DNA of 64,000 nucleotides from Macrostomum hystrix (GCA_950097015.1 CATNEN010000034.1:1612001-1676000); one strand, 5' to 3'; numbered from the stretch's first letter, positions 1-64,000 are shown. Numbers and translations: made by a program. Notes: generated by a model from the sequence alone, not told the origin.

Positions 1-2
1 AC

Positions 3-77
3 TGCTGCCTGGGCCCCTGCTGCGAGACCTGTGGCATGTTCCTGTCCAACATGAAGCTCACACAAACCAGCGGCTGA
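3..77 (+). CDS. C-terminal end of a caveolin-like protein (partial, begins upstream of the window)
   Basis: Frame from position 3 reads CCLGPCCETCGMFLSNMKLTQTSG*. The P-x-x-E-x-x-G-x-x-x-S-N-x-K/R spacing matches the caveolin C-terminus (human CAV1 CDPLFEAVGKIFSNVRI, from memory). Only 24 codons are visible. Confidence 0.55.
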   Translation, partial: CCLGPCCETCGMFLSNMKLTQTSG

Positions 78-111
78 GCACGGCTGCTGCCCGATGTGAT
101 GAGAATCAGCT

Positions 112-860
112 GATGGGATATTTGTGATTGGGATCAACAGAGGGACAATTGTGATTGGGATCAGCTGATGGGATATTTGTGATTGGGATCAACAGAGGGA
201 CATTTGTGATTGGGATCAGCTGATGGGATATTTGTGATTGGGATCAACAGAGGGACATTTGTGATTGGGATCAGCTGATGGGGTATTTGTGATTGGGATC
301 AGCAGATGGGATATTTGTGATTGGGATCAACAGAGGGACAATTGTGATTGGGATCAGCTGATGGGATATTTGTGATTGGGATCAACAGAGGGACATTTGT
401 GATTGGGATCAGCTGATGGGATATTTGTGATTGGGATCAGCTGATGGGATATTTGTGATTGGGATCAACAGAGGGACAATTGTGATTGGGATCAGCTGAT
501 GGGATATTTGTGATTGGGATCAACAGAGGGACATTTGTGATTGGGATCAGCTGATGGGATATTTGTGATTGGGATCAGCTGATGGGATATTTGTCATTGG
601 GATCAACAGAGGGACATTTGTCATTGGGATTAGCTGATGGGATATTTGTAATTGGGATCAACAGAGGGACATTTGTGATTGGGATCAGCTGATGGGGTAT
701 TTGTGATTGGGATCAGCAGATGGGATATTTGTGATTGGGATCAGCTGATGGGATATTTGTGATTAGGATCAGCTGATGGGGTAATTCATGATTGGGTGGG
801 ATCAACTAATGGGGAATTTCGTGATTGGGTGGGATCAGCTGATGGGAAATTTTTTATTGG
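112..860. repeat. Minisatellite, ~27-29 bp alternating units (GGGATATTTGTGATTGGGATCAGCTGAT / GGGACATTTGTGATTGGGATCAACAGA)
   Basis: Direct tandem repetition, degenerating after ~780. Confidence 0.95.
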
Positions 861-2096
861 GATCGACATTTGGACACTTTCTTATTGATCAACAGATGAG
901 GTATTAGTGGTTTGGATTAACGCAGAGTCTGAGTAGATTGATGTTGAGGCCGCAAAAAGATATTCGCTTTACAAAACATTTTCCACATGTTTCCTCACAA
1001 AAACTTTTTCTCTTATTTCTAACAAATTCAAACTAAATTCAATTCGTACTTGTAAACTTATTAACATGACTACTCGTAATATATTTTTCTTATTTCTTAC
1101 TGTTAAGTTTTCGTCAACGATTTTGACGACTTTTAAAAGAATGAAATAAAGAACCCTACATTTCGGAGCTGAACTATTTATTAAAGTAGACGTTTTTATA
1201 CAACTTTCACGTTTAAAATGTAATGTTAATACGGGTCTATATTAATTTTTTTTACATTTTTACAAGCTCAATGTATACACGTCTAATAGTTTTTATGTCT
1301 TGATTAATAGAACTTGTTTCAAGTTAAATTGATTAATTCCATACAATTAATTAGTTATAGTTAAGTTAGGAAATCAATTTTGTAAGGAAAGTTGTATCAT
1401 TGAATTAAATTAAATCACATAAATAACTTAAGAAGTTAGATATTCTTGTATGAACAGCAATTACAAAAACATACATTTTTGAATTAGATAAATTATGCAA
1501 ATTTGATTCTTAACATTTTGATTGTAATATTTTTATTTAAAAATAATGTAGATTCTTTTCTACGAGTACAATCAAAAATAAAATAAAAAGTGTAATTTTT
1601 AACTTCACGTTCCGCAAAATAAAAAATTCTTATTTAATTGTGTTTTTAATGCTTCGATGTGCCTTGTTATAATGCTAGAAATTTGTCATTCAAACGCAAC
1701 TTTTCCATGTTCCAGTGAGCTACTAGGCAAGTTAGTTATACTCGAAAAACTCTTACAGCAGACGAGGACAAGTTAATTTCTTTCCTGACAGAGGTCCAAT
1801 CGGACTTATCAGGCGAATAATAAATTTTATGGTTCAATTACGGCAACCCACGCAATGGCCAACTTTTAATTGCCAAATTGTAAATTACTGTCTTATCTGA
1901 GAAACAAAATAGAATTTTGGGTGAGAATTTAGTCTTGCAAATTGATTCGGTGCAATTTGCGGCCGCTTAAAAAATCTAAAGCGAACTGCTGGCCGGTTCC
2001 CTGACAAGCGCCACTACACCGACACCGACACCCAATGGCCAAGTCTGGGGAGGTGGGAGGCTTAACACCTGACTAATTCCCCTTGACTACCGACTC

Positions 2097-2103
2097 TATA
2101 TAG
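2097..2103 (+). promoter_or_regulatory. Possible TATA box of carboxypeptidase 1
   Basis: TATATAG about 75 bp upstream of the ATG at 2174. Motif only. Confidence 0.3.
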
Positions 2104-2173
2104 TTATCCTAACTGTCGCAGCAATGAGGCAGCCTCTTCTAAAGCTGTGAAAAATCCCCCCTATTGAGCTATC

Positions 2174-5025
2174 ATGCGCCTGCTAGCGCTGTTCCTGAGC
2201 TGCCTGCAGCTCGCCCTGCTGGCCTCCGCCGTCAAGGAGGACGAGGAGCTGTTCGGCTGGCAGGAGTTCCACCTCACAATCGAGAATGCCCAGGCGGCGG
2301 CAGCGGTTCGATTCTACATCAACTCGCGCGATGTGAGCGGCCTCTACCATTCATTTATCATTCGCTCAAAAATGTTCTTCTTTGTCTGCTCTCCTCAACA
2401 CCTCTGTCCTCTATCCCTCTCTCCTTTATCTGTCTCTCCTCTATCCCTCACTCCTCTATCCCTCACTCCTCTATCCCTCACTCCTCTATCCCTCACTCCC
2501 CTATCCCTCACTCCTCTATCCCTCACTCCTCTATCCCTCACTCCTCTATCTCTCACTCCTCTATCCCTCACTCCTCTATCCCTCACTCCCCTATCCCTCA
2601 CTCCTCTATCCCTCACTCCTCTATCCCTCACTCCTCTATCTCTCACTCCTCTATCCCTCACTCCTCTATCTCTCACTCCTCTATCCCTCACTCCTCTATC
2701 CCTCACTCCTCTATCCCTCACTCCTCTATCCCTCACTCCTCTATCTCTCACTCCTCTATCCCTCACTCCTCTATCCCTCACTCCTCTATCCCTCACTCCT
2801 CTATCCCTCACTCCTCTATCCCTCACTCTTCTATCCCTCACTCCTCTATACCTCACTCCTCTATACCTCACTCCTCTATCCCTCACCCCTCTATCCCTCA
2901 CTCCTCTATCCTTCTCTCTTCAATTTTGAGTAGAGTAAAATTCTCCTCAATCCCTTCTCCTCAGTCCCTTCTCCCCAATCCCTCTCCTCAATCCCCTGTC
3001 CTCAATCCCAAATATGCCTACAAAAGTAATACAAAAATAAGGCCTTCAGCAGAGCACTTCCTCAGCATGCTATCAACCTCTAAACCTGACCTCTCACCCG
3101 CAGTTCCTGGTGGCCAATGAGAACAACATGGGCTACGCCGAGAGCGTGGTCGTGCCGCCTCAGGAGGTCATCGGGTTCATCTCGTTCCTTAGCGGTCAGA
3201 GCGTGAAGTTCGAGATTCTGGAGAAAGATGTTGGCGGGTGGGTCGAATTGGCCTGTTTAAGTTTTCATTCAGATTCAAAGCGCTGTTCATTTACAAACAA
3301 AATTATTATATAAATTTCAGTATGCTTCTGAGGGCTCGGTTGGACAACACGCTGAGCGCCAGGGCCTTCAACAATGATCCGTCAACTTACTTCGCCCAGA
3401 CACCCGATGTAAGTTTAAAAGCAATTATACTGCTTGTTACAAACAAGTAAAACGAAATCTCCCATGACCGTCATCTCCCATAAAACCTGTTTGCAATATT
3501 GTCTTTGTAACCAAATTCTTCGGCAGATCTACAGCTGGCTCAGGAGCCTCGCGTCGGCTAATTCGGCCCTCGCCTCCGTCAGGAACATCGGCACCTCCTA
3601 CGAGGGCCGTCAGCTCCTGGTGCTGGAGGTCAGCAACAACCGCAACGCCAACAAGCCCGTCATCTTCATCGACGCCGCCATCCACGCGCGCGAGTGGCTG
3701 GCCCCCGCCACCCTCAACTACATCATCAAGCAGTTCATCAACGACTACAAGGCTGGCAACGCTGAGATCAAGCAGCTGCTGGACAAGTACGATTGGCACT
3801 TCATGCCGGTGCTGAACCCCGACGGGTACGACTACACCTTCCGGTCCAGCTCGGTGAGTTCACACTCAATAGAGTTGCATGGTAGCAGTACACCTTGGAG
3901 TTATGAAACAAAAAACTTCAGACCAGGTACTGGCGCAAGACCCGCAAGCCGTACGGAGCCTACTACGGAGCCGATCCCAACCGCAACTTCGACTATCTGT
4001 TCGGCGGCGCCGGAACCAGCAACAACCCGAGCAGCGACGTCTACCACGGACCCAACGCCTTCTCGGAGCCCGAGACGAAGGCACTGAGCGTCTACCTGAC
4101 TAGCATTCAGAGCCGTCTTCAGCGGGGCATGTACATCAGCTTCCACACCTACGGCCAGTGGTGGCTGACACCGCCCGGTGGCACCAGGGTGCTGCCCCCG
4201 GATCACAGCGAGATGGTGAGCATCTTGGCCATAGAAGGCATGTGAATAACGTCGACCGCGAGCCTCTTATCTTGAATCTGTCCCCAATGTCCCGCAGCTG
4301 CGTATTGGCAACATCGCCGCTTCAGCGATCCAGTCCGAGAGCGGCCTCGTCTTCCGTGTTGGCCAGCCCGCCAATGTTGGATTGTGTAAGCTGGCTGCCA
4401 TGTTTGGACCGAAGGTTCAGATTGGAATTAGATCATTGTGTGAGCCTGATGTGATCCTGATATGATCCTGATATGATCCTGAGGTGATCCTGATATGATC
4501 CTGAGGTGATCCTGATATGATCCTGAGGTGATCCTGATATGATCCTGAGGTGATCCTGATATGATCCTGAGGTGATCCTGATGTAAGCCTGAGATGAGCC
4601 TGATATGATCCTGATGTGATCCTAATGTGAGCCTGATGTGATCCTGAGGTGAGCCTGAGGTGAGCCTGATGTAAGCCTGATGTGAGCATGATGTGAGCAT
4701 GATGTGAGCATGATGTGAGCCTGATGTAAGCCTGAGGTGATCCTGATGTAAGCCTAAGATAAGCATGATGTAAGCCTGATGTGAGCCTGATGTGAGCCTG
4801 ATGTGAAGCCATCGTGCCCCTTTCAACTGGCACGCAGACGAAGCCACTGGCGGCAGCTACGACTGGGTGAAGTACCGCGCCGGTGTCAAGTACGCCTTCA
4901 CCCCGGAGCTTCGGCCGTACTACAACGGCTCCCTGGGCGGCTTCTCCCCCAGCGCCAGCGAGATTCCCAAGAGCGGCCGGGAGATCTACCGCGCCGTCAA
5001 AGCTGTCGCCAGAGCTCTTCCCTGA
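2174..5025 (+). CDS. M14A zinc metallocarboxypeptidase paralog 1 (signal peptide, propeptide, catalytic domain; 425 aa, 7 exons)
   Basis: GT-AG exons 2174-2332, 3104-3237, 3321-3408, 3527-3853, 3922-4215, 4298-4385 and 4838-5025 splice in frame (1278 nt). Signal peptide [19 protein letters not shown]. Motifs: HARE (H69/E72), WRKTR (R127), DPNRNF (N144/R145), SFHTY (H196), [10 protein letters not shown] (Y248), FTPELR (E270). Confidence 0.93.
2400..2912. repeat. 15-bp minisatellite (CCTCACTCCTCTATC)n in intron 1 of carboxypeptidase 1
   Basis: Direct tandem repetition. It explains the SLTPL/SIPHS/YPSLL/RDRGV ORFs in the track. Confidence 0.97.
4440..4805. repeat. Degenerate 9/11-bp-unit minisatellite (TGATCCTGA / TGAGCCTGA / TGAGCATGA) in the last intron of carboxypeptidase 1
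   Basis: Direct tandem repetition between exon 6 (ends 4385) and exon 7 (starts 4838). Confidence 0.92.
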
Positions 5026-5199
5026 ACCTGAACGTGCTGAAGAGAAGCAGAAAGAACTTGAGTTTTCAGTTATATTTTAACAGCTTCTGAGTGCGTCTAT
5101 CCAGGTGTTGAGTTGTAATTGAAAATATACAGATAAAAATTATAAGAGCGACTAACCTTAGATTGAATCGTTTCGAGTCTTTAAGCAGTACATCAAAAA

Positions 5200-5290
5200 A
5201 AAAGAGATTGAGCTTCGGAATTCTGACCTAGAGGTTGGGGGTTCGAATTTCAACTCAATGAAAAGTATTTGTGTCCTGGGTTAGAAATTC
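5200..5290 (+). mobile_element. Highly degenerate tRNA-derived SINE head
   Basis: B-box-like GGTTCGAATT followed by TGTGTCCTGG, the same arrangement as at 52850-52970. Confidence 0.3.
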
Positions 5291-5589
5291 GTAGAAATTA
5301 GTTTTGAGTGTAGCCGCTGCCCAGTCCATGGACTGAACAGCTGTACGCATCCCTTGTAAGCGCAGCACAATAGCTGCGGCTGTACACCTGTCTATACGCT
5401 CAAATTAACTAGTTTCGATGCAATATCTCAGCAATTTTTTTAATCTATACTAGGTAATAGCTCGTATAGTCCGACCAACTCGTAGTTACAAAGTATGATT
5501 GAAGAGATTGTAGGTTTTAATCAGAAAAAAAGGTCCAATTTTTTAAGATAAAAACTTTAGTATAGTTCTTTCCTAACATTGCAATTAGA

Positions 5590-5920
5590 GGGGCTGAGTG
5601 GCAAAGCGGTCAAACGCGTTTTACTCTCGCACCAAGGTTCCTGAGCTCGATTCTGCGACGAGGCCACAGAGAGAGGCTGTGGCGCAGCCGCGGAGAGAAG
5701 GCTTGGGGGCTTGTCTTGCAATTTACGCCCATGAGGGCCAACCTCCAAGGCACAGTGAAGGCTTTCACTGCCTGACGATGAGACAGTCAGAGCTGATGTA
5801 CAAACGCTGTGTGAGCGTATGCCTGCGTACAGTATCTGTGTGCGTGCGTGCTCAGGAGTCAGCGAAATGGGCAGAATTGCCTCCTCGCTGGCTGCGGGTC
5901 TAGTGTCACTAAATGATGTG
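5590..5920 (+). mobile_element. tRNA-derived SINE, copy A (3' tail not evident)
   Basis: A-box-like TGGCAAAGCGG and B-box-like GAGCTCGATTC. About 320 bp collinear with the reverse complement of 54471-54835. Confidence 0.8.
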
Positions 5921-6370
5921 CCCTGTATCTGCTTATAGGCAGATAGAGGCAGCCAGTGTGGTATGTCTCCCGAATCCCGACCCATCAAACAAATTGACGA
6001 ATGTGTCTGAAGGTTGGCAGAATTGGTCTTTAAGGTTGATAGTGTGTCAGAACAGGTGATTCCGCGACAGGTGACAAATAATGCCCATAATTTTTGAAAA
6101 TTATTTATTTTCGTGCAAAAATAATGCTTATTAATTCCAATATCCAATATCCGTTCAAATTTAACTGACTAGTTCTGGCTTCAGCGGCACTTCAGTTTAT
6201 TGTCCACAGGAACCAAACAGATGCGGGCTTTTCCCAAATCAGCCGTGCGGCTGTTGCATTCCCTGACCGATTCCTCTGGTTTGAGCACACCTAGTTGTTA
6301 GGAGAATAAATGCTTGATAATTTTCCAACCTGAATTCGGTCTAATCCGGTTCCAACAACAGGCAAGCAGA

Positions 6371-9300
6371 ATGAAGCTACTGTTTAGTGTGATTGTGTGC
6401 TGCCTGCAGCTGTGCCTGTTGGTTTCTGCTGTCAGTGAGGATGAGCAGCTATTTGGGTAAGTCGCGATGGATCAAGCAAATATTTCTGAGCTTTTGATCA
6501 TTGGAAAACTGTCGCTAATTTTGACAACTTCAGTTGGCACGAGTTTCATCTGAGCGTTAGCGATGAGCGAGCTGCATCAGCTGTCAGGCAGTACTCTGAG
6601 GCCATGGATGTAAGCTTGGCATCTGCAACTAGCACAGAGTACCCGCTACATGATCTTATTTCACTACGCACCCCGTTAAGCTTTCCCTTGAAATAATCAT
6701 TCTATCTTCAGTTTCTGATTGCCAACGAGAATCACCTGGGCTACGCTGAAAGTGTCGTTGTGCCACCAGGCCAAGCATTCAGCTTCATGATAGTCCTCAG
6801 CAACTTGGGCGTGGGCGTCGATTTCAAAGTCCTGCATAAGGACCTCGGCAGGTGAGTTATGTATAATATATTAACAATTAATCTGGCTTGTCATATGATG
6901 AGGCACTTCGCCCATTCCGCTAAATACCTGAGCGCGCATACTCACACGCGGATGTACATCTGGTTGGCCCTCATGGAAGCCCCCTGTAACATACTAAAAG
7001 TGGGGAACGAACCTCGCGCTGGCAGACCGAGACCGGTTTCTGGCTTGTTTGCCTTCGTCAGTCAGCCATAGCCACACGCCGTCCTCTCCCACCACTCTTA
7101 GTTTGCACAGAAGTCTCTTTTAAGCTTGCCATTTTTATGGCGATATTTTTTTGTGTTATGTGAGAGTTTTGCAGCCAAGTCTTTGCTTTTCTACTGTTGT
7201 CAGTAGTCTGAATTGTATCTCTCACACCCCCCAATGAATGGGGCCTCGCTGCGGATTCGAGCTCAGGGACCTTGGTGCGAGTTTTGAACTCGCTAACAAT
7301 CGGCCACTCATTTCAGTGTGCTCCTGCGCACAAAGCTGGACAACATGCTCAGCGCCAGGGCCTTCAACAATGATCCAGCGACTTACTTTGCTCAGACTCC
7401 AGAGGTGAGCATCATTCAGTTTCTCTCTTCCTCTCTATGCTCCGCTCCCAGATTTGGCTTACGAACAAAACACCATAAATCTGCATGATCCACTGTTCCT
7501 TAGCTTTTAGCCAGACTTTCGGTGATAATTCCAGATCTACAGCTGGCTCAGGAGCCTCGCGTCGGCTAATTCGGCCCTCGCCTCCGTCAGGAACATCGGC
7601 ACCTCCTACGAGGGCCGTCAGCTCCTGGTGCTGGAGGTCAGCAACAACCGCAACGCCAACAAGCCCGTCATCTTCATCGACGCCGCCATCCACGCGCGCG
7701 AGTGGCTGGCCCCCGCCACCCTCAACTACATCATCAAGCAGTTCATCAACGACTACAAGGCTGGCAGCGCTGAGATCAAGCAGCTGCTGGACAAGTACGA
7801 TTGGCACTTCATGCCGGTGCTGAACCCCGACGGGTACGACTACACCTTCCGGTCCAGCTCGGTGAGTTCACATTAGACACATTTGACCCGAACAAAGGAG
7901 TGGTAGTGGACGCTGAGCTACTTTGAAGTTTGGTAGGCTTTGCGGTGCGTTGGGATGTACAGAGAGGCTTTGCTAGCTCTGTTTGGCTTTGGGACACGCA
8001 CAAGCTCAGTGACCCTTGTGCTATGTACAGTACACCACACAGACACGGGGTGCTCCAACCGTAGCTGGTGCACGCAGGTGCTGCGATTCTACATAGTCAG
8101 TAGATCAAACTTGCAGACTCGATTCTGGCGCAAGACCCGCAAGCCGTACGGAGCCTACTACGGAGCCGATCCCAACCGCAACTTCGACTACATGTTCGGC
8201 GGCGCCGGAACCAGCAACAACCCGAGCAGCGACGTCTACCACGGACCCAACGCCTTTTCGGAGCCCGAGACAAAGGCGCTGAGCGTCTACCTGACTAGCA
8301 TTCAGAGCCGTCTGCAGCGGGGCATGTACATCAGCTTCCACACCTACGGCCAGTGGTGGCTGACACCGCCCGGTTTCACCCGCACGAACCCAGCTGATCA
8401 TGCCGAGATGGTGAGCGGATTAAATTTGAATTCCCTTAACTGTAGACCACTGAAGGTATTAACATTACCCACTACCTACTTCACGAGAGCTCCCAAACCG
8501 AATGACCGATTTTCGTGAAAGTCCGCCATGTGGATCGAAATTTTTTTTGCCCTTTACGATGAAATAGCTTTCAAAGCGGTCCGACGTCAGCATCGTCGAG
8601 ATATTCAGCGATTCTTGACTTGTCAAAAATGAAAAAAAAGTACCAATTTAATCAATCCAGATACGAGTAGCTAACTCGTGGTTTTTTGTGGTTGAATATC
8701 TCGACAATGCGATGTTTAGTGATTCTGGAAGTTGTTTAATCGGATAGAGTGGAAAGTTTTAGCCCATGTTCTGGATTTTCATGGCGATTAGTTGAATATT
8801 TTTGGAGATACAGAAAAATTGAGTATTTGAAATGCCCGCGTAGTCTGTCTACTGTAAAAACTTCTCAACTGAATGATTGCCAACCATCTTTGCCTGCCAG
8901 ATGCGAATCGGGAATGTTGGCAGGGCCGCCATTCTTGCCGCCGGTGGGCCGGGCTTCAGGGTCGGACAGCCGGCCAATGTTGGACTGTGTAAGCGATGCA
9001 CATTTAAATATTTTTTGGCAACTTTTTGTCGTCCATCACGGAACCATGTGATGCTCTTCTGCCCAGCAAGGTTTTCGCGGTTTGGTCCTCTTTTTGCCGC
9101 TCAGTGTTTCTCTGCACTTTTGCAGCGATCGTTTTTTGGTTTTCCATAACCAAGTATCAACAAGTGCCTCGAGTAGTTAGCTACAGTCTACTTCAATTGT
9201 ATTTTACTGACAGATCTTCAATCGGATGGTGACAGATTTACACTCAGAGAATGTCAATCTTCAATAGAGGGTGTCAGATCTTCAATCGAAGGGTGTCAGA

Positions 9301-10856
9301 TCTTCAATCGGAAGTTGTAAGATCTTCAATCGGAAGGTGTCAGATCTTCAATCGGAAGGTGTCAGATCTTCAATCGGAAGGTGTCAGATCTTCAATCGGA
9401 AGGTGTCAGATCTTCAATCGGAAGGTATCAGATCTTCAATCGGAAGGTGTCAGATCTTCAATCGGAAGGTATCAGATCTTCAATCGGAAGGTATCAGATC
9501 TTCAATCGGAAGTTGTCAGATCTTCAATCGGAAGTTGTCAGATCTTCAATCGGAAGGTGTCAGATCTTCAATCGAAGGGTGTCAGATCTTCAATCGGAAG
9601 GTGTCAGATCTTCAATCGGAAGGTGTCAGATCTTCAATCGAAGGGTGTCAGATCTTCAAGCGGAAGTTGTAAGATCTTCAATCGGAAGTTGTCAGATCTT
9701 CAAGCGGAAGGTGTCAGATCTTCAATTGGAAGGTGTCAGATCTTCAATCGGAAGGTGTCAGATCTTCAATCGAAGGGTGTCAGATCTTCAATCGGAAGTT
9801 GTAAGATCTTCAATCGGAAGTTGTCAGATCTTCAAGCGGAAGGTGTCAGATCTTCAATCGGAAGGTGTCAGATCTTCAATCGGAAGTTGTCAGATCTTCA
9901 ATCGGAAGGTGTCAGATCTTCAATCGGAAGGTGTCAGATCTTCAATCGAAGGGTGTCAGATCTTCAATCGGAAGGTGTCAGATCTTCAATCGGAAGGTGT
10001 TAGATCTTCAATCGAAGGGTGTGAGATCTTCAAGCGGAAGTTGTAAGATCTTCAATCGGAAGTTGTCAGATCTTCAAGCGGAAGGTGTCAGATCTTCAAT
10101 CGGAAGGTGTCAGATCTTCAATCGGAAGGTGTCAGATCTTCAATCGGAAGGTATCAGATCTTCAATCGGAAGGTATCAGATCTTCAATCGGAAGGTGTCA
10201 GATCTTCAATCGGAAGGTATCAGATCTTCAATCGGAAGTTGTCAGATCTTCAATCGGAAGGTGTCAGATCTTCAATCGGAAGGTGTCAGATCTTCAATCG
10301 AAGGGTGTCAGATCTTCAATCGGAAGGTGTCAGATCTTCAATCGAAGGGTGTCATATCTTCAATCGGAAGGTGTCAGATCTTCAATCGGAAGGTGTCAGA
10401 TCTTCAATCGAAGGGTGTCAGATCTTCAAGCGGAAGTTGTAAGATCTTCAATCGGAAGGTGTCAGATCTTCAATCGAAGGGTGTCAGATCTTCAAGCGGA
10501 AGTTGTAAGATCTTCAATCGGAAGTTGTCAGATCTTCAAGCGGAAGGTGTCAGATCTTCAATTGGAAGGTGTCAGATCTTCAATCGGAAGTTGTCAGATC
10601 TTCAATCGAAGGGTGTCAGATCTTCAATCAAAGAATGCATAAAAATGCGTCTGAACCGCATTGCATTTCAGATGAAGCAGCTGGTGGCAGCTATGACTGG
10701 GTGAAGTACAGGGCCGGTGTCAACTACTCGTTCACACTGGAGCTGCGTCCTAGCTCCGGCGTCGGCCTCAGCGGCTTCGCCCCCAGCGCATCCGTGATAC
10801 CCGCCAGCGGTAAGGAGATCTACAGCGCCGTGAAAGCGGTTGCCGGGGCCATCTAA
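6371..10856 (+). CDS. M14A zinc metallocarboxypeptidase paralog 2 (427 aa, 8 exons)
   Basis: Exons 6371-6456, 6534-6609, 6712-6851, 7317-7404, 7535-7861, 8117-8410, 8901-8988 and 10672-10856 splice in frame (1284 nt). Signal peptide present. Motifs HARE, WRKTR, NRNF, FHTY, YEAAGGSYDW, FTLELR. AATAAA at ~10863. Confidence 0.93.
6985..7226 (+). mobile_element. Solo-LTR-like dispersed repeat (~242 bp), copy 1, in intron 3 of carboxypeptidase 2
   Basis: Begins TGTAAC, ends CTCACA (TGT...ACA) and is flanked by CCCC on both sides (candidate 4-bp TSD). Near-identical inverted copy at 58877-59118. Confidence 0.6.
7241..7310 (-). mobile_element. Truncated tRNA-derived SINE head (same family as 5590-5920)
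   Basis: Reverse complement TGAGTGGCCG...CTCGCACCAAGGTCCCTGAGCTCGAATCCGCAGCGAGGCC aligns to the head of copy A. Confidence 0.7.
9255..10630. repeat. 22-bp minisatellite (GTGTCAGATCTTCAATCGGAAG)n in the last intron of carboxypeptidase 2
   Basis: Direct tandem repetition, about 60 units. It explains the SDLQSEGVRSSIGRCQIFNRKV ORFs. Confidence 0.97.
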
Positions 10857-11587
10857 CTAACCAATAAAGGCCCGTTGCGTTAGAATTTGATGTCCAAATG
10901 GAGCGCAGCAATGGAATTTAAATAAATTGAAAATTTGACATACTGGTTCATCTTAGAACGATACCGTGACAATTATCGGGCACTCGTGACAATTATCGGC
11001 AAGTTTTTGTTCAAGTCAAGCTTTTTGCAGAAAAAAATACAATAACGCAGAAATAGCGCGTTCCTATTAAAGGTTTAACTGGAAGCCCCAGTAGCTCGAT
11101 TTTAGTGTATTTATTATTATTGAAATGAGCACACCAATTTTTGTTTCTTTGATGTTGGTAACAAGGCTGAACAATTCGATTTAAAAAAGGCGATAGAAAA
11201 ACAGTAGCATGCATAAGATTAATTTTAGGTGAATAAAATATTTGAAATTTGTAAACACATTCATTAAAACAAAAAAATGAAATATTGAAATTTAAAGAGA
11301 AAATTAAAACTGAGACTGAAATCTCTTCGCTCCCGAAAGGAGAATAGCTATTGTGTTTTTGCGAGTTACGATCAAATATAAGAAAACTAAAACTCAAACT
11401 ATAATCTAGCATTCTAACTATGGGCCTCAGGGCAGTGGCTTTTTTATCTAGCTTTAAGTATGCTCTAGATGAAGTCCACAAAACTTTCTGTTAATTCTGT
11501 GCTTTCCTGTGTCATTAAATTCACAATTTTGTCATCAGCTGTACAGCTTTCGAGATTTCTAACAGTGCCTGCCACTTTCTCTACGAA

Positions 11588-11593
11588 TTTATT
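11588..11593 (-). promoter_or_regulatory. Candidate polyadenylation signal of the giant SecA-like gene
   Basis: TTTATT on + (AATAAA on -) about 90 bp downstream of the TGA at 11684-11686. Confidence 0.4.
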
Positions 11594-11683
11594 TATAATT
11601 GGAATATAAACGGACCAATCGCATCAAAAGAGAAAATGAGTGTCGTTCTCTACCTCGACTCTACTGTTGGTCATGTTCTGTTT

Positions 11684-14600
11684 TCATAGGCGATTTTCGG
11701 AGCTAGCAGTGATGCTAGCTCCATGCTGATTTCCTGAGGCAGTCAAAGCCATGTCCTGGTGTTGTACACTGAGGCTGGCTCCTTCAGAGGAGGCTGCGAT
11801 TCCGACGCGACTGTCACCTCTGCTGGCAGTGATGCTAGCTCCATGCTGATTTCCTGAGGCAGTCAAAGCCATGTCCTGGTGTTGTACACTGAGGCTGGCT
11901 CCTTCAGAGGAGGCTGCGATTCCGACGCGACTGTCACCTCTGCTGGCAGTGATGCTAGCTCCATGCTGATTTCCTGAGGCAGTCAAAGCCATGTCCTGGT
12001 GTTGTACACTGAGGCTGGCTCCTTCAGAAGAGGCTGCGATTCCGACGCGACTGTCACCTCTGCTGGCAGTGATGCTAGCTCCATGCTGATTTCCTGAGGC
12101 AGTCAAAGCCATGTCCTGGTGTTGTACACTGAGGCTGGCTCCTTCAGAAGAGGCTGCGATTCCGACGCGACTGTCACCTTTGCTGGCAGTGATGCTAGCT
12201 CCATGCTGATTTCCTGAGGCAGTCAAAGCCATGTCCTGGTGTTGTACACTGAGGCTGGCTCCTTCAGAAGAGGCTGCGATTCCGACGCAACTGTCACCTC
12301 TGCTGGCAGTGATGCTAGCTCCATGCTGATTTCCTGAGGCAGTCAAAGCCATGTCCTGGTGTTGTACACTGAGGCTGGCTCCTTCAGAAGAGGCTGCGAT
12401 TCCGACGCAACTGTCACCTCTGCTGGCAGTGATGCTAGCTCCATGCTGATTTCCTGAGGCAGTCAAAGCCATGTCCTGGTGTTGTACACTGAGGCTGGCT
12501 CCTTCAGAAGAGGCTGCGATTCCGACGCGACTGTCACCTCTGCTGGCAGTGATGCTAGCTCCATGCTGATTTCCTGAGGCAGTCAAAGCCATGTCCTGGT
12601 GTTGTACACTGAGGCTGGCTCCTTCAGAAGAGGCTGCGATTCCGACGCGACTGTCACCTTTGCTGGCAGTGATGCTAGCTCCATGCTGATTTCCTGAGGC
12701 AGTCAAAGCCATGTCCTGGTGTTGTACACTGAGGCTGGCTCCTTCAGAAGAGGCTGCGATTCCGACGCAACTGTCACCTTTGCTGGCAGTGATGCTAGCT
12801 CCATGCTGATTTCCTGAGGCAGTCAAAGCCATGTCCTGGTGTTGTACACTGAGGCTGGCTCCTTCAGAAGAGGCTGCGATTCCGACGCGACTGTCACCTC
12901 TGCTGGCAATGATGCTAGCTCCATGCTGATTTCCTGAGGCAGTCAAAGCCATGTCCTGGTGTTGTACACTGAGGCTGGCTCCTTCAGAAGAGGCTGCGAT
13001 TCCGACGCGACTGTCACCTCTGCTGGCAGTGATGCTAGCTCCATGCTGATTTCCTGAGGCAGTCAAAGCCATGTCCTGGTGTTGTACACTGAGGCTGGCT
13101 CCTTCAGAAGAGGCTGCGATTCCGACGCGACTGTCACCTCTGCTGGCAGTGATGCTAGCTCCATGCTGATTTCCTGAGGCAGTCAAAGCCATGTCCTGGT
13201 GTTGTACACTGAGGCTGGCTCCTTCAGAAGAGGCTGCGATTCCGACGCGACTGTCACCTCTGCTGGCAGTGATGCTAGCTCCATGCTGATTTCCTGAGGC
13301 AGTCAAAGCCATGTCCTGGTGTTGTACACTGAGGCTGGCTCCTTCAGAAGAGGCTGCGATTCCGACGCGACTGTCACCTCTGCTGGGAGTGAGTCTAGCT
13401 CCATGCTGATTTCCTGAGGCAGTCAAAGCCATGTCCTGGTGTTGTACACTGAGGCTGGCTCCTTCAGAAGAGGCTGCGATTCCGACGCAACTGTCACCTC
13501 TGCTGGCAGTGATGCTAGCTCCATGCTGATTTCCTGAGGCAGTCAAAGCCATGTCCTGGTGTTGTACACTGAGGCTGGCTCCTTCAGAAGAGGCTGCGAT
13601 TCCGACGCGACTGTCACCTCTGCTGGCAGTGAGTCTAGCGCCATGCTGATTTCCTGAGGCAGTCAAAGCCATGTCCTGGTGTTGTACACTGAGGCTGGCT
13701 CCTTCAGAAGAGGCTGCGATTCCGACGCAACTGTCACCTCTGCTGGCAGTGATGCTAGCTCCATGCTGATTTCCTGAGGCAGTCAAAGCCATGTCCTGGT
13801 GTTGTACACTGAGGCTGGCTCCTTCAGAAGAGGCTGCGATTCCGACGCGACTGTCACCTCTGCTGGCAGTGATGCTAGCTCCATGCTGATTTCCTGAGGC
13901 AGTCAAAGCCATGTCCTGGTGTTGTACACTGAGGCTGGCTCCTTCAGAAGAGGCTGCGATTCCGACGCGACTGTCACCTCTGCTGGCAGTGATGCTAGCT
14001 CCATGCTGATTTCCTGAGGCAGTCAAAGCCATGTCCTGGTGTTGTACACTGAGGCTGGCTCCTTCAGAAGAGGCTGCGATTCCGACGCGACTGTCACCTC
14101 TGCTGGCAGTGATGCTAGCTCCATGCTGATTTCCTGAGGCAGTCAAAGCCATGTCCTGGTGTTGTACACTGAGGCTGGCTCCTTCAGAAGAGGCTCCGAT
14201 TCCGACGCGACTGTCACCTTTGCTGGCAGTGATGCTAGCTCCATGCTGATTTCCTGAGGCAGTCAAAGCCATGTCCTGGTGTTGTACACTGAGGCTGGCT
14301 CCTTCAGAAGAGGCTCCGATTCCGACGCGACTGTCACCTTTGCTGGCAGTGATGCTAGCTCCATGCTGATTTCCTGAGGCAGTCAAAGCCATGTCCTGGT
14401 GTTGTACACTGAGGCTGGCTCCTTCAGAAGAGGCTGCGATTCCGACGCGACTGTCACCTTTGCTGGCAGTGATGCTAGCTCCATGCTGATTTCCTGAGGC
14501 AGTCAAAGCCATGTCCTGGTGTTGTACACTGAGGCTGGCTCCTTCAGAAGAGGCTGCGATTCCGACGCGACTGTCACCTCTGCTGGCAGTGATGCTAGCT

Positions 14601-17600
14601 CCATGCTGATTTCCTGAGGCAGTCAAAGCCATGTCCTGGTGTTGTACACTGAGGCTGGCTCCTTCAGAAGAGGCTGCGATTCCGACGCGACTGTCACCTC
14701 TGCTGGCAGTGATGCTAGCTCCATGCTGATTTCCTGAGGCAGTCAAAGCCATGTCCTGGTGTTGTACACTGAGGCTGGCTCCTTCAGAAGAGGCTGCGAT
14801 TCCGACGCGACTGTCACCTCTGCTGGCAGTGATGCTAGCTCCATGCTGATTTCCTGAGGCAGTCAAAGCCATGTCCTGGTGTTGTACACTGAGGCTGGCT
14901 CCTTCAGAAGAGGCTGCGATTCCGACGCGACTGTCACCTCTGCTGGGAGTGATGCTAGCTCCATGCTGATTTCCTGAGGCAGTCAAAGCCATGTCCTGGT
15001 GTTGTACACTGAGGCTGGCTCCTTCAGAAGAGGCTGCGATTCCGACGCAACTGTCACCTCTGCTGGCAGTGATGCTAGCTCCATGCTGATTTCCTGAGGC
15101 AGTCAAAGCCATGTCCTGGTGTTGTACACTGAGGCTGGCTCCTTCAGAAGAGGCTGCGATTCCGACGCGACTGTCACCTCTGCTGGCAGTGAGTCTAGCG
15201 CCATGCTGATTTCCTGAGGCAGTCAAAGCCATGTCCTGGTGTTGTACACTGAGGCTGGCTCCTTCAGAAGAGGCTGCGATTCCGACGCAACTGTCACCTC
15301 TGCTGGCAGTGATGCTAGCTCCATGCTGATTTCCTGAGGCAGTCAAAGCCATGTCCTGGTGTTGTACACTGAGGCTGGCTCCTTCAGAAGAGGCTGCGAT
15401 TCCGACGCGACTGTCACCTTTGCTGGCAGTGATGCTAGCTCCATGCTGATTTCCTGAGGCAGTCAAAGCCATGTCCTGGTGTTGTACACTGAGGCTGGCT
15501 CCTTCAGAAGAGGCTGCGATTCCGACGCAACTGTCACCTCTGCTGGCAGTGATGCTAGCTCCATGCTGATTTCCTGAGGCAGTCAAAGCCATGTCCTGGT
15601 GTTGTACACTGAGGCTGGCTCCTTCAGAAGAGGCTGCGATTCCGACGCGACTGTCACCTCTGCTGGGAGTGAGTCTAGCTCCATGCTGATTTCCTGAGGC
15701 AGTCAAAGCCATGTCCTGGTGTTGTACACTGAGGCTGGCTCCTTCAGAAGAGGCTGCGATTCCGACGCAACTGTCACCTCTGCTGGCAGTGATGCTAGCT
15801 CCATGCTGATTTCCTGAGGCAGTCAAAGCCATGTCCTGGTGTTGTACACTGAGGCTGGCTCCTTCAGAAGAGGCTGCGATTCCGACGCGACTGTCACCTC
15901 TGCTGGCAGTGAGTCTAGCGCCATGCTGATTTCCTGAGGCAGTCAAAGCCATGTCCTGGTGTTGTACACTGAGGCTGGCTCCTTCAGAAGAGGCTCCGAT
16001 TCCGACGCGACTGTCACCTTTGCTGGCAGTGATGCTAGCTCCATGCTGATTTCCTGAGGCAGTCAAAGCCATGTCCTGGTGTTGTACACTGAGGCTGGCT
16101 CCTTCAGAAGAGGCTGCGATTCCGACGCGACTGTCACCTTTGCTGGCAGTGATGCTAGCTCCATGCTGATTTCCTGAGGCAGTCAAAGCCATGTCCTGGT
16201 GTTGTACACTGAGGCTGGCTCCTTCAGAAGAGGCTGCGATTCCGACGCGACTGTCACCTTTGCTGGCAGTGATGCTAGCTCCATGCTGATTTCCTGAGGC
16301 AGTCAAAGCCATGTCCTGGTGTTGTACACTGAGGCTGGCTCCTTCAGAAGAGGCTGCGATTCCGACGCGACTGTCACCTCTGCTGGCAGTGATGCTAGCT
16401 CCATGCTGATTTCCTGAGGCAGTCAAAGCCATGTCCTGGTGTTGTACACTGAGGCTGGCTCCTTCAGAAGAGGCTGCGATTCCGACGCGACTGTCACCTC
16501 TGCTGGCAGTGATGCTAGCTCCATGCTGATTTCCTGAGGCAGTCAAAGCCATGTCCTGGTGTTGTACACTGAGGCTGGCTCCTTCAGAAGAGGCTGCGAT
16601 TCCGACGCGACTGTCACCTTTGCTGGCAGTGATGCTAGCTCCATGCTGATTTCCTGAGGCAGTCAAAGCCATGTCCTGGTGTTGTACACTGAGGCTGGCT
16701 CCTTCAGAAGAGGCTGCGATTCCGACGCAACTGTCACCTCTGCTGGCAGTGATGCTAGCTCCATGCTGATTTCCTGAGGCAGTCAAAGCCATGTCCTGGT
16801 GTTGTACACTGAGGCTGGCTCCTTCAGAAGAGGCTGCGATTCCGACGCGACTGTCACCTCTGCTGGCAGTGAGTCTAGCGCCATGCTGATTTCCTGAGGC
16901 AGTCAAAGCCATGTCCTGGTGTTGTACACTGAGGCTGGCTCCTTCAGAAGAGGCTGCGATTCCGACGCAACTGTCACCTCTGCTGGCAGTGATGCTAGCT
17001 CCATGCTGATTTCCTGAGGCAGTCAAAGCCATGTCCTGGTGTTGTACACTGAGGCTGGCTCCTTCAGAAGAGGCTGCGATTCCGACGCGACTGTCACCTT
17101 TGCTGGCAGTGATGCTAGCTCCATGCTGATTTCCTGAGGCAGTCAAAGCCATGTCCTGGTGTTGTACACTGAGGCTGGCTCCTTCAGAAGAGGCTGCGAT
17201 TCCGACGCAACTGTCACCTCTGCTGGCAGTGATGCTAGCTCCATGCTGATTTCCTGAGGCAGTCAAAGCCATGTCCTGGTGTTGTACACTGAGGCTGGCT
17301 CCTTCAGAAGAGGCTGCGATTCCGACGCGACTGTCACCTCTGCTGGGAGTGAGTCTAGCTCCATGCTGATTTCCTGAGGCAGTCAAAGCCATGTCCTGGT
17401 GTTGTACACTGAGGCTGGCTCCTTCAGAAGAGGCTGCGATTCCGACGCAACTGTCACCTCTGCTGGCAGTGATGCTAGCTCCATGCTGATTTCCTGAGGC
17501 AGTCAAAGCCATGTCCTGGTGTTGTACACTGAGGCTGGCTCCTTCAGAAGAGGCTGCGATTCCGACGCGACTGTCACCTCTGCTGGCAGTGAGTCTAGCG

Positions 17601-20600
17601 CCATGCTGATTTCCTGAGGCAGTCAAAGCCATGTCCTGGTGTTGTACACTGAGGCTGGCTCCTTCAGAAGAGGCTGCGATTCCGACGCAACTGTCACCTC
17701 TGCTGGCAGTGATGCTAGCTCCATGCTGATTTCCTGAGGCAGTCAAAGCCATGTCCTGGTGTTGTACACTGAGGCTGGCTCCTTCAGAAGAGGCTGCGAT
17801 TCCGACGCAACTGTCACCTCTGCTGGCAGTGATGCTAGCTCCATGCTGATTTCCTGAGGCAGTCAAAGCCATGTCCTGGTGTTGTACACTGAGGCTGGCT
17901 CCTTCAGAAGAGGCTGCGATTCCGACGCGACTGTCACCTTTGCTGGCAGTGATGCTAGCTCCATGCTGATTTCCTGAGGCAGTCAAAGCCATGTCCTGGT
18001 GTTGTACACTGAGGCTGGCTCCTTCAGAAGAGGCTGCGATTCCGACGCGACTGTCACCTCTGCTGGCAGTGATGCTAGCTCCATGCTGATTTCCTGAGGC
18101 AGTCAAAGCCATGTCCTGGTGTTGTACACTGAGGCTGGCTCCTTCAGAAGAGGCTGCGATTCCGACGCGACTGTCACCTCTGCTGGCAGTGATGCTAGCT
18201 CCATGCTGATTTCCTGAGGCAGTCAAAGCCATGTCCTGGTGTTGTACACTGAGGCTGGCTCCTTCAGAAGAGGCTCCGATTCCGACGCGACTGTCACCTT
18301 TGCTGGCAGTGATGCTAGCTCCATGCTGATTTCCTGAGGCAGTCAAAGCCATGTCCTGGTGTTGTACACTGAGGCTGGCTCCTTCAGAAGAGGCTCCGAT
18401 TCCGACGCGACTGTCACCTTTGCTGGCAGTGATGCTAGCTCCATGCTGATTTCCTGAGGCAGTCAAAGCCATGTCCTGGTGTTGTACACTGAGGCTGGCT
18501 CCTTCAGAAGAGGCTGCGATTCCGACGCGACTGTCACCTTTGCTGGCAGTGATGCTAGCTCCATGCTGATTTCCTGAGGCAGTCAAAGCCATGTCCTGGT
18601 GTTGTACACTGAGGCTGGCTCCTTCAGAAGAGGCTGCGATTCCGACGCGACTGTCACCTCTGCTGGCAGTGATGCTAGCTCCATGCTGATTTCCTGAGGC
18701 AGTCAAAGCCATGTCCTGGTGTTGTACACTGAGGCTGGCTCCTTCAGAAGAGGCTGCGATTCCGACGCGACTGTCACCTCTGCTGGCAGTGATGCTAGCT
18801 CCATGCTGATTTCCTGAGGCAGTCAAAGCCATGTCCTGGTGTTGTACACTGAGGCTGGCTCCTTCAGAAGAGGCTCCGATTCCGACGCGACTGTCACCTT
18901 TGCTGGCAGTGATGCTAGCTCCATGCTGATTTCCTGAGGCAGTCAAAGCCATGTCCTGGTGTTGTACACTGAGGCTGGCTCCTTCAGAAGAGGCTCCGAT
19001 TCCGACGCGACTGTCACCTTTGCTGGCAGTGATGCTAGCTCCATGCTGATTTCCTGAGGCAGTCAAAGCCATGTCCTGGTGTTGTACACTGAGGCTGGCT
19101 CCTTCAGAAGAGGCTGCGATTCCGACGCGACTGTCACCTTTGCTGGCAGTGATGCTAGCTCCATGCTGATTTCCTGAGGCAGTCAAAGCCATGTCCTGGT
19201 GTTGTACACTGAGGCTGGCTCCTTCAGAAGAGGCTGCGATTCCGACGCGACTGTCACCTCTGCTGGCAGTGATGCTAGCTCCATGCTGATTTCCTGAGGC
19301 AGTCAAAGCCATGTCCTGGTGTTGTACACTGAGGCTGGCTCCTTCAGAAGAGGCTGCGATTCCGACGCGACTGTCACCTCTGCTGGCAGTGATGCTAGCT
19401 CCATGCTGATTTCCTGAGGCAGTCAAAGCCATGTCCTGGTGTTGTACACTGAGGCTGGCTCCTTCAGAAGAGGCTGCGATTCCGACGCGACTGTCACCTC
19501 TGCTGGCAGTGATGCTAGCTCCATGCTGATTTCCTGAGGCAGTCAAAGCCATGTCCTGGTGTTGTACACTGAGGCTGGCTCCTTCAGAAGAGGCTGCGAT
19601 TCCGACGCGACTGTCACCTCTGCTGGCAGTGATGCTAGCTCCATGCTGATTTCCTGAGGCAGTCAAAGCCATGTCCTGGTGTTGTACACTGAGGCTGGCT
19701 CCTTCAGAAGAGGCTGCGATTCCGACGCAACTGTCACCTCTGCTGGCAGTGATGCTAGCTCCATGCTGATTTCCTGAGGCAGTCAAAGCCATGTCCTGGT
19801 GTTGTACACTGAGGCTGGCTCCTTCAGAAGAGGCTGCGATTCCGACGCGACTGTCACCTCTGCTGGCAGTGAGTCTAGCGCCATGCTGATTTCCTGAGGC
19901 AGTCAAAGCCATGTCCTGGTGTTGTACACTGAGGCTGGCTCCTTCAGAAGAGGCTGCGATTCCGACGCAACTGTCACCTCTGCTGGCAGTGATGCTAGCT
20001 CCATGCTGATTTCCTGAGGCAGTCAAAGCCATGTCCTGGTGTTGTACACTGAGGCTGGCTCCTTCAGAAGAGGCTGCGATTCCGACGCAACTGTCACCTC
20101 TGCTGGCAGTGATGCTAGCTCCATGCTGATTTCCTGAGGCAGTCAAAGCCATGTCCTGGTGTTGTACACTGAGGCTGGCTCCTTCAGAAGAGGCTGCGAT
20201 TCCGACGCGACTGTCACCTTTGCTGGCAGTGATGCTAGCTCCATGCTGATTTCCTGAGGCAGTCAAAGCCATGTCCTGGTGTTGTACACTGAGGCTGGCT
20301 CCTTCAGAAGAGGCTGCGATTCCGACGCGACTGTCACCTCTGCTGGCAGTGATGCTAGCTCCATGCTGATTTCCTGAGGCAGTCAAAGCCATGTCCTGGT
20401 GTTGTACACTGAGGCTGGCTCCTTCAGAAGAGGCTGCGATTCCGACGCGACTGTCACCTCTGCTGGCAGTGATGCTAGCTCCATGCTGATTTCCTGAGGC
20501 AGTCAAAGCCATGTCCTGGTGTTGTACACTGAGGCTGGCTCCTTCAGAAGAGGCTCCGATTCCGACGCGACTGTCACCTTTGCTGGCAGTGATGCTAGCT

Positions 20601-23600
20601 CCATGCTGATTTCCTGAGGCAGTCAAAGCCATGTCCTGGTGTTGTACACTGAGGCTGGCTCCTTCAGAAGAGGCTGCGATTCCGACGCGACTGTCACCTT
20701 TGCTGGCAGTGATGCTAGCTCCATGCTGATTTCCTGAGGCAGTCAAAGCCATGTCCTGGTGTTGTACACTGAGGCTGGCTCCTTCAGAAGAGGCTGCGAT
20801 TCCGACGCGACTGTCACCTCTGCTGGCAGTGATGCTAGCTCCATGCTGATTTCCTGAGGCAGTCAAAGCCATGTCCTGGTGTTGTACACTGAGGCTGGCT
20901 CCTTCAGAAGAGGCTGCGATTCCGACGCGACTGTCACCTCTGCTGGCAGTGATGCTAGCTCCATGCTGATTTCCTGAGGCAGTCAAAGCCATGTCCTGGT
21001 GTTGTACACTGAGGCTGGCTCCTTCAGAAGAGGCTCCGATTCCGACGCGACTGTCACCTTTGCTGGCAGTGATGCTAGCTCCATGCTGATTTCCTGAGGC
21101 AGTCAAAGCCATGTCCTGGTGTTGTACACTGAGGCTGGCTCCTTCAGAAGAGGCTGCGATTCCGACGCGACTGTCACCTTTGCTGGCAGTGATGCTAGCT
21201 CCATGCTGATTTCCTGAGGCAGTCAAAGCCATGTCCTGGTGTTGTACACTGAGGCTGGCTCCTTCAGAAGAGGCTGCGATTCCGACGCGACTGTCACCTC
21301 TGCTGGCAGTGATGCTAGCTCCATGCTGATTTCCTGAGGCAGTCAAAGCCATGTCCTGGTGTTGTACACTGAGGCTGGCTCCTTCAGAAGAGGCTGCGAT
21401 TCCGACGCGACTGTCACCTCTGCTGGCAGTGATGCTAGCTCCATGCTGATTTCCTGAGGCAGTCAAAGCCATGTCCTGGTGTTGTACACTGAGGCTGGCT
21501 CCTTCAGAAGAGGCTGCGATTCCGACGCGACTGTCACCTCTGCTGGCAGTGATGCTAGCTCCATGCTGATTTCCTGAGGCAGTCAAAGCCATGTCCTGGT
21601 GTTGTACACTGAGGCTGGCTCCTTCAGAAGAGGCTGCGATTCCGACGCGACTGTCACCTCTGCTGGGAGTGATGCTAGCTCCATGCTGATTTCCTGAGGC
21701 AGTCAAAGCCATGTCCTGGTGTTGTACACTGAGGCTGGCTCCTTCAGAAGAGGCTGCGATTCCGACGCAACTGTCACCTCTGCTGGCAGTGATGCTAGCT
21801 CCATGCTGATTTCCTGAGGCAGTCAAAGCCATGTCCTGGTGTTGTACACTGAGGCTGGCTCCTTCAGAAGAGGCTGCGATTCCGACGCGACTGTCACCTC
21901 TGCTGGCAGTGAGTCTAGCGCCATGCTGATTTCCTGAGGCAGTCAAAGCCATGTCCTGGTGTTGTACACTGAGGCTGGCTCCTTCAGAAGAGGCTGCGAT
22001 TCCGACGCAACTGTCACCTCTGCTGGCAGTGATGCTAGCTCCATGCTGATTTCCTGAGGCAGTCAAAGCCATGTCCTGGTGTTGTACACTGAGGCTGGCT
22101 CCTTCAGAAGAGGCTGCGATTCCGACGCGACTGTCACCTTTGCTGGCAGTGATGCTAGCTCCATGCTGATTTCCTGAGGCAGTCAAAGCCATGTCCTGGT
22201 GTTGTACACTGAGGCTGGCTCCTTCAGAAGAGGCTGCGATTCCGACGCAACTGTCACCTCTGCTGGCAGTGATGCTAGCTCCATGCTGATTTCCTGAGGC
22301 AGTCAAAGCCATGTCCTGGTGTTGTACACTGAGGCTGGCTCCTTCAGAAGAGGCTGCGATTCCGACGCAACTGTCACCTCTGCTGGCAGTGATGCTAGCT
22401 CCATGCTGATTTCCTGAGGCAGTCAAAGCCATGTCCTGGTGTTGTACACTGAGGCTGGCTCCTTCAGAAGAGGCTGCGATTCCGACGCGACTGTCACCTC
22501 TGCTGGCAGTGATGCTAGCTCCATGCTGATTTCCTGAGGCAGTCAAAGCCATGTCCTGGTGTTGTACACTGAGGCTGGCTCCTTCAGAAGAGGCTCCGAT
22601 TCCGACGCGACTGTCACCTTTGCTGGCAGTGATGCTAGCTCCATGCTGATTTCCTGAGGCAGTCAAAGCCATGTCCTGGTGTTGTACACTGAGGCTGGCT
22701 CCTTCAGAAGAGGCTGCGATTCCGACGCGACTGTCACCTTTGCTGGCAGTGATGCTAGCGCCATGCTGATTTCCTGAGGCAGTCAAAGCCATGTCCTGGT
22801 GTTGTACACTGAGGCTGGCTCCTTCAGAAGAGGCTGCGATTCCGACGCGACTGTCACCTCTGCTGGCAGTGATGCTAGCTCCATGCTGATTTCCTGAGGC
22901 AGTCAAAGCCATGTCCTGGTGTTGTACACTGAGGCTGGCTCCTTCAGAAGAGGCTCCGATTCCGACGCGACTGTCACCTTTGCTGGCAGTGATGCTAGCT
23001 CCATGCTGATTTCCTGAGGCAGTCAAAGCCATGTCCTGGTGTTGTACACTGAGGCTGGCTCCTTCAGAAGAGGCTCCGATTCCGACGCGACTGTCACCTT
23101 TGCTGGCAGTGATGCTAGCTCCATGCTGATTTCCTGAGGCAGTCAAAGCCATGTCCTGGTGTTGTACACTGAGGCTGGCTCCTTCAGAAGAGGCTGCGAT
23201 TCCGACGCGACTGTCACCTTTGCTGGCAGTGATGCTAGCTCCATGCTGATTTCCTGAGGCAGTCAAAGCCATGTCCTGGTGTTGTACACTGAGGCTGGCT
23301 CCTTCAGAAGAGGCTGCGATTCCGACGCGACTGTCACCTCTGCTGGCAGTGATGCTAGCTCCATGCTGATTTCCTGAGGCAGTCAAAGCCATGTCCTGGT
23401 GTTGTACACTGAGGCTGGCTCCTTCAGAAGAGGCTGCGATTCCGACGCAACTGTCACCTCTGCTGGCAGTGATGCTAGCTCCATGCTGATTTCCTGAGGC
23501 AGTCAAAGCCATGTCCTGGTGTTGTACACTGAGGCTGGCTCCTTCAGAAGAGGCTGCGATTCCGACGCGACTGTCACCTCTGCTGGCAGTGATGCTAGCT

Positions 23601-26600
23601 CCATGCTGATTTCCTGAGGCAGTCAAAGCCATGTCCTGGTGTTGTACACTGAGGCTGGCTCCTTCAGAAGAGGCTGCGATTCCGACGCGACTGTCACCTC
23701 TGCTGGCAGTGATGCTAGCTCCATGCTGATTTCCTGAGGCAGTCAAAGCCATGTCCTGGTGTTGTACACTGAGGCTGGCTCCTTCAGAAGAGGCTGCGAT
23801 TCCGACGCGACTGTCACCTCTGCTGGCAGTGATGCTAGCTCCATGCTGATTTCCTGAGGCAGTCAAAGCCATGTCCTGGTGTTGTACACTGAGGCTGGCT
23901 CCTTCAGAAGAGGCTGCGATTCCGACGCAACTGTCACCTCTGCTGGCAGTGATGCTAGCTCCATGCTGATTTCCTGAGGCAGTCAAAGCCATGTCCTGGT
24001 GTTGTACACTGAGGCTGGCTCCTTCAGAAGAGGCTGCGATTCCGACGCGACTGTCACCTTTGCTGGCAGTGATGCTAGCTCCATGCTGATTTCCTGAGGC
24101 AGTCAAAGCCATGTCCTGGTGTTGTACACTGAGGCTGGCTCCTTCAGAAGAGGCTGCGATTCCGACGCGACTGTCACCTCTGCTGGCAGTGATGCTAGCT
24201 CCATGCTGATTTCCTGAGGCAGTCAAAGCCATGTCCTGGTGTTGTACACTGAGGCTGGCTCCTTCAGAAGAGGCTGCGATTCCGACGCAACTGTCACCTC
24301 TGCTGGCAGTGATGCTAGCTCCATGCTGATTTCCTGAGGCAGTCAAAGCCATGTCCTGGTGTTGTACACTGAGGCTGGCTCCTTCAGAAGAGGCTGCGAT
24401 TCCGACGCGACTGTCACCTCTGCTGGCAGTGAGTCTAGCGCCATGCTGATTTCCTGAGGCAGTCAAAGCCATGTCCTGGTGTTGTACACTGAGGCTGGCT
24501 CCTTCAGAAGAGGCTGCGATTCCGACGCAACTGTCACCTCTGCTGGCAGTGATGCTAGCTCCATGCTGATTTCCTGAGGCAGTCAAAGCCATGTCCTGGT
24601 GTTGTACACTGAGGCTGGCTCCTTCAGAAGAGGCTCCGATTCCGACGCGACTGTCACCTTTGCTGGCAGTGATGCTAGCTCCATGCTGATTTCCTGAGGC
24701 AGTCAAAGCCATGTCCTGGTGTTGTACACTGAGGCTGGCTCCTTCAGAAGAGGCTGCGATTCCGACGCGACTGTCACCTTTGCTGGCAGTGATGCTAGCT
24801 CCATGCTGATTTCCTGAGGCAGTCAAAGCCATGTCCTGGTGTTGTACACTGAGGCTGGCTCCTTCAGAAGAGGCTCCGATTCCGACGCGACTGTCACCTT
24901 TGCTGGCAGTGATGCTAGCTCCATGCTGATTTCCTGAGGCAGTCAAAGCCATGTCCTGGTGTTGTACACTGAGGCTGGCTCCTTCAGAAGAGGCTGCGAT
25001 TCCGACGCGACTGTCACCTTTGCTGGCAGTGATGCTAGCTCCATGCTGATTTCCTGAGGCAGTCAAAGCCATGTCCTGGTGTTGTACACTGAGGCTGGCT
25101 CCTTCAGAAGAGGCTGCGATTCCGACGCGACTGTCACCTCTGCTGGCAGTGATGCTAGCTCCATGCTGATTTCCTGAGGCAGTCAAAGCCATGTCCTGGT
25201 GTTGTACACTGAGGCTGGCTCCTTCAGAAGAGGCTGCGATTCCGACGCAACTGTCACCTCTGCTGGCAGTGATGCTAGCTCCATGCTGATTTCCTGAGGC
25301 AGTCAAAGCCATGTCCTGGTGTTGTACACTGAGGCTGGCTCCTTCAGAAGAGGCTGCGATTCCGACGCGACTGTCACCTTTGCTGGCAGTGATGCTAGCT
25401 CCATGCTGATTTCCTGAGGCAGTCAAAGCCATGTCCTGGTGTTGTACACTGAGGCTGGCTCCTTCAGAAGAGGCTGCGATTCCGACGCGACTGTCACCTC
25501 TGCTGGCAGTGATGCTAGCTCCATGCTGATTTCCTGAGGCAGTCAAAGCCATGTCCTGGTGTTGTACACTGAGGCTGGCTCCTTCAGAAGAGGCTGCGAT
25601 TCCGACGCAACTGTCACCTCTGCTGGCAGTGATGCTAGCTCCATGCTGATTTCCTGAGGCAGTCAAAGCCATGTCCTGGTGTTGTACACTGAGGCTGGCT
25701 CCTTCAGAAGAGGCTGCGATTCCGACGCGACTGTCACCTCTGCTGGCAGTGATGCTAGCTCCATGCTGATTTCCTGAGGCAGTCAAAGCCATGTCCTGGT
25801 GTTGTACACTGAGGCTGGCTCCTTCAGAAGAGGCTGCGATTCCGACGCGACTGTCACCTCTGCTGGCAGTGATGCTAGCTCCATGCTGATTTCCTGAGGC
25901 AGTCAAAGCCATGTCCTGGTGTTGTACACTGAGGCTGGCTCCTTCAGAAGAGGCTGCGATTCCGACGCAACTGTCACCTCTGCTGGCAGTGATGCTAGCT
26001 CCATGCTGATTTCCTGAGGCAGTCAAAGCCATGTCCTGGTGTTGTACACTGAGGCTGGCTCCTTCAGAAGAGGCTGCGATTCCGACGCGACTGTCACCTC
26101 TGCTGGCAGTGATGCTAGCTCCATGCTGATTTCCTGAGGCAGTCAAAGCCATGTCCTGGTGTTGTACACTGAGGCTGGCTCCTTCAGAAGAGGCTGCGAT
26201 TCCGACGCGACTGTCACCTTTGCTGGCAGTGATGCTAGCGCCATGCTGATTTCCTGAGGCAGTCAAAGCCATGTCCTGGTGTTGTACACTGAGGCTGGCT
26301 CCTTCAGAAGAGGCTGCGATTCCGACGCGACTGTCACCTCTGCTGGCAGTGATGCTAGCTCCATGCTGATTTCCTGAGGCAGTCAAAGCCATGTCCTGGT
26401 GTTGTACACTGAGGCTGGCTCCTTCAGAAGAGGCTGCGATTCCGACGCGACTGTCACCTCTGCTGGCAGTGATGCTAGCTCCATGCTGATTTCCTGAGGC
26501 AGTCAAAGCCATGTCCTGGTGTTGTACACTGAGGCTGGCTCCTTCAGAAGAGGCTGCGATTCCGACGCAACTGTCACCTCTGCTGGCAGTGATGCTAGCT

Positions 26601-29600
26601 CCATGCTGATTTCCTGAGGCAGTCAAAGCCATGTCCTGGTGTTGTACACTGAGGCTGGCTCCTTCAGAAGAGGCTGCGATTCCGACGCGACTGTCACCTC
26701 TGCTGGCAGTGATGCTAGCTCCATGCTGATTTCCTGAGGCAGTCAAAGCCATGTCCTGGTGTTGTACACTGAGGCTGGCTCCTTCAGAAGAGGCTGCGAT
26801 TCCGACGCGACTGTCACCTCTGCTGGCAGTGATGCTAGCTCCATGCTGATTTCCTGAGGCAGTCAAAGCCATGTCCTGGTGTTGTACACTGAGGCTGGCT
26901 CCTTCAGAAGAGGCTGCGATTCCGACGCGACTGTCACCTCTGCTGGCAGTGATGCTAGCTCCATGCTGATTTCCTGAGGCAGTCAAAGCCATGTCCTGGT
27001 GTTGTACACTGAGGCTGGCTCCTTCAGAAGAGGCTGCGATTCCGACGCGACTGTCACCTTTGCTGGCAGTGATGCTAGCTCCATGCTGATTTCCTGAGGC
27101 AGTCAAAGCCATGTCCTGGTGTTGTACACTGAGGCTGGCTCCTTCAGAAGAGGCTGCGATTCCGACGCGACTGTCACCTTTGCTGGCAGTGATGCTAGCT
27201 CCATGCTGATTTCCTGAGGCAGTCAAAGCCATGTCCTGGTGTTGTACACTGAGGCTGGCTCCTTCAGAAGAGGCTCCGATTCCGACGCGACTGTCACCTT
27301 TGCTGGCAGTGATGCTAGCTCCATGCTGATTTCCTGAGGCAGTCAAAGCCATGTCCTGGTGTTGTACACTGAGGCTGGCTCCTTCAGAAGAGGCTGCGAT
27401 TCCGACGCGACTGTCACCTTTGCTGGCAGTGATGCTAGCTCCATGCTGATTTCCTGAGGCAGTCAAAGCCATGTCCTGGTGTTGTACACTGAGGCTGGCT
27501 CCTTCAGAAGAGGCTGCGATTCCGACGCGACTGTCACCTCTGCTGGCAGTGATGCTAGCTCCATGCTGATTTCCTGAGGCAGTCAAAGCCATGTCCTGGT
27601 GTTGTACACTGAGGCTGGCTCCTTCAGAAGAGGCTGCGATTCCGACGCAACTGTCACCTCTGCTGGCAGTGATGCTAGCTCCATGCTGATTTCCTGAGGC
27701 AGTCAAAGCCATGTCCTGGTGTTGTACACTGAGGCTGGCTCCTTCAGAAGAGGCTGCGATTCCGACGCGACTGTCACCTCTGCTGGCAGTGATGCTAGCT
27801 CCATGCTGATTTCCTGAGGCAGTCAAAGCCATGTCCTGGTGTTGTACACTGAGGCTGGCTCCTTCAGAAGAGGCTGCGATTCCGACGCGACTGTCACCTC
27901 TGCTGGCAGTGATGCTAGCTCCATGCTGATTTCCTGAGGCAGTCAAAGCCATGTCCTGGTGTTGTACACTGAGGCTGGCTCCTTCAGAAGAGGCTGCGAT
28001 TCCGACGCGACTGTCACCTCTGCTGGCAGTGAGTCTAGCGCCATGCTGATTTCCTGAGGCAGTCAAAGCCATGTCCTGGTGTTGTACACTGAGGCTGGCT
28101 CCTTCAGAAGAGGCTGCGATTCCGACGCAACTGTCACCTCTGCTGGCAGTGATGCTAGCTCCATGCTGATTTCCTGAGGCAGTCAAAGCCATGTCCTGGT
28201 GTTGTACACTGAGGCTGGCTCCTTCAGAAGAGGCTGCGATTCCGACGCGACTGTCACCTTTGCTGGCAGTGATGCTAGCTCCATGCTGATTTCCTGAGGC
28301 AGTCAAAGCCATGTCCTGGTGTTGTACACTGAGGCTGGCTCCTTCAGAAGAGGCTGCGATTCCGACGCAACTGTCACCTCTGCTGGCAGTGATGCTAGCT
28401 CCATGCTGATTTCCTGAGGCAGTCAAAGCCATGTCCTGGTGTTGTACACTGAGGCTGGCTCCTTCAGAAGAGGCTGCGATTCCGACGCAACTGTCACCTC
28501 TGCTGGCAGTGATGCTAGCTCCATGCTGATTTCCTGAGGCAGTCAAAGCCATGTCCTGGTGTTGTACACTGAGGCTGGCTCCTTCAGAAGAGGCTGCGAT
28601 TCCGACGCGACTGTCACCTTTGCTGGCAGTGATGCTAGCTCCATGCTGATTTCCTGAGGCAGTCAAAGCCATGTCCTGGTGTTGTACACTGAGGCTGGCT
28701 CCTTCAGAAGAGGCTGCGATTCCGACGCGACTGTCACCTTTGCTGGCAGTGATGCTAGCGCCATGCTGATTTCCTGAGGCAGTCAAAGCCATGTCCTGGT
28801 GTTGTACACTGAGGCTGGCTCCTTCAGAAGAGGCTGCGATTCCGACGCGACTGTCACCTCTGCTGGCAGTGATGCTAGCTCCATGCTGATTTCCTGAGGC
28901 AGTCAAAGCCATGTCCTGGTGTTGTACACTGAGGCTGGCTCCTTCAGAAGAGGCTCCGATTCCGACGCGACTGTCACCTTTGCTGGCAGTGATGCTAGCT
29001 CCATGCTGATTTCCTGAGGCAGTCAAAGCCATGTCCTGGTGTTGTACACTGAGGCTGGCTCCTTCAGAAGAGGCTCCGATTCCGACGCGACTGTCACCTT
29101 TGCTGGCAGTGATGCTAGCTCCATGCTGATTTCCTGAGGCAGTCAAAGCCATGTCCTGGTGTTGTACACTGAGGCTGGCTCCTTCAGAAGAGGCTGCGAT
29201 TCCGACGCGACTGTCACCTTTGCTGGCAGTGATGCTAGCTCCATGCTGATTTCCTGAGGCAGTCAAAGCCATGTCCTGGTGTTGTACACTGAGGCTGGCT
29301 CCTTCAGAAGAGGCTGCGATTCCGACGCGACTGTCACCTCTGCTGGCAGTGATGCTAGCTCCATGCTGATTTCCTGAGGCAGTCAAAGCCATGTCCTGGT
29401 GTTGTACACTGAGGCTGGCTCCTTCAGAAGAGGCTGCGATTCCGACGCAACTGTCACCTCTGCTGGCAGTGATGCTAGCTCCATGCTGATTTCCTGAGGC
29501 AGTCAAAGCCATGTCCTGGTGTTGTACACTGAGGCTGGCTCCTTCAGAAGAGGCTGCGATTCCGACGCGACTGTCACCTCTGCTGGCAGTGATGCTAGCT

Positions 29601-32600
29601 CCATGCTGATTTCCTGAGGCAGTCAAAGCCATGTCCTGGTGTTGTACACTGAGGCTGGCTCCTTCAGAAGAGGCTGCGATTCCGACGCGACTGTCACCTC
29701 TGCTGGCAGTGATGCTAGCTCCATGCTGATTTCCTGAGGCAGTCAAAGCCATGTCCTGGTGTTGTACACTGAGGCTGGCTCCTTCAGAAGAGGCTGCGAT
29801 TCCGACGCGACTGTCACCTCTGCTGGCAGTGATGCTAGCTCCATGCTGATTTCCTGAGGCAGTCAAAGCCATGTCCTGGTGTTGTACACTGAGGCTGGCT
29901 CCTTCAGAAGAGGCTGCGATTCCGACGCGACTGTCACCTCTGCTGGCAGTGATGCTAGCTCCATGCTGATTTCCTGAGGCAGTCAAAGCCATGTCCTGGT
30001 GTTGTACACTGAGGCTGGCTCCTTCAGAAGAGGCTGCGATTCCGACGCGACTGTCACCTTTGCCGGCAGTGATGCTAGCTCCATGCTGATTTCCTGAGGC
30101 AGTCAAAGCCATGTCCTGGTGTTGTACACTGAGGCTGGCTCCTTCAGAAGAGGCTGCGATTCCGACGCGACTGTCACCTTTGCTGGCAGTGATGCTAGCT
30201 CCATGCTGATTTCCTGAGGCAGTCAAAGCCATGTCCTGGTGTTGTACACTGAGGCTGGCTCCTTCAGAAGAGGCTCCGATTCCGACGCGACTGTCACCTC
30301 TGCTGGCAGTGATGCTAGCTCCATGCTGATTTCCTGAGGCAGTCAAAGCCATGTCCTGGTGTTGTACACTGAGGCTGGCTCCTTCAGAAGAGGCTGCGAT
30401 TCCGACGCGACTGTCACCTCTGCTGGCAGTGATGCTAGCTCCATGCTGATTTCCTGAGGCAGTCAAAGCCATGTCCTGGTGTTGTACACTGAGGCTGGCT
30501 CCTTCAGAAGAGGCTGCGATTCCGACGCGACTGTCACCTTTGCTGGCAGTGATGCTAGCTCCATGCTGATTTCCTGAGGCAGTCAAAGCCATGTCCTGGT
30601 GTTGTACACTGAGGCTGGCTCCTTCAGAAGAGGCTGCGATTCCGACGCGACTGTCACCTCTGCTGGCAGTGATGCTAGCTCCATGCTGATTTCCTGAGGC
30701 AGTCAAAGCCATGTCCTGGTGTTGTACACTGAGGCTGGCTCCTTCAGAAGAGGCTGCGATTCCGACGCGACTGTCACCTTTGCTGGCAGTGATGCTAGCT
30801 CCATGCTGATTTCCTGAGGCAGTCAAAGCCATGTCCTGGTGTTGTACACTGAGGCTGGCTCCTTCAGAAGAGGCTGCGATTCCGACGCGACTGTCACCTC
30901 TGCTGGCAGTGATGCTAGCTCCATGCTGATTTCCTGAGGCAGTCAAAGCCATGTCCTGGTGTTGTACACTGAGGCTGGCTCCTTCAGAAGAGGCTGCGAT
31001 TCCGACGCGACTGTCACCTTTGCTGGCAGTGATGCTAGCTCCATGCTGATTTCCTGAGGCAGTCAAAGCCATGTCCTGGTGTTGTACACTGAGGCTGGCT
31101 CCTTCAGAAGAGGCTGCGATTCCGACGCGACTGTCACCTCTGCTGGCAGTGATGCTAGCTCCATGCTGATTTCCTGAGGCAGTCAAAGCCATGTCCTGGT
31201 GTTGTACACTGAGGCTGGCTCCTTCAGAAGAGGCTGCGATTCCGACGCGACTGTCACCTTTGCTGGCAGTGATGCTAGCTCCATGCTGATTTCCTGAGGC
31301 AGTCAAAGCCATGTCCTGGTGTTGTACACTGAGGCTGGCTCCTTCAGAAGAGGCTGCGATTCCGACGCAACTGTCACCTTTGCTGGCAGTGATGCTAGCG
31401 CCATGCTGATTTCCTGAGGCAGTCAAAGCCATGTCCTGGTGTTGTACACTGAGGCTGGCTCCTTCAGAAGAGGCTGCGATTCCGACGCAACTGTCACCTC
31501 TGCTGGCAGTGATGCTAGCTCCATGCTGATTTCCTGAGGCAGTCAAAGCCATGTCCTGGTGTTGAACACGGAGGCTGGCTCCTTCAGAAGAGGCTGCGAT
31601 TCCGACGCGACTGTCACCTTTGCTGGCAGTGATGCTAGCTCCATGCTGATTTCCTGAGGCAGTCAAAGCCATGTCCTGGTGTTGTACACTGAGGCTGGCT
31701 CCTTCAGAAGAGGCTGCGATTCCGACGCGACTGTCACCTCTGCTGGCAGTGATGCTAGCTCCATGCTGATTTCCTGAGGCAGTCAAAGCCATGTCCTGGT
31801 GTTGTACACTGAGGCTGGCTCCTTCAGAAGAGGCTGCGATTCCGACGCGACTGTCACCTTTGCTGGCAGTGATGCTAGCTCCATGCTGATTTCCTGAGGC
31901 AGTCAAAGCCATGTCCTGGTGTTGTACACTGAGGCTGGCTCCTTCAGAAGAGGCTGCGATTCCGACGCAACTGTCACCTTTGCTGGCAGTGATGCTAGCG
32001 CCATGCTGATTTCCTGAGGCAGTCAAAGCCATGTCCTGGTGTTGTACACTGAGGCTGGCTCCTTCAGAAGAGGCTGCGATTCCGACGCAACTGTCACCTC
32101 TGCTGGCAGTGATGCTAGCTCCATGCTGATTTCCTGAGGCAGTCAAAGCCATGTCCTGGTGTTGAACACGGAGGCTGGCTCCTTCAGAAGAGGCTGCGAT
32201 TCCGACGCGACTGTCACCTTTGCTGGCAGTGATGCTAGCTCCATGCTGATTTCCTGAGGCAGTCAAAGCCATGTCCTGGTGTTGTACACTGAGGCTGGCT
32301 CCTTCAGAAGAGGCTGCGATTCCGACGCGACTGTCACCTTTGCTGGCAGTGATGCTAGCTCCATGCTGATTTCCTGAGGCAGTCAAAGCCATGTCCTGGT
32401 GTTGTACACTGAGGCTGGCTCCTTCAGAAGAGGCTGCGATTCCGACGCGACTGTCACCTCTGCTGGCAGTGATGCTAGCTCCATGCTGATTTCCTGAGGC
32501 AGTCAAAGCCATGTCCTGGTGTTGTACACTGAGGCTGGCTCCTTCAGAAGAGGCTGCGATTCCGACGCGACTGTCACCTCTGCTGGCAGTGATGCTAGCT

Positions 32601-35600
32601 CCATGCTGATTTCCTGAGGCAGTCAAAGCCATGTCCTGGTGTTGTACACTGAGGCTGGCTCCTTCAGAAGAGGCTGCGATTCCGACGCGACTGTCACCTT
32701 TGCTGGCAGTGATGCTAGCTCCATGCTGATTTCCTGAGGCAGTCAAAGCCATGTCCTGGTGTTGTACACTGAGGCTGGCTCCTTCAGAAGAGGCTGCGAT
32801 TCCGACGCGACTGTCACCTTTGCTGGCAGTGATGCTAGCTCCATGCTGATTTCCTGAGGCAGTCAAAGCCATGTCCTGGTGTTGTACACTGAGGCTGGCT
32901 CCTTCAGAAGAGGCTGCGATTCCGACGCGACTGTCACCTTTGCTGGCAGTGATGCTAGCTCCATGCTGATTTCCTGAGGCAGTCAAAGCCATGTCCTGGT
33001 GTTGTACACTGAGGCTGGCTCCTTCAGAAGAGGCTGCGATTCCGACGCAACTGTCACCTTTGCTGGCAGTGATGCTAGCGCCATGCTGATTTCCTGAGGC
33101 AGTCAAAGCCATGTCCTGGTGTTGTACACTGAGGCTGGCTCCTTCAGAAGAGGCTGCGATTCCGACGCAACTGTCACCTCTGCTGGCAGTGATGCTAGCT
33201 CCATGCTGATTTCCTGAGGCAGTCAAAGCCATGTCCTGGTGTTGAACACGGAGGCTGGCTCCTTCAGAAGAGGCTGCGATTCCGACGCGACTGTCACCTT
33301 TGCTGGCAGTGATGCTAGCTCCATGCTGATTTCCTGAGGCAGTCAAAGCCATGTCCTGGTGTTGTACACTGAGGCTGGCTCCTTCAGAAGAGGCTGCGAT
33401 TCCGACGCGACTGTCACCTCTGCTGGCAGTGATGCTAGCTCCATGCTGATTTCCTGAGGCAGTCAAAGCCATGTCCTGGTGTTGTACACTGAGGCTGGCT
33501 CCTTCAGAAGAGGCTGCGATTCCGACGCAACTGTCACCTTTGCTGGCAGTGATGCTAGCGCCATGCTGATTTCCTGAGGCAGTCAAAGCCATGTCCTGGT
33601 GTTGTACACTGAGGCTGGCTCCTTCAGAAGAGGCTGCGATTCCGACGCAACTGTCACCTCTGCTGGCAGTGATGCTAGCTCCATGCTGATTTCCTGAGGC
33701 AGTCAAAGCCATGTCCTGGTGTTGAACACGGAGGCTGGCTCCTTCAGAAGAGGCTGCGATTCCGACGCGACTGTCACCTTTGCTGGCAGTGATGCTAGCT
33801 CCATGCTGATTTCCTGAGGCAGTCAAAGCCATGTCCTGGTGTTGTACACTGAGGCTGGCTCCTTCAGAAGAGGCTGCGATTCCGACGCGACTGTCACCTT
33901 TGCTGGCAGTGATGCTAGCTCCATGCTGATTTCCTGAGGCAGTCAAAGCCATGTCCTGGTGTTGTACACTGAGGCTGGCTCCTTCAGAAGAGGCTGCGAT
34001 TCCGACGCGACTGTCACCTCTGCTGGCAGTGATGCTAGCTCCATGCTGATTTCCTGAGGCAGTCAAAGCCATGTCCTGGTGTTGTACACTGAGGCTGGCT
34101 CCTTCAGAAGAGGCTGCGATTCCGACGCGACTGTCACCTCTGCTGGCAGTGATGCTAGCTCCATGCTGATTTCCTGAGGCAGTCAAAGCCATGTCCTGGT
34201 GTTGTACACTGAGGCTGGCTCCTTCAGAAGAGGCTGCGATTCCGACGCGACTGTCACCTTTGCTGGCAGTGATGCTAGCTCCATGCTGATTTCCTGAGGC
34301 AGTCAAAGCCATGTCCTGGTGTTGTACACTGAGGCTGGCTCCTTCAGAAGAGGCTGCGATTCCGACGCGACTGTCACCTTTGCTGGCAGTGATGCTAGCT
34401 CCATGCTGATTTCCTGAGGCAGTCAAAGCCATGTCCTGGTGTTGTACACTGAGGCTGGCTCCTTCAGAAGAGGCTGCGATTCCGACGCGACTGTCACCTC
34501 TGCTGGCAGTGATGCTAGCTCCATGCTGATTTCCTGAGGCAGTCAAAGCCATGTCCTGGTGTTGTACACTGAGGCTGGCTCCTTCAGAAGAGGCTGCGAT
34601 TCCGACGCGACTGTCACCTTTGCTGGCAGTGATGCTAGCTCCATGCTGATTTCCTGAGGCAGTCAAAGCCATGTCCTGGTGTTGTACACTGAGGCTGGCT
34701 CCTTCAGAAGAGGCTGCGATTCCGACGCGACTGTCACCTTTGCTGGCAGTGATGCTAGCGCCATGCTGATTTCCTGAGGCAGTCAAAGCCATGTCCTGGT
34801 GTTGTACACTGAGGCTGGCTCCTTCAGAAGAGGCTGCGATTCCGACGCAACTGTCACCTCTGCTGGCAGTGATGCTAGCTCCATGCTGATTTCCTGAGGC
34901 AGTCAAAGCCATGTCCTGGTGTTGAACACGGAGGCTGGCTCCTTCAGAAGAGGCTGCGATTCCGACGCGACTGTCACCTTTGCTGGCAGTGATGCTAGCT
35001 CCATGCTGATTTCCTGAGGCAGTCAAAGCCATGTCCTGGTGTTGTACACTGAGGCTGGCTCCTTCAGAAGAGGCTGCGATTCCGACGCGACTGTCACCTC
35101 TGCTGGCAGTGATGCTAGCTCCATGCTGATTTCCTGAGGCAGTCAAAGCCATGTCCTGGTGTTGTACACTGAGGCTGGCTCCTTCAGAAGAGGCTGCGAT
35201 TCCGACGCAACTGTCACCTCTGCTGGCAGTGATGCTAGCTCCATGCTGATTTCCTGAGGCAGTCAAAGCCATGTCCTGGTGTTGTACACTGAGGCTGGCT
35301 CCTTCAGAAGAGGCTGCGATTCCGACGCGACTGTCACCTCTGCTGGCAGTGATGCTAGCTCCATGCTGATTTCCTGAGGCAGTCAAAGCCATGTCCTGGT
35401 GTTGTACACTGAGGCTGGCTCCTTCAGAAGAGGCTGCGATTCCGACGCGACTGTCACCTCTGCTGGCAGTGATGCTAGCTCCATGCTGATTTCCTGAGGC
35501 AGTCAAAGCCATGTCCTGGTGTTGTACACTGAGGCTGGCTCCTTCAGAAGAGGCTGCGATTCCGACGCGACTGTCACCTCTGCTGGCAGTGATGCTAGCT

Positions 35601-38600
35601 CCATGCTGATTTCCTGAGGCAGTCAAAGCCATGTCCTGGTGTTGTACACTGAGGCTGGCTCCTTCAGAAGAGGCTGCGATTCCGACGCGACTGTCACCTT
35701 TGCCGGCAGTGATGCTAGCTCCATGCTGATTTCCTGAGGCAGTCAAAGCCATGTCCTGGTGTTGTACACTGAGGCTGGCTCCTTCAGAAGAGGCTGCGAT
35801 TCCGACGCGACTGTCACCTCTGCTGGCAGTGATGCTAGCTCCATGCTGATTTCCTGAGGCAGTCAAAGCCATGTCCTGGTGTTGTACACTGAGGCTGGCT
35901 CCTTCAGAAGAGGCTGCGATTCCGACGCGACTGTCACCTCTGCTGGCAGTGATGCTAGCTCCATGCTGATTTCCTGAGGCAGTCAAAGCCATGTCCTGGT
36001 GTTGTACACTGAGGCTGGCTCCTTCAGAAGAGGCTGCGATTCCGACGCGACTGTCACCTTTGCTGGCAGTGATGCTAGCTCCATGCTGATTTCCTGAGGC
36101 AGTCAAAGCCATGTCCTGGTGTTGTACACTGAGGCTGGCTCCTTCAGAAGAGGCTGCGATTCCGACGCGACTGTCACCTTTGCTGGCAGTGATGCTAGCT
36201 CCATGCTGATTTCCTGAGGCAGTCAAAGCCATGTCCTGGTGTTGTACACTGAGGCTGGCTCCTTCAGAAGAGGCTGCGATTCCGACGCGACTGTCACCTC
36301 TGCTGGCAGTGATGCTAGCTCCATGCTGATTTCCTGAGGCAGTCAAAGCCATGTCCTGGTGTTGTACACTGAGGCTGGCTCCTTCAGAAGAGGCTGCGAT
36401 TCCGACGCAACTGTCACCTCTGCTGGCAGTGAGGCTAGCTCCATGCTGATTTCCTGAGGTAGTCAAAGCCATGTCCTGGTGTTGTACACTGAGGCTGGCT
36501 CCTTCAGAAGAGGCTGCGATTCCGACGCGACTGTCACCTTTGCTGGCAGTGATGCTAGCTCCATGCTGATTTCCTGAGGCAGTCAAAGCCATGTCCTGGT
36601 GTTGTACACTGAGGCTGGCTCCTTCAGAAGAGGCTGCGATTCCGACGCAACTGTCACCTTTGCTGGCAGTGAGTCTAGCGCCATGCTGATTTCCTGAGGC
36701 AGTCAAAGCCATGTCCTGGTGTTGTACACTGAGGCTGGCTCCTTCAGAAGAGGCTGCGATTCCGACGCGACTGTCACCTCTGCTGGCAGTGATGCTAGCT
36801 CCATGCTGATTTCCTGAGGCAGTCAAAGCCATGTCCTGGTGTTGTACACTGAGGCTGGCTCCTTCAGAAGAGGCTGCGATTCCGACGCGACTGTCACCTC
36901 TGCTGGCAGTGATGCTAGCTCCATGCTGATTTCCTGAGGCAGTCAAAGCCATGTCCTGGTGTTGTACACTGAGGCTGGCTCCTTCAGAAGAGGCTGCGAT
37001 TCCGACGCGACTGTCACCTCTGCTGGCAGTGATGCTAGCTCCATGCTGATTTCCTGAGGCAGTCAAAGCCATGTCCTGGTGTTGTACACTGAGGCTGGCT
37101 CCTTCAGAAGAGGCTGCGATTCCGACGCGACTGTCACCTTTGCCGGCAGTGATGCTAGCTCCATGCTGATTTCCTGAGGCAGTCAAAGCCATGTCCTGGT
37201 GTTGTACACTGAGGCTGGCTCCTTCAGAAGAGGCTGCGATTCCGACGCGACTGTCACCTCTGCTGGCAGTGATGCTAGCTCCATGCTGATTTCCTGAGGC
37301 AGTCAAAGCCATGTCCTGGTGTTGTACACTGAGGCTGGCTCCTTCAGAAGAGGCTGCGATTCCGACGCGACTGTCACCTCTGCTGGCAGTGATGCTAGCT
37401 CCATGCTGATTTCCTGAGGCAGTCAAAGCCATGTCCTGGTGTTGTACACTGAGGCTGGCTCCTTCAGAAGAGGCTGCGATTCCGACGCGACTGTCACCTT
37501 TGCTGGCAGTGATGCTAGCTCCATGCTGATTTCCTGAGGCAGTCAAAGCCATGTCCTGGTGTTGTACACTGAGGCTGGCTCCTTCAGAAGAGGCTGCGAT
37601 TCCGACGCGACTGTCACCTTTGCTGGCAGTGATGCTAGCTCCATGCTGATTTCCTGAGGCAGTCAAAGCCATGTCCTGGTGTTGTACACTGAGGCTGGCT
37701 CCTTCAGAAGAGGCTGCGATTCCGACGCGACTGTCACCTCTGCTGGCAGTGATGCTAGCTCCATGCTGATTTCCTGAGGCAGTCAAAGCCATGTCCTGGT
37801 GTTGTACACTGAGGCTGGCTCCTTCAGAAGAGGCTGCGATTCCGACGCAACTGTCACCTCTGCTGGCAGTGAGGCTAGCTCCATGCTGATTTCCTGAGGT
37901 AGTCAAAGCCATGTCCTGGTGTTGTACACTGAGGCTGGCTCCTTCAGAAGAGGCTGCGATTCCGACGCGACTGTCACCTTTGCTGGCAGTGATGCTAGCT
38001 CCATGCTGATTTCCTGAGGCAGTCAAAGCCATGTCCTGGTGTTGTACACTGAGGCTGGCTCCTTCAGAAGAGGCTGCGATTCCGACGCAACTGTCACCTT
38101 TGCTGGCAGTGAGTCTAGCGCCATGCTGATTTCCTGAGGCAGTCAAAGCCATGTCCTGGTGTTGTACACTGAGGCTGGCTCCTTCAGAAGAGGCTGCGAT
38201 TCCGACGCAACTGTCACCTCTGCTGGCAGTGATGCTAGCTCCATGCTGATTTCCTGAGGCAGTCAAAGCCATGTCCTGGTGTTGTACACTGAGGCTGGCT
38301 CCTTCAGAAGAGGCTGCGATTCCGACGCGACTGTCACCTTTGCTGGCAGTGATGCTAGCTCCATGCTGATTTCCTGAGGCAGTCAAAGCCATGTCCTGGT
38401 GTTGTACACTGAGGCTGGCTCCTTCAGAAGAGGCTGCGATTCCGACGCGACTGTCACCTTTGCTGGCAGTGATGCTAGCTCCATGCTGATTTCCTGAGGC
38501 AGTCAAAGCCATGTCCTGGTGTTGTACACTGAGGCTGGCTCCTTCAGAAGAGGCTGCGATTCCGACGCGACTGTCACCTCTGCTGGCAGTGATGCTAGCT

Positions 38601-41600
38601 CCATGCTGATTTCCTGAGGCAGTCAAAGCCATGTCCTGGTGTTGTACACTGAGGCTGGCTCCTTCAGAAGAGGCTGCGATTCCGACGCAACTGTCACCTC
38701 TGCTGGCAGTGATGCTAGCTCCATGCTGATTTCCTGAGGCAGTCAAAGCCATGTCCTGGTGTTGTACACTGAGGCTGGCTCCTTCAGAAGAGGCTGCGAT
38801 TCCGACGCGACTGTCACCTCTGCTGGCAGTGATGCTAGCTCCATGCTGATTTCCTGAGGCAGTCAAAGCCATGTCCTGGTGTTGTACACTGAGGCTGGCT
38901 CCTTCAGAAGAGGCTGCGATTCCGACGCGACTGTCACCTCTGCTGGCAGTGATGCTAGCTCCATGCTGATTTCCTGAGGCAGTCAAAGCCATGTCCTGGT
39001 GTTGTACACTGAGGCTGGCTCCTTCAGAAGAGGCTGCGATTCCGACGCGACTGTCACCTTTGCCGGCAGTGATGCTAGCTCCATGCTGATTTCCTGAGGC
39101 AGTCAAAGCCATGTCCTGGTGTTGTACACTGAGGCTGGCTCCTTCAGAAGAGGCTGCGATTCCGACGCGACTGTCACCTCTGCTGGCAGTGATGCTAGCT
39201 CCATGCTGATTTCCTGAGGCAGTCAAAGCCATGTCCTGGTGTTGTACACTGAGGCTGGCTCCTTCAGAAGAGGCTGCGATTCCGACGCGACTGTCACCTC
39301 TGCTGGCAGTGATGCTAGCTCCATGCTGATTTCCTGAGGCAGTCAAAGCCATGTCCTGGTGTTGTACACTGAGGCTGGCTCCTTCAGAAGAGGCTGCGAT
39401 TCCGACGCGACTGTCACCTTTGCTGGCAGTGATGCTAGCTCCATGCTGATTTCCTGAGGCAGTCAAAGCCATGTCCTGGTGTTGTACACTGAGGCTGGCT
39501 CCTTCAGAAGAGGCTGCGATTCCGACGCGACTGTCACCTTTGCTGGCAGTGATGCTAGCTCCATGCTGATTTCCTGAGGCAGTCAAAGCCATGTCCTGGT
39601 GTTGTACACTGAGGCTGGCTCCTTCAGAAGAGGCTGCGATTCCGACGCGACTGTCACCTCTGCTGGCAGTGATGCTAGCTCCATGCTGATTTCCTGAGGC
39701 AGTCAAAGCCATGTCCTGGTGTTGTACACTGAGGCTGGCTCCTTCAGAAGAGGCTGCGATTCCGACGCGACTGTCACCTTTGCCGGCAGTGATGCTAGCT
39801 CCATGCTGATTTCCTGAGGCAGTCAAAGCCATGTCCTGGTGTTGTACACTGAGGCTGGCTCCTTCAGAAGAGGCTGCGATTCCGACGCGACTGTCACCTC
39901 TGCTGGGAGTGATGCTAGCTCCATGCTGATTTCCTGAGGCAGTCAAAGCCATGTCCTGGTGTTGTACACTGAGGCTGGCTCCTTCAGAAGAGGCTGCGAT
40001 TCCGACGCGACTGTCACCTCTGCTGGCAGTGATGCTAGCTCCATGCTGATTTCCTGAGGCAGTCAAAGCCATGTCCTGGTGTTGTACACTGAGGCTGGCT
40101 CCTTCAGAAGAGGCTGCGATTCCGACGCGACTGTCACCTTTGCTGGCAGTGATGCTAGCTCCATGCTGATTTCCTGAGGCAGTCAAAGCCATGTCCTGGT
40201 GTTGTACACTGAGGCTGGCTCCTTCAGAAGAGGCTGCGATTCCGACGCGACTGTCACCTTTGCTGGCAGTGATGCTAGCTCCATGCTGATTTCCTGAGGC
40301 AGTCAAAGCCATGTCCTGGTGTTGTACACTGAGGCTGGCTCCTTCAGAAGAGGCTGCGATTCCGACGCGACTGTCACCTCTGCTGGCAGTGATGCTAGCT
40401 CCATGCTGATTTCCTGAGGCAGTCAAAGCCATGTCCTGGTGTTGTACACTGAGGCTGGCTCCTTCAGAAGAGGCTGCGATTCCGACGCGACTGTCACCTC
40501 TGCTGGCAGTGATGCTAGCTCCATGCTGATTTCCTGAGGCAGTCAAAGCCATGTCCTGGTGTTGTACACTGAGGCTGGCTCCTTCAGAAGAGGCTGCGAT
40601 TCCGACGCGACTGTCACCTCTGCTGGCAGTGATGCTAGCTCCATGCTGATTTCCTGAGGCAGTCAAAGCCATGTCCTGGTGTTGTACACTGAGGCTGGCT
40701 CCTTCAGAAGAGGCTGCGATTCCGACGCGACTGTCACCTTTGCTGGCAGTGATGCTAGCTCCATGCTGATTTCCTGAGGCAGTCAAAGCCATGTCCTGGT
40801 GTTGTACACTGAGGCTGGCTCCTTCAGAAGAGGCTGCGATTCCGACGCGACTGTCACCTCTGCTGGCAGTGATGCTAGCTCCATGCTGATTTCCTGAGGC
40901 AGTCAAAGCCATGTCCTGGTGTTGTACACTGAGGCTGGCTCCTTCAGAAGAGGCTGCGATTCCGACGCAACTGTCACCTTTGCTGGCAGTGATGCTAGCT
41001 CCATGCTGATTTCCTGAGGCAGTCAAAGCCATGTCCTGGTGTTGTACACTGAGGCTGGCTCCTTCAGAAGAGGCTGCGATTCCGACGCGACTGTCACCTC
41101 TGCTGGCAGTGATGCTAGCTCCATGCTGATTTCCTGAGGCAGTCAAAGCCATGTCCTGGTGTTGTACACTGAGGCTGGCTCCTTCAGAAGAGGCTGCGAT
41201 TCCGACGCGACTGTCACCTCTGCTGGCAGTGATGCTAGCTCCATGCTGATTTCCTGAGGCAGTCAAAGCCATGTCCTGGTGTTGTACACTGAGGCTGGCT
41301 CCTTCAGAAGAGGCTGCGATTCCGACGCGACTGTCACCTTTGCTGGCAGTGATGCTAGCTCCATGCTGATTTCCTGAGGCAGTCAAAGCCATGTCCTGGT
41401 GTTGTACACTGAGGCTGGCTCCTTCAGAAAAGGCTGCCATTCCGACGCGACTGTCACCTTTGCTGGCAGTGATGCTAGCTCCATGCTGATTTCCTGAGGC
41501 AGTCAAAGCCATGTCCTGGTGTTGTACACTGAGGCTGGCTCCTTCAGAAGAGGCTGCGATTCCGACGCGACTGTCACCTTTGCTCGCAGTGATGCTAGCT

Positions 41601-44600
41601 CCATGCTGATTTCCTGAGGCAGTCAAAGCCATGTCCTGGTGTTGTACACTGAGGCTGGCTCCTTCAGAAGAGGCTGCGATTCCGACGCGACTGTCACCTC
41701 TGCTGGCAGTGATGCTAGCTCCATGCTGATTTCCTGAGGCAGTCAAAGCCATGTCCTGGTGTTGTACACTGAGGCTGGCTCCTTCAGAAGAGGCTGCGAT
41801 TCCGACGCGACTGTCACCTCTGCTGGCAGTGATGCTAGCTCCATGCTGATTTCCTGAGGCAGTCAAAGCCATGTCCTGGTGTTGTACACTGAGGCTGGCT
41901 CCTTCAGAAGAGGCTGCGATTCCGACGCGACTGTCACCTTTGCTGGCAGTGATGCTAGCTCCATGCTGATTTCCTGAGGCAGTCAAAGCCATGTCCTGGT
42001 GTTGTACACTGAGGCTGGCTCCTTCAGAAGAGGCTGCGATTCCGACGCGACTGTCACCTCTGCTGGCAGTGATGCTAGCTCCATGCTGATTTCCTGAGGC
42101 AGTCAAAGCCATGTCCTGGTGTTGTATACTGAGGCTGGCTCCTTCAGAAGAGGCTGCGATTCCGACGCGACTGTCACCTTTGCTGGCAGTGATGCTAGCT
42201 CCATGCTGATTTCCTGAGGCAGTCAAAGCCATGTCCTGGTGTTGTACACTGAGGCTGGCTCCTTCAGAAGAGGCTGCGATTCCGACGCGAACTGTCACCT
42301 TTGCTGGCAGTGATGCTAGCTCCATGCTGATTTCCTGAGGCAGTCAAAGCCATGTCCTGGTGTTGTACACTGAGGCTGGCTCCTTCAGAAGAGGCTGCGA
42401 TTCCGACGCGACTGTCACCTCTGCTGGCAGTGATGCTAGCTCCATGCTGATTTCCTGAGGCAGTCAAAGCCATGTCCTGGTGTTGTACACTGAGGCTGGC
42501 TCCTTCAGAAGAGGCTGCGATTCCGACGCGACTGTCACCTCTGCTGGCAGTGATGCTAGCTCCATGCTGATTTCCTGAGGCAGTCAAAGCCATGTCCTGG
42601 TGTTGTACACTGAGGCTGGCTCCTTCAGAAGAGGCTGCGATTCCGACGCGACTGTCACCTCTGCTGGCAGTGATGCTAGCTCCATGCTGATTTCCTGAGG
42701 CAGTCAAAGCCATGTCCTGGTGTTGTACACTGAGGCTGGCTCCTTCAGAAGAGGCTGCGATTCCGACGCGACTGTCACCTCTGCTGGCAGTGATGCTAGC
42801 TCCATGCTGATTTCCTGAGGCAGTCAAAGCCATGTCCTGGTGTTGTACACTGAGGCTGGCTCCTTCAGAAGAGGCTGCGATTCCGACGCGACTGTCACCT
42901 CTGCTGGCAGTGATGCTAGCTCCATGCTGATTTCCTGAGGCAGTCAAAGCCATGTCCTGGTGTTGTACACTGAGGCTGGCTCCTTCAGAAGAGGCTGCGA
43001 TTCCGACGCGACTGTCACCTTTGCTGGCAGTGATGCTAGCTCCATGCTGATTTCCTGAGGCAGTCAAAGCCATGTCCTGGTGTTTGACCTGTATGGAGTC
43101 TTTCGAAAAGGAGAGGGTGTTCTTGCTATCACTGATTGTTAAAGCATCGTTGCTGATTGATGCTTTTGATTTTGCAAGTGTTTTTCTTGTCGATGTTTTG
43201 TTTTTCTTTTTATTGTTCTTTTTGTCTACTTTCTTCGTTATTCCCGTTGATTGTATCTTTAACTGTGCCTTGTTTTGCTGGTGCGCTGATTTGATTGATT
43301 TTCCGACAGCTCTTCTGACGCCTTCTATTCCAGTTTGAATTAATCTTCCCACACTTTTGCTGATGAGATCATTAAGTATTTTAATGACAGAATCGATTGC
43401 TGTTTCCTGTAATGCCTTTTTGAGTTCTTCTTTCATGTGGAGAAGAGTTTCTTGATTTATTATTTTTTTACTTGATACGTCTAAAGTTTGTTCAAACATC
43501 TTTTTGTATTCTTTGGTCTGCAGCTTTGCATCAACTTTTTGTACAACATCAGTCACGGCGTTGCTTATCTGTGCTGCATGCACTCCAATCGCTGTTGCGT
43601 TGACAGCTACATCAGCTATTTTGATTATGGTAGTTAGACTTTTCAATGCCTTTTCGCTGAAATCATTTCTAAACAGGCTTAGTTTTGCATTCAAGGCATT
43701 AATCACCTTGTCGATTTTTTCAGCGTCTTGAAAAGTCTTTTGGGCAGCGTCAACCAGCAATGTCTGCATTATTTCCAAAACTTGAGCTTGTGATTCTTTC
43801 GAAAGTAGAGCGAAGTCGCAAGTGTCATTCTGGCTGGTTTCCTGGTTCATTTTTAGACACAAAGGAGCGGTAACTCGCAGCAATATCTCATTCAGCCGTC
43901 CATCTTCAACTTCCGATTCGCACTTTTTTATAATGTCTTTGCGCAAGCTCTCCTTCAATTTCTCTATTAACTCCTTAAGAGCTTTCTTCTGCAGTGCGTC
44001 AAGGGCAGTGTTGACAAAAAACTGTGTAATTGGATTTTCCATTATAGTTTTTATGACACGAACGGCATTTGGCCCAATCAGCTTGTTGATCGCTGATCCA
44101 ACCGTAGAATAGCACTTTGACATTATTTTGCCTGCCTTCTGTGCCACGCTGGAACCTATCGCCGTTGATGACTTGAGATAGCCTAGCACTTTTCCAAAGC
44201 CAAATGTGAGCACAGAGATACCAATGTTCATTGCCTTGTTTTTTAGCCATGATTTGGTGTCAAACTCGCCCTGAAGCACGCCCATAACGCCTGCAATGAG
44301 GTCGTTGAATCCCTCGGACACAAAGTATTGTCCGACGTTTACTAATCCAACGTATGACAGAGCGCTTCCAAGTGCGATTTCAACGATTCCAATAATTGCA
44401 ACTGCAAGTGCGATTCCGTACTCTGGCTTCTTCTTCACATCAAAGAACCTCACGTGACCAAGCTGGTATAGCGATCTCAGCTCATCACTTTTTATGCCAT
44501 CGGGATCATTCTCGATGTCTCTAATGCAGGTGCTAGTGGCAATAACCTCCTCCTCTGCTCGTCGGTGTTCTTCCAGTTTTTTTAGATTTTCCTCAAGTTT

Positions 44601-47600
44601 GGCTTTGTACTTATTCAATATTTCGAGTCTTGCACTGCACTGCAAAAACAAATGATTTCTTTCATCTGTGGTCGAACTATCCTGTCGAGTCTCATTTTGA
44701 AACCTTGATCCCGAGTATAATTGTGTCCACATCGTATGGGTCAACCAGGTTTCCTCTATTCTAGTCTTGGCTTCTTTTAAGTCATTCATAACGTCATTTA
44801 GGTCACAGTTGCCCTTTTTTATTTTTGCGTAAGCGCGATTGTAGTACGCGATAGATGACCAGGACTCATTTATTTTGATAGCTCTTGTGAAAAGACCGAT
44901 GGCGCGGTCAAAGTTTCCATGCCGTATATTCTTTTCAGCAAGTTTCAGGGCCTGGAATGGGCTGATTGAACGGTCAGCATCGATATCTGCTTTGGCCTCG
45001 TCGAACATTTTTTCAACATTTCGATTGCAAACAAGAGTTCTCTCTATACTGTAATCGGTCTCGTGTTGTAAGGTTTTCTTGAGATACATTCCCCAAATTT
45101 CCTTGATACAATCTAGTTTTAGCTTAAGGTCAACGTCTTCCTTAATGCATTGATAGTACTCTGAGAGCAAAGCACAGAAACTTCTAAATAGGCTTTCCTT
45201 AAAGTGAACCTCATGCAAGGCATAGTTCTTATGATTCTCAAGCTCTCGCATGCTGGCCTCTCGCCTTTCCTCTTTTATCTCTTGCACCGACTCGCAGTCG
45301 GCAAAGTCGGCACTCATGGTCTCTTTGCTCAGCAGCAGTGTGGCAGATCCTCGCTGACCATTGCGACCACTGCGGCCAAAGACTTGCTCTTCTACTCGCT
45401 GGTTCAGCGGCAGAAAAGTAACCAGTACGTGCAGCCCTCCAGCCTTCTCTGCTGAGTCACTCACTTCGATATCCGTGCCCCTTCCGGCAAGGTTTGTCGC
45501 CACCACCACGTCGCCTGGTTCGACAATCAACTCCGATTCTGTGTCTTCATTTGTGACATACTTCCTCGTATTTGCAGCCGGACAACGGTCAATCACTTCC
45601 TCGTAGATTTTGTTTGCACGGTTGATGTCTTCGCATACAATAAGCGTTGGTCTGCTGCTCTCCTTGACTATTAATTGACACAGCTTGGATACGCATTGGG
45701 CATCAGTATCAGTAACAATGCCCGGATTCTCAAACAACCGACGCTGCCTAAAAGGAGGAATGTAGTTCATTCGCACTTTGTACGTTTCGCGCATGAATTG
45801 CTTCTCATGATCTTCTCCGAGTGTCCCCGACACGCCAAACACGGAGTGACGGTAGCGACGGAAGAAGGCTAAATTAGACAAGAAATTGGTTTCCAGACCA
45901 AGAGGTCGCATCTGCAAGCTGTGCTTCAGTTGAAGAAACTGCTGCAGACCGTCACTCCAACGCATGTTCTCTTGCACTACGCCAGTATGCCGAAAGTCCA
46001 CAGGCACCGCGTCACCATCTTTGACCAGATAGTCCCGTCCCGGCTGCAACACACCCGCAGTCAGAGCACTGTTAATCCACACGTCTAGCATATCATCAAT
46101 GAACTGGTTCAGGTGCTTCGGCATCGGCAACAGGGCTTCCTTTTTTCTTTCATCTTCTGCTTCTTTTGCGGTACTCTCTGGATCTTTATCCTTGAGTGTG
46201 GTGCTGTAGGTTATTCTCGCCTGGATGTCCTCCTTCTTTCTTTGCCTGAACTCGGGAAGATCAGAATAAAGCAGTCTGCAAATTCCGCTCTCTGAAACTA
46301 GAAGGTGTGCATTAGAGGCTGAAACTAGTCGCTCCAGTTCAATCTCTTGATTCCTGGGTGTGTACAAATTAAATTTTGGGAAATTTTCATTCAGTTTTTC
46401 CACTTCACTTAGAATGGCAACGGTCCGTCCAATATTGAATTCGCTTAAATCAACTGGAATTGCTTCCTGAGATAAAAAGCTGCTCTTTTCTGCTGAGGTA
46501 ATAATTTGCCTTTGGACTAATAGCTCAGCCACAGATTGCAACTCTTCCAATGACAAAAACTCTTTTATTAGGTACGGGAAGGTTATAGGCTGCTCCGCCA
46601 CCATTTCGCCGCCATGAGCTGTGTTCAAAACCTGGCAGCCCAGTGTTGCTCGAAAGATAGTAGGAAAGATAGGGTCCAGCATCTTCATGTCCCCCGCCTC
46701 CTGAGCCAGGTACGTCAACTGAACTCCCTGATCCAATAACAGTGAGTCGACTTCATCCACAATTATCGAGTCGCAACCTCGTGAGCCTCGAATTTCCTTA
46801 AACTGGAACTCTTGTCGCAGGATATCGCCAGCAAAGGAAGACACTGTGCCATATACAATTTTTGCTTCATAGCACTGCTTCGGCTTCTCGTGATTTATGT
46901 TGCAATCGGCTAGGAAGCCACATTTTTTGTAAAATTCGGTCCACGCTTTAAAATCTCTTTGCGCTAAGACTTCAGATGGCGCAACGATGTCGACCGACTT
47001 CTCTCCAAGACGCAGGAGTCCCACGGCTACCATAGCAACGATGCATGACTTTCCTTCTCCCGTCATAATTTGCAGAATCTGTCCCATTCTGTCCGTTTCG
47101 TTTGCTGTCTTTGCTGTCGACGCTTCGAGTAGAGCTGCTGCACTAAATATCTGTGTGTGCCTCGGTGTGTAGCCCTTGCACTTTTTCACGGCTTTACAAA
47201 GGCTAACTAGAACATTCGTGATATTCTGCTCAATATTTTTATTTCTTTGAGTCTCTTCACTTTCTCTACTGCGTATTTTTAGTTTCTTAGCTTTGTCGAT
47301 TATATTTTTTGCCATCCTTTGAACAGCAAATTTTTCAAGCTCTTTTAGAACTTCGTTTACAATTATCTGTAGTCTGACTATTCTATTATTATCGAACTCT
47401 CCAGTGAGCTTTATTTCATTCAGCAGCTGCTCCAGCGTTTTGTCCGACTTTTTCTCCGTCTTGAGACTCTCAACCGCGTCCTCTATAGATGCATTGACGG
47501 TGTTCAGAACGATCTCGCTATGGCAGCCGCTTAGTACTATCATCTTAATAAACTCTCGAACTGTCTCTGGCCTCTGTTTTGTCGATTGAATGGTCTGCAT

Positions 47601-49583
47601 TAGTTTTAGCTTAGCTTCACTGTTCCAATGTGAAACAGAGGTTATTAGCTCAACTACACAATCTGTATCTGACTTTGAGTCGAGTTTATCTGAGACTCCC
47701 GCGCTATTCAGCATAGTGCTTATGACAGAATGTAGAGTTCTGAAGCTCACTGCTTCGCTCGGCTTAACTGGCCATAAGAGCACGATATCTTCTGCCACCA
47801 CTAGCAGTTTCAACAAGATTTTCGCCGCTGGGCTCATGTCTTCACTAGCTGCCTCCTGCAGCAAGCAGTCCAGACATGCCAAAGTTCTTAGTGAGCTTAG
47901 AAAATCGAGCTCAAGCTCGCTGCCTCTCTCCCCAACTCCTCGCCCTTGTGTCAGCTGATGAAGATTTAATAAAAGGAGACCGTAGTCGATTACGTCGATT
48001 GTTACTCCAGGAAGGCATTTTTTGAGAATTAGCTGATCGGCAGCTTCAAGAATATAGTTGGCGGTTTCGTCCTCGTCATCAGCGGACATCAGGCTTAGAA
48101 GAATCTGGCGTCGGGATTGCTCCCTTTCTAAGAAAGGTCTGTGGTTTTGGGACTTCCAACTGTCAGCAAGAAGGTCAAGAAAGCCTTCGAATGAATCAGG
48201 GGCCATAGCATTAATACTCGTAGTAGTTGCTAAAACAGCTTTTGTTGCCGAACTGTCATTGTGTGCCGTGTGCAGTCTTGCTAAAATGTAAGCTAATTCT
48301 TCTTGAATGTCTTCGTTCGTGCTGTCTGGGGCATCGCATTGTGCATTTTTGTCGCTTAACTGCGGGGCTGTATAGCCGCTCATGGTCTTGCCTCGTAGGT
48401 GTTGCACAGAGTTGCGCTCAGCAGTATGAGAACTCCGCATGGTCCTTGCCTTCTCTCTCTCCAGCTGTGTGGCCACTTCACACCTAAGCTGAGTTGTCTT
48501 TCTCAGAGTCTCGGAGGCTAGTTTCTGTTGCTCCCTCTGCCTGCGCTGTTCTTCTATTTTCTTGCTGATTTCCGCTTCCCTCTCTGCCAGTTCGGATTCC
48601 AGCTGCGTTCTTCCCTGTTCAATTTCTTGCTGTTGGGAGAGCAACTTCTGCTTCATCTCTTCAGCGAGCTGGTTCATAGCTCGCTGTTTTTCTGTAATTT
48701 CCTTCTCAAATCGATGTTTTCTCTCCTGAAACTGTGCATCCAGGCGAGCCCTATGGTCCTGAGCTTCCAGTTTGAGGCTTTCAATCTTGGCACTCATTTC
48801 GGCCTCGATTCGTTTCTTCTGCTCCTCAAAATTTTCCAGTCTTCTTTTTCGAGCCTCATCAGCCTCCATTTGCTCCAGTGTCAAGTCGCGCTGTGTCTCT
48901 TGTTTCCAATTGGCTTTCCGCGTTTGCAGCTCGGAAAATAGTTCCGATCGGCGGTCCTCTTGAGCGGAGGCATTGGCTTTCATTCTATCTTTTCTTTCTT
49001 GCCTTTGTTTCTCGCATCGCCCGTTGAATTCGTTCTGCCTTTGTTTCCAGCTTGCTAATTCCCGGCGTCTCTGATCGTTGATTCTTTCCCAATTCTGTCT
49101 GCATTGGTCTAGCACCTGATTGTGCTGCCGCTTCTGCTCTTCCAGCTTTTGTCGGTCGAACAGGGACTCCCCCCGGTTAGCCTGCTTCAGCTGCTCCCTT
49201 ACTCCTTCCAATTTCTGCTCCCGTTCGCGGCGCTTTCGGGCGGCAAACATTTCCTTGGTCTCATACTTGTACTCGCCTAATTTTTTACCATCGTAATGCA
49301 GATGAATGACGCCTTCTGACTGCGTGAACAAGCGCCATTCCTTGTTTCTTATTCCATTGCACCAGGATTTCAAGTCGCAGCTTTCAACTGTATCACTTTT
49401 ATTATGCTTTCCATGCTTGAAAAAGATGTCTACTGGTAGGCCCTTATAGTCATAGTGGGTTGACCTTCCCGGTGACAAATTTATGATTTCGGATCCGGCG
49501 CCAGTACGGATAACCATGTACTTTGCCGCAACGCTCCAGTGCTCTTCTGTGTCGTTGCTAAGCTTGCTTCCTGTGTTGCCCAT
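11684..49583 (-). CDS. Giant intronless SecA-type ATPase-domain protein with ~261 x 40-aa C-terminal repeats (~12,630 aa if the +1 base at ~42290 is removed; ~2,440 aa otherwise)
   Basis: ATG at 49583 (MGNTGSK; the track's start at 49619 is GTG). Coiled coil ~48400-49260. SecA motifs: LQIMTGEGKS (Walker A, ~47050), IIVDEVDSLLLD (Walker B, ~46750), MRWSDGLQQFLQLKH, FFRRY...GVSGTLG, VATNLAGRGTDI, GGLHV, RVEEQVFGRSGRNGQRGS (~45370). TPR-like helices ~44820-44920; hydrophobic segments 44190-44420. It runs in frame into the repeat at ~43083. The two track ORFs (42264-49619 and 11684-42325) are joined by a single extra A. Confidence 0.85.
11700..43085 (-). repeat. Coding tandem array: ~261 copies of a 120-bp unit encoding VGIAASSEGASLSVQHQDMALTASGNQHGASITAS(R/K)GDS(R/C)
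   Basis: An exact 120-bp period is visible as alternating identical sequence lines. Only the frame continuous with the SecA-like ORF is open. One indel in ~31 kb. Confidence 0.98.
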
Positions 49584-49789
49584 CTGTGATTTAGAAATCC
49601 TGTCAAAGAATAGCAACACGGTCTTAGCTACGGCTGCATTGGGAAAAGCTATTTAAAAACCTTTTAAACCTGTACGGAAACGTAGTTTAAAATGGACTTC
49701 AAGTCAAGAGAAATAAGGTCCACCATCCAATCAAATGACCGAAACCAGCTCATTATCCCTGGCGATGGTCCCCAAATCAATGGTGACAC

Positions 49790-51372
49790 AATGAAATCCA
49801 TGGTGGCACAATCAAATCCGTGGTGGCGCAATCAAATCCATGGTGGCACAATCCAATCCATGGTTGCACAATCAAATCCATAGTTGCACAATCAAATCCA
49901 TGGTGGCACCCCATTATACATGGTTGCACAATCAAATCCATGGCTGCACAATCAAATCCATGGTTGCACAATCAAATCCATGGTTGCACAATCAAATCCA
50001 TGGCTGCACAATCAAATCCATGGTTGCACAATCAAATCCATGGTTGCACAATCAAATCCATGGTTGCACAATCAAATCCATGGTTGCACAATCAAATCCA
50101 TGGTTGCACAATCAAATCCATGGTTGCACGGTCATCGATGGTGGCACGGTCATCCATGGTGGCACAGTCGAATCCATGGTTGCACAGAAAAATCTATGGG
50201 GGCAACCCCATTATACAAAACATGCACAGTCAAATCCAATGTTGCACAGTCGAATCCATGGTTGCACAATCAAATACATGGTTGCACAGTCAAATCCATG
50301 GTTGCACAATCCAATCCATGGTTGCACAATCAAATCCATGGTTGCATAATAAAATCCATGGTGGCACCCCATTATACATGGTTGCACAATCAAATCCATG
50401 GTGGCACCCCATTATACATGGTTGCACAATCAAATCCATGGTGGCACCCCATTATACATGATTGCACAATCAAATCCATGGTGGCACCCCATTATACATG
50501 GTTGCACAATCAAATCCATGGTGGCACCCCATTATACATGGTTGCACAATCAAATCCATGGTGGCACCGCATTATACGTGATTGCACAATCACATCCATA
50601 GTGGCACCCCATTATACATGGTTGCACAATCAAAACCAATTGTTGCACAATCAAATCCATGGTGGCACCCCATTATACATGGTTGTACAATGAAATCCAT
50701 AGGGCACCCCATTATACATGGTTGCCACAATCAAATCCATGGTGGCACCCCATTATACATGGTTGCACAATCAAATCCATGGGGGCACCCCGTTATACAT
50801 GGTTGCACAATCAAATCTATGGCTGCACAATCAAATCCATGGTTGCACAATCAAATCCATGGTTGCACAATCAAATCTATGGCTGCACAATCAAATCCAT
50901 GGTTGCACAATCAAATCCATGGTTGCACAATCAAATCCATGGGGGCACCCCATTATACATGGTTGCACAATCAAATCCATGGGGGCACCCCATTATACAT
51001 GGTTGCACAATCAAATCCATGGGGGCACCCCATTATACATGATTGCACAATAAAATCCATGGGGGCACCCCATTATACATGGTTGCACAATCAAATCCAT
51101 GGGGGCACCCCATTATACATGGTTGCACAATCAAATCCATGGGGGCACCCCATTATACATGGTTGCACAATCAAATCCATGGGGGCACCCCATTATACAT
51201 GGTTGCACAATCAAATCCATGGGGGCACCCCATTATACATGGTTGCACAATCAAATCCATGGGGGCACCCCATTATACATGGTTGCACAATCAAATCCAT
51301 GGCGGCACCCCATTATACATGGTTGCACAATCAAATCTATGGCTGCACAATCAAATCCATGGTGGCACCCCA
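49790..51372. repeat. 20-bp minisatellite (CATGGTTGCACAATCAAATC)n with a 40-bp higher-order unit that includes GGCACCCCATTATA, upstream of the giant gene
   Basis: Direct tandem repetition. It explains the MVAQSNPWLHNQIHGCTIKS ORFs. Confidence 0.96.
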
Positions 51373-52239
51373 ATGAAGGACAGTTTTCCATTCCCAATGA
51401 CGTAAGCTCGAACACACATGTTTCTTAGAAAAAACCGTTTTCTTTAATTTGTTGCCTATGGTCCGTCTTTTGGATTTTTTACTTGCGCAAGTCAAATAAA
51501 CTCCGTATTTTAAACGTGAATTATATATAAAATAATGAGCTTATTCAATTCACACTCCCAGTATTAAATGACGCAATCTTACCAGCGAGATGAGCATGAG
51601 AATGTCACAGGAGGTAATCATCACACTTGATCTGGACATGAAAGAATGAATTTTGTTTCTGTTGTTTATTTAGTTTAGCTTAGCTTAGTTTTTTTGTAAA
51701 ACTTCTGAACATAAATAGGCCAGCGCCTATGCGTACATTGCTTCGTAAGCGCTATTTTTGCCGTAGGAGCTTTTTCCGGGCCTTGACTTTCAGCTAATTT
51801 CATTCGACTAACAAAGGGATAGAAAAGGGAACTTCGCTTCTTATATTTGTGTACACTTGTGGGCATGAGAAATTGCTGGTACAGCTATTTCGCGCTCCGG
51901 GGGCCTAATTCTATTTTTCGTCACTCCTGCTTTGCACGTTGCTTGCACGCTTTTTACTAAGTAAATGAGATAATAAATGTCTCGCTTTTGGAGCGATAAT
52001 ATACACTAACCATTTACTGAGCAAAAAGGGAACTTCATATCAGGATAGGAGTCTGCACATCTCTTGTTTTCTGTTCGTTTTATTCTGCCTTCCAGCTTTT
52101 GGAGTTCACATGATTTGTTTTAAGTAATACATGACTAATCAGGCACTTTAAGTACAATTATGCATAGACATTTTTTCGACGCTTTGCAGGCTTTGAAAAT
52201 AAATTCGAGTCGACGAAATTGTGTTTATTCGGCTGGCCG

Positions 52240-52782
52240 CATTCCCGATTCCCGAATTCCCGATTCCCGAATTCCCGATTCCCGAATTCCCGATTCCCGA
52301 ATTCCCGAATTCCCCATTCCCGAATTCCCGATTCCCGAATTCCCGATTCCCGAATTCCCGATTCCTGAATTCCTGATTCCCGAATTCCTGATTCCCGAAT
52401 TCCCGATTCCCGAATTCCCGATTCCCGAATTCCCGATTCCCGAATTCCCGATTCCCGAATTCCCGATTCCCGAATTCCCGATTCCCGAATTCCCGATTCC
52501 CGAATTCCCGAATTCCCCATTCCCGAATTCCCGATTCCCGAATTCCCGATTCCCGAATTCCCGATTCCTGAATTCCTGATTCCCGAATTCCTGATTCCCG
52601 AATTCCCGATTCCCGAATTCCCGATTCCCGAATTCCCGATTCCCGAATTCCCGATTCCCGAATTCCCGATTCCCGAATTCCCGATTCCCGAATTCCCGAT
52701 TCCCGAATTCCCGATTCCCGAATTCCCGATTCCCGAATTCCCGATTCCCGAATTCCCGATTCCCGAATTCCCGATTCGAATT
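52240..52782. repeat. 15-bp minisatellite (GAATTCCCGATTCCC)n
   Basis: Direct tandem repetition of a 7+8-bp unit. It explains the IPEFP/GIRES ORFs. Confidence 0.97.
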
Positions 52783-52849
52783 CGAAGGAAAAGTACTAGT
52801 TAGTACTAGTTCTAAAAATAGAAAACTTATTTAATGTTAGATCTGAAAT

Positions 52850-52970
52850 GCCACTGGAGTTAGAGCATTGGACTCACAACTTGAAGGTCGAGGGTTCGAT
52901 TCCCGACTCCACTTCAATTGTGTTCTTCAGAAAGACACTGCATTGACTCTGCAATGCTTAAGTTCACCCA
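52850..52970 (+). mobile_element. Degenerate tRNA-derived SINE
   Basis: GTTAGAGCATTGGACTCACAACTTGAAGGTCGAGGGTTCGATTCCCG (tRNA-like, B-box GGTTCGATTCC) followed by TGTGTTCTTCAGAAAGACACT, which resembles the TGTGT.CTTGGGCAAG.CACTT motif of CORE-like SINE bodies. Confidence 0.5.
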
Positions 52971-54169
52971 TTATATTATATTATTTAAAAAGGCTTTTTC
53001 TAGCAAAATATCTATATCTTTTTAATCGAGGTAGTTGTAACCGTGCGTGTATCATTTTTGTATGCAATGTTGGGCCGTAGGCCCGCCAGTTCAGTCCTAT
53101 ACTTTTGTATTTTGGCTTGTTTATTTGGTGCAGCTTTCGACAGGTTGGGTCGGGGGGGAAGGGGTGAGCCTCTGGACCAAGGACGCGAGCCCGACACCCT
53201 CCCCAATCCCCCAATCTTTCCCGGCTGTGTGGCGATTGGCTGGAGAAGGCCACTGTGGCCTTAACCCCTCCTCCCACCTTTTTTCTGCCCGATACTTTTC
53301 ATTGGTCACGCCTCGCTTTTGTGGCCCCTGGCGTGATAAAGCCGCGCCCACCCCATGTCTGGGCTCGCCTAACGAAAATCGCTAGCAGCTCCACTGAAAG
53401 CCGTCCCTTAACTTAGCAGTGAAAGCTCCCCAGTGCGAATGCCTATTCTCATCAAATATCAAATCAGCTGCATAGTAGGACCGCCTCTTGCCTGCAGGTA
53501 CCGGCAATGATTCAGCAGATTCGGCACATGACATGACCTGCGGCTGCATGCAGTGGGTATCCTCGCCAGCTGGATAAGCTGGCTAAATATACAAGGGGCC
53601 CGTCCTACGCTCGTATAGAGCGTTCGTAAGTTCCGTCGTAAGCTTTAACTTACGCACGACAGTTAAGAACCGTCTTAGAGCGTTCTTAAGTGCGTTCGGT
53701 GAACGAATGTACACAAATGTACATTTTCATGAAGAACCATTTGACTTTGCCACGATCAACCATTGCCCTCGATCCTTTTCATCGATGTATTTAACAATGT
53801 TAAGCAAGCAATACAATATATCCGAAAACTGGGTTTTGGTTTCTTTTATTGAAGTCTCTCTCGATCTGCAGCCTCTCCCTCTCAACCCACAAGTCGTTCT
53901 CTCTCGATCTGCAGCCTCTCCCTCTCAACGCACTATCGCTTGTGCGCAACATCCAGTCAAGCTTCATCAACACTAATTCGTTTTTTCCAACGCTTCAATA
54001 GTCACAAGTTTGCTTTGCCTGGGCCGAAACTTGCTGTTCCTCGCACACGTGGCAGCAGACTCTTCCATGCCTAGTGCTTTTGCTTCATCAGGCTTATTGG
54101 CAGGCGGCGTGCAGACAGTATTAACACATGCAAACATGGAGCTCGACGACGCAGCCATCGAGCCTGACA

Positions 54170-54970
54170 ACGCAGCGTGGACCTTGGTTAGAGCTTAGAG
54201 GCAGCCTCAGCGTGTCTACACCAGATGGTACGCCTTCGACGGCTTGTTGTCCAACAGACTACGCCGCCTTCTCCTCGAAGCTCGACAACTGCGGAGCCTG
54301 AGATGGACCACCTCCAGTCTTAGAATGTTCCTTGCGGCGACCTTGTGCTTCAGCTGGCTTTTGAAGTCGGACCAGCGTCTTCGGCAGTGTTCTCCAGATC
54401 GTCCTTGTCCGCCGACCGCATTGACGATATCGGCGATCTGCTGCCATCCGCGCTTTTTGGCAGTAGATTAATAATAATATTAATAATTGCAGGAGGGCTG
54501 CGGGCAATGACACATAGTTTGGTGACACTAGACCGCAGCCAGCGAGGAGGCAATTCTGCCCATTTCGCTGACTCCTGAGCACACACGCACACAGATACCG
54601 TACGCAGGCACACGCTCACACAGGTGTGTACATCTGCCCTGACTTTCTCATCGTCAGGCAGTGTACACTCGAACTGTGCCTTGGAGGTTGGCCCTCAAGG
54701 GCGTAAATTGCACGACAAGCCTCCAAGCCTTCTCTCCGCGGCTGCGCCCCAAATAAATGTGGCCTCGCTGTGGAATCGAACTTAGGGACTGTGGTGCGAG
54801 TGGCAAACGCGTTAACCGCTCTGCCACCGACCCCCTGGCAGTAGATTAGCTTCGACTGTATTTGCGGAGCTTTCTAGATAGCTTTTGCGCTCGGTCACTG
54901 CGTCCTGAAGTGCTTTAAGTTCTGCCATTGACCAATTGGCCGCGCGTCTTTGTGCTGCGTTAGAACTCAT
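54170..54970 (-). pseudogene. Harbinger Myb/SANT-like DNA-binding protein pseudogene, interrupted by a SINE
   Basis: Fragments in shifting frames: MSSNAAQKTR / ANWSMAELKALQDAVTERKSYLE / STAKKRGWQQIADIVNAVGGQGRSGEHCRRRWSDFKSQLKHKVAA / KEHSKTGGGPSQAPQLSSFEEKAA*SVGQQAVEGVPSGVDT. This is the typical Myb_DNA-bind_5 / NAIF1-like pattern. Frameshifts, a stop and a SINE insertion are present. Confidence 0.8.
54471..54835 (-). mobile_element. Full-length tRNA-derived SINE, copy B (365 bp), with 13-bp TSD
   Basis: Head GGGGGTCGGTGGCAGAGCGG (A box) ... GTTCGATTCC (B box), (ATT)n-like tail, TSD TGGCAGTAGATTA at 54458-54470 and 54836-54848. Confidence 0.9.
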
Positions 54971-55355
54971 CGCATAATATAAATTTCTGCGAGTACGATC
55001 AGGACAGCAACTACTCTATCAGTTGACGCTTTATATTGTCACTAAATTCCAAATAAAATTGGTTGAGGTTGTTTACAACCCGTGGCGGCAAGTTCAATGA
55101 AGCCGACCAACGTCAATTTATCAGCCGGTCGAAGGTTGCCGCACTAACAGGTTGGGCTAATTATGCGCGAAGGCTGATATATATTATGCGCTCTTAATAC
55201 ACTCTTCAAAATTTCTTAGATAAGATTGCTCACACTCTTATCTATGTGACGTAAGAATTAAAACCTTTGCTTTGGTTCAAGTTGATGGAAAATTTATGAC
55301 CCTGTCCTGACAATACCAAGACACTGAATTGATAATTTTAAACCAGTTAAAATTT

Positions 55356-55951
55356 GTTTTCAACTTCTATTTCAAACTAAGTAACTTCAATTTCGTCCGC
55401 GAGACCGGCCTGCCCAAGTTAGGGCAGATCAATTTCACAAAAGTAACATCTATTTCGTCTCTTCCGCACAGCCATTTGTGTTTGCGTCCGCTCTGTGAAA
55501 TAAGGACTTTGTCCTTGCCTTTGATCTTCACCGACGCCGCCACCGACTCCGCCGCCACGCATTTATAATAATTCTGTCGAGTGTCGAGAGATTTATGGCC
55601 CTGTAAATTTATGACCCTTTAGCACAGAATCATAAAAAAATTCTGCTAATTGGATAGCGCCGACACTTTCACATCCAGCCGCTCTTGAAGCTCCAATCTT
55701 ATTGGAGCGACAATACGAGCTCTTTTTGTTGTTTGTCTCCCACTTGGTGTCTTGCCTAAAATATATATATTGAAGTACAGGCCCATCATGGCCTATATTA
55801 TTTTAATGATGATTATTATCTGATGACACCGGATGAAAAAAATGCAAGACGAAATCAAAGTTACTTTTTGTGAAATTGATTTACTCTAACTTGGCAGGCC
55901 GGTCTCGCGGACGAAATTGAAGTTACTTAGTTTGAAATAGAAGTTGAAAAC
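55356..55951. mobile_element. MITE / non-autonomous element with ~95-bp terminal inverted repeats, nested in the Harbinger
   Basis: GTTTTCAACTTCTATTTCAAACTAAGTAACTTCAATTTCGTCCGCGAGACCGGCCTG...CACAAAAGTAAC (55356-~55448) matches the reverse complement of ~55860-55951. No coding interior; TSD unclear. Confidence 0.8.
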
Positions 55952-56025
55952 CAAAAACACGTGCAAATGAAATCCTAGAACTAAGTCCGCACAGCATTGC
56001 AGAATTACTGGCCGAAATCGACAGA

Positions 56026-57043
56026 ATGAATTTCTTAGATTTTGCGTTGGCGCAGCACACCTTGAGAACTGAGAGAAGATTTCGGGAACGACTTGACCCT
56101 CTCGACTTCACCGATCGTGAGATTTTTGAGCGGTACCGGCTGCCACGTCAACAATTGCTAGAGCTGATCGAGTTATTACGACCACAATTGAAACGCCAGA
56201 CGCGTCGCAATATAGCCATTTCCGTCGAGCTGCAGGTTTGGCTGGCCATGCGCTTCTTTGCAACAGGCAGCTTTCTCAGAGTCATTGGGGATGAGTTCAA
56301 CTGTAGCTGCGTAACAGCCTCAAGAATTGTGGCCGATGTTTGCAAGCTGCTTCAGGATATGGCACCTATTTTTATTTCATTTCCAAGCTATCAACAGGCG
56401 GCAGCAGCTTCAGCTCGTGCTTTATTGACATTGCCGGAGTGCCACAAGTGCTCGGAGCCATCGACGGTACGCCCAATCAATGATGGTGGAATTTTCATCA
56501 ACAGAAAGGGTTTCCACTCGATCAATGTTCAGGCAGTGTGCAGTGCCAGTCTCGCATTTACGAACCTCGTCGCACGCTGGCTCGGCAGTAGCTCGTAGCC
56601 ACGACTCCTTCATTTTTCAACCATCTGCGCTAAAAGACTTCCTCGCTGACGGGACTGTCGCAGGCTTCTTGGTTGGAGATTCAGGCTATCCTCTTCGACC
56701 ATTTCTGATAACACCGTTTAGAGACCCACAAACAAATTCGAAGCAAAATTTCAACCGGAGTTCGACGTTCGACGTTTTGAAAGCGAGATTTCGGTGCCTT
56801 GATCACAGCGGAGGAGCTCTGCAGTTCAATCCTAACAAAGTGTGCAGCATTACTGTCGCGTTCTGCGTGCTACAAACTTTTGCTGTGACGAGAGCAGTTC
56901 CACTCCCACCTGAGCCTCAGCCGCTGGTCATGGAAGTGACTGAAGAAAATGCAGCCACACCAGCTCAAGACACCGCTGCTGGTCGAGCAGAAAGACAGCG
57001 AATAATGCACTGTGATTGGCAGGATTTTTTTACTTTTTTATGA
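56026..57043 (+). pseudogene. Harbinger (HARBI1-like) DDE transposase pseudogene
   Basis: YRLPR...LRPQLKRQTRR...MRFFATG, GAIDGT (shifted frame, ~56460), NRKGFHSINVQAVC, HDSFIF, LVGDSGYPL, VLKARFRCL. Several frameshifts, and the segment that normally carries the final E before LKARF appears deleted. Confidence 0.88.
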
Positions 57044-57676
57044 CGAAATAATGAGACCTTTACAAGATGAGTATGTTAGTTCTCTGCTCTACGAGTAATA
57101 AGTAATCTACGAGTATGTGATGAAGTATAACCTCTAAATACGCTCGTATACTATGGCCGAGCAAATTTTTTCACGATGGCCGTGTCTTTTACATTGCTAA
57201 GGCGAGACTTATGACGGGTCCGATCTATCTTAGATTTACGGCAGAACTTAAGATGCCGGAGTGACTTACGAAAGTTTCACCGAACATTTTAAAACACGGC
57301 GCCAACGTAAGTTCGAACTTAGGGATACACGAGATCGGGGCCAAAGAATTTCCAGTCAGGAATCACCTCCACATGTACTGACGTTAGACATAAGGCACTT
57401 TTTGTAACAGCTCGTAATCGCGATTGAAAGTATCGACTTCAATGTAAATGTAAAAGCTACAAAAATTGTTGAATCATTTCAAACAAGCCACAAAAGCGGC
57501 AAAGAAAACAATTCTATTGAATTCTAGGAGACGAATAGCTTTCTAAAGGATAACCCATCAGGATTTTCACGAATAAACAAAGCAAGATTGGCCACACCCT
57601 GATTTATTTATCAGAGATAAAAGCCTTTGAAAATTCGTTTCGTGCAGAAATAATCAGCTGCCTCTTCAAGCTAGCG

Positions 57677-58734
57677 ATGAGCTCCACCACAGTCGCCGCC
57701 GTCAAGTTTCCCCACGAGACCAGTGCTCAAGGCCTCGAGATCAGTGCCGAGACCAGTGCCGACTGGTCGGCAATCGGCCAGTCCACGTGAAACTGTTCTG
57801 GGCGCTGGGCTTTCTGGCCTGCTCCGTCTGCTTCTGCGGCTTCTTTCAGCGCTCGGTGGCGCGCCTGCTGGCCACCGGGCGCAAAACGGCCACCTACGCC
57901 GAAGCCGTCCCGTTCGAGTTTCCCGACGTCTACGCGTGCGGCCTCAGCCCGACCTCTGGCAGCTACTCGGGGAGTCTGACTGGCAGCCAAGTTGAGCAGA
58001 TTCGACAGCTCATTGGACGGCTTACTAGCCGACACGAGTATCTGCGCAATGACCTGCGGCTGAGAATCTCGGCCATCATGAACTCGCTGCCGTACTGGCT
58101 ACTGGCCGACAGATTTGGGCCCCGGCTGCAGCAGATGTGCTTCTACAACATCTTCACTGGCTACGGGACCAGGCTGAGCGATGGCTCGAATCGCCATTTG
58201 GAGTCCGTGCTCAATTTCTACCATCCGAAGCATCTGCGCTGCATGCGGCTGGCGCTGAGTGCAGAGGAGAAGGAGCTGCTGCGCCAGCCGGGCAACGGCC
58301 TGACCCTGCAGATGATGGCCGACGCCTTTCTGCTGGACTCTTAACTGAATAACTACACCGGCCGGCAGCAGGTGTTCGAAGAGAGCTGGACGGAGTTTGG
58401 CCAGCCGGTACGGGTCTACCCGGCGCAGTGGAGCATTGCCGACGGCTGGAACATCTACGAGGCGGGACTGCGGCTGGTGCTAGCGGAGCCGGGCACCTAC
58501 CTCTCTGACTGGGCCACCGCTGTGCAGCTGGATCCGGGTTCCAGCACCGAGCTCCTGGTCCCCATGCAGAGGACCGAGTACAGCGAGTCCGACTTCGCTT
58601 GCCAATGCGTGCCAGACGCTGAGGTTGGCGATGCCCAGTTTCACAATCCCTATGATGACGGAGCTTACAACTTCAGCTATAGCTTCGCCTACTGCTATTA
58701 TGAAGGTTCGGGAAACAGTTTGTGGCTGAGCTAA
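57677..58734 (+). pseudogene. DEG/ENaC (amiloride-sensitive channel)-like gene, disrupted; N-terminal and extracellular portion only
   Basis: ATG 57677 gives FPHETSAQGL (HG-motif-like). A frameshift within a short CGAGACCAGTGC triplication follows, then TM1 KLFWALGFLACSVCFCGFF, FPDVYAC, FYHPKHLRC, GNGLTL, an in-frame TAA at 58342-58344, then GLRLVLAEPG...LDPG and Cys-rich CQC...YSFAYC. No TM2/GAS exon was found before the convergent carboxypeptidase 3. Confidence 0.7.
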
Positions 58735-58876
58735 ACCAGAGGAGATTTGCTAGATATTTTCTATATACGAAGTATAAGGGAAAAAGGCTAATTTCGTGTG
58801 GCTTCTGCTCGTGAAAATTTATTGGCTTTACGCTCGTTGACCAGCCTATTTGCTTCATTTCCACTCCAGTCCCCAG

Positions 58877-59118
58877 TGTGAGAGATACAATTCAGACTAC
58901 TGACAACAGTAGAAAAGCAAAGACTTGGCTCCAAAACTCTCACATAACACTAAAAAATATCGCCATAAAAATGGCAAGCTTAAAAGAGACTTCTGTGCAC
59001 ACTAAGAGTGGTGGGAGAGGACGGCGTGTGGCTATGGCTGACTGACGAAGGCAAACAAGCCAGAAAACGGTCTCGGTCTGCCAGCGCGAGGTTCGTTCCC
59101 CACTTTTAGTGTGTTACA
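58877..59118 (-). mobile_element. Solo-LTR-like dispersed repeat, copy 2
   Basis: Reverse complement of 6985-7226 with few substitutions and the same TGT...ACA termini. Flanks (CCAG / CCTA) are not a clean TSD. Confidence 0.6.
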
Positions 59119-59145
59119 CCTACCCAACCCACTGGCGGCACACAT

Positions 59146-59346
59146 CCCAGTCGCACCCACCCCAGTCGCACCCACCCCAGTCGCACCCACCCCAGTCGCA
59201 CCCACCCCAGTCGCACCCACCCCAGTCGCACCCACCCCAGTCGTACCCACCCCAAATGTCAGTCAGTCAGTCAGTCAGTCAGTCAGTCAGTCAGTCAGTC
59301 AGTCAGTCAGTCAGTCAGTCAGTCAGTCAGTCAGTCAGTCAGTCAG
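59146..59346. repeat. 15-bp repeat (CCCAGTCGCACCCAC)n followed by a (GTCA)n microsatellite
   Basis: About 6-7 copies of the 15-mer, then about 22 GTCA units. Confidence 0.95.
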
Positions 59347-59809
59347 AGCAAATAAAATGATGCTGGTTTAAAATGTAGCAATGCTGTCACATTGCTGATC
59401 CCGTTGACTAGCTCATGATTGATAAGAAACGGCTGATTCTATTGGATGCAATTGAAACATGCTAAGCTTAATCCATTATTTTGTGGGTAATTTTGATACT
59501 GTCGGTTCTAATTGGAGTGTTTTGGATTAAATGGGATTGGATTAAAGTACAGAGCACTCAGCATAGAAACTTTTGCAACCACGCTACATGGGCGAATTGA
59601 ACTAGGAAGCTTTTAACATTAAATTCACAGTTTTTGAGCAAGCTTTAAGTAAAGCTCGAACATTTGCAGGTGTGAAGAGAGCTCTAGCTCACATCTTACC
59701 GTTTTAACGAGCTCTTGTTACTGCTTCTGGTCCCAATGCTCACCTTGATCTCAATTTTTCCATTGATTCCAATATCTACTATCATCTTTATATTAGATTT
59801 AATCCAAAT

Positions 59810-60720
59810 ATTCCTATTGATTCCCAAAGCAATCGAGATCCCCATATTCATATTGATCCCCATATTCATATTATTCATATTGATCCCCATATTCATATTG
59901 ATCCCCATGTTCATATTGATCCCCATATTCATATTGATCCCCATATTCATATTGATCCCCATATTCATATTGATCCCCATATTCATATTGATCCCCATAT
60001 TCATATTGATCCCCATTTTCATATTGATCCCCATATTCATATTGATCCCCATATTCATATTGATCCCCATATTCATATTGATCCCCATATTCATATTGAT
60101 CCCCATATTCATATTGATCCCCATATTCATATTGATCCCCATATTCATATTGATCCCCATATTCATATTGATCCCCATATTCCTATTGATCCCCATATTC
60201 ATATTGATCCCCATATTCATATTGATCCCCATATTCATATTGATCCCCATATTCATATTGATCCCCATATTCATATTGATCCCCATATTCCTATTGATCC
60301 CCATATTCATATTGATCCCCATATTCGTATTGATCCCCCTATTCATCTTTATCCCCATATTCATATTGATCCCCATATTCATATTGATCCCCATATTCAT
60401 ATTGATCCCCATATTCCTATTGATCCCCATATTCATATTGATCCCCATATTCCTATTGATCCCCCTATTCATATTGATCCCCATATTCATATTGATCCCC
60501 ATATTCATATTGATCCCCATATTCATATTGATCCCCATTTTCATATTGATCCCCATATTCATATTGATCCCCATATTCATATTGATCCCCATTTTCATAT
60601 TGATCCCCATATTCATATTGATCCCCATATTCCTATTGATCCCCATATTCATATTGATCCCCAAAGCAATCGAGATCCCCTTATTTGCTGTAATCCCCAT
60701 ATTTTTCTTGATCCCCATCG
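59810..60720. repeat. 18-bp minisatellite (ATATTCATATTGATCCCC)n
   Basis: Direct tandem repetition bracketed by a direct repeat CCCAAAGCAATCGAGATCCCC (59823-59843 and 60660-60680). Confidence 0.96.
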
Positions 60721-60950
60721 TGATCCTAAAATTCATAAATGCTTCCTATGTTAATTTTGATCCGTGTACACGCGCTGTGTTTCTGGCTCTAAGCCTCCAA
60801 TTCTCAATAATTTCGTCAACAAGCCGAAATATTAAAATATTCTAAATAACTATGCTGAGTAATTATGCCTTTGAAACGCTTGTTGCAACTTGCAAGTATA
60901 TTTTGACAGCTTTATTTCGAATTTTTAAGCATCAGCTGCTTGGCCGTGAA

Positions 60951-63900
60951 TCATGGCAGCGCCGCTGCCACCGCCTTCAGGCCGCTGTAAACCTCCCTGC
61001 CGCTCAGCGGGATGACCGACGGGTCCGGAGCGAATCCTTGGATGCCCTGTCCAGAGCCGGGCCGAAGCTCCAGCGTGAAGGCATACTTGACGCCCAGCTT
61101 GTACTTTACCCAATCGAAACTGCCACCAGCTGCTTCGTCTGGAGAGGAGCAAGTTCACGTTGGGAAAATATTTTCCTGACTTTAAAAAATTACCGAATTT
61201 TTCCTTGTTATACTCCTATCTCTCCCTTGCCTTATCACTCCCGTGTCTTATCTTCCCTCTGTCTCATCTCTCCACTGTCTCATCTCTCCACTGTCTCATC
61301 TCTCCACTGTCTCATCTCTCATGAATCTCATTTCTAAGCTGTCACATCTCTCCCTTGTCTCATCTCTCCCCTGTCTCATCTCTCCACTGTCTCATCTCTC
61401 CACTGTCTCATCTCTCATGAATCTCATTTCTAAGCTGTCACATCTCTCCCTTGTCTCATCTCTCCCCTGTCTCATCTCTCCCCTGTTTCATCTCTCCTCA
61501 GCCTCATCTCTCCACTGTCTCATCTCTCCACTGTCTCATCTCTCCCCTGTTTCATCTCTCCCTTGTCTCATCTCTCCACTGTCTCATCTCTCCACTGTCT
61601 CATCTCTCCCCTGTTTCATCTCTCCCTTGTCTCATCTCTCCCTTGTCTCATCTCTCCCCTGTCTCATCTCTCCCCTGTCTCATCTCTCCCCTGTCTCATC
61701 TCTCCCCTGTCTCATCTCTCCCCTGTCTCATCTCTCCCCTGTTTCATCTCTCCCTTGTCTCATCTCTCCCCTGTCTCATTTCTCCCCTGTCTCATCTCTC
61801 CCCTGTCTCATCTCTCCCCTGTCTCATCTCTCCCCTGTCTCATCTCTCCCCTGTCTCATCTCTCCCCTGTTTCATCTCTCCCTTGTCTCATCTCTCCCTG
61901 TCTTATCTCTCCCCTGTCTCATCTCTCCCCTGTCTCATCTCTCCCCTGTCTCATCTCTCCCCTGTCTCATCTCTCCTCTAGCTCATTTCACCGTATTTTA
62001 TTTTTCAACGGAATCAAATTTACTGATTTTGGATTTTGGATTTTGGAAACGACAGCGACCCACTGTCGTTTCTGGATTCTGTTTTCAGCCTGCGAGGTAT
62101 ATAAGGTTGCTGACCCCTTAGAAATGCGAAATTATGCAATTAGTTGGCGAAGCATTTCCCAGTTAGAAAATCAAATTGAATATCAGTGTAAAACTTTCTC
62201 GCTAAGCTTCAACTCACACAGTCCAATGTTGGCGGTTTGGCCAACCGCGAAAACTGGCCCGCCGGCGGCCACAATGGCGTCCCGACCAATGTTTCCCATT
62301 CGGATCTGGGAAGTAAACGATGCATCAGATAATCTTGCTAATAACTGCAAGTCCCACTATTAATACAACCATTGCCAACTCTACTGCCTTTGATGTACAT
62401 GTTCACTGTGATCCCCATATCCACTGTGATCCCCATATCCACTGTGATCCCCATATCCACTGTGATCCCCATATCCACTGTGATCCCCATATCCACTGTG
62501 ATCCCCATATCCACTGTGATCCCCATATCCACTGTGATCCCCATATCCACTGTGATCCCCATATCCACTGTGATCCCCATATCCACTGTGATCCCCATAT
62601 CCACTGTGATCCCCATATCCACTGTGATCCCCATATCCACTGTGATCCCCATATCCACTGTGATCCCCATATCCACTGTGATCCCCATATCCACTGTGAT
62701 CCCCATATCCACTGTGATCCCCATATCCACTGTGATCCCCATATCCACTGTGATCCCCATATCCACTGTGATCCCCATATCCACTGTGATCCCCATATCA
62801 CGGATTACTGTTGACAGAAATTTGTTGGCCTCGCTTACTAGCTGCTATTACTTGTAGCTCGTACTAGCATTATAAAGTATATTTATATGAGCATTTATAA
62901 GTATTACAGTGCTCACCATCTCATCGTGGTCCGGAGGATTCACGGCTGTGAAGGCGGGCGGTGTGAGCCAGTACTGACCGTAGGAGTGGAAGCTGACGTA
63001 CATTCCCCTCTGCAGCCGGGACTTCAAGCTCTCAAGAAATTCGCTCAAAGCCTTCGTCTCTGGCTCCGAGAAGGCAAAGGGTCCGTGGTAGATGTCGCTG
63101 GCGGGATTGCCGCTGGTGCCGACGCCCCCGAAGGTGTGGTCAAAGTTTCTATTGGCATCAGCGCCGTAGTAGAAGCCGTAAGGCTTGCGGGTCTTGCGCC
63201 AGAACCGTGTCTGGGGGCAGGACAGACGGGACTCTGTGATCCCTGCACAATCCATGGGACTGTGATCCCTGCACAATCTATGGACTCTGTGGTCCCTGCA
63301 CAATCCATGGGACTGTGATCCCTGCACAATCTAGGGACTCTGTGATCCCTGCACAATCCATGGGACTCTGTGATCCCTGCACAATCCATGGGACTGTGAT
63401 CCCTGCACAATCTATGGACTCTGTGATCCCTGCACAATCCATGGGACTGTGGTCCCTGCACAATCCATGGGACTGTGATCCCTGCACAATCTAGGGACTC
63501 TGTGATCCCTGCACAATCCATGGGACTGTGGTCCCTGCACAATCCATGGGACTGTGGTCCCTGCACAATCCATGGGACTGTGATCCCTGCACAATCTAGG
63601 GACTCTGTGATCCCTGCACAATCCATGGGACTGTGGTCCCTGCACAATCCATGGGACTGTGGTCCCTGCACAATCCAAGGGACTGTGGTCCCTGCACAAT
63701 CCATGGGACTGTGGTCCCTGCACAATCCATGGGACTGTGATCCCTGCACAATCTAGGGACTCTGTGATCCCTGCACAATCCAAGGGACTGTGGTCCCTGC
63801 ACAATCCATGGGACTGTGATCCCTGCACAATCCAAGGGACTGTGGTCCCTGCACAATCCATGGGACTGTGATCCCTGCACAATCTAGGGACTCTGTGATC

Positions 63901-64000
63901 CCTGCACAATCTATGCTATGATTCAATCGCCGCTTACCGTGGCGGACGTGAAGGTGTAGTCGTATCCGTCGGGGTTAACCACGGGCATGAAGTACCAGTC
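60951..64000 (-). CDS. M14A zinc metallocarboxypeptidase paralog 3 (partial; 5' exons beyond the window)
   Basis: Minus-strand exons >64000-63938 ([21 protein letters not shown]), 63210-62917 (TRFWRKTR...DANRNF...SFHSYGQYWLTPPAF), 62305-62218 (IRMGNIG...GQTANIGL) and 61138-60951 (YEAAGGSFDW...FTLELR...AALP*). Intron positions and phases match paralogs 1 and 2. Confidence 0.92.
61240..61980. repeat. 16-bp pyrimidine-rich minisatellite (CTGTCTCATCTCTCCC)n in the last intron of carboxypeptidase 3
   Basis: Direct tandem repetition. Confidence 0.96.
62403..62800. repeat. 18-bp minisatellite (CACTGTGATCCCCATATC)n in an intron of carboxypeptidase 3
   Basis: About 22 essentially perfect copies. Confidence 0.97.
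63228..63912. repeat. 26/28-bp minisatellite (ATGGGACTGTGATCCCTGCACAATCC)n in an intron of carboxypeptidase 3
   Basis: Direct tandem repetition with GACTCTGTG variants. Confidence 0.96.

What the first reader, a model, noticed from the sequence alone, without database searches (positions are those of the whole stretch)
11684..49583. Candidate new system: a ~12,600-aa animal protein fusing a SecA translocase motor to a membrane hairpin and a 10,400-aa repeat tail
Seen: one reading frame carrying MGxxxSK, a coiled coil, an intact SecA-type ATPase (TGEGKS, DEVD, WSDGL, TNLAGRGTDI, GRSGRNG), TPR-like helices, Gly-rich hydrophobic segments, a Lys-rich linker and ~261 x 40-aa repeats. Known: canonical SecA is the bacterial and plastid ATPase that pushes unfolded polypeptide through SecYEG, and animal ER translocation does not use it. 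From memory (unverified), non-canonical SecA-domain proteins are annotated in some invertebrates and protists without known function. Inference: a self-contained, membrane-tethered motor that could thread its own repeat tail or a client through a pore formed by its hydrophobic hairpins, as a toxin, immune effector or fibre-extrusion device. I know of no description of this architecture.
Basis: partly seen in the sequence, partly recalled or inferred. Interest (0 to 1): 0.92.

Follow-up and report, generated by a model that had tools for sequence, protein, structure and literature searches.

The report
SecA-like flatworm gene, giant repeat tail
A Macrostomum-type flatworm has a real gene for a membrane-anchored relative of the bacterial protein-export motor SecA; it belongs to a large unstudied family shared by animals and intracellular bacteria, and here it runs into 261 near-identical 40-residue repeats, although one extra base breaks the reading frame after the eighth repeat in this assembly.

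Summary
The minus strand of 11684-49583 carries an MGNTGSK start, a charged coiled coil, a SecA-type ATPase with its motifs intact, TPR helices, a Gly-rich hydrophobic module, a Lys-rich linker, and 261 units of 120 bp.

It is not one reading frame. An extra T at 42290/42291 splits it into a 2,439-aa ORF and a 10,213-aa ORF. Reading through would give 12,631 aa. I could not tell whether the extra base is real.

The core is not a new architecture. The stretch from the SecA motor to the helical C-part (about 1,400 aa) is conserved in more than 440 database proteins from teleosts, coelacanth, sturgeon, acorn worm and mussel. It is also found in large proteins of Wolbachia, Rickettsiales, Legionellales and Chlamydiae. 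A 2016 phage WO paper noted "eukaryotic-like SecA". I found no functional study.

The repeat tail is specific to Macrostomum. It is conserved at the protein level at three loci (261, about 57 and about 27 units), and the frame stops right after each array. It therefore is, or recently was, coding.

My best reading is a lipid- and hairpin-anchored polypeptide motor on the cytosolic face of a membrane, carrying a hyper-expanded coding minisatellite. Self-threading of the tail is untested. This scan had not noted the family before.

The parts
49563..49583 (-). Start codon and MGNTGSK, an N-myristoylation-type motif
   Evidence: Translation. M. lignano P0001 starts identically. Of 47 family members that start with MG, 37 read MGN and 33 fit a myristoylation-type pattern.
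49224..49562 (-). N-terminal domain (residues 8-120), no known family
   Evidence: No Pfam match at E<=1. Conserved with M. lignano P0001. Only about 2 of 120 hits align here.
48324..49223 (-). Charged coiled-coil-like region (residues 121-420)
   Evidence: 153 of 300 residues are E, K, R or Q. Many family members have E/R-rich repeats at the same place.
45288..47402 (-). SecA-type ATPase motor: NBD1, an animal-specific insert, a PPXD-like domain and NBD2 (residues 728-1432)
   Evidence: Pfam SecA_DEAD 1.8e-28, SecA_PP_bind 1.6e-5, P-loop_SecA 6.9e-8. Profile against PDB SecA 1.4e-66. AF2 pLDDT 81.3. Best structural match SecA 6itc_A, Z 26.4, rmsd 3.3 A over 603 residues. Walker A and B and the Arg motifs are invariant in 49 sequences.
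47046..47063 (-). Walker A motif TGEGKS (residues 841-846)
   Evidence: Invariant columns T152-S157 of alignment A2. Translation.
44979..45287 (-). 48-residue scaffold-like helix followed by a helix-loop-helix (residues 1433-1535)
   Evidence: AF2 helices 744-791, 797-815 and 824-846 of the model. The structural alignment to SecA runs to chain residue 774. No sequence match to the SecA scaffold or wing domains.
44694..44960 (-). TPR helices (about residues 1542-1630)
   Evidence: Pfam TPR_2 is weak (E 0.059). The AF2 model is confident here (pLDDT 82-94). Foldseek matches designed and natural TPRs at prob 0.97-1.0. Conserved in the bacterial relatives.
44184..44429 (-). Gly-rich hydrophobic module (residues 1719-1800): one 30-residue strongly hydrophobic segment plus two Gly-rich helices
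   Evidence: Kyte-Doolittle maximum 2.43 at 1719-1751, the only strong peak in the protein. Invariant Gly and Lys columns in 36 sequences. Alignable to proteins of Rickettsiaceae, Wolbachia and Flavobacteriaceae genomes. AF2 predicts three helices at pLDDT 52-61.
43254..44183 (-). Helical C-terminal region (residues 1801-2110), fold unknown
   Evidence: Homology to 35-70 of 120 animal hits. AF2 confidence is low. No Atlas hit at 0.9 or more.
43158..43232 (-). Lys-rich linker KKVDKKNNKKKNKTSTRKTLAKSKAS (residues 2118-2142)
   Evidence: Translation. A similar Lys-rich linker precedes the arrays in M. lignano and in the C1 paralog.
11702..43142 (-). Tandem array: one degenerate unit plus 261 units of 120 bp (40 aa, consensus SRVGIAASSEGASLSVQHQDMALTASGNQHGASITASRGD)
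   Evidence: TRF. Unit table: 104 units equal the consensus, 25 unit types, 18 variants. Array words are at hundreds of times single-copy depth in DNA run X1.
42290..42291 (-). Single extra T that shifts the frame, in the 8th unit
   Evidence: Sequence. It is the only indel in the array. The read data did not resolve it.
42264..42266 (-). Stop codon of the frame that starts at the Met (product 2,439 aa as assembled)
11684..11686 (-). Stop codon of the repeat frame, 5 codons after the last unit (...ITASSENRL*)
11588..11593 (-). AATAAA poly(A)-signal-like hexamer, 91-96 nt after the stop of the repeat frame
   Evidence: Sequence. Its function was not tested.

Best explanation
Shown:
- This is a real, intronless gene of a Macrostomum-type flatworm.
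- It belongs to a conserved, unstudied family whose core is a SecA-type ATPase (NBD1, PPXD-like clamp domain, NBD2, a long scaffold-like helix), then TPR helices, then a Gly-rich hydrophobic module and a helical C-part.
- Animals share this core with large proteins of intracellular bacteria and phage WO.
- The animal members typically start MGNxxS.

Inferred mechanism:
- Myristate and the hydrophobic module hold the protein on the cytosolic face of a membrane.
- There the motor uses ATP to clamp and move an unfolded polypeptide, as SecA does.
- The TPR acts as a docking site for a partner or a chaperone.
- Whether the hydrophobic module is only an anchor or also forms the conduit is unknown.
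- A role in host-microbe conflict is my guess. It rests on the many teleost homologues, several per species, and on the effector-like bacterial relatives.

The tail:
- In the Macrostomum lineage the C-terminus gained a coding minisatellite. Its units are about 40 aa, rich in Ser, Ala and Gly, look prone to beta strands, and end in (R/K)GD.
- In this copy the minisatellite has grown to 261 units by recent block duplication.
- I read the tail as a passive, fast-evolving extension, not as the motor's substrate.
- In this assembly one extra base ends the frame after about 7 units. I put about 45% on a full 12,631-aa protein being made in the living animal.
For: Gene and family:
- A 7.3-kb ORF with all SecA motifs.
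- ATPase motifs are invariant across 49 relatives.
- AF2 pLDDT 81.3. The best structural matches are substrate-engaged SecA: Z 26.4 against 16 for the next family.
- More than 440 homologues, with homology spanning residues 650-2100.
- A tree puts all animal sequences in one clade (SH-aLRT 100), inside a 76-row clade (SH-aLRT 100) that also holds Wolbachia, Chlamydiae, Rickettsiales and Legionellales proteins; the canonical-SecA rows group apart.
- The bacterial relatives share the TPR and the hydrophobic module. One ends in an OTU protease domain.
- MGN starts are common in the family.
- Only one strongly hydrophobic segment exists, and its Gly residues are invariant.

Tail is or was coding:
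- Arrays of 120, 117-120 and 123 bp follow the same gene body at three loci.
- The units share 38-50% amino-acid identity, and the conserved residues are often written with different codons.
- Each array continues the frame of the sequence just upstream of it, and the frame stops within 5 codons of its end.
- An AATAAA hexamer follows 91 nt after the stop.
- The repeat occurs nowhere else in the genome.
- Runs X5 and X6 (kind not on record, possibly RNA) hold the body at depth 2-8 and the array at 785-1046.
- A 14,794-aa protein is proven in M. lignano (PMC6410801).
Against: - The frame is broken at 42290/42291 in the only assembly available.
- The paralog on contig C1 also closes its frame after about 6.5 units, and it has two more frame changes in the gene body.
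- Variation inside the array fits neutrality: 5 synonymous to 13 non-synonymous variants, with 0.6 stops expected. The 31-kb open frame is therefore not evidence of selection.
- No run on record as RNA holds the gene.
- No experiment exists for any family member, so the mechanism is inferred from homology alone.
- The hydrophobic module and everything after it fold with low confidence.
- SecA's wing domain and two-helix finger were not identified by sequence.
Confidence: 0.55

Rival explanations
1. Truncated product. The extra T is real. The working protein is about 2,440 aa with about 7 repeats, and the other 254 units are a recently expanded, transcribed but untranslated satellite in a 30-kb 3' UTR. 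Alternatively they are translated only from another allele.
For: The assembly itself. The C1 paralog closes its frame after a 6.5-unit block. Family members elsewhere are typically 2,000-2,600 aa without such tails. There is no sign of constraint inside the array.
Against: The insertion is in one unit of 262, and that unit is otherwise identical to the commonest K-type unit, so it is either very recent or an error. The stop and the AATAAA sit exactly at the array's far end. The repeat is conserved at the protein level across loci.
Confidence: 0.4
2. Self-export device. The SecA-like motor threads the protein's own repeat tail through a pore made by its hydrophobic helices or through a host channel, extruding an RGD-studded fibre.
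For: The same logic has been proposed for giant bacterial proteins that combine divergent SecA domains with transmembrane regions (10.1101/2023.11.21.568195), and for giant actinobacterial toxins (PMC8195603). The tail's composition is low in aromatic and charged residues. (R/K)GD is conserved in all three arrays.
Against: Most family members have the same motor and membrane module but no tail, so the motor's job cannot be tail export in general. The Lys-rich linker next to the membrane part argues for a cytosolic position. Only one segment is strongly hydrophobic. No evidence of any kind places the tail outside the cell.
Confidence: 0.1
3. Decaying pseudogene. The whole locus is a dying copy and makes nothing useful.
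For: One frame break here and two in the paralog. Coverage is low in the runs that may be RNA.
Against: 2,439 codons are open with every catalytic motif intact, and all columns that are invariant across 49 relatives are kept. The body is 53% identical to M. lignano P0001 over 2,061 aligned positions, with 5% of them gaps.
Confidence: 0.07
4. Contaminant or misassembly. The array or the gene is bacterial DNA or an assembly artefact.
For: The nearest non-animal relatives are intracellular bacteria.
Against: The gene sits in a multi-Mb flatworm contig between flatworm satellites. A second DNA sample carries it with SNPs. It falls inside the animal clade and shares the animal-only insert. Array depth in reads is hundreds of times single-copy depth, and the unit types form duplicated blocks.
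Confidence: 0.02

Closest known systems
Canonical SecA (bacterial and plastid preprotein translocase ATPase)
   Same: DEAD-type NBD1 and NBD2 with Walker A and B and the Arg motifs. A PPXD-like domain inserted in NBD1. A long helix after NBD2. Profile E 1.4e-66. Structural Z 26.4 over 603 residues.
   Different: No sequence match beyond NBD2, and no wing domain or C-terminal zinc-binding tail was found. It carries about 170 extra residues before the PPXD, which the bacterial relatives lack. It is fused to TPR and to its own hydrophobic module. It has a eukaryotic cytosolic start with a myristoylation-type motif. No SecYEG partner is known. It falls far outside the canonical-SecA clade in the tree.
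Uncharacterised animal proteins annotated 'protein translocase subunit SecA-like' (teleosts, Latimeria, Acipenser, Ptychodera, Mytilus)
   Same: The same family. They are 29-35% identical over the 801 motor residues searched (700-1500), and homology extends across residues 650-2100. They share the MGN start, the charged N-terminal repeats, the TPR and the hydrophobic module with invariant Gly.
   Different: They lack the 40-aa repeat tail; a few have other C-terminal repeats, for example Mytilus P0030 with 46 aa x 9. Fish members have a Cys-rich motif after the start that Macrostomum lacks.
Large SecA-like proteins of intracellular bacteria and phage WO ('eukaryotic-like SecA' of the eukaryotic association module)
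   Same: The clade that surrounds or is sister to the animal family. Best segments are 27-40% identical. Several share the TPR and the Gly-rich hydrophobic module. PMC5062602 noted that the phage WO SecA domains are closer to invertebrate proteins than to bacterial ones.
   Different: They are bacterial genes of 1,600-4,500 aa with other parts, such as an OTU protease. They lack the animal-specific insert. None of those I looked at has a 40-aa repeat array.
Giant bacterial proteins with divergent SecA_DEAD domains (Omnitrophota, Actinobacteria)
   Same: A SecA-like motor built into a giant protein next to membrane segments, with long repetitive beta-rich parts. A published proposal says the motor exports the giant protein itself (10.1101/2023.11.21.568195; PMC8195603).
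   Different: Kinship with this family was not tested here. Those proteins are reported to lack the scaffold helix, have many transmembrane regions and carry enzyme domains. They are bacterial and surface-directed.
Giant repetitive proteins of Macrostomum (Mlig-ap1 with 5,407 aa, Mlig-ap2 with 14,794 aa)
   Same: They show that this genus makes proteins of this size with large repetitive regions (PMC6410801).
   Different: They are secreted adhesives with Cys-rich and lectin-type domains. They have no SecA motor and no sequence relation to this gene.

Membership tests
SecA superfamily (motor) | Two RecA-like nucleotide-binding domains with Walker A, Walker B and the arginine motifs | tested here: met
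   Pfam SecA_DEAD 100.1 bits (cut-off 24.6) and P-loop_SecA 32.8 bits (cut-off 27). The motifs are invariant in alignment A2.
SecA superfamily (motor) | Preprotein cross-linking domain (PPXD) inserted in NBD1 | tested here: met
   Pfam SecA_PP_bind 25.9 bits (cut-off 23.5), covering profile positions 48-109 of 110 only. The HMM alignment to B. subtilis SecA covers residues 231-329.
Canonical SecA translocase | Helical scaffold domain, helical wing domain and two-helix finger after NBD2 | tested here: inconclusive
   No sequence match beyond NBD2. AF2 gives a 48-residue helix plus a helix-loop-helix, and the structural alignment spans SecA chain residues 14-774. There is no room for a wing domain of about 100 residues. 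No conserved fingertip Tyr is seen in the family consensus.
Canonical SecA translocase | Works with SecYEG; C-terminal zinc-binding or SecB-binding tail | tested here: not met
   Working with SecYEG is not testable with these tools. The tail part is not met: the C-terminus is TPR, a hydrophobic module and repeats, with no zinc-binding tail. The protein also falls far outside the canonical-SecA clade.
Animal and intracellular-bacterial SecA-like / TPR / Gly-rich-module family (unnamed) | Falls in the family clade in a motor-domain tree | tested here: met
   The 76-row clade has SH-aLRT 100 and the 46-row animal clade has SH-aLRT 100. The Macrostomum trio is sister to the other animals (quick search, no bootstrap).
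Animal and intracellular-bacterial SecA-like / TPR / Gly-rich-module family (unnamed) | TPR helices and a Gly-rich hydrophobic module after the motor, with invariant Gly | tested here: met
   Alignment A1 of 36 sequences has invariant G270, G300, G312, K344 and G356. BLAST alignments to L021, L037 and L034.
Animal and intracellular-bacterial SecA-like / TPR / Gly-rich-module family (unnamed) | MGN... start (myristoylation-type) in the animal members | tested here: met
   The window protein starts MGNTGSK. 37 of 47 MG-start members read MGN. Actual lipid attachment is not testable here.
Coding minisatellite (in-frame tandem repeat exon) | Unit length a multiple of 3, frame continuous with the gene body, stop at the array's end, amino-acid pattern conserved between loci while codons differ | tested here: inconclusive
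   Met: the unit is 120 bp, the stop lies 5 codons after the array, and cross-locus amino-acid identity is 38-50% with synonymous differences in conserved codons. Not met as assembled: one extra base breaks continuity with the body. Variation inside the array has no power to show selection.

The most novel reading that the evidence does not exclude
Animals carry a family of cytosolic, lipid-anchored SecA-type motors that came from, or were exchanged with, intracellular bacteria. With their own Gly-rich membrane module these motors would form a protein-conducting or membrane-breaching device independent of Sec61. In Macrostomum the device would push its own RGD-studded tail of more than 10,000 residues across a membrane.
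Probability: 0.08. Interest if true: 0.92.

Novelty: new variant of a known kind. Interest (0 to 1): 0.64.

Why it matters
- SecA is treated as a bacterial and plastid machine. Here is a well-conserved family of SecA-type motors with intact ATPase motifs in animals, including many fish. In these proteins the motor is fused to a lipidation signal, TPR helices and its own membrane module. The same core occurs in large, effector-like proteins of Wolbachia, Rickettsiales, Legionellales and Chlamydiae.
- I found no functional study. The family is therefore an open and directly testable question about polypeptide handling at eukaryotic membranes, and about gene exchange between hosts and endosymbionts.
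- The flatworm copy adds an extreme case of a coding tandem repeat, with 261 units at 99.2% identity. It is useful for studying how such arrays grow and whether they are tolerated in proteins.

Tried and rejected
- Pfam on the tail gave only a summed Ig_RIMBP2 score with no single stretch passing. I treat it as a repeat artefact.
- Pfam found nothing in the N-terminal 120 aa or in residues 401-700.
- Atlas feature searches of residues 1700-2165 and of the tail gave no hit at 0.9 or more.
- Foldseek on the C-terminal model found only TPR matches, none at E<=0.001.
- Literature: 'translocase subunit SecA-like' and 'SecA-like' with 'teleost' are in no paper. Broader searches on fish, NLR and SecA gave nothing relevant. 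'Mlig033771' is in no paper.
- The exact-sequence look-up of the 2,439-aa product found nothing on record.
- Read laying over 42150-48149 listed no insertion or deletion row, but it did not show whether any contig crosses 42291. The frameshift stays unresolved. The runs that might be RNA (X5-X8) have no recorded kind, so I do not claim expression.
- The openness of the 31-kb frame as evidence of selection: rejected, because only 18 distinct variants exist and 0.6 stops are expected.
- Reading the two ~445-bp spacers in the C1 array as introns: not supported. The boundary reads GAG TGA with GCGAGT, not a clear GT donor.
- Contamination: rejected.
- The first call of the genome search failed for technical reasons and was repeated.

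Full report
**1. What is in the sequence**

The minus strand holds two very long ORFs. One is 42264..49619 (Met at 49583, product 2,439 aa). The other is 11684..42325 (10,213 aa). They overlap by 62 bases and lie in different frames.

The cause is one extra T at 42290/42291. That unit reads gacagTtcgcg where every other unit reads gacagtcgcg. It is the only indel in the array.

The frame from the Met stops at 42264-42266 after about 7 repeats.

- the MGNTGSK start;
- a region in which 153 of 300 residues are E, K, R or Q;
- the motifs TGEGKS, DEVD, WSDGL, TNLAGRGTDI and GRSGRNG;
- a Gly-rich hydrophobic stretch;
- the linker KKVDKKNNKKKNK...;
- the repeats.

**2. The array**

TRF gives 120 bp x 261.5 copies at 11702-43084. 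I count one degenerate first unit and 261 full units. Of these, 104 are identical to the consensus. There are 25 unit types and 249 differences in 31,320 bases, which is 99.2% identity.

The unit types occur in locally repeated blocks such as ABBAIBAA, GHF, CABD and KACBEA. That is the signature of unequal crossing-over, not of a collapsed or invented assembly.

In DNA run X1 the unique gene body has word depth 78.5, while bins in the array reach 5,000-28,000. This is consistent with hundreds of copies, although summed contig depth is only a rough measure.

The array is too young to test for selection from within:
- It has only 18 distinct variants, 5 synonymous and 13 non-synonymous. The neutral expectation is about 1 to 3.
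- Only 0.6 stop-creating changes are expected.

So the open 31-kb frame is not in itself evidence of coding.

**3. Evidence that the repeat is, or was, coding**

The same gene body is followed by the same kind of array at three loci.

- *This window:* 40-aa units.
- *A paralog at G000:C1, about 527,200-537,700:* units of 39-40 aa, about 27 in three blocks.
- *M. lignano locus L001:* the annotated protein P0001 stops at a frame change. The sequence then continues through helices and a Lys-rich linker into 57 units of 41 aa.

The unit consensuses are:
- window: SRVGIAASSEGASLSVQHQDMALTASGNQHGASITASRGD
- C1: SSIAVSVGKKVVGLTVQHDDMKLGLAHGSEATQVAASRGD
- M. lignano: SKLAVKAGDSGVSVAAQHKDIALGVSHGSDSSTEVAASKGD

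They share 38-50% of residues, including QHxD[MI]xL and AS[RK]GD, at only 44-57% nucleotide identity. In the codons whose amino acid is the same in both units there are 9 to 14 synonymous differences (across 15-20 such codons).

At all three loci the frame stops within 5 codons of the array's end. Here an AATAAA follows 91 nt later.

The repeat occurs nowhere else in the genome at a convincing score.

This is good evidence that the repeat has been under protein-level constraint in this lineage. It does not show that all 261 units are translated today.

**4. The caveat**

The C1 paralog also closes the frame that comes from its body after a first block of 6.5 units (GAG TGA). It then has a ~445-bp spacer, a second block, the same spacer again, and a third block. 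It also has two frame changes in the gene body, one of them in an A7 run.

So either this assembly has indel errors, or both paralogs really make short-tailed proteins. I could not decide:
- The single read-laying run listed no insertion or deletion but did not show the site.
- No exact copy of the product is on record elsewhere.

Runs X5-X8 come from a 2020 study, show no differences from the window, and have about 48 M letters of contigs each. They hold the body at depth 2-8 and array contigs at 785-1046. If they are RNA, the array is transcribed roughly in proportion to its copy number. Their kind is not on record, so I do not count this as proof.

**5. The motor**

- Pfam finds SecA_DEAD, P-loop_SecA and SecA_PP_bind above their gathering scores.
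- A profile of 49 relatives hits PDB SecA at 1.4e-66. The alignment covers NBD1, the PPXD and NBD2 only.
- The AlphaFold model of residues 690-1559 is good (pLDDT 81.3, pTM 0.75).
- Its best matches are SecA chains from substrate-engaged SecA-SecY complexes: 6itc_A with Z 26.4, rmsd 3.3 A, 603 residues, model 44-848 against chain 14-774. The next family, DinG, scores Z 16.
- After NBD2 the model has a 48-residue helix and a helix-loop-helix. There is no room for a wing domain, as in SecA2 of M. tuberculosis (the SecA2 comparison is from my own knowledge).
- The catalytic columns are invariant across the family.

**6. The family**

The protein search gave more than 440 hits. They come from many teleosts (often several per species), Latimeria, Acipenser, Polypterus, Ptychodera and Mytilus. 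Their names are 'uncharacterized' or 'protein translocase subunit SecA-like'.

Homology to the window protein covers residues 650-2100. That span includes the TPR, the hydrophobic module and part of the helical C-region.

Of the 47 hits that begin with MG, 37 read MGN and 33 fit a myristoylation-type pattern. The animal proteins are therefore made in the cytosol and are probably lipid-anchored.

Only the first ~600 residues and the tail are specific to Macrostomum.

**7. Bacterial relatives**

A scan of one genome per prokaryotic species found the closest relatives in the following groups, with best segments 27-40% identical:
- Coxiellaceae
- Rickettsiaceae and other Rickettsiales
- Legionellaceae
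- Midichloriaceae
- Chlamydiae
- Wolbachia

This identity is as high as that between flatworm and fish.

These are ORFs of 1,600-4,500 aa. Several share the TPR and the Gly-rich module almost motif for motif. One ends in an OTU protease domain. They lack about 170 residues (978-1150) that all the animal proteins have.

In a quick maximum-likelihood tree the animal sequences form one clade (SH-aLRT 100), with the Macrostomum trio as sister to the rest. That clade lies inside a 76-row clade (SH-aLRT 100) that also holds the proteins of intracellular bacteria, and the canonical-SecA rows group apart. The root and the direction of transfer were not tested.

**8. What is already known**

- Bordenstein and Bordenstein 2016 listed SecA among the phage WO 'eukaryotic association module' domains that are closer to invertebrate proteins than to bacterial ones (PMC5062602; also PMC9203015).
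- Zhang et al. 2012 mention SecA-like domains in Amoebophilus effectors (PMC3482391).
- Kaur et al. 2021 mention them in giant actinobacterial toxins, 'predicted to facilitate their secretion' (PMC8195603).
- West-Roberts et al. 2023 describe bacterial proteins of up to 85,804 aa with divergent SecA domains next to transmembrane regions, and propose self-export (10.1101/2023.11.21.568195).
- I found no paper on the animal family.
- Proteins of 14,794 aa are proven in M. lignano (PMC6410801).

**9. How it most likely works**

*Shown:*
- an intact SecA-type motor with a clamp domain;
- a TPR;
- one 30-residue strongly hydrophobic segment (Kyte-Doolittle 2.43) plus two Gly-rich helices with invariant Gly;
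- a conserved MGN start.

*Inferred:* the protein sits on the cytosolic face of a membrane and uses ATP to hold and move unfolded polypeptide. The TPR docks a partner.

Because most members have no tail, the motor's client is probably another protein and not the tail. I read the tail as an add-on that looks beta-prone (four strand-like hexamers per unit, by eye only) and evolves fast.

A role in host-microbe conflict is a guess. It rests on the many teleost homologues, several per species, and on the effector-like bacterial relatives.

**10. Verdict**

This is a real gene and a new variant (a giant repeat tail) of an existing but unstudied family. The single-frame claim fails in this assembly. 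The self-threading mechanism remains speculative.

Noticed in passing
G000:C1:527200-537750 (loci L003-L007), minus strand: This is a second SecA-like paralog, 65% identical in the motor. It has two frame changes in the body, one of them in an A7 run. Its repeat array is split into three blocks by two copies of a ~445-bp spacer, and the first two blocks each end in GAG TGA.
   Followed up: partly
L001:16040-23470 (M. lignano NIVC01002610.1): The annotated protein BOX15_Mlig033771g1 (P0001, 2,019 aa) is cut short by a frame change. The gene continues through a Lys-rich linker into 57 units of 123 bp, with many frame breaks in that assembly, and the frame stops 6 nt after the array.
   Followed up: partly
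window 105-796, 2390-3009, 4439-4806, 9211-10629, 49773-51368, 52237-52777, 59837-60663, 61218-61976, 62404-62799, 63234-63915: The gene is surrounded by many short-unit satellites (11-26 bp units, 20-80 copies each). One of them ends only about 190 bp upstream of the start codon.
   Followed up: no
L033 (OZ219990.1, 'Stappiaceae bacterium ... chromosome: 39'): This 24-kb record, filed as part of a bacterial genome from a metagenome, falls deep inside the animal clade of the tree. It is probably eukaryotic DNA binned into a bacterial genome.
   Followed up: no
L018:9698-14569 (Coxiellaceae MAG): This bacterial family member of 1,624 aa ends in an OTU-like cysteine protease domain. That domain is typical of effectors that act on host ubiquitin.
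   Followed up: no
P0107 (Prochilodus magdalenae, 2,422 aa): This fish gene model joins the SecA-like motor to NACHT, FISNA, LRR and ApoL-type domains. It may be a fused annotation of neighbouring genes, but it hints that these genes lie beside NLR genes.
   Followed up: no
window 11702-43142, minus strand: 52 of the 261 units carry Arg5-to-Cys and 99 carry Arg1-to-Lys, so RGD becomes KGD. The first eight units, before the frameshift, are all of the two commonest types.
   Followed up: yes
P0030 (Mytilus coruscus) residues 1576-1992; P0079 residues 2903-3158; P0020 residues 1094-1186: A few other family members have their own, unrelated C-terminal tandem repeats (46 aa x 9, 26 aa x 10, 11 aa x 8). 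The C-terminus of this family may therefore be prone to repeat growth.
   Followed up: no
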